In this document: positions 1-54,038 of the stretch, one piece after another
Layout: each line of letters starts with the position of its first letter
Numbering within the stretch: the first letter of the stretch is position 1
From: Seison nebaliae
Taxonomy: Eukaryota
NCBI GenBank assembly: GCA_023231475.1
Contig: JALJEE010000877.1
Location: 1 to 54,038 of the forward strand
Direction: 5' to 3'
Length of the DNA stretch: 54,038 nucleotides
Translations under genes and position numbers: made by a program
The notes under the pieces: generated by a model
Seen by the model: the letters and a program-made list of their open reading frames with translations, nothing else
Databases searched by the model: none
What the model was told of the DNA's origin: nothing

Positions 1-225
1 CAATTTTTCCGAGAGAACCACATTCTCGGAAAGTAAACGGTTTATTTTCAATTCAATAGACACCAGTTCAGTTTTCTTGATCAAGCAGCTACCATCAACA
101 CCTGGACCATAGCACGTCCTTTTACTCGTGGAAGGTGTAGCTGTATCCTTTTTGCCTTTAGGTCTTCCTCTTCCTCTCTTGCCATCAGTAGTTTCAGGGA
201 TATCATCAGGGTGTGGATAGTTGAC
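1..225 (-). other. Open frame fragment with an AT-hook-like motif (KRGRGRPK) followed by a short coiled-coil-like stretch; runs off the window edge
   Basis: The minus-strand frame is open from 225 to 1: VNYPHPDDIPETTDGKRGRGRPKGKKDT...ELKINRLLSENVVLSEKL. It has no ATG and is preceded by TAA at 228-226. It could be an exon or a TE ORF relic. Confidence 0.3.
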
Positions 226-840
226 TTATCCGCCACCACGGAATCCATATTCTAATCATCGTCATCTAGTTGGAGGGAAGGATCGTTCATCCCACGATCA
301 GAATTATTAATCGATTTAATAATATTTTTAGACAAGTCAAAAAAAAAGAATTTTTTTTTAGAGGTTACTTTATGTCCATTATATGGTTATAGTTATATTC
401 GGTAGACATGTTTGAGTTATCTGCTTTCTTTAGAATATTGAACCACATCCTTTTTCATATTAATTTAACAATTAAAAACTTGGTTGGTTTCTATTAAAAA
501 GAGAGTTAACTTAATTCCTTTTTACTGAAATGACGTTAACTTTAATTTTTTCTTCCAAAGGAGACCTTCACTTTCTTCCAACTCATCAGGTTGATATTAC
601 AGAAAAATGGGGATAACTTCCCACAATCATCGGATTGAATAATTTTATAAAGAGTTAACTTCCTAATGGAAAAAGTTGGAGGGAATTGAAGAAGAGAATA
701 ACAAATGAAATTGATGGTTTTGAGAGTTGTTTTGAGGTTATAGTGGATGAAATTTAAGATTTTTTGAGAAAGAAGAAAAAAGAATAATTAATTTAAATAT
801 AAATCGTTTCTTAAGCTCAACGACGCTATAAGGTCGAGCG

Positions 841-3800
841 ATGTATTATCAATTGGACGAGAGTGTGGAAGTGTCGTTAGTGAGTAGTAATGACGATACA
901 TCGCTTATTGAGGTGGTTGATGTGGCATGTAAGAATGAATTGACTGCAATTTTATTGAATCGATCACTCGTCATTTTGACATGTAAAGGAAAGGAGTTCT
1001 TGATAAGTGGATTTTATGATTTTTCGGAGAGATTTATTGAGGAGAACGGTCAACCGAATGGAAATCTTTATTGGAATGATGATATGTCGATCATAGTCTT
1101 TTCAACAACGAGTCGAATGCTCGTCACTTTCCAAATTGAAATAATTTCAAAAGAGTTTGGAAATATTTATGTTCCTCCCATAATTGTGGATGATGGTGGA
1201 AGAAATGGAGATTTGTTGACATCGAAAGCTGTCGCCAGGAAATATTCCTCTCAATCATTTCAATCAAAAATTGGTCATCAGAAGAATGGAAAGATTATTA
1301 ATAGAAACCATTCGGAAATATCATCAACAATTCATTTGATTGAATGTGAACAGAAGGGTCAACTGTTTCATCAGAACAATGTTGAATTCAATCGAATTCG
1401 AAGTACAAAAGGACTGGATAAGAACAGTAGTGAATTATATCAATATCGTCCGATGGAAATCGTATGTATCTCTCTGACACTTAGTTGTTGTAAATTGTTT
1501 GTTGACGATATCACTTCTGTTATTGTTGTTCCATCCAATTATGCTTGTTCTCATCAACAACTTTTGGTGATTAGTCGAACGAATTCGATTCATATTCTCG
1601 ATTGGAATTTGGAATATATCGCTTATTTCGGTAGTTTAGTTCATTCGGAATGTAAAGTGAAATTGGGAGATCGACTTCAATCGTCGACAGGTAATGAAAG
1701 AAGTTCATCGACATCTAGTAACAATTATCCAACGAATGATTCATCGAAATTGAGTGAGACGGAGAATAATGAGGATTGGAGAATCATGTCAGTAGATTAT
1801 CTCTCACCGAAATTAATCGGTGGTATTTGTCGGAATGGTTGTGCCGTTTTACTTCATTTCCAACAATTGGACACGAACACTGGTCAAGTGATAGCAAAGA
1901 TGAATGTTTTGAGAGATAACGGAATTCAACATTTATGGTATTCACACACATGTCTCTCAGCTAATCTGAGATATTCTCTTCTCGCATTCGGTACATTTAA
2001 CGGTTGCATTATCGTTTATCAATTAGATGAGATTAATTATGAATCGATGAAATATTCGCATGTACTCAATCCTGTGAAGTGTAATGAACATCATCGATCT
2101 CATGGAACGATTAATCAATTATCATGGAGTAGTGATAATATGGTATTGATGAGTGTGTGGTCGGATGGGAGTTATGCTCTTTATTCCGTCTTTGGTTCAC
2201 TAATTTTCTTTAATGATAAACTTTTGAATAATATGGGAATTGGACCTCCCTCTATTCGATGGGATACCAATGGTTATGGTTTATGGTTCTTTACTACTAT
2301 TCGAAATAAGAATAAAGATGTTGATGATGAGAAAAGAATATTATGTGGTCAATTAATTCATCTCAATTATTATAAAGCAGCATTCATTAACAATTCGAAT
2401 TATGTTCTCATTTTCATAAATTCTATCTCATTCTCATATTCCTCTTCTTTCTATTGTTATAGACGAATGGAAATCATTTACTCTTACATAATGATCATCG
2501 ATGTCTCATTGGATTTAACGAGAAGGATGGAGAGAATTCAATGGATAATAATGAAATGAGAGATGATGAAGATTATATGGATTGTAGTAGTCGAGTATGG
2601 CTCGAATTGGATCTGCCTACCAGTTATCTCATCCACAATTGGCCTATAAACGTTTATTTTATTAATTTCTCCTCTTCATCTTCATTTTCATCTTCCTTCA
2701 GCTTTTTGGAATTAGTAAAGATGGTAAATATGTGGTGTGTTGTGGAGTGAGTGGATTCATCGTATATAGTCTCCATTTGAATAAATGGATATGTATCGGT
2801 GATATCGGAGTAGAAAGAAGTTTCTCCGTCACATCCGGTATTTGTTTTTGGAATGAATTTATTCTTTGTGGAACGGCACAATTGGGAGAGAAGAAATGTA
2901 ACACAGTTTCCTCATAAATTCTTCGTTCGTTACATATTTAATTTCTCATTATTTTTCCATGCATTCCAGTTACAATTATTTAATCGTGATGCTCTCGATC
3001 CATATATGCCATCAAGAACTTCCATTCTAACATTACCAGGTAAATTGTGTTGTTTCAATGTTTATAATGATTGGATTATTGTTCTAACAACTGACGAGGA
3101 GTCATATGTAAACAAGAATGAAAAAAGAAGAACATCATCATCATCATCATCATCATCAAATACGGCAACATCATCCAATTATTCAGATAAAGGAAATTTG
3201 ACATTTATTCATATTCTCGGAATTAGTAAACATTATCAAACAACATCTTCACAAAAACAAATCGAAGTAAATTCACAATCAACTCCAACCATCCTCCAAC
3301 AACAACAACAACAACAACAATATGTGGAGAATAGTAATGAGAAAGGTTCGGCTGCTACCAGATTAATGGCATTATATGAATTCGATTTGACAAATCAATC
3401 TGTTGTGCCATTCTCTCTCTTATATGAATATACAGATTTTTCTGTACATATCGCTTTATCACCAATGCAAACGGATACGAAAAGTCTTCATGGAACATAT
3501 AGAACTGATTCGAGAATTCGTAATAAAATTCCATCTATCGGTTTATTAACCGAACCATCAAATCTTATCATTCCACAATCAACTGATAATGATAATGATG
3601 ATAATGATGGGAAGAAGAAAAAAAAAAAGAATCAATCCATGATGATGATGATGAGTAATAGGAAGAATGAGAATAATCTCAATCGGAAACATGATGCAAA
3701 AAGTATCATTCTCAATATTGGTGGTCGCGTTTTTCTTTATCGATTGTCGAAAGTTGAAAATCGAGATGAATCGAATAAGAAAAATGATCAACGTTTAACT

Positions 3801-5873
3801 CTCTCACCACCAATTCTCATATCGACACATTGTGAGAATTTGTGGTATGAACCGGCATTGATCGATAAAGATTCGAATGAAAATGAAGAATCTTTCTCTT
3901 ACAATTATCGACGTGATACTTTGTGGATGATGTGTGGTTATGATGGTTTACGAATATGGCTTCCCGTTACTTTATCCTCTTCACATTTCTTCGATAAATC
4001 TTTAACGAATCGTCAATTTATTACGAGAACGATGGTACAAATTTATCCAGATATTTATCCGTTATCCGTCTCTTTCGATTCGTCCACCATCTCTGGTATA
4101 TTTACCAATCCCCATCAATTCGATGTGAAATTTTCAAATGATATATCATCCATCCAATCCTCTTATCAAACCAATTCGCTATCTAACAAATTATATAAGT
4201 TTTATAATCGAATAAAAAATTATTCGAATACCATCACCAAACGATTTCTCCAACAAACACGTCAATCTTGTCTCCATCACATTCTTTGTCATTTATTACG
4301 ATATAATTATGACGAATCGGCTAACATCATCGCTAATTCGTCAGCTCATCAAAAATCATTTTGTCATGTTCTCGAACTTCTCCTTCATCAGACGTTGGAG
4401 GAAGAAGCGATGAAATCCGTTCCATTACCTGATTCACTCCTTCCCAAAATTCAAATTTTCATTACTCAATTTCCAATTTATCTTCAAGTGATTGCTGCAG
4501 TTATTCGAAAGACTGAAATGGCATTGTGGCCAATCCTTTTCCAAACGGGAGTCAATGTCCGACAATTGTTCGAAGAGGCCATCATCTCTAATCAATTGAA
4601 AACTGCTGCACTTTATCTCATTATTCTCGACACTATATCGAGCAGTGGAGAAGCGGAAACATATGCCATTCGACTTCTCACTCAATCGTTAGAAAAGAAA
4701 GAATGGGATATTATTAGTAGTATTGAACAATTTTTAGCATCAATCGATCCAATTGATTTAGATGGAGAAATGGATGATGATGATGAACATCATCATCCTC
4801 CATCATCCACTACTAAGAGAAATATAAAGAATAATGAAAATTCAATGACAACTATTATTGATGATTCGAGAAAGTGTTCAAATAAATCAAATAAGGAAAC
4901 GAAAGAAGAATTCGGATTAACAATTAGGAAAGCTCCTCTCAAAACTCTCACAAATTCACGACGTAATTTCAATTATATGGATTATACAAATCAATCAGAA
5001 ATGATGAAACCATTAACGACTTCAGTGCAAAATAATGAGAATTTATCTCATCGAACTTACAATCGATATCGATCGAAAACAACTGATGAATTACCATCAA
5101 AGAATAATAATAATAATAATAATAATAATATTAATAATAATATTAATAATAATAATAATCAAAATAATGATGATGATACCATTTCATCTAATGATACAAT
5201 TGTTCATGTTGATATATGTATGAAGAATAAGAAGATTAATCATACGAAACGTCCAAGTAGTTTATCATCAATTCGAGATTTGATCAATAATAATGAACAG
5301 AATTTATCTGATCAAATGTTCATTCATAATTGTGAAAAGAAAGTAAATGATAAATCGAAATTGATATCAGATGAATCATTTCAAACTCAATTTATTTCTT
5401 CTATTGTCGCTGATAGTAATGAGGATGCACATCGTCGTTTGTCCAATGAGATAAAATTTCGTCCAAAATTTATTGATCAAACAATTAATAATAAATTGGA
5501 GGAATATTTGTCGGAAGGTGATATTCGATCTTTTGGAGAGATTATCGGTCGAATGAGATATTTCAATGAGAATGACTGGCTAAGAAAGAATTATAATAAA
5601 TTTATTTTATCATCTTCATCTTGTGTGGAAACATTCTTCTTGAAAGTTCATCAATCCTTCAACATTCCTCTTCCAACAACTGACTATTGTCACGATCATC
5701 ATTTATCTTGTTCTTTAGTATCGATGACAGATGTCCAATCGTCAATCTTACCTGATGGCATCAAAACTACTCTACGAAATTATAATGAAAATTATACAGG
5801 AACTATCGATCTCTCTTCACTCACCACTGACACAACTGACACACACAGTCAAATCAACGAACGAATAACACAA

Positions 5874-5911
<38 letters not shown>

Positions 5912-7059
5912 GGAGAATAATAATTCTAAATCATTCAAGTTAATTGTATCAGCAACGACCTCGTCTTTCCATCGATATAATTCAGATAATTGTTTATTAA
6001 ATGATTTGAATCGATCGAATTCCATCGACAGTTCCATCAAATCCATTCTCACCAATACCACAACACTAACAAACAATGATGAGAAATCGAGATTATCGAA
6101 CGATGATAATGTTCAAGATACGTTTCTCATCAGAAATTTTTTCACTCTTACTAATCGTTCATTAATCGTTGCACAATGTGTCGGGTTAGAATCGATTCCA
6201 CATTTTTCTCTCATTCCTTCTTTTATTGAATAGATTTCTCTTTAAACTCTTTCTCATTAATGAATGGTATGATCACGCTTTCATTCTTCTGGTCGTACTT
6301 CAAGATGTGGTGGGAGGACAATGTTTCGAGAACGAACTTAATTTAATCACAATCGATATATCGATGTTAGATCGATTACGAAATACGATGAATGTTATTG
6401 AAGAGATTAGTAAGAATTATTGGTTGGAAATTCTCTTCTTATTTTTCTTTTTTCTTCAATAATCATTTCTTTTCTCCTTCATTTCCATCTCATATCTCAG
6501 TAAATGTCTACAACGATTCATTCAAAACACGAAAGAGAATATCCAACTAAAATTAGATGATCTTAATTTTCGATATTCATCCACTGTAACCGCAATCGAT
6601 ATCGCTCATCGCTTATCGAAATCATGTCATTTTACTGAAGATAAAATTTCGCCTATTCACAAAACAACTTCGAAATCGACATCTTTTCTTAATGAAGATA
6701 CTTCCATGTCGGGAGACGGAAGATTACAATCGACAATTAATCAACAAAATATTCTTACTTTTAATGATACGAATAGTCACTCGAATAAATCACTCCATTC
6801 CCTCACTTCTACTGTTTTTGACAAATCGATTCCTTTAAATGATCGATCAAATTTGATGGATAGTACAGATTTATTACCAAGAAATTCTGGTTCAGATTCT
6901 TTCAAATCATCATCATCATCATCATCAACATCATCAATAACGCCTAATGGACATCATTTGAACATTGTGAAAGATAAAAAAATTTATAAAACGAAAAATA
7001 TTAAAAAGAAATTATCAAACGATCAAATTGTCAACCTTCTCAACAACAACAACAACAAC

Positions 7060-7104
<45 letters not shown>

Positions 7105-7644
7105 TGTGAAGTATCAGAAACGGTAGATGATTATTATCAATGGGCAATGACAGAATTGCATAATCCGAAAATGAATTTGAGTATTTCGAATGAATTTCAT
7201 GTGAATCAGAAACGATTATTTTCTGCCAATTATCAAGAGAATTTAGATAACTCGTCAAACAATTTAATTGATTTCAATGATAGTCATTCGCCAAACTATC
7301 TCTTATCTACTTCATCGTCGAAGGGAGATGATAATATGAAAAATGGAGAAACCATCACGTCCCATCAATCGTCCCATTATGAGAGGCGTGATGCTGAAAC
7401 GAATCCGATAGAATCTCATCGCGATAATTATGCAAATTTGAATTGGAAAGTGGAGGAGTATCTCGACGAGTGTTCGAGAGGGAAAATGTATCGATCACTA
7501 ATGGAAGAACGTAGTGAGAAGAAAGAGGATATGACGAATGAGAAGTTATTGACACAAAGATCGTTGGAAGAGAAACATGAAGAAGAAGAAGAAGAAGGAG
7601 AAAAAGAAATTGTGGAAATTTCCAATGGTTGTTCCATACACTAG
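841..7644 (+). CDS. RIC1: RIC1 homolog (RAB6A GEF complex partner), 6 exons, about 2167 aa
   Basis: Exons 841-2403, 2463-2651, 2702-2905, 2970-6184, 6234-6422, 6501-7644 (6504 nt, one frame). RIC1 motifs: YLIHNWPI, SGFIVYSL...KW...VTSGICFWN, LHHILCHLLR, FCHVLELLLHQTLEEEA...PLPDSLLP, RKTEMALWPILF, LKTAALYLIIL. The N-terminal region is beta-propeller-like. Confidence 0.93.
5103..5160 (+). repeat. (AAT)n coding microsatellite (poly-Asn) in RIC1
   Basis: Visible AAT run encoding NNNNNNNNNINNNINNNNN. Confidence 0.9.
5876..5911 (+). repeat. (CAA)n coding microsatellite (poly-Gln) in RIC1
   Basis: A CAA run encodes 12 Gln; another Q run lies near 3297-3320. Confidence 0.9.
7041..7104 (+). repeat. 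(AAC)n(AAT)n coding microsatellite (poly-Asn) in the last RIC1 exon
   Basis: Compound AAC/AAT run encoding about 21 Asn. Confidence 0.9.
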
Positions 7645-10600
7645 TTATCCAGTGATATTTCATCGGTTATTTCTTTGTTGTTATGGAGAGGAATGAGTGA
7701 TAGAATATTGGATAAAAAAAAACATTCGACTCATTTTATCATATACATTTCCATCACATGCATTTATTTCCTCAATCATATCACATATGGAGATATAGTG
7801 CTCAAGTGAAAAAGAGAACATATTATTATTATTATTATTATTATTATTAAAATATATTAAATTGACAGAACATTTGCTTAAACTGTTTGTATAAGAGGAG
7901 AATGGTGATCAATAACATATAACGAGTTTTTCATACAAAATGTTAAAGGACGAAAAAAGAAAAGAAAAGAGGAAGAATTCTCTTTAGTCAACAAATCAAT
8001 GTAATAACATAGTCGAATGACGAACGATGTTTCTGACTCGGTCATTTGTAATTACATTAATTCCTTTATGCATGGACCATTGAGCATACGATTTGATTAG
8101 GTTCCACTAATTCATACAACATTCCTTCTTCTTTATACCTATTACCTTCCTATTTCAAATGAATTTTCCTCATCATTTCCTTCCCATTATATGCATCCCG
8201 TTTACCATTCCTCTTCACTCCATTTGCAAATATTGAATATTCACCATATTCAAACAGAAAGATATGGACACAACATCATCTCCGAAAATATCTATAATTT
8301 GGAACTTTCTCTCAATAAGCAAAACGAGAAAAGGCAAGTGCTTCTTAAAATTCAATCATCATTTCTCCGATCCTGTCTAGATTTGAGAACGAATAAAATA
8401 ATTACCATTATAAACAATTCTCTTCAATAGGACCTTTCAGACAAAATTCTTTTTTTTTCCAATTCTCATAACTTTCTTATCATCCAATTTTTGGCATAAC
8501 GGACCATGTCGTTAGATAGACTTATTCAAACTTCGTCCTATATGTAGAATGTTTGGAGAAATATATTTAAAATCCGATTTTCATTATGGCCTATTTCGTC
8601 CTTCCCAATCAATTTCTCAATGCTTATGTAACTATTAGAGATTTTTTTAAATCCTTCTATAAACTAGATATGTTTTTTTTTTAAATTTAAATTTTTAACG
8701 ATGTAACACATACCGAAGGACAGACAGTTGAATAGTTTATTGAAGAATAGAGATCTTTACAGACATATTGAAATGGAATATTATAGCAAAATTATAGGGA
8801 AGACATTGATTAATTTGGTATGTTACTTATCATTTTAATTGAAATAGATATCATATAAAATTTTTTTTTTGATTATGCGAATTTTATTATCACTTGCATC
8901 AAATTGATTTTCTTTTGTTCCATTGACATTCGTCGACGAAAACCAGAAGGAGAGGAAACTGATGAATAAAGTAATTGATTATTAACATCTCCATATCTGT
9001 TTGTCACTTTCGACGCAATAAATATATTAATAATTTCCGATCGATTAAACTAAAATTAATCGTGTCGATTGCTTTATTTTTTATATTTTAATTATTCGCT
9101 TCATTTATGGAAATTTTGTTTAATATGCGATATATTATAAGTCATTCAACTTTATATTAATTGCTCACCTTCCAACCTAATTGTTCCGTTTGAAAACTAG
9201 ATGAATCTTGATGATGACATATATTGACTAGTGCTGTGATTATGATCTGTATACTTCATTAGCTCTCCTTTTCTATATTTCAAGAAGACCAATTCATTCT
9301 CATTTCTCCATTTTGAGAAACTATTAAATTAATTAATCATGTTAATAATACTAATTAGATATTTTGTTCATAATACCATCCTTCCTTTTTTTTTACCAAA
9401 ATTATTTTTATTATCATAAAAATATATTAGCTAATTAACCATATAAGAGATTGATTTTTATTTCTTCCGGAAGAGCAGACGACTTTAAGTTGCACATTTT
9501 AATAGTAGAAAATTGGATAGACATTTTCGCGTTACATTTACGTAAAGCAATGGATGTACGACCAATGGTAGTAGGGATTGACAGGTCAGATTCGTCAATT
9601 TGACAGGAACTATCGATTCGCATAAACACCGATAATTTAAAGGAATCTTCATAATTTCTTCCACGTTCAAGGACGAAATGTTTATATTCTGTCCAATTAC
9701 TAATTGATGACCTCCATTCTTAACTGAAGTTCATCGAAAACAAAACGCACTAGACCAAAGACTACAACATCTCGCCCAATAAACGAATTTGTATGACATT
9801 CTCTCTTATTATTTCTCCTTAAATCTTTTATGTTATCAGGTCCATCCATTCAGTGGAAATCAAAATTAATCGGATAAATTTTTTCCAATTGTCATAACGT
9901 TCTCCATATTAGGATTATGAATATGACACATAAGTCAAAAATGATAAGACTCAATTTCTCTATTAGGATTAGAAAGAGATGCACACTCGATATGAATCGT
10001 TGAGTCTATAGAGCCTGTATGGAGGAAACTTAAATGAATTAGTCTAGCTAATACTTTGGCTTCACCCTGCACATAATTTGGAATCGATTCCTCTCAAATA
10101 CGTCACCTTAGTTTGAAATTGTCATCTTTTTATTATTCACGAATTTTCTTATTACATATGAACACAACTCTCTCTACATTGTGTTCAAAATTTTTAACGT
10201 CAATCTTTGAATAACTTAAAAAATGATCGACTAGGAAATTTCAATTTAGTTGAAAGTGATGACGAAAAATCCATCTTGGAAAAATTAGTCAGGAAATGAT
10301 CTAAATGACCGTTTTGGGGATTTTAACAACTGCTTGATTTTTTGGTAAATTTATCGACAATGTACTGAATGGAAGAAATCGTTTTTGCTTGTTAAAAAGT
10401 CGAGAAAAGTCCTAAAAAAATATTTTCCTTCGAAGTATTCTTCTTCAAGTATTGTTCGAATATATATTGTATTATAGGAGAGCATATAGTATTGGGAATT
10501 CTACGAAAAATTTCAATAATTTAATTGACATCATTTGAATGGAAATTGCATAAAATTGATATTATTTGCAATAGCAGTAAATCGAACTTATTATGCATCA

Positions 10601-12869
10601 ATATTATTCATATTATTCATCCTCCTCAAATTCGTTGATAAAATTTAAAGTAACTTTGTCAAATCGTTTTACTGTCTATATCATAGATGTAAATATTTTC
10701 CTTTGGACTTAAGATTAAGATTGTTCTTCACATTTTGTGTAGGATTTTAAGGTAGTAGGTATTTGTTTCTGTAGCAATTTGACATAAATCTATGAAATCT
10801 GCATAGACTTTTCATGAAAATGTAAAATTGCAAATATGTTTCTCTTTCAACCGATTCTACAAAATCTCCTTATAGTGACAATGTTTTTGGGGTATTATGT
10901 GTATCAATAAACAATTCCTATGAAGTGAATACTATTATGTTTACCTGGATTTTTAATCAGGCCACGCAACTGGAGATTATGTGAAGTGTTCATGATGAAA
11001 AATACATACAAACAACCAGCATTTTGATTCATTAATGAAAATCACTCTTTTAGCGAGAAGAATCTATATACGTAAATAAGAATCTTTCAAATCATGAAAA
11101 CAAAGATGCGATCCAATTATTCTCATTTAGTTCATGAAGGACATCGTCGATTGAAAGTCCAACAACTTATCTTCTTTTTTTCTTAATTCTTCTCGAGAAG
11201 ATTTGACTTTTTTTTTTATTTGGAAGCAATGTGAAAAATAATGGGAAAGAATGCTTTGCATAAGATTGAATTTCTAATGCGGTGAAAATTAGTGACTTGA
11301 AATTTTTTAAATTTCGGTGACAAATTCACTTATTGAATGAAAGGATAAATTGTCCAATTCTCAAATGACAAACTGTTGGAAACAATGAAAAGAGAGTTAC
11401 CAAAGTGGAAGGTTGGGAAATCACCTTATAAGATGGAGAAAATAATGGAGGATTCATTTTGTGACAGATTATGCTGATCTCTTTTCAACATGCTTCTTAT
11501 TATCATCGAGATTATGAGTTTGCTTCCTACGAGTTCGAAATAAAAAAATTTCTTATTGTTTTATGTGAATGTGGATTATTGTTGGGTTTCTGCTCACAAA
11601 TATTTTTTTTAATTTTCATTCAAGTAATGCTCGTCTTTCCACTAATTCGAATCTTCGTCTATGGATAATGATCGGGAATGCGATAATTCAATTATTTCTT
11701 CCCGTTGAAACATTTGAGGAAAGGGTGGAAGAGGAAGAATTTGTCCTTCATATGACTGCGAAAAACTCGATGTCGACCAATTTTATTATTATGGGCATTT
11801 CAATTCTTTTAGTTTCATATAAAGTCAGTATAGTATGTGTATAGAATTATTCAATATTGAATCATGTAGTGTTTGATTAGTAAAAATATAGATAAGACGA
11901 AATAACTTTCAATCAGTGTCATGTATTTGCATGGTAGCTAAGATGGACAGATGGATATATTGATGGATAGAAAACATAAAGAACCAACAAAGAGAGATGA
12001 AAGTGAAGTTTTATCTTGCAATTAATGCACAAGGATAAGAGGAAGAGAATTGGACAGAAGATGTTTCTGTTGGATGAGAGGTGCGGTCTGTCATTCCACA
12101 ATCATAAAATTTTTAACTCACATCTGTGTGTGATGGCAGCGAATTTGAACCGAATGAATTGGTCATCGGACAGTTCAATTTCATCGTATTCCTACTCCTA
12201 AACTGCTAATAACGAAGATTTATGTTCTTTTACTTCAGTCCCTTTAAAACGGACGATTCTACTGTTTTTCATATAATTTATTTGAATTATAATATTTTAT
12301 TTGAAGAAGTTATCTTTGAAAGTAAATACCGTTCGAAAAAAAAAAGTTGAAACTATCATTCTCAATATATAAAGTCCACATTTATAAATTCCGTGCACAA
12401 AAAAGATGAAACGTCGAAATATGCGGTTTTACAGCCGTTTAAATCTAACATATTTTACAAACAATGAAAACTAAGAGAATTAGTTGGGAAAATAATGTTC
12501 ACATTCGCAGTAAAAGTTATCATCAAATCAATGTTATAAGATAGAGAAAGTAGAATTGTCCGAATCTTATAAGAACTTCTTCTTAAGAAGAGGAGTAAAT
12601 TTGTCTATTCTTCTTTTAAAGCGAAGTAGAACTGTTGGGAGAGTAGATTTGTCCTCTGACTGACTGACTGACTGAATAGTGATTGATGACAATAATTTAT
12701 GAGTTTCACATCCTTATATGATGTATGATTGTTGACTAACCTGGCCAACAATAATTTATCTATACAGTTCATTCCATAATATTCATCATCTTTTCTATTT
12801 CCTTTCATTTCTCCTTGGTTCAATTTGAATTTTCCTTTAAATCCCAAAATTCCTCTTATCAATCTTTTA

Positions 12870-15800
12870 ATGAAGAAACATATTAGTCGAATGAGAAACA
12901 GTTATCGTCGATTTAATGAAGCTTGTCGATCAGGAAATGAATCAAGAGCATTATCATACTACCGACGAATCAAAAATAATTTCATTTTCGATGAGATTCA
13001 TGCCCATATTGCCAATGCTTCGACAAATGGCGGAGGTAAAACAATTAAAAATCTTCCAAACATTCCTTTTGGTCGACGATCGATGAAACTGAGACATCGA
13101 ATTACTAATCAATTTCCCTTCAAAGTGAATAAGAAACGTCACATGAATTTCATTTTGAAGAAATGGTCGTTTCGAAGTTTAAACGAATATAATCTAGCTC
13201 TCATTATTCACACGATCTGCGAGAATGGCCTTCTCGATCTCTTCATGTTTCTTTCTCATAATTTTCTTCTTCCTCAACTTTCTTCTAATTTCTAGTGAGA
13301 TCGTAAATGATTTTCCGTTCGAATGTTCCTTTGAAAATGCGTCGCACAACAATATCATTCATTCGATTTGTTTATGTGGAAATGAAATGACTTCGATCGA
13401 AATGGTCAATGTTCTAATTGATCGAAAACGCATAAAAAATCATAATATTATCTCGTCAAAGAATGGTGATGGGAATACACCGATTCATTTGGCATGTCAA
13501 CTTCAATATTTTCAGTTAGTTCGTCAATTAATCGCGTTGAATGAAAACTGTTTATATGTTCGAAATGATGTAAATTTGCTGCCAATCGATTATCTGAACG
13601 AGAGGACATCGAGTGAATTTTATATTTATCTCCAGTCCATTATGTTGTTCCCAGCGACGACGATGTTTTCGATGGATGAGCATCTCTTCGACTTCTCATC
13701 CTCCACTTACTACACTTGTCGTTATTGTTCGTTGCCTCATCTCAATCCCAACCAAATGAGTACGATGATGAAGGAGAAGCATAGTGTGGACGAGACGATG
13801 GTGAAGGAGATTATTGATAATCTGCGAAGTATTTTAAAATTGATTAATGGAGATGATAATTCTCTAATGACCACATCGAAACAATTAAGACATTCAATTT
13901 TTTTTAAATTTCGACCACAAACCTTCAAACATGATCGTTCCTTGAATGTTGGAGTGAAGAGTCTTGATTTTCGATTATGTCAAAGTGTTTTCAACATTTC
14001 TTCTTTGTCATCATCAACACCATCAACATCATTATCAGCAAGTGGAGAATCGAAAGAAGTAGTGAACAATTTACGTACAATGAGTTACAAACAGCAAAAG
14101 ATGAATATGAATTCGGTCGATCAATTCTCTAGTTTACCTGATGTCCGATTAATGGAGACGAGTGACGAAAGGAAATATGATTGTCCTATCTGCTTTCGTC
14201 GGACATCAGCAACTTATCGGAAAGAGGAATGTCATCATCGATGTTGTTTGGATTGTTGGAAGAGATATCTAACCGAAAAGATAATATCTACTGAAATATT
14301 TATAGGCAATTCAAATTATAATTTATTGAGAAACTTTAAAATCGATTGTCCATTCTATGATTGTAATAAAATGTTAAAGAAGAATGAAATCGAAAAACTC
14401 CTGCCAGATAAACGCTATTTAGTAAAGAAATTGTTCATTCAAGTCGATAATCAATGTCGTAAATGTGGAAATGATTTATTGAAGAATTCACTGGATGTTA
14501 ATAAAGAAAAAACGGAAAATGATTTTGTTGAAAAGGAACGAATGTCAGAATGTGAAAGACGAATGAAGGAATCATATCAAAGACGACATAGTAGAGGAAG
14601 TGGAAAGATGGAAGAGAATTCGTCGAATTTATCAACGACAAAATTTTCGGTTGTCGACACAACATCTAAAGGAAAAACTGTCACCACGACTAATAGTAGT
14701 AGTGAAAGTAGTGTTTGTATGGACTTGAATGAAATGAGGAGATTGAATTATCCATCGTTGTTCGGAAAGAATAGTCGATTGTTGAAGAAATGGTTAAATA
14801 TGATAAAACCTGAAACAATTCATCATACAGATGATTCCACGAAATCATTGAAGAATATGGATCGATTAGGAACAGCAGAACATTGTAGTAATTATCATTA
14901 TCAATGCCGATATTGTTCTTTGAATGAGCAACATGGACCATTGACATGTGAGGAATCAATCGGTTGGTATTCCATTTATCATTCACGAATTGATCAATTT
15001 AAAATTGAGGACAAATGTACGAATGCTCCGTACGAGAAATTCGAGAGCGATCTCACCGAATTGTGGATTCTGAAGAATTCCAAACGATGTCCCAATTGTC
15101 ACGTGGCCATCGAGAAGAATGATGGATGTAATCATATGAAATGTATGAGATGTTTCCATCAATTCTGTTGGGTATGTTTGGATGATTGGAAGGGACATGG
15201 AGCGAACACTGGAGGTTATTATCAATGTAATCGTACGGATAAGATTACGAGTCAATTGTATTCGAGGAGGAAATTCCTTCATCGCTTTAACAAAAAGAAT
15301 GATAGTTCTTTTATGAATCTTTTACTTTTATCGTTTAGTCGTCGTTATGAATATTATGAGAAGAATGAAAATATGCTGAAAGAGACGATAAAGAATTCTC
15401 GATATCATATCATTCAGTTATTTCTCGCAACGATGCTCCGACGAGATATTCGAATACGAAAATCTTTAAAAACTTCTTTGAATGTTCGACGAACGAATTC
15501 GTTTCGCATAACTCGTCGCCGACAATTTTCGTTATCTCCATCATCCACAATCATTCGAAGGAAGAGAATGGCACGAACACAATCACCGATTGGAATTGGT
15601 CGAAGTTGTTCGTTGAAATTATTGAAGAATGATCGATTGCATCGTAATATGAATGGAATGGATGATATGATGAATTTATCGGAATATTATAAGAAATTAT
15701 TAACCTTCCTCCAAACCAATTTGATCCAACGACAAGTTTATGAAGAACGAACAAATAGCGCTATAGTTAATGCACAGTTGGTTGAGCAATGTCCGATTAT

Positions 15801-16887
15801 TGGATGGATGGAAACGATGTTTAAGGAAATGAAGAAATCGTCATCTCTTCTCAAATGGTCGAATGCGTTCGCATATTTCCGATGGAGGAACTTCTCTGCC
15901 AATTTCAACAAATCTCTCACAACCGAATTATTTCAGTCGTCAATTCTTTATCATTTGAAACATGAATTGATTGCTTTCGATAAGAAATTCCGTCAATTAG
16001 AATACATCTACCATCATCTCTTTCAAATCTTATACTATAACTCTTATAATTTGAAATTACGTAATCTTCTCGAATTAATTACGACTTTACATTCGGCGCG
16101 TGTACATCTCTTAAAATTTTTGGTTTGTTCCCTACACAATGATTTTCTTCATCCCTATTGTCAAAATCAATCGATCGCCAATAGTACTCGATATCGACTA
16201 CAATTAATCCAAAAAAATACTCATTCTTCTTCTAAACATTTGGTAAAGTATAATATGAATGAGATGGAATTATCAGTTCGATTTCCCTTAAATATTCTTC
16301 ATTTGATTGATGGGAAGCAATCCACCATCATATGTAACGATATCAACAAATTAAGAACGTTCACCATCAATTTTCTTACAGTAGATCGTTCGGCTAAGAA
16401 GAATATATGTGATCTACCTTGGATCATCGACAAGAATGGTTGTCACATCAGTCTACTCTCAATCATTAATAAAATACCAATCGTTCAACAATACATCGAC
16501 CATATGATGAAGTTGCAGTCATTTCTCGTCACGTCAACCGCTGCTTCTACAACCACTTCACAATATGAACGGAAAGAGAAAGATATGGAATTGGAAGACG
16601 AACAATATAAAGATGAGAAGTTCTTTCGACGTTGTCTCAATTTCAAGTTTTGCAGTCGTTACATCAAATTGAAATTAGGGAATGGAACATACATCCCTTG
16701 GTGTACATTATATTGTCTTCAAAGATATTTCTACTTAATGAAGAAGACTACGGTCGTCAAAAATCGGGAGATGAAAGTGGACAAGTTAACTAAATTGTAT
16801 AATTATGTTCAATTATCGACGTGTATGAATAAAGAGGAAAGAAGGAAACTTCTCCATATGATTGAACAAATAATTCTCACAAAATGA
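12870..16887 (+). CDS. ANKIB1: Ankyrin repeat and IBR domain protein (ANKIB1-like, Ariadne-family RBR E3 ubiquitin ligase), 2 exons, about 1322 aa
   Basis: Exons 12870-13246 and 13296-16887 (intron GTTTCT...TAG, 49 nt). The N-terminal MRNSYRRFNEACRSGNESRALSYY resembles the ANKIB1 start. Domains: ankyrin GNTPIHLAC, RING1 CPIC..CHHRCCLDC..CPFYDC, RING2 CPNCHVAIEKNDGCNHMKCMRCFHQFCWVC, then HGANTGGYYQCN. The start may be ATG 12870 or 12891. Confidence 0.88.
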
Positions 16888-17426
16888 TCGAGAATAATCT
16901 GCTCTCCCTCCCCTGTTTCCGGTAATTAACAATAACAACTTGTCTTGTGGTGGAATTTCGAAATGAGTGAAAAGAAAATCGTTTAATAATTTTGAATTTA
17001 TTTATTTTAATTTTTTAATCATTACTTTCAGTTGAAATAATATGACTGAACAATCAATAATGTTATTCAAATTTTATTAAATTTCATTAGAAATGAAATT
17101 TCGCAATATATTATATAATATCAAATTGTTATATAAATCGAATATTTCGATATCAAAAAATTGAACGGAATTGAATGAAATTGAAGAAATTTTCTTAATT
17201 TTCCCATATAAAAATAAAAGGTTTCTGATCATATCAAATTCTTCCCACACATTTCTCAGTACTCATGAAACACTTTAAGACGTTTAGATTTTAGGAAATC
17301 GGTTACCGTTGAAGTTTCTGGGAAAAATTTTAGTTGTCACAATTGAAATCTTTTATGTTTTTTGTTTTTTACATAAAGTTCGTTTGTACAAAGTTTTGGA
17401 TAGAAACAAATAAAAAATAGTTTTAA

Positions 17427-20400
17427 TCATTCTTTATCATTATTGAAATTTTTCTTCAAATTATTTTGTTTGAGCTGTTGTCGTTGTCGCAATCTCAAGG
17501 CGAGTGATCGTCGACGATGGAATTCTCGACTTTGTTGAGGATTAAAATTCCATGTTTCAATGTGCTTCCTATTCGATGTTTTCCAACCATTTAACATAAC
17601 TTTAGTGAGTCGATCCAAAGGATTGAGTTTGGGCGTATATTCCAATCGTAACGGTTCGCCAACATCCGTATCATTTGAGTAAATGAGACGGAACATTTGT
17701 GGGGTGAAATGATTGTTTGGTTTTTTATTTGGAAATGATGTTGCATTCTCTAGTTGAATATTGGAGTTTCTCAACATCTCTAAAAAGTTTGACGTTCGTC
17801 GAAATAATCGACTTCTTAATAATTCTGCATCGTCAACTTCATCTCCATCATAGTTATCATGATTTGTCGACATGAGTTTAGTTTGTATAATTTGTAGCAT
17901 CTTCTCTTGTAACATCGGCAATAAATGATTTGCGATTTCAACAGGAATACAATTACATTCTCCAGTCGGACCGATAGGTCCAAGTTCACCTTCAACACCC
18001 CTTCGTCCCGGCGGTCCTGGTACACCATTATCTCCTTTCTTACCCTTTTCTCCAGCAGTTCCTTTCGATCCCCGTAATACTAATTGAATTATTAGAGAAT
18101 TGTTAGCTTGTCTTATTAAGGAAACCTTTATTAGATGATGTTGGAACTCGAACAAATGATTCATCACAATCACCTTTTACACCTTTTGGACCATGAGAAC
18201 CTGGAGGACCTATGGGACCGGTGGGACCTGGATGTCCAGGAACACCGGGCATCCCTGGTTCACCCTGAGTACCGGTATAACCACGATCTCCTCTAACGCC
18301 TTTCGTTCCAGGTTCTCCTTTATTTCCAGTTTTACCAATGCCTGGTGGTCCGGGTGGTCCTTTAAATCTCAACGAATATTCTTCGATTCTTTCTGCAAAA
18401 GAAAAAAGGAATAATTAATTTTTCCGGTTAAAATAATTATGTTGAGGAAGATGAATAATTTATATGTTTTAATTTCCCCAATACACTTACCTTCCAATAA
18501 ACCATCAATAACTTGACGGATGTTTGTCAATGATGGATATATACCCTAAATCATCTTCCAATCGACCCCCAAAAGAGAGAGAAAAAAAAGAAAAATTTTA
18601 TTAAACCTTCTAATAATTGCATGACGATATTACGAATTGTATCCATTGAAACAGATGGACCCTACATATTATTACAATTAGAGTATTATTTTCATTTTAT
18701 TCTACCACTTTTCTTTTCTTAAAACAATTCCATTTGACAACTCTGTACTAACCGGTGCGCCTGACTGACCAGGTATTCCAGGTGATCCTGCCTTCCCCCT
18801 TGGGCCCAGTGGACCTCTATTTCCCGTTTTGCCTGGATGACCTGGAAAACCCATATATCCAATAGGACCACGTTCACCCTTTTGTCCAGGAAGACCAATA
18901 GGACCTCTTGGTCCTTGAGTTCCTTTTTCACTTTCACCGTGGAAAATTTTTCGATCTACGCATTGACCTTTCATCCCCTAATTAAATCATTTTGAAATGA
19001 AAAAGAAACGATCAAAAGTGTCATAATAGAAGAAATAAAATAAAATATTTGAAAAAACTGAAAATAAAAAATATATTGATAAGATTCAGATTAAAAATAG
19101 AAATGGTGATAAGTAAATTTTTTGGACGCATGGCTACCTGTCAGATATACAAATGGCAGTTTATGATTGATACATTATCGATTAATAATGATAAACTTGT
19201 ACTATCAAAAGTTTCATCGAACTCATTTAACAATATATCCAACAGTGCACCAGGCGCTCAAAAGAATTTTTGGAAAAGAAATGGTTTCAAATATTTTGTT
19301 ATGGAAATCAAAAGGGATGAATGTATGAGAGAAGAGAATAATATTAACTTTTTCTCCTTTCGGCCCTTTAGCACCCTGAAATAAGAAGTGTGAAATTTTG
19401 AGGAATGATGGAAGTGCAATTTTATTGAAATGAAACTGTTGAACCCTTGGGACCCACGTCGCCCGTATCACCTTTCTCTGTTGTTACTTGCTTCCGCTCA
19501 TTCTTTTTCCACAATTCTTCGTTCCGTTTAACTTTTATTTGCACATTGTTATATTTCGTTTCCAATGTCCGTATCGAGTCCAAAACTTCATCAAATCCTT
19601 TCGCACTTGGACCAACGGGTCCGATGTCGCCTTTAACTCCCTTCGAACCTCGGATTCCCGTATATCCACGATCGCCCTTATTCCCCTTCATAAACAGATA
19701 ACATTAATAATTGAATAGTTCTCATAAAATCAATAATAAAATGGATATGGAACATTAATTCATTCATTCGTATATTTCAAATGTATTCTATCTTCTATCC
19801 AAATGAGTGATCGAATATCATAAAAATTTAATTTATTTATGCTCCATCGTCTTAATGTTATATGAGATTTCAACTCGACAATGACCATCTACTTTATAAC
19901 TGATGATTTATGGTACATTAATTAAGATTTAATCGAAGGTTAAACCGTTTGGAATGACGAATTGGAAATTAGAAGACGAAAGATGATAATTAAATTAAAT
20001 TAATTGGAAAATGAAAAATCATTTTAAAAAATTTATTATCCTTTAATTGTAAGAAATGTGAGGAAATAACTCAAAATTGCAGTGAGATTGGGAGGTAGGC
20101 ATGAAGTGAAACAGATAAATAAAGAAATGTGAATAGAACTCAATTAAGATTAAACATCCAAAGAAGAAATAAACATGTTGCGGATAAATCAATTAAGTTA
20201 CGTAGAAGATTTCATTTGATAATTGATGAATAATAAACGAAATTCAAGGTCGTCCTCGAACTTCCCTCTTCACTAATTATTTCTCATTCTTTTAATAATG
20301 ATTGATTTGTTTAACCTCCTTTCAATAATCACATATCTAAACTTGCTATCTTATTCTCATCTAACTCGCCAATGTAACTTACTCTGTCTCTAATAGATGA

Positions 20401-23372
20401 ATGGAAGGTGGTGGACTCTCTATTCTCTCCTTCCATTCCACATATTGGCGTTTGGTGGTGTTGATAGTATTAATCGTTTTATGAAATACAATTTAGAAAT
20501 CATTTCAAATTTAAAGAATCATTACTTAACTTTTTCCGTTTGAGCTGTATTGACATCTACAAATCGTATCTCGCCCGGTTCTCCTTTCATTCCTCGTTCA
20601 CCATCCAATCCTGGTTCTCCCATTCCTCCAGGCACTCCTGGATAACCACGACCTCCCCGTTTGCCTTTATCGCCGCGAGCACCTCGTTTACCTTTAGCGC
20701 CTCGCTCTCCCTAAAAAGATAAATGGAAATTTTAAGAAAAATCAATTGAAGAAATTAGAGGAAATCTTTCTTTTCTTTTTAGACAATAAACAAAGAGATT
20801 ATACGCACCTTTTTACCGTTGCGTCCATTTGCACCGAAATAACTCTAAATGAAATAGATAAACAATTAAAAATAGAACGAAAATTATTCAAAATTAAATT
20901 TTAAATTAAAATCAAAAAAATTAATAGTAAATGACCATCTAATGAAGATTAATTCTTCATCTATTCATTGTTACTGATAATGATGAGTATGAGGATTTAT
21001 CAATAGTAAAATTTTAGATACCAATTATTATTATTGAATAATATTTCATTCCGTCTACTTATTTTCAACATGATACATAACTAACAGTAATGTATTTGTA
21101 AATGGGCAAATGTTTCAGATCAGGTTCATGAGCATTTTTTTATCATTTCTAAACGGCAAAGAAATGAATGAAAAGAAGAAATGGAAGAATGGAACATCAA
21201 CTGATTTGATGAACGTCCGTTTTCCGAATAGAAGAAGATGTTAAAACAGAAAAAAAATCTGTTAAGTTCTCCAAATGGAAGAGAAAGGGCAAATGAGAAG
21301 GTTATTCTTATTTAATGATAAAACGAGATAGAGAGGATGGAGAAGATAAGATGGAGAATGGCTGTGAATCAAACTGGATTAAACTTCCCGGAAGATAAAA
21401 TTGAAAGACATGAACCGATCAAGATGGAAATCGAGTAAAGGAAATGAAAAGAAGAAAGAACTTATGATTTCCGACTGGTGTAGCATGATGAAGAAAGGGA
21501 AATATATAAAAAATGAGAGAAATAATTAAGTAAAACTTACATTTCCTGCTATTCCCTTTTCACCTTTCTCACCTTTTGGACAGGTCTGTTTGCATTGATT
21601 CTTCTGAAAAAGAATGGTTAAAAAGGAGAAGACATCATAAGAAATAGATGTCGAAATAAACTTACCGATTGTCCCATATAAGAATTGAGTTCGGAACATT
21701 CGTCCCGTTTCGCCCGTTCCTCATCACACATGAACATGAACCATTGAACATCAATCTAGAGATGAGAAGAATTTGGTTGATAAATATGCGATAAGAAAAT
21801 AGGGAAATGTTGATGTGGTGGGATGGAGATGAAATAATGTGCATACGAGGAGGATATGAGGAGAAGAATATATTAAATATCCTTAAAGTTAAAAATGAAT
21901 CATTCTCAATTGATCTATATTCGTTTTCTTCTTAGAAGAGTAGAAATAAAAGAAAAATAATTAAAATGAATCCATCAAATGGAACAGGTTAAAAGTAGAG
22001 AATTACAATTGAGATGGAAGGAGAATTTTGGAAGTAAAAGAAGTAATAATGAAGAACTTTAATTGACTGGGAGATGGAAGTGGATTGATCACTTTTGAAT
22101 AATTCGGTGAGTCCTGAACTGTATGATTTGAGTGAAGCACGTGGACTCAATTTCGTCGATTCAATAAATTGACAATTAATGTAAACATCCAATCTTTCGA
22201 TGCCGAAAGATGCATGTAATTTATACCATTTGAAAGGATGGAATTTCTGAAGAAATGCAACCAAGACCAGATGTATTATAAAAAGATATGAAACTTTTAC
22301 ATAAACGGAAAGATCGACATATGCTGAGCGTCGCATACCAAAAATATCAAGATAATGCAATTGCAATTGGACGCCGGTGGGATGGAAGGATTCGAACGAT
22401 AATTTCAACAACACACTTCCATCCTTCCTGAGAATATTGATCAAGGTCCATCGTTTCCCCGTAGTTTGTGGCAGGCGGAATGTCGTTTCAATTCCAAAAG
22501 TTTTGGGTAATCCAAAAGGAAATAATCGATTGTTGGGTAAACGCAGAAAAGATATAGGAGATTGTTTCGCAATAGAGAATGCTCGTTGAAGATCATTCGA
22601 ACCACGTATAACACGAAGACCTGAATCACGTAGTCTATCGATACCGAACGCTGACAACAAATCTTTACCTGCCGAATTGTCATCTGAAAGTTCACGACAA
22701 ACGGCTCGATTAGCTAAAGTGAAAGAAAGACAGGAAAAATATTAAAGGAAATCCATTTAAAAATTTTTGTTAAACGAAAGCAGAGAATGTGAATATGAAG
22801 AAGAAGTGGCGAAATGTTGTTAGCAACAGCTCCCTACTCGCAACCACATAATATAGTACAATATAAATGAACATATTCATACTTGAATTTAATTGTTCGC
22901 TGAAAGTGAAATGTCTTCTCTCCATCTCTAAAGGAGCATTGCGGAATATATCGCTGAGCTCATTATCTTCGTTCGTCTGTAAACGCATCTGTTTCGGTTT
23001 TCCATTCTCATTCGACGACGAATAATGATAGAATTCTGGATTCAATTGTTCTCGCAATTCATTCGGTGTTGCTGATCGACGTGATATTTGTGGTTGAATG
23101 ACACCTGAAGACAGAAGACGTTCAAATGTGATGAAAAGTTCCAAGTGGAATAAGCAGTTAGTCGGAAAAAAATGAAGAAAATCGAATAAAAGTGAGAGAG
23201 GTGGGAAGGATGATTTTCGGAAATCGATCTTACAACCTTACCAATCTCCAAAGGGATTATTCAGCTTGGATTTATGTTAAAAATTTAGTTTATACTCACC
23301 TCGCACGTAATGAATTGCCAGGAATATTAAGCAATATTGACAGTAGTTTTTCATCGGAATAAGAGTTATCAT
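17427..23372 (-). CDS. FACIT-like collagen with N-terminal TSPN/LamG domain and interrupted triple helices (COL9A1/COL19/COL21/COL22-like architecture), about 915 aa
   Basis: Exons (minus): 23372-23300 (signal-peptide-like), 23104-22883, 22713-~22295, 22246-22058, 21755-21666, 21603-21541, 20844-20809, 20710-20531, 19685-19437, 19375-19349, 18977-18753, one of 18661-18607 or 18545-18491, 18392-18126, 18079-17427. The sum is 2748 nt, in frame. TSPN motifs: C...[33 protein letters not shown]...[16 protein letters not shown]...RDECSEL. Several Gly-X-Y blocks follow. Confidence 0.85.
18491..18545 (-). other. Collagen mutually exclusive exon B (55 nt; [18 protein letters not shown] + 1 nt)
   Basis: TAG acceptor at 18548-18546, GTAAGT donor at 18490. 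Same length and phases as exon A, and a homologous peptide. Confidence 0.8.
18607..18661 (-). other. Collagen mutually exclusive exon A (55 nt; [18 protein letters not shown] + 1 nt)
   Basis: TAG acceptor at 18664-18662, GTTTAA donor at 18606; phase 0 in, phase 1 out. Confidence 0.8.
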
Positions 23373-26300
23373 ATGTTTCTCATGTTTCTTCTGCAGTCAA
23401 TTGTTGGAGAGATGTACTCAACCAGATTATGGTAAACAATCAATTAGAAGGTTTAATATTCTTAACAGTTCCCGTCTATTCTACAAATTGATCTATTACA
23501 GAATGAAGGTTGATTATTAGTTTTGTTGAGAAAGTTTTATTAAAATAAAGTTTTCGAAATGAAATTTTTCAAACATTGTACTTTATTTAGTACAAAATAA
23601 ATATTTCAAGTAAACGTCATTTGGGGGAAGATCATTTCTTAATTGATGATCCAATAAGATGATGTAAGATGAATTGGAAGAAGAGATAGGTAGACGCGAT
23701 TCGTTGGACATAAAAATTAATATTCCGTAAAATAAAACAAATAAAAAACTTATCGATTATACCAGAACATTAATGGTAATGAAAGTTATCTTTTGTGATA
23801 GTTAATCATTACATTTATTTCTTACAATTGTTCGAACATTCCAGAGCGTTCATTAACCTTCTTCAAAGCATTCCTTCCCAATCCTTTGATGGAACAGAAT
23901 CCTCTAGTTAATAACATATAACGCAGTGTACACATATCTACTTATGTGCAATAAAAATAGTGAACATTTAAACCAAAAAAAAATGTAGATTAAAAGAACT
24001 TATCATAGACATAAGTGCCCTTCTTCTTCATATAAACTTTTGGTTGAGGTAGAAACGTTTTAAAAAAAAACGTAGAAAATTATCGAATTGAACATGAGGA
24101 ATTCGATTAGTTAGTTACTCAGTTATATTAATTGTTGAGGCAAAATCTGCCTAATACTACCTTTCATACACAATTCTCATACATTTGTTCAGATTTACAT
24201 ACGGACTCTCAAACTACTTCCATCAAAGAATATACCTCTTACAATGATACACATCGCACACTATTAACACGAGAACAGTTAGCATCGTTCCAACGCCACC
24301 AACAAACTGAAGATGCAATAATATAATAGATGATAATTGTTTTTGTTGCTTTTTCATATTTGTGTTTTACGAATAAGAATAACCTATTTGTAGTAACACG
24401 ACGTAATCTTAGATGTATAACTAAACGACGAAATGATGTTTTAAACTTGAAATAAAGAACTGAAACTTTTTCATTACGAGAAGAATATAGTGAGTTAGTC
24501 GAACAGATATTCACCTTCATTCAAATTTCTAATTTAATTTTCGGAAAATGGGGCAAATTTACCCGCTTAAAACTGGATTGTTTTACTCGCTTTTTGAAAA
24601 GTTCGGACAATTCTACTCCTTACCCTAAAATTTGGGACGGACAATAAAATTGGATATTTTGTGTCTTATTTTCTTGACTGCGAATATTTAGTGCATTTTC
24701 ACCACCCTTTATCTGCATAACCATCAAATAAAAATTAAACATTATCGCACAATTTAACTCACATAATAATCACATTATGTTGTTTTGGGGTAATCCACTG
24801 TATATAATTCGAACAAATAAAATTATTTAAAAATTGAGAGCATAAAGCTTTCAATAAACATCAAATTTCTTATGTACTGATTGTAGTTAAGATACTCCAC
24901 TGACAGTAACGAAGAACATTCAAAGTATAGACGTTCTATAATACATGGGACCGCAGTAAAGCACAGACACAGACTAGAATACTTAGCACAGACTACGATG
25001 TCTAGTACAACCCATTTTCCTCGACACCCTTCATTCCACTAATGCAACAAATACACCATAAAGAAATATTTGTCTAACTCAAAGAAAAAGTCAAAATTAT
25101 TCCGTACGTGTTTTATGATTAACATCGAAGTTGGTGGTATACAACTTAATGAACAAGTCTTATGCTGATTTAAGATCGGGTCGCAGCCTATAAAAAGAGA
25201 AGTAACAAATTTTGGTTTCAATGAGAAACATCTTCGACTGGGAGTCATATAGCTACAATATTTGTGCTGCAATCCCTATTTGTACCCATAAAAACTACCA
25301 AAACATTTCGCATGGAACCTACCAGAGGGATGTATATTTTTCTTAAACATTCGTTCGTAGTTAATGCTAGATTTCTTCCATTAATACGTATACCATTAAT
25401 ACCATAAGTTTCAATTTTGGACAAAAGGGTTTAGATATCAATTGAAACTAGATAATCAAATGGATATTATGCAATTGAAAACGCGTTAATGTACGTAAAT
25501 ATAAAACTTGTTCAATACAAATTGTTGATTAAAGGACTGATTAAACGGAAGAATTTAAACCCTATATGGCCAAGGACTAAAAATAGAAAATTCTTTTGGG
25601 TACATTGAAAATAGCATCCGTCAGCATACTTAAATTTATTTAATTAGTAATAATATTAGCATTCAATTTTAATTTTGTTTATAACAAAATCAAATCCCCT
25701 GAGGACAATTGAAAAAAACAAATAACAATCATTGAAAAATTTTATTAATTTGCTAATTAGTTTAATTATCATAAATTTCGCTCGATTATTAAATTTAATC
25801 CACTACAAACTCATAGCTATCATATTATGAGTGATATAAATTATTAGTACTTATTATCATTACAAGGAAAAATTAATTTTTCTGAATAAAATTGTCCGTG
25901 GACGGAAAAAGACTAATTGTTGACTACCAGAAAATATGAAAATTTTAATTATTTTCAAAGTACATCAACTATTGAAAGTCAGAAAAAACGGAAAATTGTC
26001 CTTATAATTTTAAGAAAGAATGTTAGAAATGTTGAGAACCAAGAGAAAAGGATGCATTAGCTATGCTATTTTTGTAAAATTTGAAATTTTCATAGGAAAA
26101 AAACGTGTAAAATAGGAAATACTTACAACCCAAAAGAAAAGAATAAAATTATAGGAATTTTTCAAAAACAGGTAAATCATCTCGATCTTGGAGTTAAACG
26201 CACTCTTTTTTTATTTATCCATAAGAATAACTAACTAAAGGGAAGAACTGTCCCCTAATCTATTCAATTGAATCTATAATTCATTTGGTTTTTAAAGTGG

Positions 26301-28910
26301 AAATTATTATTGCTGAAATAGAATTGTCAAATTAATTTAGAGAGTTTACGAAGAAGAATATCGATTATACAAATTGTTCCATGAATTTTCTTTCACATGA
26401 CAATATTTGTTCATGTTATCTGCATTAAAATTTGACGAATTCGAAAATTATTTTTATAGCGGAAGATGTAGTGGTAGAGTAGTAAATAACGTAGATAAGT
26501 CTGTTTCTTGTAGGTATAGTGATGAAATGGTGTTACGGGATGAGATTGTGATGAAATGACTGAACGTTTATTTAACTGCGTATGTAAATAGGAGTAAATG
26601 TATCAAGTTGCAGGATATAGATAGGAGAAAGAAGAATATGAAAAGTTGAACGAAAGAAAAGTTAATGCAAATGTAATCGTCATCGGCGATAAAGATTACT
26701 ATTCGAAACATTTCAATTTGAACGATTAACACGAGTTTGATTTCACGAAAACGAACAATGAAGGAAAGGAAATTTCTTCTTCTTTATCAATCAAAAACTT
26801 TTTTCCTATATCGAACTCGACTTACCAAATTTCCAGTTTTTGACTTCTTCTTACATGTCTCTCTCAATCAATATGGCTTACGTCAGAACCATTAAAATCC
26901 TCTAATGATGTAGATCAACAAAGGAACTAATTTGCCAATTAGCTAGATCAACATTAATTCATAAACTTTTTCTTTAATGTTTCTTCCTAAACGATTATGT
27001 CATTCTGTTTGCGAAAAAAATTGAGAACAGTTTCCTGGATTTTCATTCTAGACGTTATGAGATCAGAAAAATGATTGAGGAAAAAATGAATGTAAATATC
27101 ATATGTCCATTTTGTTTGGAAGGGAAGTCTTCAACGTTCGTTTCATTCTCCTTCCATTTTCCTCCATTTCCCTTATACAATTAACTAACGTAAGTGAATT
27201 TAGATAACTGGAGTAATAAGTGTTCTTATTTCGACATTTGAAGGTCATTATGATCTCAATTATAGAGCGTCCATCTAATCTACTTCATTATTACTTATCT
27301 GGCACTTACTAAGTTAAAGACTGTGCTCAAGCCAAAGTTCATTCGTTAATCAACAAATACACATTTATTTATTAACGTAATGATGTATAATTTTATTCTA
27401 ATAAATAATTCATTCTATTAATCGTTATTCAATTGGGAAAATACTCCATCGAACACCATTAATCGATATCTTATAAATTTAATTAAATCAAGCCATGATT
27501 AATTATCAGCAAACCGGACCGAATTTTCGCCTATTAAAATCCGACATATGTTTTCTGTAAAAAATTTGTCTGATATTTCAATATCAGTTTATTCCGAAAC
27601 ATCCGCTATTTTTTCTCTATTAATATACTACGTAACGTGCAACACATTGGTTGATTGAATTCATCTATCATAATTGTCATGCTAAAATCAAATTCTTGAT
27701 AAAGTTCTATGACTCCAATTGTAATTGTAAGACATTTTAAAGAAATATTTAAGAGACTTATTCTTAATCCAAAAAGATTAAGAATTTCGAAATATTAAAA
27801 ATTCTAATAATTTTCTAATTCTTAATAAGATTTCCATTGAATATATTTGTAACTTAATATTGATATTATGGATGTTATTAATAAATATATTTAATTATTC
27901 AATTAAATGAATCCATTCAAATTAACATCTAATATGAGATATATTGAACAATTTTAGTAATCGTTCTTTTCATTTCCTATTTCATTGAGAAGAATTACAT
28001 AAAATGAGTACGAAGAAAATAATTAAGCGAGAAAAATAATCAATTAAAGATGGAAATGTTAGAAACTATAAATGATAATTTCCATTGATACTATATCAGT
28101 TTCATATAGAACGAAAATCGGAAGATATTTCCCGAACATTACCACCACTCTAATTACTACCTCCTTAATAATTATTGTTGGCGAAACAGGTCGGCAAATA
28201 AAGAAGAAGAAGAAGAAGAAGAACGAATGACGAAGCATTAACTAGTAAGAAAGAAATAGCAATTGAAGAAATATTAGAAGGAATTTTCAAATATTTATAG
28301 AAGGAGCCATCAATATTCCATTTAAAACAATCGTTGATGGGAAAGGAAGACGTTATATTTTGTAAATATTGTATTTCCGTTTCACGTAAATTTTTGAAAA
28401 TTACCAGTACTAATTCCACAATCAAAAATTAGGGAACTTTAATTGTCGTCATAAAATACTATAAAACCATTTAAAATAGAGAAAATGAAAGTTAAAGAAT
28501 ACAGAGAAGTGGCCAAATATCAGTTGGGGCAATTGTCGTAGAACCATTTTATTATCTTATGGTTCCAATTAAAATCAGATTTTATTTTAAAGCGAATGGA
28601 GAGAAATGAATTGAGATATTAGTATATTTGCAAATTTATTGACCGAATAAAAGAAATCGTACAATTAGCCGGTGGTATGTTTAATGGTTAGGATGACGAT
28701 TTAGTTGATCATTTATCGTTCATCGTCTGAACGAATAACGAATGATGAATTAATCTGCTAAGCGAAATCCGAATATGTATATTTGTTTGAAGAAAAAACT
28801 ATTGAACATTTTATTACAACGAGTACGAATATGATAAATAAAATGAAATTAAGTGAATGTTCATTGTATTCTGTTCAGCGGCTTGTATTCTCCGTCATCT
28901 TCCCCATTGA

Positions 28911-30224
28911 TCATATCATCTGTTGTTTGAAAGAATTGAAATTTTTTTTTAATAGTCTTCCATATGATTCTTCTGCTGACTTCACTAATTGTACGTAATA
29001 GGTTTCCGAATGTTTCAAATTAGCTAATAAATCAATTTGACATAGGCAAACATCATTAAACAATGTATTCATAGTATTCTTATCAGCTGATAGGTATTCA
29101 TGGTTCTCATCACCATCATCATCACCATCATCATTATCCTCATCTTTATTATTATTATTCTTCTTCTTCTTCGTCTGATTATTATTAGCGGAACAATTTT
29201 TATAATTATTAACATAATCGTTTCTATTCTGAGCCATACGCACATGAACAACACAATCGTCGTCTAAACAACGAATATTATCATCAAATATGATATGATG
29301 AATATGTTGATGGTATAAGTTCACCCAAATAGGTTTGGAATATCGATAATCATAATGATGAGATTGCCACCAATCGAAATTATCTTGAACTGCGATGACA
29401 CAATTGGTGAGTTTAGAGAAGAATTTATAAATTGCTTTGTCGCCACGAATGATTTGGTTGTTGAAAGAGATGGAGAAGGTGCCTTTATCGTCTATCTGGA
29501 ACTTGCCTGGTTTCTTCACTATATCCAAATTGATATCCTTTAAATCCGGGAATTCTGGGTGTTCACCCAACACAACTCCTTCCAACACATTCAACATTTT
29601 AACTGAATCAATACCAAAAGTTCGGAAAACGATGGCATATTCCCTCTTCGTATTCTTCAAATATCGGATTAGATGGAGGAAGGAAGGTAGTAGGTTGTGA
29701 TAATGTTTTTTCGGATCTTGAGTACTTTGTAATGTAGCGTTTGTCATCAAATTATCATGATTCCATTGGGCTAACTTTAAAAATTGTTCATAATATGGTC
29801 GGAATATTTCACCTGGTTCACCTTTATTCGTAAATTGGGCTAAGGCTTTGCGTAATTCGGGTCTGTCAGCTGGTTTCCTACAAAGATGTGTCTCCAAATA
29901 TCGATAATAACTACGATAATGTGCCTTATAGTTGGGTGACTGGAGAGATAGTTTGTCGCTCGCCCACTTCCAATTCCTTTTGATTTCAGCCAAATGTTCT
30001 TCTGTGCATTTATCATTCTTATTTGATTGATCTGTATCGGGCGGATCGGACAACGACGATTCACCCCATGTCACACCAGCTAAATAAACATTGACAGCCA
30101 TTTCAGCTGTCGTACCAGTTTTCGAACCGGTTAGTGCTACAGTATTTCTTATGTCGAAATAGAGAATAAGTTTACGATTCTGCTCATGATTCAACTCATT
30201 CGATTCTTCTTTTAGCGAATTCAT
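28911..30224 (-). CDS. Uncharacterised conserved protein, HAD-like fold suspected; intronless, 437 aa
   Basis: Long ORF with motifs RKLILYFDIRNT, LLPSFLHLI...YAIVFRTFGID, AVQDNFDWW...KPIW and HHIIFDDNI, arranged like HAD motifs I, II and IV. From memory it resembles the zebrafish si:dkey-32e6.3-like family (not searched). Confidence 0.75.
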   Translation of the reverse strand: MNSLKEESNELNHEQNRKLILYFDIRNTVALTGSKTGTTAEMAVNVYLAGVTWGESSLSDPPDTDQSNKNDKCTEEHLAEIKRNWKWASDKLSLQSPNYKAHYRSYYRYLETHLCRKPADRPELRKALAQFTNKGEPGEIFRPYYEQFLKLAQWNHDNLMTNATLQSTQDPKKHYHNLLPSFLHLIRYLKNTKREYAIVFRTFGIDSVKMLNVLEGVVLGEHPEFPDLKDINLDIVKKPGKFQIDDKGTFSISFNNQIIRGDKAIYKFFSKLTNCVIAVQDNFDWWQSHHYDYRYSKPIWVNLYHQHIHHIIFDDNIRCLDDDCVVHVRMAQNRNDYVNNYKNCSANNNQTKKKKNNNNKDEDNDDGDDDGDENHEYLSADKNTMNTLFNDVCLCQIDLLANLKHSETYYVQLVKSAEESYGRLLKKNFNSFKQQMI

Positions 30225-31085
30225 TTGTCTTTAAATCATGCATTAAATAATGAAATTTTATTGAAACTATTTCCTTCTTTTCTTCTATTTAACTGAAACA
30301 TTTATTTATTCCACTCTACGTATCACCATTTCCATGGAAACTGAGAACAGTTACCTTGTCACCATATCGAAGGATAAATAATAATTTTTATTTTACCAAT
30401 TCGCCAAGTAGTAAGCGAACAAGAAAATTCATTGGATTCAAGGACAAATATTCACAAAATTGCCATCAGATGCCCAATTTCCAGATTGAGAATGGAAAGT
30501 TCACTCTTTCTTCTTCCTATTTCGATATGTGACATCACACGGACGTTGTAGAATTCCCAACTCACGAAAACGTCGGCTAATTCTTCAGTATGTCGCTCCC
30601 AGAAATTAATAGAACTGTAATACACGAGTGAAAATGAGACAAACAAATAAATTTCTCTTATTTTCTCTATCTTTTCTATCCAATTTTATTACTTAGAAAC
30701 TTATCCACAAGCAGAAATTAGTTAATGAATAATTTAATCCTTATTGATTTTCTTCTCGAAATATTTATGTATAATATGCCATCACAATTTAACGTACGTC
30801 ATTTCCATGCCCATCATTCATAACAGGGATCAAATTCTGATTATCACACTTAATTCCTTCATATTTCGCATGATTTATTATCTAACTTCTCCATCATCAA
30901 TTCACTAATTAGAAATTTCTGAAAAATGTCTTAATTATAGGTAAGTGATCAATTAAAAAAAACTACTTTACATTTATAGTATTGTGAAGGATGTCAGCCT
31001 TTCTGGTTCTGGAAAGAAGTAGATTTTAATGGTAAAAATGAAAGTTTCGATCGTAGTATGAAAGCGAAGCTTCCCAATTAGAAAA

Positions 31086-31453
31086 ATGGCTGAAGAAAAG
31101 ATTGTGGTGGAGTATGCGGATGAGGAGAAGAAGGTTCGTGGACGTCCTTGTGATGCGTTAAGATTCGAATTGAAACAATGTCTTATGAACACCGATTGTG
31201 TATTGAAAGTTGGTTGTATTGATTTGTTATTTCTCCATTAAATTTTATGATTAAGAAAAATTATTTACCGGATGAATGTCTGAGAAACAAGAATTTACGG
31301 CCACTCGTGGACGATAGATGTTTCAAATTGGCCAATGCTTTATTCGAATGTAAAAGATCGATCGTTTATTTTCTTTTGTCATTTTTAATCTTTCTTGTCT
31401 TTTTTAAGTTGGATATGCGTTCTCGGTTTCGGGGGAGAAAAGGAGATCAATAA
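31086..31453 (+). CDS. COA5: Cytochrome c oxidase assembly factor 5 (Pet191 family, twin CX9C-like), 3 exons, 91 aa
   Basis: Exons 31086-31208, 31256-31363, 31409-31453 give ...RPCDALRFELKQCLMNTDCVLK|KNYLPDECL...CFKLANALFECKRSI|LDMRSRFRGRKGDQ, matching the COA5 C-terminal FECKRSxLDxRxRFRGRKG motif. Confidence 0.93.
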
Positions 31454-31694
31454 CTACGAACGATTTATATTTTTTATTAAATTAAATGTTTTCCATCTTT
31501 CATCTATCAGAAAGGAAAAATGTTTATAATGATGTTTTGGAGCATAGCTCGATAGAAACTATCCATTCTCTCATTTCGATAAAAAAAAAAGAAGAAAGTT
31601 GAAAAATGTTTAGATTGTGGAAGGTAGTGATGCTTGGAGGGGGCAAATGATGATAAGCATTCAATGAAATAACAATAAAGTCTGTCCAAGTTCG

Positions 31695-33611
<1,917 letters not shown>

Positions 33612-34367
33612 CTATATTGATATATATATCACAACTCCTTCGGAATAATAAGAACACCGCAGTGAACTACGAACGAAAGATGATCATACAGAAATAGAAA
33701 TCTTGGATAAAAATCGAATGAAAATTAGAAATAAAAATGTTTAAATTAAAATCAAAATTTCTATTTCACAGTAATTTATACGAAAAAGATGAAGAATCAG
33801 TTTAATTTAATTAATCATTTCAATTCAACTTTGCATAAACAATGAAAATATTTATAAATAAAATTCTTGTTAGGCATTAAAAATCGTTTTTTCTAAAATA
33901 TTCTCGTTTCTTTTCTTTATATCGAATCCCAGCGAGTTAAATTATAAACCAAAGAAAGATAACTTCTTATAGGAGTTATTTTAATTAAAATTTCTACCTC
34001 TCTCTTAATATAATTCTTGGGTCGGCAGGATCATAGGAAGTAATGCTGAAATTCTATGTCAACAATAACGCATCATCTATTGATTGAATAATAAAGGTGG
34101 AAAAACTAAACAGGTGACGAAAACCCATTGTATTGTGCTTACGTCGCAAAGTCGATGGAAGAGTCGAGCTGCGAACAAAATTAACCACTTTCAAATATCT
34201 CTGCACCAGGTGAATTGGCCAATCTTGAACATAAATACTCTATTGAAATGATCACAACAATATTATATGTACGATTAAGGCATTGTAATGACTTTTCGTT
34301 ATTCGAGAGACACAGTGGAAACTCATAAAAACCCCAATAATAACGGACAAGCAACTTAAATTTCAAT

Positions 34368-34660
34368 TTAAGAAATAAAAATTTGCAAAAATCGATGATT
34401 TACTAATGAAATCAATAATGATCTTTTGCATTGACTAACATTATTCGAATCAATAAGAATGTCATCCGCATATGTTATAACCGCAGGAAAGAAACCCAAA
34501 CCAACTTTAAATGAGAATAATCGATTAGATTCAATAACAATTACATTTATCACTTTTAACCAAGGAGCGAGAATACATTCTTGTTTAACTTATGTTTTTT
34601 TTTCCAGAACATATGGAAGTTTTTCGATCCATCTTTTACTCCACGGAAATAATTAGCGAA
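34368..34660 (-). mobile_element. Degenerate non-LTR retrotransposon reverse transcriptase fragment
   Basis: In-frame VKQECILAPWL (decayed GVxQGxxLSP) followed by VITYADDIL. A stop and a frameshift lie upstream. Confidence 0.75.
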
Positions 34661-37600
34661 AACTTCATTCCTAAATGAAGGAGAATAATCATCAATTCTT
34701 TCATTTGGTATTATATCCGTGTTTGGTACATGTTCCATATTAGCAGAATTGAAAATTACGTGTCTATTATTATTAAATCTATTATTAATAAGAAGTAATA
34801 CAATTTATTAGGTATTAATTATAAATTACGTATTTATAATTTAGAATACGAGAAGAAGATAGCCAATGAAGAAATATAATATCGAAACGAAGAAATTAGT
34901 GAATTTCTTACTTCCATAAAATTGATACGATCGAAGTTGAATGAAGTGAGATCGAACAACTTCCACTATGAGCAGCATCAACTTTCATTGATGCATTGTC
35001 GACGGGAGGACTGTTATGAGAAATATTTACTGTTACCTCAATCGAGGTGTAACACTCCATTTGTTACATATCCATTCAGTAAATTCATTTTTCCTGATTC
35101 CATAAAAGGATTTTTGAACAGACGAATTAACATGACCAATTGTCGCCATTCGTGAAGTTTCTTAAATGAGTTTCTTCATTCTTTAAAACTAACAATGAAG
35201 GAGCATCCGATGTCGTTACTATTATTACTTCACCAATAATTTCCCATTTCTTAGGAAAGGATAGACGAAAATTCCGTTCGATTTCGTTCTGACTTTAATT
35301 CTTGTTCTTGTTGAAAAACAATATTCGTGGTCATTTCTCTTTTTATAAAACAAAAGTTTCTGGTTACATAAATACGTAAAATTTGTTGAATTTTTTCATT
35401 ACGTTCAAATATAATCTCATTGTAACCGACAGTCCTACGCATAATAATCATAATAAATTATAAGGAAGATAGATAAGTAGTTGGTAATTGTTGTTTGTAG
35501 GGATTGTATTCCTCTTTTAAGGCTTTAGTCCCATCCTATTCGGATAATCACTCTTTCAATTATATTTCTTCTTCTATTGAATTGAATTGGATATCATTCA
35601 AAATTTAGTAGTTTTCGTTTAGTTGTTAGGACAAGAAACTGAAAGAACAGAAACAACAAATTGACTAATATGTTAAACGGAAATATTATTGTCATTCATA
35701 TGACTTCGTTTCCAGTTTTATCTTCATTGAAGCGAATTCAACGTATTTAGCCAATGGAACTGTTCGACAATTGTCAACGAAATATTAAATATTCTAATTT
35801 CCGACAATTGCTTCTGTTAATACTGATTTACTTTTCTCATTAAATGCATTCCGCTCAAATCAACATTCAGCACATGGTGAAATAGATGAGATAGAAAATA
35901 ATAGACAGGATCACAAAATAGCATCGTATCATCCGGAGAGCAAAATATACATTCAAACGGCGACAACATTTATCGCTCCCGTATTTCCTCGTATTTTCCT
36001 CCCGACCATATTTCTTGCCCGATATTTTCGTCCTACGACATTTCGTTCGAGTTAAAATGGAACGTCGTTAAAATGTCCGAGAATGGTTTTTTTTAAAGAA
36101 TACCAAGTCGTAAAGAAGACTTCGAAGGAAAAGTCGTGAAAGATAACTTTCCTGAGAAATGAATCATCCCTATCAGAATCATTAACTACAAAACTATCAA
36201 TTGAGGTTCATATGTCCTAAAATTTACATGCTTATAAGAATATCATTCCATTTCCTGCCAGCAACAGACGGCAGGTTTGCCAATCAGATATCGGTAATAT
36301 ATTTTGCTTATTTAAAGGTAATTTACCATTTGTTGTTAGTACCCATTGAAGATGAGCTCCAAATAATAATAGTCACGGAACTGTCCAATCTCCGAATTAT
36401 CGAATTTGAGAATTTTGAAATCTCCGAATTCTCCGTTCTTCATTTTTCAATTGTTTCCTAACAATTTGAGTTTATAAATTTCCTTCCTCTTTAAACATTA
36501 ATTTTCTTTTTTTTTCATTTTTTTCAGTAATATTTTATTGTTCAATTGAGTTCACAGGAGGATAGGAAAGAGGGACGAGAGAAATGAATTTCGTGAAAAA
36601 ACATTGGTTCCCCAATTCCCTAAACTGCCTCACCTCCATTAATCCATCAACATCAATCTTATCGTATTGATAAATGAAGAAAAAAGGAACATCTAATTCA
36701 ACTTATCACGTATTATCTCCGTCATGTGTCATTGGTCAACTAATTTATTAATAAATTCATTGAAACTTGACGTTCATCTAGTATTTCTTTAGGAGAGTAT
36801 TTAAGCAGATGAATTGGAAGAAATCTAAAGAGGAAAGTGAATGAAAAGAATTGAAAAAAACTTAAAATGCTAAACATCTAATTCATCCTTGTACGTATTT
36901 TAGTGAGGTGATTCAAATGATTGGAATTGATATACATAATTGATTGTATGATAAATGTATGTTTAGGGCGAATAGAATTTGCACAAATTTCTCAAATGAA
37001 TCACGTCGAATGAGAGAATTAATATGCGAGTAGGTGTAACACCATTAGACGAGGCGACAAAAAGAAGATTAACGAATGCACAGAACTACATCCGTCCAAA
37101 GTAAATATATTAGTATTCTTATTATTTTTCCTACTTTTTTCTCTATAATATTGGAGTAATGTAAAAATATAAGTGTATTCATTCTCTTATAGATCGTACC
37201 GTGCCGAATCATTAAAGAAAGAGATTTCGTCCTCATTTTCACCCGAATCCCCATCCTCCCCTTCCTCCACTATTTATTCGCCTTATAATATTTATCGAAT
37301 TGATGTTAATTGAATTGGATGTATTATATTATCGATAGAAAAGTGGGAAGGAATCGCGACCAATAAACACGACAGCGAGAATCCGGCAGTCACAAGAGGG
37401 AAATGTTTAATAGAAATTATCGCGCATTTATTTCATTCCAATAAGTTTCTTTCCCAGAAAACTGACGATTAGATGTTGATATTAGCTATTTTCATTTTAC
37501 TCTCTCCAACAATTTTCGTTGAACTTATATAAACATGATATTTATCTATAACATTTAGTCCAACAATTATTATAAGTATCAAACCAATTATACCGTTAAA

Positions 37601-40151
37601 CATATTCCTAAATATTACATTCGAATAGCAAGAAAGAATATTTGTGCAACTTCCTTGGAATGTCAGTTTCAACTGAAATATTTTCACATAAATCTGGCGC
37701 ATTTTCACACACTTTTTTGCAAGTTGTCGTTTTTCAAGACCGGTACCTGGACAGATCACAAATCATTTTCCACTTAATACAAATGAAAACGGTACACCAA
37801 AACGAACACTTGAACCTTTTCGAATTGAAAAAAATTCAGATTGGGTCTATTAATAGATAATTAATATTCCTTTATTCCACAAATAGCATATAAGACAAAG
37901 GTAAACCTGATTGGGAAAATGAAAAGCTTTATTTTTTTGCCCAAATTTTGCTTTTAATTTCTACTCCCAATTTGCTTACTAATAAAATAAATTAATCGAA
38001 AATTACTTCATTTTTTGATATTGGGCGAATTCTTAATTACACATAAAAAGCTTCTTCGTAACGCTAACCTATGCTCCATAATATATACATGGGGTCTATA
38101 TTGAAGTACCTAATATGTATACATAATACAGTTTCCGAAAAATTGTCGCTAAACTTCATACCGTTTTCTCCTGTACCTCCTTCCTTTGTATCAATTCCAT
38201 ATCTCTTTAGGTGGACACTCAGGTTCCAAAGAGAAAGATATGAAGCGAGATAGCTCCACAGGTTGAACGTAAAAGCATCTAATCGGTCGTACAATCGTTA
38301 ATGAAGATGTTTCTGAATTGAAATGATTTGAGTTTGAATCTTAATTCCAAATGATACGAATAAAGTAATAAAATGTGGGAATAGAAAGAGCTGATTGGAT
38401 GAATATATTGATGTTTAATGATCGATCCTTATTCTTCATTCGATGAAAAAGATAACGTCAAACATGAAAGTAAGATATCGACGGAGAATCGGTGCGATGT
38501 TTCATCTATGAACTATTTCTTCATTTCAAATGATAATTAAAAGTGCAGCTGGTTCGTTCTCTTCAAATGACAGCAATATGAAAGCATGAAGGTGAATGAT
38601 AGTTTTAGAAGAAATATTCATTTTCTACTTTTTCTAATTGGAAAAGGCATCACATAATACTGGCATGATAATAAGACGTTTGAAAACATAGGAGAATAGG
38701 AAGTAAAATTATTTCTTTTTCGAATGAAGAAGAAAATTATTTGTAGATTAATTAAAAAGTGCGAAATTGCCCAGATGGCTAGATATTGCTAGAAATAAAC
38801 AAAATTCTCGTAATTCCTCAGTAAATATGGATTGGAAATCTTAATCGAATTGGAAGGAAAGAAGAAGAAGAAAGATTTGATCGAAGACTTATGAATTGTC
38901 GGACTATGGATAAATGGATCTTTGTGTGAGTATAAACATAAGAATGGACTGGATGACTTATTTATTTAAATTGTTCTATTTGAAGATAAATAGTCAAATT
39001 GACGGAAAATAGATATGAATAACTTGAAAGAAAATTGTTTGTATTTTATCTACAAAGAAGTTAGTTGGTGGGAATGCTGGGTGGGAGAGGGTAGATGAAC
39101 AAGTGCTGTACAGATTAGTCCATTCGGGTGTGATTAATAACATTGTTTCAATTACAAATGCCGCATATTCTTATCACCATCACTATTTCGATAATATCGA
39201 ATATTCGAACAGTACGAATATGAGGTGGTTCAGTCAGCATTCACATTCATTGATTATTACTCATACTTTCACTTGCATTCAATTTATTAGTCAGTCAGTC
39301 ATCGAATGAAGAGAAACTTAATTTTGAAGATATTAAGAAACTAATTTTTCCCATCCCATCCTCCCCCCTCTCTTACATTTATTTTCCTTTCAATTGATGA
39401 TGTTTGTTTCATCATCGGCATAAAACTTACCTCTTCTTTCTTCTTAATTCAATTGAATTTCGTGTTTTGTGTAAATAATCGAACTGATTGATATTGCAAT
39501 TAGATGAGATGGACAATCGTATCGACGGCTGTAAATCAACTTGATGATTCTCTTCAGATACGAATAGGAAAAAATAACAAATCATCTCATACATTCCCCA
39601 ACGTTTTACCATCGCCACTCCAACTGCATATACGTAAGACAAATAAGATTCATCTCTTTTAACTCCTTTTCCCCATATCATTCCGCAATCCAAATCATTA
39701 ATAAAGATCGAGAACATATGACGGTACAATTAGCGATAAGAACTCGCCGAAATAAAAACATATCTTCTCCTTTCCAACTGATCATTAGGTCTTATAATTA
39801 TTCATTCTATCGATGAAAGCACCAAAATCCCAATAAACTGTACCGTTCTCTATTCCTCTCTCTGCTTGTTCATACGCCAACTACATTTTCAATTTCAGTT
39901 CAGGTGACTGAGACAATTACTTTATCATTATTAGATCATTAACTACACACTACTAATGTGCTCTGCTAATAAATGTTATAATTTGTATTTAAAAAATCGT
40001 TTAATATTTCTTAAACGATGGAATTTGAGTAAAGGGATTGAGCGAAGGTTAATTTTCTTCTACTATCCCCCGATAAAAATGAGCACACAGCATCTGACAA
40101 TCAACTGGTTCCTTTCCATTTACACTTAATAACCTTCCGGCTTTACAATTT

Positions 40152-42741
40152 GAATCTAGGAGCGGATCTCACCTTATAGAGGAACTCACCCTCTTTTTAA
40201 TTTTCGAAGTAGAAATCACTCTGTGAATAAAGGCTTAATACTGCAATTCGGAGAGGAACTCACCAACTATCAATATTTTAAAGAGGAACTCACTCAGTAT
40301 TGCCATTTCGGGGAATAACGAATCCATTTTTTTCAATGTCGGAGTGGAATTCACCTTATTTTTTCAATTTCAGAGAGGAACTCATCCATTTTTTTCAGTA
40401 CACAGAAGAACCTTTATGATCCTTTATGATATTTCGAAGAGAAACTAACTCCGTTTTTATAATTGGTAAAATAAGAAAGAATCTCTGATGAGGTCTTGAT
40501 GAAAACAATTACATTTCTTTAATTAGTTAATAGGATTATGGCGTCTTGACGTTTTCAAATAATTTGACATTAAAACACTGTTTCTTCAATTAATTACATT
40601 TCACAAATGAAAATGGTAACCAGCTATACACATCAAAGACGGCAATCATAAAAGTAGTCGATCATTGGATCAAAATACAAAAAAATTCTGTTAATTGAAG
40701 AGTTTAAAGAAAAAACATCGAAGTCATACATTTATTTCTTTAATCAATTAAGATCATAGTTAATTTATGACAAATGGTTCTATATTAATACATCGTTATT
40801 CTCGATTAACATTATCAAAATAACATTGTTTCGTTGAATTATCAATTGTTTATCTTCACCATTTGTGATTGAGAGTGAGAATTACTGAATTTCTCCTTAT
40901 CGTTTATAGAATCAAGGAAAAACTATAACATGACAATTATTTTATGAGGTGAGTTCCTCTCTAAATTTCAACTAAAAAGGTGAATTTCCTCAGGGTGAGT
41001 TCCGCTCCCAAATAGAAAAAATAGGGTGAGTTCCTCTCCGAAATTGAATCTAGGTATGAAAACCGCTAATTCGCTTTTACTTGCCTCCATGCACTACATT
41101 CAACGCAATAATCGGTAATTCTCAGACCATCAACAAAACTGACAAAAGAGTTAACGTAAAATTTCGTGTATCTAATAAATTTATCAATAATAATATTAAT
41201 ATCGTTGGGTATAATCAAAATTTTTAAGAAAATAAAATTAAAGAATGATTTTCTAGCACGAATACTTTATTTTGCTTCTCACTATCGAAAAATCTGATTC
41301 TCATGAATTTTTTGGTGCCAAACGGCGAATGCGAACGCGTACCATTCGCTTGTAAGATCCTCGCAGTGTCATTGATGCTTAACTGCAATTGTTTTATATC
41401 AAAATTGCAAGTAAAACAGTGTCGTAGATAGTAAAAACGAGAAAGGAGACAATTTGATGAAAGACAAACGAAACACTTATTTCTATTTGGGTCCACTACA
41501 ACTTAAGATTTTCTATTAGGTCCATTCAAATGAATGCTTCCTAAAATACTTGTTCACTTTTTCTAATTAAGCGAATTCACAATTCGATTTATTATTGATA
41601 TGTTAGGTTTCTTCCTGAATGATATATATTTTATTTCACTTTAATAATTTAATAAGAATATTTTCAATTAAACACACTTATTTGGAAAGGTGCAAAGTTC
41701 CTTGTGTGTACAATTGACATTGATAATACCTATGCATTTTGTCCAATCATATAATTTGTTTTTGGAACTACTCGATTCTTCGTTTTATATGTTGTATAAG
41801 TGTTAAAGTTTTATCTGAATTATATTAAAACGCCGTCTCGTAAACAGTTGTTTTGAACTATTTGTATTCATTAGTACGTATACATTAAATACATTATACA
41901 TTTTGAACTGGTTTGGTTTATTGATATCACCATATAATTTTCATCGATTTTTCAGATACTGAAGTCATACTTATCGCGCAGTTTGTGAGTTTACTAAAAG
42001 TGCATCAATTTTTGAAAACAGTATGTAGGAAGAATGGTTTATTAATTGTTAATCTAATTTATATTGAAAAGTTTAAGAAGTTTGGATCAATATCAATGAA
42101 ATTGTAATCCGCATGTTTTAGTTTTGCATCAAGTTTAGTTTTTAGTTTTTAAGCAGTATTGTTGTAGGTCGAACTAGAGCTGTCCGAACGAACACGAACA
42201 GAATATACATTTTTCGAACGAAAAGTGTGGAGAAAAGTCGAACGATTTATAAAAAACAAATTTCATGAAACTCCTATACATTGTTCAAAGATGCTATTCT
42301 TGAAAAGTGTTCACATCAGGTGTTTGAACAAAGTTTGAACAAAGTTTGGACAATTATTTAATTAATTAATAATAATACTAATAATTAATGTAATAACTAA
42401 AAAGTTCAGAATCCCGCAGGAACCAGGGCTTAGCCGGAATTTTATAAAATTCAAAATGATCATAACGCGATCAAGAATCATTCCTTGTGCCTTATGAATA
42501 GTGCAAGCGTATGAAACTTTCAAAGGGAACTGATAACGCTTCACCATGAACGAACAGTTGTATTCACAACGTTTTATTTGATTCGACTTAATTTGTAATT
42601 GTTATAATGTATTTCTTCTATTCGGATGGAGTCTCACCCTGAGGTTGAGGGTGAGACCCTCTCCGAAATTAAAGTTATTCCCGCTCCAAAAATAGACAAG
42701 AAGGTGAGAGTAGCTGTAAAGTGAGAGTAGCTCCTAGATTC
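40152..42741. mobile_element. Putative inverted-repeat (TIR/foldback-like) element with GAGGAACTCACC subterminal repeats
   Basis: The left end GAATCTAGGAGCGGATCTCACCTTATAGAGGAACTCACC (40152) matches the reverse complement of 42703-42741 (GAATCTAGGAGCTACTCTCACTTTACAGCTACTCTCACC). About 6 degenerate GAGGAACTCACC copies lie at 40160-40450, with inverted copies at 40945-41045 and 42625-42720. Confidence 0.55.
42420..42547 (-). pseudogene. PIF1-family helicase C-terminal fragment (TE-derived relic)
   Basis: KRYQFPLKVSYACTIHKAQGMILDRVMI matches the PIF1/Helitron helicase RxQFP..AxAxTIHKxQG motif. The frame is truncated. Confidence 0.8.
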
Positions 42742-42868
42742 TACTATTTCTTCTATTTTGGAGTGAGTCTCACCCTGAGGAAATCCACCTAATTTGTTAT
42801 CAAAAAAAAATCTATATCTACTTCTATATTTTATCTAAAAAAAAAAAAATCCACCTCATAAAAAAATA
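42742..42868. repeat. Inverted copy of the 40935-41030 repeat block
   Basis: The reverse complement AGGTGGATTTCCTCAGGGTGAGACTCACTCCAAAATAGAAGAAATAG aligns with AGGTGAATTTCCTCAGGGTGAGTTCCGCTCCCAAATAGAAAAAATAG at about 40978-41024. Confidence 0.75.
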
Positions 42869-43564
42869 TTATACTTTAAGAAAAAAAAAGATAAATAAGT
42901 AACAACAATTAAAGAAAATTTACCACAAAAATATTAGAAACAAATAGAAATAATGAACAAAGTTATTCTGAAAGATTGAAAATGGCAAAAATTTTACAAA
43001 AAAATTCTTCGAGATTGTCAATTTCGAAATTCTGGATTACCGTCTTTAATTGTTCATCTCTCACCTTCTGCTCTTTTCGAATGCGCTTCTTTATCCCGTC
43101 TTCGACCAACTTATATTGTACATTTTCATGTTAAAAACAATTATACAAACACATTATACAAAAAATTTAAACAATATTCAATCTGAAGCCAAAAAGTAGA
43201 TCTGGGAGAAGTGTTGTAGTTGTCTCTAGTTGTGTTAAAACCTCATCGGACATAACCAACAGAGACATATTGGAATCAAATATCCAGAACCATGTCAGAA
43301 TGGAACATATAGAGATGTATATGCATATCTCCACAAATCTCTCTTATCAGAAAAAGGTTCGGTGGAGAAAAAGGAATTCTTCGTTACCATTCCAAAGAAA
43401 GAATTTGACGTCGTATACGATGTAAGCTTTTAACCAAACGATATCGAAATAAGGTCATTTGCAGTGACAGAGAAGATGTTCAATATATATTTTACGTTTT
43501 ATTTCAATATTTTCAACATGAGACATTTTTTTTAAAGAATTTCCCATCAAAATTATAAGTTAAT

Positions 43565-46500
43565 TTATTTTTTCAATATTGCATCCGACATTCTCCACAA
43601 TTCCTCATCGTTATAACAATTCTGAAAAGAATCGAAATATTTCAATAAACTTCCATTCTCCTCGAATTGATAGGTTCTTAAATAAGATGTTTAAGGTTTG
43701 AAACGTATGAGAATTCTAACATCTTCTTATAATAAGTTAATTGTTCCAAACATTTATATTGATACCATCTCTTATGGAAATTAATCTGATCATTCTTCAA
43801 CATATCTCGATTTCCGGTATTGATGAAGGATAAATCTTGAAGAATCAGTCCTCTACAGAATTGAAAAAAGAGATTCACTATAATTTTCTTATAAAATTAT
43901 AAAAATTCCAACATATATGGAATACATGGTGGCTGACATTTGGCTAAAGTATTTCGATAATTTTTAAACGATCCGGTACTGTCGATCAATTTGGAATAAT
44001 CCGCAATGATCTGAGAAAATATTATATTTATATTTATAACAGAATTATAATAACTTCTTGGATTTTACTTGACCAACCGAGTCGTCGTACTTGGGAAGAG
44101 TCAATGGCAGACAATATTGCCAGGAATGAATTATAATTATTCATTTTCCTTAAATACTTAAAATAAAAAGATTAATAGATGTCAATTGGTAATGATGATG
44201 AAACTTTTGTTATTGTTATAAATTTCCACATATATTTCTCACGTAATCTTTCACTCTTTTGTTCAATGATTCGTGATCGACACCTGACAAAAATAGAGCA
44301 ATTGAATCATTTGAATTGTTCCTTCGAAAAATGGAACCAGTATGATAATCGATTAAAATGTAAGGTGAATTCAAAAAGATTTTGACATAATTCTTCCGAC
44401 TGTAATTTGATCCAAAGAATAATTTCAGGGATCTTGATAGCTTGAAATTTCTTTGCATCTAAATAAGTCAATTGTTCTGCAATTATCAATGATTTAATCT
44501 GAAGTAAATTGATATTACTCTCATCGATTGTTCGTGAGAATAATGAGGTGGAATGGTTTCTTATTCCATTTCTCTTTTTCACCTGGACAACCTCTTTCAA
44601 TTTCTCATTGAGACAACGATAAAGTAGACGCGCTAAGATAAGTTCTCCGTCATTGATGAGAATGTTACATATGAAATAAACTAATAGTTGTACAGTCTCT
44701 TTTGTTAGTTCATCACTAATGAAAGAAAAGTGAAAGAATTTAAATTGATAATTTAAATAATATAATATTGAGATGACGAACTATAAATCGTGGACTATTC
44801 GAATGATTAACGAGAAAGATTCTTTTGTAATTTTACTGAAGATTTCGTTATCTTTATCATACTTCACTTCATTATTCAGTTTCTTTGTATAGAACACACA
44901 ATATCGGTAAATCAATTTGTAGAGAAGGAGATATGGTGAAATGAATGTACGAAATGTTGTGATGAATGCTTCTTCGTAAATCAGATCTTTCGATGTTGTT
45001 GTTGTTGCGTTGACGATTAAGGCGTCCATTGTACCAGATCTCAATAATGGAGTTTTCGTGTTCTCCTATAAACACATTTAATCAATTTTCCTTCTCGAAT
45101 TAAAGAAACCTTTTCTTGATAATTTAAATATTTTCCCACCTTTATCTCATCCAAAATGTTATTTCTGATAGAATAAAAAATTTATAAAATTTTATGAATA
45201 AATTGAATAAACTCAAATTTGGAATTGTCAATGAGATTCTGTCGATAATTTGCTTTTACTTTCCTGTCGTTCACCGTCTCATAAATATTCTCGCAACACA
45301 ATGGCATTTGATGAATAGTATTCTGATATTTTTCCCATTCAATCTTCCATCGACTCATCATCGACAACCATTCGTTAGTGTTAGTGAGATTTAATGAATT
45401 TAAAAATTTTTGCATTTTCTTTTCATTGTCCTCCGTCTGATAATATTGCAATAAAATTTTGATTAAGCAATCTCATAAAAATATTGCGAAAATAAAACAT
45501 ATTCGATTGCTAAAAAGTTTTTATCGTCTGATGAAATAGTTTGACCGAACATCTCCGAATAAGTCTCAATACCAATCGCTTTCCGAAGACTATTACAATC
45601 CTTTTCTCCATTGTGCCCATTCTCATAATCTGATGTGATTGATGAGGTATCAGATGATGGAGAAGATTTCATGTCAAAGTTTATGAACGCAGTTCCTCCA
45701 CCTCACAAAAAGAAGAAGAAGTTTGAAAGAAATAAAATGAATAAATTGTTGAAACTTTTCCCGAAACTTTGCACATTGGAAATATTACCGTCCGCATCAA
45801 TATCTCCCACTTTCCCACTTTGCTTTAGACCAACACCATGAAAATGGACTGATGGATGTTGTTGTTCATCATAACCCAGAATTCTACCAGTTTTCTCATC
45901 TTTTATTGGGAATTTCGTTTGACGCTCACCTTTCGCTTTGATATCTTTCCGATGAGATGTCAACTCTTTCGCTTTCGCTGTTCCATCAACTAAATTTTTC
46001 TTTAATTGTTTCTTCTCCTTCAATTTCTCAGTATCGTTAATATCGATCGATGTTTCGATGATCTTATCAGTTTTCGAATCACGTTGTTGTCGAAATCCTT
46101 TGATTCGATGAGTATCTTCCATCTCTTTCTCTTCCTCGATCTTCTCATGACCATCTGCCGTTCGTACATGTTTTTTACTTTTCGTCATATTGAAACTCTG
46201 TTTCTCTTCAGTAAACTCTGTTTTGTTATTATCAGTTTGTTTATTCCGTTTCAATGGTTTCATATTTGGTGCAATGAAATTGTCACTACGATCAAAAATG
46301 GATGTACCACTTGGAGCTAATCGGTTTGATGACATCAATTGATGTTCGTTTGATGAGTTGAAGAAGTTTCTCTTCTTTTGACCAATTCCATGACTACGAA
46401 ACCAATCATCTCTTAAACTTGAATCGTTAACTGTCATTTCGTAATTCGAAAATGAACTTGTTACTGGTGGTCGATTAATAAACGAGTTGTTTTCATCATA

Positions 46501-47754
46501 TTTATTCTGATTATCGTTTATTATAATTTCTTCAATATCATCATTAGAATTATTATTGAAATATTTATCATCCACTTCTTCAATTATTACGTTGTTGTTA
46601 TTGTTTTCATATTCATCATCTATATCAATTATATCAATATCATTATTATTGATATTATCGGAATGATTATCAATCGATTCATTATCTGATTCGAATTCTT
46701 CAATGACCATATAAGTCGATTCGTTCAAATTCGATGCGATCAACAATTGTTCATTCTTTTCATTGAATTTATGAGCATTCAACACTGCATCGTTATGTTC
46801 ATCACTACTCATCTTCTCATAAAAATTACTTCGAAAATTCTTCAAATCTTTCGTCACATTCTTCAAATATTCTTTATCTGAACCACAATTCTCATCAACA
46901 GGAAAATTATGTTCAGAAATTCTCTCACATCTCCTCTTATTCGTTGTTGTTGTAAGAATAATGTTCATGAATTGTGCCAATGACGTTGAAAATTCTTCAC
47001 AACAACAACGAACTGTTAGAGGAGAGTGGAAGATGTTATCAAAGTCTAATAATTCATAATTCAACCGATCATATTCTTTTTGTCTCGCTTCGCGTATATG
47101 CTTCGAAGAGATGAGGTGTTCCTCGTTGAAATTGATCACTTTATGACAAATATTCTTAATTAATGTTTCGAAATTCTTTATGATACATCTGTATGCAATT
47201 AATTCTTTCTCCGTTAACCGGTTCCCAAAATAATGAGATTTCACTAAATCAAATTCGATGAAACATTCGAAAAGTGCATAAGATATTTCAATCAACAACT
47301 CATGATTATCAGTTATATCGATGCGACGGAGGAACGTTAAAATTTTCTCATTCTCATTTGATATTCTCGAAAAATCTTCGTCACATTCTTCTATTTTTCT
47401 TTCGCTTTTCTTTGGTCCACCACAATCACGCAACGGCGTTGACGATCTTGAAGGAAATTTCAGGTTGAATCTAACATTGTCTTTACGGTCGATAATTGAT
47501 TGGGTTGACGATATCGAAGATTTTCGATGATTTCTTGAAGATGGAAATATACCATGTTTTAACGATTGAATGAATGATTGACGTTTCTTGGTTGGTGTTA
47601 TAATTGGTTCTAAATAATGATTGTTTTCCTCATCTTCACTAATTAAATGTTCATTCTTATTATTATGCCGTCTTTTGTTAGCAGAAAATTCATCGGAGTT
47701 CTCCGTTGAATTCTTCAACTTCTTTTCCTGAAAGATTTTGCGAAAATTTCGCAT
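43565..47754 (-). CDS. RAPGEF1: Rap guanine nucleotide exchange factor 1 (C3G)-like, REM + CDC25 domains, 11 exons, about 1221 aa
   Basis: Exons 47754-45756, 45701-45499, 45436-45213, 45164-45110, 45065-44782, 44715-44338, 44283-44205, 44156-44055, 44010-43913, 43852-43721, 43676-43565 (3666 nt). Motifs: RSGTMDALIVNA, YEEAFITTFRTFISP, GELILARLL, IAEQLTYLD, FTLHFNRLSYW, NNYNSFLAILSAIDS, PPCIPYIGLILQDLSF, INFHKRW. Confidence 0.9.
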
Positions 47755-48489
47755 AATCTCTATAAAAGAAATGTGCTTTTCCTGTCTATTCTAAAAGTTC
47801 ATTAATCAGTAATAATCTCATTAAATTATTTATTTTTTTTAAAATTTTATCTAGAAAATTTACATAGATCTACAACAAAAGATAACTCCTTCAACGAGTT
47901 ATTAAAAATAAAATTGTTACTTATTCCTATATAATCCTTAAATGTTCTTTGATTTCACTTGATAAAACTTGATTTCAACAGTATCGTATCATCAAGTGAA
48001 AGTGAATAATTAATTGAATAATTATGGATAATAATAGAGACAACGAGTAGGTCTCGTAGAATGAATATAATGGAACTGAAAGAGTGGAAGTTCGAGCAGA
48101 ATCAACCAATTTCAAATATCTCTGCACCAGAAATAATCAAATTTATTAGGAAAATATTAATTGCTTCCTCATTCGTTTGTTAATGAGAAAGTAGTAAAAT
48201 AGTAAATGAGAACTGAAAATTTTCTCATTGGAACATTGAGAGGAAGTAAGGAACAGCTGCCGAAAAAAGATGGCGTACATTCGCATCATTCTCGAGAGAT
48301 GAAAAAACAGATGAAGAAATAATGATGAAAATTAAATTTGGTCTGATGAAATATAAACAACTTTCTAAAATGCTTAATACTTTTACAGTGTATAGTGTAC
48401 ACTTCTCAATTAGAGGAAGATGGAAGTGAAATAATTCCATCATAATCAATATTATTATTATTATTATTATTATTTTTATTATTTATTGG

Positions 48490-49150
48490 TTAAAATTCCC
48501 GTCGGGATAAACTTGAAAAAAGAGAAAAAAAATTACTGTCATCCTCTGTATCAATAAAAAGGCGTAATTGATCGAGGGAATCGCGGTTAATAGGTAGAGT
48601 TGAGGTGGAATCGTATGTTGAGATGAAATTTTTAAAATCGATTAGAGAAATGTTTGAAGATAACCCGTAGTATCTGACAGTGTATGTGAAGACGGAATGG
48701 GTGTGAAAAGGATGGATACCGGAAGAATGACTAGAGAGTGAGTCAGAATTGTTACATTTATCACGGAGTGGAAAAATACGACGACATAGAAGAATTGGAA
48801 GTGGTCGGATATTCACAGTGGCGAAAAGAAGTGAGCGGTTACATCAAAGAAAACAGCGGATCATTCTCCTAATGAGCCGATTATAAGCTCGGTCCAAGGA
48901 TAGAAAAGCCCGATGACAGCATAGAAAGATAGTCTCCAAAGAATACAAAGGTAGCACTAGGCTCCTGAAAAGTGAAAGACGGATCTTTAACAGGACGAAT
49001 TTGGATTTAGGAGAGAAGGAGAAAAAAGCCCTACAGAATTTGTTTCGGATACGATCGAGAGCGGATGAGGAAAAAGACCGCATATCGATCAGCGAGCCAA
49101 GGAAGATAGTAGAAGTAGCAAGAGGAATGTTAGAGAACGAACGATTACCG
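48490..49150 (-). mobile_element. Non-LTR retrotransposon 3' relic (post-RT C-terminal region)
   Basis: KIRLSLFRSLVLPLYSLETIF...LDRAYNRLIRRMI resembles the LINE C-terminal 'LFKSLVLPxLxY...LDxxxxRxLRRI' segment. The frame is broken and GC is locally higher. An AAT/TTA-rich run at about 48445-48490 sits at the presumed 3' end. Confidence 0.65.
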
Positions 49151-51596
49151 ATTGAATATTCCTGCTGAAAAATCTTATTAAAATCTGTTAGTCAGTTCCA
49201 AATTGACGTTCAGGAAAGTATTGACTAATGGTTATTTATTTTCGATTATTATTTGAGGAAGTGTATGAAAAAGAATTATTCACATTCATTATTCTTCCCC
49301 ATCGATATATACTGAAAATATGAATCAGACATGAAACTATTTATTCTAAATCTATCAATCTAACAAGTAAATTGATAACTTAATATTTATATGAGGGAAA
49401 TAAGTTTTCTGAATGAATAATGTTCGATAGACATACATCTTTATTTTATTCTTCAATTATTTCATACAAAATATCTTCCATCTCGTCAATATAAAATTCA
49501 TCAGAACACACATTTCGTTCGGTTCTCCAAAAATTTCTTAAAAACATAAATGAAATACTAATCGATTATTTGACACCATATGAAAATGTATTATAGGAGG
49601 AATAGTAATGATCATTGTATTTTGTTGAACATCACATGTGAGATCATTAATCTTATGCGTCATAGAATCAGTTAAACAAATCATCACATTTATTTAATAA
49701 ATAAATTTTATTATATGCACTCTAATATGAAATGTGCATAATATTAATGGAATACTTAAACGAAATGACATAAAGTCTGTAACATTAAATTTACAATAAC
49801 CATCTAAAAATTATTTTCTGGTGAAGGAGCTACAACGAATAAACGGTCGTTCATTGAGGCCCAAATGATTTCCGTGTTAATCTATTAAAAATGACAGTTA
49901 AATTGATGTTGGGAAAATGTGGGAGTGCATAATGCGTGCTATGTTCTCCTGGTGAAATGAGATTAGATAAATAAATTTTAAATATCTTCACTGAAGACTC
50001 TCTGAGTTGATTTATAAAATAAATTTTCTTCTTAAATTCCCACAAAATCAACAGATGAAAAACCTGTTTCCACCATTTCCGTTACTCATCACCGCCATAC
50101 AGTTGAGTCTTATTGATTGAATGAAAATCCGTAAAGAAATCTTCTTCTTTCGTTTTCTTCAATCGAATTCGTCTTCCAAGGTCATCCTAATTTACCATGA
50201 AAACATCGACATTCCTCCTTTTTCTCCTCCTCCTCCTAATCACTCTCAGTTAGGCAGTTAATGACTAGTAGAGATGAGATCGTTTTCTTAGGTGGAAAAG
50301 AAGTAATTGATATTTAAATCTTCCGACAAATAGAGAATGAAGTTCCATTGAGAGTCGTGAAGGTGAACGATGGTTGAGAAAGAGGGATCGTATTAAGAAT
50401 TGTTTTCTTTAAAGAATACAATAAAATTTTCTTAACTAACTATCTATTATCAGTAGAGACAATTTATTAATGTTTTATTAGTTCCCGATCATTATCTATA
50501 AGAGAGACGATACAGCTTTGTTTTGTGAGTTTTCTAACACATTTTTAATGAGACTCAACATTATCTTCGCTAGAACTCTGTTCGAATGATGCTAAAAGCT
50601 AAAAATTTTCCAAAAGTTTCAAACGCTAATTTTTTTAGAAGCGAAAAAATGTATACGAAAAAAAATTGAAGCACTCAACCAATGTTTTACCTTATCTTCT
50701 AGTTGCCATTGTGTAATTCCTGATCATCGCACCATTCCGCTTATTCTTCAAAAAAAAGTCTTCATTAGCTTAAATAACGATATTGTATTATTCGCTTTAA
50801 CTCTTACCCACTTTCATCGTTCACCGTATTTCATAGGTCTCTGACCGTCAAGTTCTCTTCGATTACTTTTCACTATATTCTTATTTTCAATTTTTCAATT
50901 TCCATCTTATCTAGCTTTGAAAACCTGACTCTTACTTTCTTTGTTCAATTTGTATCCTACAATTTATTTTTAATAAAATTATGAGAAGAAATATTTTTTT
51001 ATATATTTTGCATAATCTAAAAAAAAACAACAGAAAATTAATAAGAAAGAAGCATTTATATTTTCAATTAAGAAAATTCCTGAAGTTAAATTAGACATTT
51101 GGAATTAATTTGAGAATTTCAATAATAACAATTTTCTGAATACATCCTGAAGAATATTGAGAAATTTGAAATTCGACTGGAGTTGTTGAATATGAAACTT
51201 CCTTTATATTGAAAAATGAAAAACTGTGCATATTTTAAATTATTGCGGTAAAATTGAAACAATTGCAACAGTTTTAAAATTTAAACAGTTTGCAGGAAAG
51301 TAACCATACATAAAAAAAATTCGGAAGTGAAATATCGGTGTGAGAAAAAATTTTTAATATTTCGTTTGCGCGTTTCGTATTATATTGGTTGAATTAGGCT
51401 TGTGCCAAGTTACTTCTAAGAAACACTTTTAACACGTATTTCAAGAAATTGGTGTTGAAAAATTAAAATTTTACATTTAAAAGGAACAATCAGAAATTAA
51501 TTAAATATTTTCTTCATTTATCTATATTATTCATATAAGTAGTTTACGCGGAATAACTACGAGAGAAGGGGGAGTCAGAACATTCATTTAGCAGCA

Positions 51597-53186
51597 ATGA
51601 CAATTCAATACCATTCTACTCCGCTCCCACCAATTAACGAAAACGATAATGGTAAAATAGATTATCGACCATTCGCTGATAGAAGTAAGGATAAAAGTGA
51701 GAAGAGTCAAGTGGGAAATAAGTTTAAAAATGACAAAGTTTATTTGGAAATGTTGGAAACACCAAGAACGGAAATAAAACTAAAACATCTTCAATATTAT
51801 TCGATGACCGATGATGAGCGAATGAAACAGATCGCTTATTGGTATGAAGATGCGTTGAATAGTACCTTCACATTACATTTGGGTGGTCGAGGTCTCTGCC
51901 GCAATCGAACAATAACGGTTGAAATACAACAATTATTTTGTATCATTCAACAATTGACACAAGAACGTTCAACCAGTAAATCTGTTCGTGGATTAGTTAA
52001 ATTACAAGAGAAACAGATTTTCCTATTACATTTCATTATCGACCGAATTGGGAAAATGGAGAATTCAGTCCTGCCATTTGCATTCTCATTTGTTAAAAGT
52101 CTACTAAATATATTCCATTGGGAGGTTCGATTTCAAAAATCAGCAATACGAAAATTTAAAGATTTTCAGATCCTATTCCAACTAATTGAGCACTCACTCA
52201 CCTCTTCTCAATCATATGAACATTTCGATGATTATATGAAAGATGTTTTCCACTTCATCAATCGACATATCAGTGTCCACAAGGAAATGTTCCAAAGTAA
52301 TGAACTATTTATTAATCAGAAGGAAACCATTGAATTACTCTCAAGAAAAATTACGTCAATGTATGATTACGAACCACATAGTTATAATTCTGAATGTCGT
52401 AAAGGCTTCCCGAGGAATCTACAAAGTAAACCGAACGTGGCAGGTCAAGCAGACGACGTTCAAAAAGAAAAAGCTAAATCATCGCCCCTAAAGGAATTGC
52501 AGAAAATGCAGAAGCAACATGGCCAAATACCAGCCATCTCAATGGAGAATCAACATTACTATAAGGTACTTCAATTGGATGAACAAAAAAGGTTTCAAGC
52601 TAAGCTTCGGTTACAATTAAAAGAACAACCAAGAGAATTCTACGATAAATTACGGAAACAACAACAAAAACAACATTTGGAATTACAACGTCAAGCATAT
52701 GCAATTGAGACTCGGGATGATGAAGAAGAATCGCCTGAACTCGATCGCGATTTAATTTATTTAGAATTTCTCATCATTCTCGCCAATAATCCTTTCTACT
52801 GCAAACTTCTTATAGAGAATGAACATATCGAAGGACGGATGATTCATGCAGTTCTATTCGGTTGTCCCTCAAATCTCTGCATGATTTATCTTCTCCTACT
52901 GTTGCAGACGTTAACGAAACAATCACATAAGTCAGATGGACTCAATCGTATCATGTGGTTTTGTTTCGCTGCTGTTGCACCGGAAATTCAATCATTATAT
53001 CCATCGAAAAACTTTCGACAAAAAATTGATTATTATCCACGATTCACTAATATGGATAAATACTTCTTTGCATTGGCTCACATTATCGTTCGTGTGGCGG
53101 AAATGAATGAAACTTTCCGAAATGAAATTAAAGAAGCCGATGCGTTACCCCACCTCAATTTCTTGCGACGCGTTTTAGATAAATAG
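51597..53186 (+). CDS. Unknown, mostly alpha-helical (possibly ARM/HEAT-like) protein, at least 529 aa; may continue past the apparent stop
   Basis: A 529-codon ORF in AT-rich DNA with amphipathic helices and a Q/K/E-rich coiled segment. The TAG stop overlaps a GTGAGT donor at 53186. Confidence 0.7.
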   Translation: MTIQYHSTPLPPINENDNGKIDYRPFADRSKDKSEKSQVGNKFKNDKVYLEMLETPRTEIKLKHLQYYSMTDDERMKQIAYWYEDALNSTFTLHLGGRGLCRNRTITVEIQQLFCIIQQLTQERSTSKSVRGLVKLQEKQIFLLHFIIDRIGKMENSVLPFAFSFVKSLLNIFHWEVRFQKSAIRKFKDFQILFQLIEHSLTSSQSYEHFDDYMKDVFHFINRHISVHKEMFQSNELFINQKETIELLSRKITSMYDYEPHSYNSECRKGFPRNLQSKPNVAGQADDVQKEKAKSSPLKELQKMQKQHGQIPAISMENQHYYKVLQLDEQKRFQAKLRLQLKEQPREFYDKLRKQQQKQHLELQRQAYAIETRDDEEESPELDRDLIYLEFLIILANNPFYCKLLIENEHIEGRMIHAVLFGCPSNLCMIYLLLLLQTLTKQSHKSDGLNRIMWFCFAAVAPEIQSLYPSKNFRQKIDYYPRFTNMDKYFFALAHIIVRVAEMNETFRNEIKEADALPHLNFLRRVLDK

Positions 53187-54038
53187 TGAGTATATATTAT
53201 ATTCTTTCGGCCACCTGCAAATCTGACAAGAGAAAGATTAATGATTGTGCAAAGAAATTAATTTTATTTTAAAACTTCGTTTTGAATTTCATAGAAGATA
53301 TTTCCGATTTCTTTTAACTCTTTTTAATATAATAAAATTTATCATTAATTTTAACGAGAAAAGCAATTTCAATTGAAAATGTTTTTCTTCACTTTTCTTC
53401 ATAGCGAACAAAAGTTTTACAGAATTACCTTATATTTTATTTTTTAAATTTAATTTATTATCATTTTAATAATTAAACTAATTTATTTAATAAATTTTAT
53501 TACGTTACGTTATTTTTTTTTAATAACGATAAAAAAATTTCTTTTATTTATTATTGAAATTCTCATCGAACTATATTAGATCTAATTTAAAATATTTAAA
53601 TCTTCACCGGCGTTGACCAAACGATGCAATTCCGTAAAATAATCCCATGAAAGAGAATATCACGAGGTTGATCGTACTGGAAAAAAATTATAATTATTTA
53701 ATAATTTATTATTTATTTATGTGGATGATATGCAAAGATGTGGATGGGTTATATCAGAAATTGAAATCGTGAAGAAGAGTATCGTGAGGTCAATCGTAAT
53801 ATCGGATAGTTTGAGAAAAGACTGACAATGTGAGTGAATATAAAACAGATTAGAATCGAAAATGTAAGAACCCTGCTAAAACTGTAAGACAGTAAATCAT
53901 AGTGATGTCCATTTGGTAACAAAAACGAAGAGCTCAAAAACGATTTTATAGAGGAAGAGAAAAAAATCCAGACTCTCGTTTTTGCCTCGTATACATACAC
54001 TATTCGTTCTATTTTGGCAAAAAACAGAACGAACAGTA

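Follow-up and report, generated by a model that had tools for sequence, protein, structure and literature searches.

Predominant GTT donors in the introns of the rotifer Seison nebaliae point to a likely unusual recognition of the 5' splice site

The marine seisonid rotifer Seison nebaliae likely recognises the starts of its introns in an unusual way that is undescribed for any animal. In the window analysed here, which is an entire contig of 54,038 bases, GTT is the dominant donor form, as the original prediction had it, and opens 27 of the 31 introns that were placed. Few features of animal introns are as constant as a purine at intron position +3 (GTA or GTG), and a donor code altered across a whole lineage has been published, to our knowledge, only for a few protists, fungi and algae.

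Results

The gene identities proposed in the original prediction agree with the protein domains. RAPGEF1 combines RasGEF_N and RasGEF domains and has C3G/RAPGEF1 orthologues at about 45% identity, RIC1 gives a Pfam RIC1 match (E = 6e-42), the ANKIB1-like gene encodes IBR and ankyrin domains, and COA5 matches Pfam Pet191_N. To the 18 introns listed earlier in these genes we added 12 introns of a collagen-like gene and one predicted intron of a homeobox gene. The resulting 31 introns come from six genes on a single contig and include one that is ambiguous (at 22306) and one known from model prediction only (at 33635). All 31 start with GT and close with AG, and the U12-type donor RTATCCTT occurs in none of the 31. 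The intron density is about 1.7 per kb of coding sequence here, and single exons exceed 1000 codons.

Judged from the sequence, the 18 listed sites are genuine, each being the donor of a short GT-AG spliceosomal intron. At the coordinates and on the strand claimed, every one of these introns opens with GTT, and the claimed lengths of 44–78 nt hold with the only frame-keeping AG acceptors. Removal of the introns restores the reading frame and protein homology, and eight junctions are pinned to the base, seven by ungapped conserved blocks of orthologues (RAPGEF1 44337, 44204, 44054, 43912 and 43720; RIC1 2404 and 2652) and one by profile positions. For the alignable junctions every GT/GC-AG pair within 30–36 nt was enumerated, and none of these pairs with a GTA/GTG or GC donor preserved the conserved blocks.

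Ten of the GTT introns lie in RAPGEF1, on the minus strand, where the deposited model P0001 maps exactly with one GT-AG solution for each; this model is not independent RNA evidence and contains at least one wrong splice, a false one of 10 kb. The first five are placed by P0001. Intron 1 (45702..45755, 54 nt, phase 1) falls in an unconserved linker, where the alternative frame-keeping donor is likewise GTT, and intron 2 (45437..45498, 62 nt, phase 0) in an unconserved region, while intron 3 (45165..45212, 48 nt, phase 2) is the sole GT/GC-AG solution at its site. Alignment is fair at intron 4 (45066..45109, 44 nt, phase 0), where the RasGEF_N block begins, and at intron 5 (44716..44781, 66 nt, phase 2), with a one-residue gap. 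The other five are crossed by the ungapped blocks. Intron 6 (44284..44337, 54 nt, phase 2), in the conserved RasGEF block, has no block-preserving alternative, and the single alternative to intron 7 (44157..44204, 48 nt, phase 0) loses 11 residues. Intron 8 (44011..44054, 44 nt, phase 0) is the sole GT-AG solution, and intron 9 (43853..43912, 60 nt, phase 2) interrupts the most conserved RasGEF motif, which is exactly rejoined by the splice. For intron 10 (43677..43720, 44 nt, phase 2) the only alternative of the same length, also GTT, fits worse.

The plus-strand introns of RIC1, the ANKIB1-like gene and COA5 also start with GTT. RIC1 intron 1 (2404..2462, 59 nt, phase 0) sits in an ungapped block conserved among 10 RIC1 orthologues and its alternatives are GC donors only, each removing conserved residues; intron 2 (2652..2701, 50 nt, phase 0) lies in a strongly conserved ungapped block that no alternative preserves. 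Around intron 3 (2906..2969, 64 nt, phase 0) the alignment is fair, with one-residue gaps near, and the sole competing donor, a GC, lies 30 nt upstream. Intron 4 (6185..6233, 49 nt, phase 2) aligns with a conserved block on the acceptor side, and no other GT/GC-AG pair within 36 nt connects the two open frames. The junction of intron 5 (6423..6500, 78 nt, phase 2) is moderately conserved and has one alternative, GTAAGA 13 nt upstream (a 126-nt intron), which loses about 16 aligned residues. The ANKIB1-like intron (13247..13295, 49 nt, phase 2) connects an N-terminal exon with the 1196-codon exon that encodes the ankyrin and IBR domains, and a weak ungapped BLASTP alignment to P0121 crosses the junction. 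Across COA5 intron 1 (31209..31255, 47 nt, phase 0) the exons are contiguous on Pet191_N, exon 1 ending at profile position 23 and residue 4 of exon 2 falling on position 27; the alternative GTATTG, 9 nt upstream, would lose three profile positions. COA5 intron 2 (31364..31408, 45 nt, phase 0) is in frame and without a stop, and on read-through the Pet191_N match ends at the intron start (profile position 58 of 67); exon 3 is too short for a separate profile scan, and support for this probable intron is moderate. P0001 predicts a further GTT intron (33589..33635, 47 nt, minus strand) within the homeobox gene's 5' part, in sequence without homology support.

In the collagen-like gene (23.2–17.4 kb, minus strand), eight of 12 donors are GTT, and the open frame extends over 812 codons across 11 junctions. 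The ambiguous candidate (22247..22306, 60 nt, GTT) is in frame, without a stop, and ends in a T-rich tract and CAG; the frame equally allows donors GTAAAA (+6) and GTTTCA (+12). The next GTT intron (21756..22057, 302 nt), within the 812-codon path, is the sole frame-keeping GT/GC-AG pair. Two canonical GTAAGT introns (21604..21665, 62 nt, and 20845..21540, 696 nt) are followed by one with GTGCGT (20711..20808, 98 nt), which leaves the Gly-X-Y register unbroken and whose alternatives are likewise GTA/GTG. The intron at 19686..20530 (845 nt) starts with GTTAAGT; a stop two codons on forces the exon end, and phase 0 joins the start of the next Gly-X-Y run. The register is also unbroken across two further GTT introns (19376..19436, 61 nt, and 18978..19348, 371 nt), after which comes one with GTTAGT (18662..18752, 91 nt). 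Two alternative exons follow, a (18661-18607) and b (18545-18491), which are 55-nt paralogues; the 812-codon frame is kept with either one and broken if both are included. The intron after exon a has a GTT donor (18393..18606) and that after exon b the canonical GTAAGT (18393..18490). A 46-nt GTT intron (18080..18125) completes the set. The four donors at 21665, 21540, 18490 (GTAAGT) and 20808 (GTGCGT) are the only non-GTT donors in the window, so the limitation of the original list to other genes matters.

The placement of the junctions bears directly on whether the bias might be an artefact, arising either from mis-set junctions or from a contig unlike the remaining genome. All eight junctions fixed by ungapped alignments or profile positions are GTT, and the bias is common to five unrelated genes on both strands. 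An artefact therefore seems to us very improbable, even though the junctions were read from genomic contigs, some of them fall in unconserved sequence and the deposited model contains its false splice.

The base at +3 is T in 27 introns, A in three and G in one. The window has 4748 GT dinucleotides on its two strands, and T follows 40.5% of them; against this background the 18 listed donors alone give p about 9e-8, and the 27 of 31 give p = 1e-7, or p = 5e-7 when compared with the 43% T of intron interiors (31% A, 17% C). Base composition alone is insufficient, as the original prediction argued, to account for 87% T at +3. This result is also a difficulty for the view that no rewiring has taken place, in which very short introns are spliced by standard machinery despite very weak donors, and mutation biased towards T under relaxed selection accounts for the T at +3. 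The T-richness of the introns and the presence of T after GT in 40–49% of cases agree with such a view, and in compact genomes the recognition of a short intron is believed to embrace the intron as a single unit. The neighbouring positions, however, behave quite differently from +3, with T at 42% in +4 and at 16% in +5, and A, despite making up 31% of intron bases, is found at +3 in only three of 31 introns, all of them with the full GTAAGT. Drift would predict a mixture of GTA and GTT rather than two discrete classes, and we regard the absence of any rewiring as improbable.

The near absence of a U1 consensus was likewise borne out. The 27 GTT donors match two to seven of the nine positions of CAG/GTAAGT, and at most four in 19 of them. 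The donors thus depart from the U1-complementary GTRAGT, with T at +3 in 27 of 31 and positions +4 to +6 near background: among the GTT donors T occupies +4 in 13 and +6 in 12, both near background, and the sole position of the three to stand out is +5, with G in seven of 27 against 9.6%. The exon ends with G in seven of the 27; among the 18 listed introns we reproduced the claimed counts of six with +5G and four with exon −1G. Among the last four exon bases A fills 67 of 124 positions, an enrichment over the 36.6% A of large exons (p = 6e-5). Only GTT itself is conserved among the 27 donors, which lack an extended consensus of the Entamoeba type. On each strand of the window a GTT is met roughly every 56 nt, so that GTT cannot define introns alone. 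The three perfect GTAAGT donors mean that a canonical class coexists with the GTT class on the contig.

The signal of the branch site is weak. In 28 of 31 introns a branch-like YTNAY motif is located 8–45 nt from the 3' end, a frequency barely above expectation in T-rich sequence. The introns do not resemble introner-like elements: all-against-all BLASTN of the 31 introns gave, as the sole matches, one 18-nt T-rich match and the overlap, trivial in itself, between the introns that follow the two alternative exons, and this lack of mutual similarity argues against a recent introner burst. Human shifted-register 5' splice sites of the GUUAAGU type, reportedly described by Roca and Krainer in 2009, begin with GUU like the Seison sites, but there the full canonical motif is displaced by one base; in our set just one of the 27 GTT donors (20530) has the displaced motif GTT-AAGT, and this category was set aside as well.

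Discussion

From the donors and exon ends we infer, tentatively, that GTT donors likely pair little with U1 and that their recognition is centred on U6 and U5, a reading that we find plausible although its chances fall a little short of even. The intron start would be fixed mainly when the donor passes to U6 and U5. In the available part of a recent review the +3 base, usually A or G, is described as facing G44 of U6 and interacting weakly (PMC11732430). U at +3 opposite this G of the ACAGAGA box could, from the geometry of U6, form a G-U wobble adjoining the U(+2)-A pair, for which the literature surveyed held no demonstrated case. Loop 1 of U5, which is rich in U, could pair with the A-rich exon end, and the short length (mostly 44–78 nt) and T-rich body may allow the intron to be recognised whole, together with the branch site and the 3' end.

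The main rival to this U1-light reading is a co-evolved U1 that would carry A, not U, opposite +3 in its 5' end, whether as the only U1 or together with a canonical copy. The window of 54,038 bases holds no snRNA genes. The two sharply distinct classes on the contig, 27 GTT donors and three perfect GTAAGT, would fit two U1 variants, and there is a precedent in Entamoeba and Mastigamoeba, where the 5' ends of U1 are reported, in the available text of the source, to have changed to match transformed donors (bioRxiv 10.1101/2022.06.08.495308). On the other hand, conservation beyond GT is confined to +3, so that a matching U1 would gain a single base pair, in contrast to the extended consensus of Entamoeba. 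Moreover, the same portion of that preprint has standard U1 retained in most lineages with transformed donors: of six such lineages, the standard pairing sequence is reported in Saccharomycotina, Giardia, Thecamonas and Mamiellales, that of Entamoeba is changed, and for Trichomonas U1 is merely said to be reported. A variant U1 thus appears to us rather unlikely, if clearly worth considering.

Our literature search found reports of GTT-type donors for Entamoeba only, where, as far as the available text of Roy and Bowser goes, the donors are GUUUGU[U] with a co-evolved U1 snRNA (bioRxiv 10.1101/2022.06.08.495308). Entamoeba and Seison are alike in having U at +3 in nearly all donors, fewer introns and donors unable to pair in the usual way with a canonical U1. 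They differ in that the consensus of Entamoeba is extended and near-universal, and its U1 is demonstrated to be complementary, whereas Seison, an animal, shows GUU only, next to a GTAAGT minority. Saccharomycotina, Giardia, Thecamonas and Mamiellales resemble Seison in another respect, namely that the preferred donor mismatches standard U1 (assuming a canonical U1 in Seison), so that recognition must rest on something else, which is the model that we favour here. Their deviations, however, lie at +4 or are GC-rich motifs, +3 is A or G in the consensus quoted in the preprint, and none of them is an animal. The two types of 5' splice site read by U5 loop 1 or by the U6 ACAGA box, as outlined in the accessible sections of Parker, Fica and Simpson (Open Biol 2025, PMC11732430), share with our proposal the choice at the hand-over to U5 and U6 and the compensation between exon-end and intron-start signals. 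Both classes, AG//GUNNN and NN//GURAG, are nevertheless given there with a purine at +3, and the A-rich exon end with GUU in Seison belongs to neither.

Three of the four non-GTT donors are perfect GTAAGT, which fits a standard U1 that is still present and suggests that a canonical recognition route still exists; the rewiring of recognition may therefore mean that a second route was added. It is possible, though we put this forward with some reserve, that in Seison the 5' splice-site code has been transformed, as in no animal before it, with GUU used in most introns genome-wide beside a GUAAGU minority (here all in the collagen-like gene) that keeps the ancestral route, so that two recognition systems coexist. 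The newer route, acting after an A-rich exon end and avoiding canonical U1 pairing, would be either a second variant of U1 or a selection by U6 and U5 that is independent of U1.

The practical consequence would be that gene finders and splice-aware aligners which penalise non-GTR donors would mis-annotate the Seison genome. The donor change would be linked to intron loss, in line with the intron density given above and the single exons of more than 1000 codons. If the interpretation is true, Entamoeba would be joined by an animal with GUU donors as a second, independent instance of U at +3, with some canonical donors retained in the animal. A single organism could then show how a spliceosome handles two donor codes, and it would tell whether U1 changed or U6 and U5 took over.

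Results

The window has a G+C content of approximately 0.32, a value also given in the available part of the description of the Seison nebaliae strain B assembly (PMC8351084), and one exon of its RAPGEF1-like gene shows 100% identity to 'hypothetical protein SNEBB_009824 [Seison nebaliae]'. According to the original prediction, the introns of RIC1, ANKIB1, COA5 and RAPGEF1 are short and begin with GTT. The sequence read at each coordinate carries GTT in 18/18 cases, the lengths of 44–78 nt are borne out with frame-keeping acceptors, and the accompanying counts, G at +5 in 6/18 and G as the last exon base in 4/18, are both correct.

The ten RAPGEF1 introns (minus strand, donors at 45755, 45498, 45212, 45109, 44781, 44337, 44204, 44054, 43912 and 43720) come from an exact mapping of the deposited protein, in which one to five placements per intron yield the identical protein and one of them is GT-AG, leaving a single GT-AG solution each. 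Alignment to C3G/RAPGEF1 orthologues puts the junctions at 44337, 44204, 44054, 43912 and 43720 within RasGEF blocks that are strongly conserved and free of gaps; alignment support is fair for 45109 and 44781, and the other three junctions lie in an unconserved linker. On the plus strand, orthologue alignment sets the RIC1 junctions at 2404 and 2652 in ungapped blocks and lends fair support to those at 2906 and 6423, while the intron at 6185 is the sole GT/GC-AG pair that joins both frames. The Pet191_N profile of Pfam passes from exon 1 to exon 2 of COA5 without a gap across the first intron (31209), and at the second (31364) the match in the read-through translation ends at the intron start. 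The ANKIB1 junction (13247) is spanned by a weak ungapped alignment, the orthologue search having returned only two distant proteins. When all GT/GC-AG pairs within 30–36 nt of each junction were enumerated, no alternative with a GTA or GTG donor left the conserved blocks intact. Given this and the conserved blocks or profile across them, eight junctions are determined to the exact base, each with GTT.

Further introns came from two other genes. The exons of a collagen-like gene (minus strand, 23.2–17.4 kb) were read by Gly-X-Y continuity and form a single open frame of 812 codons with 11 junctions via either of two alternative exons; a Pfam scan of its N-terminal part found no domain. Its donors are GTT in 8/12 cases (the one at 22306 being ambiguous), GTAAGT in 3/12 and GTGCGT in 1/12. 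The alternative exons, at 18661–18607 and 18545–18491, are paralogous and 55 nt long; the frame stays open with either one but not with both, so that they look mutually exclusive, judging by their reading frames. One of these sister exons has a GTT donor and the other a perfect GTAAGT. A homeobox gene (33587–31698, minus strand; homeodomain E = 2e-21) adds one intron that is predicted by the model only. A donor-agnostic scan, joining open frames no shorter than 35 codons, was discarded as too noisy, with 504 candidates from just the plus strand.

The deposited model SNEBB_009824 (1845 aa) falsely fuses RAPGEF1 to the homeobox gene on the minus strand via a 10-kb 'intron' from 43617 to 33664. 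RAPGEF1 orthologues align to the read-through C-terminus, where a stop at 43567–43565 gives a protein of 1221 aa, and the homeobox gene is probably separate. Between the two, contig depth in DNA runs rises at 40500–43100 to 3–5 times the flanking level, and strand-switch joints occur there; the stretch is a repeat or transposon region that includes a helicase-like ORF fragment (42365–42601). The first exon of RAPGEF1 (45756–47754, minus strand) is 1999 nt long and intron-free, and all ten introns are confined to the gene's 3' half. RIC1 (841–7641) encodes 2167 aa versus approximately 1400–1500 aa in its orthologues, enlarged by low-complexity inserts, for example at 5017–5220 and 5852–6112, where several frames contain long single-residue runs. 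The occurrence of single exons of more than 1000 codons points to heavy intron loss.

Two sequencing runs aligned over 31000–46000 consist of genomic contigs and show no spliced joints. Over the 31 introns of six genes on this one contig, which were placed from genomic sequence, the +3 base is T in 27, A in three and G in one. T follows 40.5% of the 4748 GT dinucleotides of the window (p = 1e-7 for 27/31), and the excess also holds against the intron interiors, which are 43% T and 31% A (p = 5e-7). Positions +4 to +6 of the GTT donors are near the intron background, with the exception of G at +5 (7/27 versus 9.6%). These 27 donors match CAG|GTAAGT at two to seven of its nine positions, and 19 of them at four or fewer; the three GTAAGT donors match at seven or eight and GTGCGT at six. 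Across the 31 donors, the four exon bases that precede the splice site are enriched in A (67/124, 54%, versus 36.6% in large exons; p = 6e-5), and such exon ends give an AAA|GTT-like motif. GTT itself occurs approximately once per 56 nt per strand, so most of the intron-defining information must lie elsewhere. No strong branch motif was found in the 31 introns. There is no similarity among them either, so they are not introner copies.

Discussion

Apart from GTGCGT, the non-GTT donors (3/4) are perfect GTAAGT sites, which chance from composition would not yield, and a canonical donor class thus coexists with the GTT class, confined within the window, on this sequence evidence, to the collagen-like gene. 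Pure drift of the donors is an unlikely explanation, since the T content of +3 is far above that of the neighbouring positions and the donors with A at +3 are all full consensus sites.

The main rival, by analogy with Entamoeba, would be a variant U1 carrying an A that faces +3 (bioRxiv 10.1101/2022.06.08.495308). In the available part of that preprint, Entamoeba combines a U1 changed to fit the donor with an extended consensus, whereas the GTT donors of Seison are without any, which weakens the analogy. It is weakened further by the other transformed-donor lineages listed there: the standard U1 pairing sequence is reported for Saccharomycotina, Giardia, Thecamonas and Mamiellales, four of the six. 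The window contains no snRNA gene at Rfam gathering scores and none among six weak matches with E up to 5. A U1-like gene on the metagenome contig L028 (approximately 94–258) carries two deviations from the canonical recognition sequence in its 5' end and belongs to a further organism whose U1 has possibly changed.

Tentatively, and with not quite an even chance in our estimation, we favour recognition of the GTT donors centred on U6 and U5, because canonical U1 could pair with little beyond GU at these sites, a G-U wobble may form at +3, and the exon ends are A-rich. The +3 base, usually A or G, faces G44 of U6 and interacts with it weakly, as described in the relevant part of PMC11732430; U at this position could form a G-U wobble adjoining the U(+2)-A pair, and the U-rich loop 1 of U5 could pair with the A-rich exon ends. 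Definition of the whole short intron would help such a selection, and standard U1 would remain in service for the GTAAGT minority.

Animals are absent from the six lineages listed in the preprint (bioRxiv 10.1101/2022.06.08.495308), and our literature search found GTT donors reported for no rotifer nor other animal. The intron and splice passages of the Seison genome paper contain nothing on a donor consensus (PMC8351084), the relevant passages of a bdelloid tubulin paper are silent on +3 (PMC3464624), and rotifers go unmentioned in a survey of donors across kingdoms (PMC10599564). Taken at the level of the sequence, we class the GTT introns of Seison nebaliae as spliceosomal introns whose donor code is specific to the lineage.

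What the first reader, a model, noticed from the sequence alone, without database searches (positions are those of the whole stretch)
18491..18661. Tandem mutually exclusive exons switch the NC2-type trimerisation helix of a FACIT-like collagen
Seen: two 55-nt exons lie 61 nt apart, each with a TAG acceptor, a GT donor, phase 0 start and phase 1 end. They encode homologous peptides [18 protein letters not shown] and [18 protein letters not shown]. Either alone joins the upstream GXY exon to [19 protein letters not shown] in frame; including both or skipping both frameshifts. Known: this position and pattern (G.S.S...IR.I...LL between collagenous domains) match the FACIT NC2 helix, which drives trimerisation and, in collagen IX, chain selection and register. 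Inference: one gene may make two chain types by splicing, giving alternative homotrimers or an A/B heterotrimer, a job vertebrate collagen IX does with three genes. I know of no described case, but could not search.
Basis: partly seen in the sequence, partly recalled or inferred. Interest (0 to 1): 0.9.

Follow-up and report, generated by a model that had tools for sequence, protein, structure and literature searches.

The report
Twin exons at collagen's chain joint
A collagen gene of a tiny rotifer relative carries two old look-alike copies of a small exon for half of the helix predicted to join its three chains; the copies are likely used one at a time to make two chain versions, and some arthropod-like relatives have doubled the neighbouring exon of the same joint instead.

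Summary
Two homologous 55-nt exons (A, B; phase 0 to 1) lie 61 nt apart in a collagen IX/XXI-like gene that a database record names Seison nebaliae SNEBB_009821. They encode the N-terminal half of the NC2 joint. B looks selected: 47% nucleotide divergence from A, no indel, core residues kept (neutral simulations reach this in 0.3-2% of runs). The intron between them has the layout of known mutually exclusive exons: its only branch-like motif lies 6 nt from A's donor, ahead of a 25-nt pyrimidine tract. No RNA could be tested. Against: the two database isoforms are A alone and A plus B's last 21 nt, in frame; none has B alone. The 55-nt exon is single in 4 of 4 arthropod-like genomic loci, but 2 of the 4 carry twins of the next NC2 exon, so the joint was likely doubled twice independently. 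The scan noted twin NC2 exons before, in arthropod genomes. Best reading: mutually exclusive exons giving two NC2 versions (0.65). An A/B heterotrimer remains speculation (about 0.2). New variant of a known kind.

The parts
17427..23372 (-). Whole gene: 14-exon collagen, leader + TSPN domain + interrupted Gly-X-Y + NC2 + Gly-X-Y + CxC + 173-aa tail (P0001, 915 aa)
   Evidence: Database protein mapped exon by exon on the window; layout
21666..22713 (-). Exons 3-5: thrombospondin N-terminal-like (TSPN) domain
   Evidence: Matches collagen IX alpha1 NC4 structure 2uur, E 2.9e-17; no Pfam hit
18753..18977 (-). Upstream Gly-X-Y exon, ends in phase 0
18607..18661 (-). Exon A, 55 nt, phase 0-1, N-terminal half of NC2; present in both database isoforms
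   Evidence: collagen IX NC2 match; family profile score 16.5, best of 37,859 open 18-mers in the window
18600..18604 (-). Only YTNAY branch-point-like motif of the A-B intron; predicted branch A at 18601, 6 nt from A's donor, 56 nt from B's acceptor
   Evidence: motif scan; use as branch point is inferred
18571..18595 (-). 25-nt pure pyrimidine tract, displaced to the 5' half of the intron
   Evidence: longest run in 14 introns of the gene, others 4-15 nt; 4 runs of 25 or more on both strands of the window
18566..18570 (-). G5 tract between the pyrimidine tract and B's acceptor
   Evidence: only case of 12+ pyrimidines followed by 4+ G on either strand of the window
18491..18545 (-). Exon B, 55 nt, phase 0-1, diverged copy of A; consensus donor GTAAGT, pyrimidine-poor acceptor (7 of 19)
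18491..18511 (-). B-prime: last 21 nt of B behind an internal AAG acceptor, in frame after A (+7 residues); branch-like TTGAC at 18530-18526
   Evidence: database isoform P0002; motif
18126..18392 (-). Downstream exon: C-terminal half of NC2 and following Gly-X-Y; single here, twinned in 2 of 4 arthropod-like loci

Best explanation
Exons A and B are an old tandem duplicate of the 55-nt exon for the first half of the NC2 joint of a collagen IX-like chain, and they are likely spliced one at a time, so the gene would make two chain versions that differ only at the predicted trimer-forming helix. Shown: anatomy, homology, frame consequences. Inferred mechanism: B's branch point likely lies at +6 of the A-B intron, on top of A's donor, followed by a long pyrimidine tract and a G tract; U1 at A's donor and U2 at that branch point could not bind together, so A cannot be joined to B. 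Transcripts with both or neither exon carry early stops and would be degraded. A is likely the default exon and B the regulated one (weak acceptor, consensus donor). A+B-prime is read as a leak product of this block or as a gene-finder compromise. Inferred effect: the swap keeps most of the predicted core (L6, I9, R10, V12, I13, L16, L17) but changes V4P, T8N and M14D and puts Gly at 15, so it would tune trimer stability, register or partner preference; tissue-specific homotrimers are more likely than an obligate A/B heterotrimer.
For: Selection on B: 26 of 55 nt differ from A, with no indel and both splice sites intact; of 100,000 neutral simulations from A, 31,948 stayed open, 306 reached B's family-profile score and 664 its BLOSUM score; for the 5' 33 nt alone, which lie before the internal acceptor, 1,828 of 100,000. 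A fairer null that lets A drift synonymously gave 842 of 40,000 for BLOSUM and 25 of 40,000 for the core pattern, which I chose after seeing B. B keeps the family's I-R-Q at 9-11 where A has I-R-N. Intron layout: 13 of 14 introns have a YTNAY with A at -12 to -40; the A-B intron is the one that does not, and has the longest pyrimidine run; same layout enforces OGDH exons 4a/4b (PMC7969005, passages); donor-branch distance under 50 nt in 57 (9%) and non-triplet length in 377 (60%) of 629 human clusters (PMC5740500, passages). Ancestral exon: an exact 55-nt AG/GT exon in 3 of 4 genomic loci. Parallel case: next NC2 exon twinned in L017 (102+102 nt) and L016 (105+105 nt), and both copies joined in 1 of 12 matching proteins (P0076, Apolygus). 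Model: three copies of the A form, residues 568-640, scored 0.43 against a best control of 0.01; runs share at least 96% of contacts, pLDDT at least 76; mark reached by 21 of 30 self-pairs and 0 of 23 single chains (eukaryotes 17 of 29, animals 7 of 16, only 1 of 7 without an older solved relative); a like complex is solved (5ctd) and the surest contacts are in the Gly-X-Y part, so this shows likeness, not binding. Exon-encoded interface positions in that model: 4, 6, 8, 9, 10, 12, 13, 14, 16, 17.
Against: The two database isoforms are A and A+B-prime; none has B alone, and I could not learn how they were made. B fits the family profile far worse than A (4.2 against 16.5; at least 11 unrelated window 18-mers score above B). 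B's acceptor has 7 pyrimidines in 19 against 10-17 for the 13 annotated acceptors, and another AG lies 9 nt upstream that would give a stop. 61 nt is not too short in itself: introns of 46, 48, 61 and 62 nt occur in this gene. YTNAY is common in AT-rich DNA, so its absence from one window is weak alone; a U-rich run behind a weak donor could instead serve exon A only. The G tract lies at -24 to -20, outside the -15 to -3 window that defines such elements in PMC6339879 (passages). No NC2 swap among 13 annotated isoforms of 4 invertebrate genes, and all 7 intronless loci with an NC2 match carry one form. No close relative was available to show that B is conserved.
Confidence: 0.65

Rival explanations
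1. B is used only as a 21-nt cassette after A (A versus A+B-prime), lengthening the NC2 helix by seven residues; the 5' part of B is no longer exonic.
For: Exactly what the two database isoforms show. The internal AAG acceptor has a TTGAC motif at -16 and 11 of 19 pyrimidines, better than B's own acceptor; an AAG acceptor is used at annotated intron 8. The result is in frame, 922 aa.
Against: The 5' 33 nt of B also look constrained (1,828 of 100,000) and keep G1, S5, I9, R10, Q11 and the TAG at exactly 55 nt. A gene finder given an upstream-to-A hint and a B-to-downstream hint could build this model without it existing (inference; annotation method unknown).
Confidence: 0.17
2. B is a dead or dying duplicate that is never, or only accidentally, spliced.
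For: Low family score, poor acceptor; no B-only isoform on record.
Against: Open frame, exact length, no indel, consensus donor and kept core at 47% divergence; an annotated isoform uses B's donor; the intron carries a tract arrangement unique in the window.
Confidence: 0.12
3. Sub-case of the best reading: A and B chains are made in the same cells and assemble a defined A/B heterotrimer whose composition and stagger are set by NC2, as three genes do for collagen IX.
For: Collagen IX NC2 sets chain choice and stagger (PMC5126661, results and discussion read). At positions 14-15 A has M-Q (alpha1 M-R, alpha2 L-K) and B has D-G (alpha3 G-G) in the alignments; alpha3 is described as bent. M14D falls on a modelled contact. 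Two lineages doubled exons of this joint.
Against: Only 18 of about 29 NC2 residues change; both versions lack the family Cys at 13 that links alpha1 and alpha3; the A form alone models as a homotrimer; collagen XIX uses NC2 to trimerise a single chain (PMC7034273, passages). The chain has other non-collagenous stretches (452-495, 741-770) that could also steer assembly.
Confidence: 0.2

Closest known systems
Vertebrate FACIT collagens IX (PDB 5ctd/5cti/5cva/5cvb, 2uur) and XXI
   Same: [quoted passage not shown]
   Different: Cysteines spaced CxC, not Cx4C as in the COL21A1-like rows; no Cys at NC2 position 13; last collagenous domain broken by a 16-residue insert; 173-aa tail instead of about 16-20; chain variety, if real, comes from two exons of one gene.
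Invertebrate 'collagen alpha-1(IX)-like' proteins (insects, copepod, mite, nemertean; names from database records)
   Same: TSPN + Gly-X-Y + NC2 + Gly-X-Y + Cys pair; same 55-nt phase 0-1 exon in 3 of 4 unnamed arthropod-like genomic loci.
   Different: The 55-nt exon is single there; the twin, where present (L016, L017, Apolygus model P0076), is the next exon, 102-105 nt and frame-preserving, without the same intron layout.
COL5A1 exons 64A/64B
   Same: A pair of equal-length alternative exons (69 nt each, supplement rows of PMC5740500; exon pair in bioRxiv 2025.10.06.680821, passages) that a cited title places in the C-propeptide (reference list), the trimerisation domain of fibrillar collagens. 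Equating the 69-nt rows with 64A/64B is my inference.
   Different: Fibrillar collagen, globular domain, frame-preserving exons, RNA-validated.
OGDH exons 4a/4b (distant branch point type of mutually exclusive exons)
   Same: Branch point close to the upstream donor followed by a long U-rich tract (PMC7969005, passages).
   Different: There mapped at +25 to +41 by experiment; here only a motif at +6.

Membership tests
FACIT collagens | N-terminal TSPN domain | tested here: met
   2uur match E 2.9e-17
FACIT collagens | Several triple-helical domains with non-collagenous interruptions | tested here: met
   feature as described in PMC7034273 (passages)
FACIT collagens | NC2 helix before the last collagenous domain | tested here: met
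   5ctd_A E 7.5e-4; 7 of 9 listed hits are collagen IX chains; best database hits after itself are COL21A1 and insect IX-like
FACIT collagens | Two cysteines four residues apart at the COL1/NC1 junction (recalled definition; seen in P0003, P0120, P0138, P0141) | tested here: not met
   CxC at 740-742; invertebrate relatives show 1-3 residues between
FACIT collagens | Short C-terminal NC1 | tested here: not met
   173 residues after the cysteines
FACIT collagens | Binds the surface of collagen fibrils | not testable with these tools
   none
Tandem mutually exclusive exons | Neighbouring homologous exons of like length and phase with own splice sites | tested here: met
Tandem mutually exclusive exons | A block on joint inclusion (frameshift, donor-branch distance under 50 nt) | tested here: met
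   frameshift shown; branch position inferred from motif; an in-frame partial route exists
Tandem mutually exclusive exons | Junction reads bridging each exon over the other (criteria of PMC5740500) | not testable with these tools
   no spliced sequence was available; see Tried and rejected
Tandem mutually exclusive exons | Both copies conserved in related species | tested here: inconclusive
   no close relative found; distant loci have the exon single (0 of 4 twinned)

The most novel reading that the evidence does not exclude
Protostomes repeatedly rebuilt collagen IX-style chain selection inside one gene: Seison doubled the first NC2 exon, some arthropods the second, and each uses exon choice to make chain types that assemble defined mixed trimers with a set stagger, the job vertebrates gave to three genes.
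Probability: 0.2. Interest if true: 0.8.

Novelty: new variant of a known kind. Interest (0 to 1): 0.52.

Why it matters
How collagen chains came to choose unlike partners is usually explained by gene duplication. Two exons that swap 18 residues of a 29-residue joint, doubled apparently independently in two animal lineages, give a minimal natural test: four short peptide trimers would show whether splicing alone can create chain selection or only tunes stability. It also adds a gnathiferan to the animals with a FACIT-like collagen, a group that a 2010 review listed among deuterostome innovations (PMC3002383, passages). If B is dead or only a 7-residue cassette, the case is ordinary.

Tried and rejected
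RNA: no RNA holder listed; of 4 runs laid, 2 gave unspliced contigs identical to the window and 2 gave nothing, no joints; this says nothing on expression. A narrower look for low-depth contigs of the species' second lineage was not obtained, so conservation of B there stays open. No whole genome is held, so paralogs of this gene in the species were not searched. Annotation method of P0001/P0002: not found in passages of PMC8351084, PMC12690905, PMC12256650; the annotation paper and the COL5A1 paper are not held, titles only. Short intron as the block: rejected, shorter introns are spliced in this gene. Competing RNA structure as the block: the fold of 18752-18393 gave long AU-rich stems without a control, not pursued. 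A second NC2-like helix at 743-764: rejected, 485 of 500 shuffles score as well. NC2 swaps in annotated isoforms: 0 of 13. Atlas search gave no result. B-form and mixed trimers were not modelled. Literature: six searches listed no paper on alternative exons in a FACIT NC2; subscription journals are mostly not covered. PMC5740500 lists a human COL21A1 exon cluster whose position I could not see: it is not in the readable translation table and two supplement files are too large; if it lay in NC2 the novelty would drop. The profile used 34 segments left from 185 matches (117 distinct) after a 70% identity cut, and required Cys at 13, which lowers A and B alike.

Full report
Observation. On the minus strand two 55-nt segments, A (18661-18607) and B (18545-18491), each lie between TAG and GT, start in phase 0 and end in phase 1, 61 nt apart. 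With the rest of the gene, A or B alone gives 915 aa; both or neither give stops at 622 and 598 aa, 281 and 243 nt before the last junction. B is the best BLOSUM match to A among 37,859 open 18-mers of the window, narrowly on score (27 against 25) but with matching length, phase and splice sites beside it.

The gene. A protein search returned the window's own product, named by its source as Seison nebaliae SNEBB_009821. It maps to 14 exons, 23372-17427. Its N-terminal domain matches the collagen IX NC4 structure (E 2.9e-17); the exon region matches collagen IX NC2 (E 7.5e-4); the best database hits for that region are COL21A1 and insect collagen IX-like proteins. The exon encodes 18 of about 29 NC2 residues. 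The end of the last collagenous domain has CxC and a 173-aa tail, unlike the vertebrate rows, so it is FACIT-like, not a filed FACIT. Collagen IX NC2 is a right-handed helical bundle, not a coiled coil, and sets chain choice and stagger (PMC5126661, parts 1-2 of 4 read).

What the database says. The cluster has two isoforms: P0001 uses A; P0002 uses A plus the last 21 nt of B through an internal AAG acceptor, adding seven residues in frame. None uses B alone. I could not find how the models were made. If they follow RNA hints, B's donor is used; the model could be real, or a compromise between an upstream-to-A hint and a B-to-downstream hint (inference).

Is B alive? A and B differ at 26 of 55 nt (9, 7 and 10 by codon position) with no indel. 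Against a profile of 34 NC2 segments A scores 16.5 and B only 4.2. Yet neutral divergence from A to the same distance reached B's score in 306 of 100,000 runs, and for the 5' 33 nt alone in 1,828 of 100,000. Letting A drift synonymously raised the BLOSUM figure to 842 of 40,000; the core pattern, picked after seeing B, survived in 25 of 40,000. The 5' part, which the 21-nt model leaves out, keeps G1, S5, I9, R10 and the family's Q11. The evidence for selection is moderate and covers the whole exon.

Mechanism of exclusion. Length alone does not block A-B joining: introns of 46-62 nt occur in this gene. But the A-B intron is the only one of 14 without a YTNAY motif at -12 to -40; its single motif puts the branch A at +6 from A's donor; a 25-nt pyrimidine run follows (4-15 nt in the other 13 introns; 4 such runs in the window), then G5, an arrangement found once in the window. 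A branch point near the upstream donor with a long U-rich tract enforces OGDH exons 4a/4b (PMC7969005, passages), and donor-branch distances under 50 nt and frameshifts are listed mechanisms for human clusters (PMC5740500, passages). G tracts between tract and AG are described as silencers linked to alternative exons, but this one lies outside that paper's -15 to -3 window (PMC6339879, passages). B has the poorest acceptor (7 of 19 pyrimidines, others 10-17) and a consensus donor, which fits a regulated minor exon. The internal acceptor has its own TTGAC at -16, so A+B-prime is a plausible leak. All use of these motifs is inferred.

Relatives. A metagenome scan with a TSPN alignment gave 23 loci; 11 contain the NC2 segment, 7 without introns and 4 genomic. 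In 3 of the 4 it is an exact 55-nt AG/GT exon; the fourth lacks the downstream intron. None of the 4 has a twin of it. Their nearest named proteins are arthropod. So the exon is likely ancestral to Seison and arthropods, and its doubling is not shared with these loci. However, L017 and L016 each carry two equal-length copies of the next exon, the second half of NC2, and an Apolygus model has both joined (1 of 12 matching proteins). Two earlier notes of this scan reported twin NC2 exons in arthropods; I could not see which exon they mean, and what I tested is the second. Different exons imply independent duplications at one joint. No switching is shown in relatives either: 0 of 13 annotated isoforms in 4 genes swap NC2, and the 7 intronless loci carry one form.

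Effect on the protein. Three copies of the A form (568-640) scored 0.43 against a best control of 0.01, contacts agreeing at 96% or more, pLDDT at least 76; the mark was reached by 21 of 30 self-pairs and 0 of 23 single chains, on eukaryotes 17 of 29, and a like complex is solved, so the pass may be from memory. Ten exon-encoded positions touch in that model; B keeps seven as identical or hydrophobic and changes V4P, T8N, M14D. At 14-15 A resembles collagen IX alpha1/alpha2 and B alpha3 in the alignments. That hints at differing roles but is two residues. Both lack the Cys at 13. Two tissue-specific homotrimers are the simpler outcome; a mixed trimer is open.

Prior art. Six searches listed no paper on alternative exons in a FACIT NC2. 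COL5A1 has an exon pair 64A/64B (passages, supplement rows) placed in the C-propeptide by a cited title, so exon choice in a trimerisation domain is known. A human COL21A1 cluster of unknown position remains unchecked.

Verdict. Real duplicated exon; likely mutually exclusive (0.65), 21-nt cassette (0.17), dead copy (0.12). Heterotrimer by splicing about 0.2. New variant of a known kind; interest 0.52, raised by the apparent convergence with arthropods, held down by the lack of RNA and by the contrary annotation.

Noticed in passing
L017:9034-9135 and 9476-9577; L016:4019-4123 and 4316-4420: Twin exons for the second half of NC2 plus the start of the next Gly-X-Y run in arthropod-like metagenome loci; 15 of 34 and 15 of 35 residues identical, equal lengths.
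   Followed up: partly
protein P0140 (Cardiocondyla isoform X4), right after its NC2 18-mer: The sequence leaves the collagen frame exactly after the first NC2 exon's last residue, which suggests an alternative or mis-called acceptor at the same junction.
   Followed up: no
window 18502-18519, minus strand: A predicted 7-bp hairpin (pair probabilities 0.89-0.99) covers the internal AAG acceptor of B and might mask it; no shuffle control.
   Followed up: no
window 17427-17960, minus strand: Unusually long 173-aa tail after the CxC motif, with a leucine-rich helix-like start and a basic end; among the relatives checked only the nemertean protein also has a long tail.
   Followed up: partly
window about 19480-19605, minus strand: A 44-residue non-collagenous insert (residues 452-495) rich in charged and hydrophobic residues, possibly a further helical joint.
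   Followed up: no
window 832-6233 (+), 13198-16887 (+), 31695-33611 (-), 44307-44780 (-): Neighbours: RIC1-like, ankyrin + RING/IBR ligase ending 540 nt from the collagen's end, a homeodomain gene (NK1-like by recall), a RasGEF piece. Ordinary.
   Followed up: no
collagen gene introns, window 17427-23372: 8 of 13 annotated donors begin GTT, and introns go down to 46 nt.
   Followed up: no
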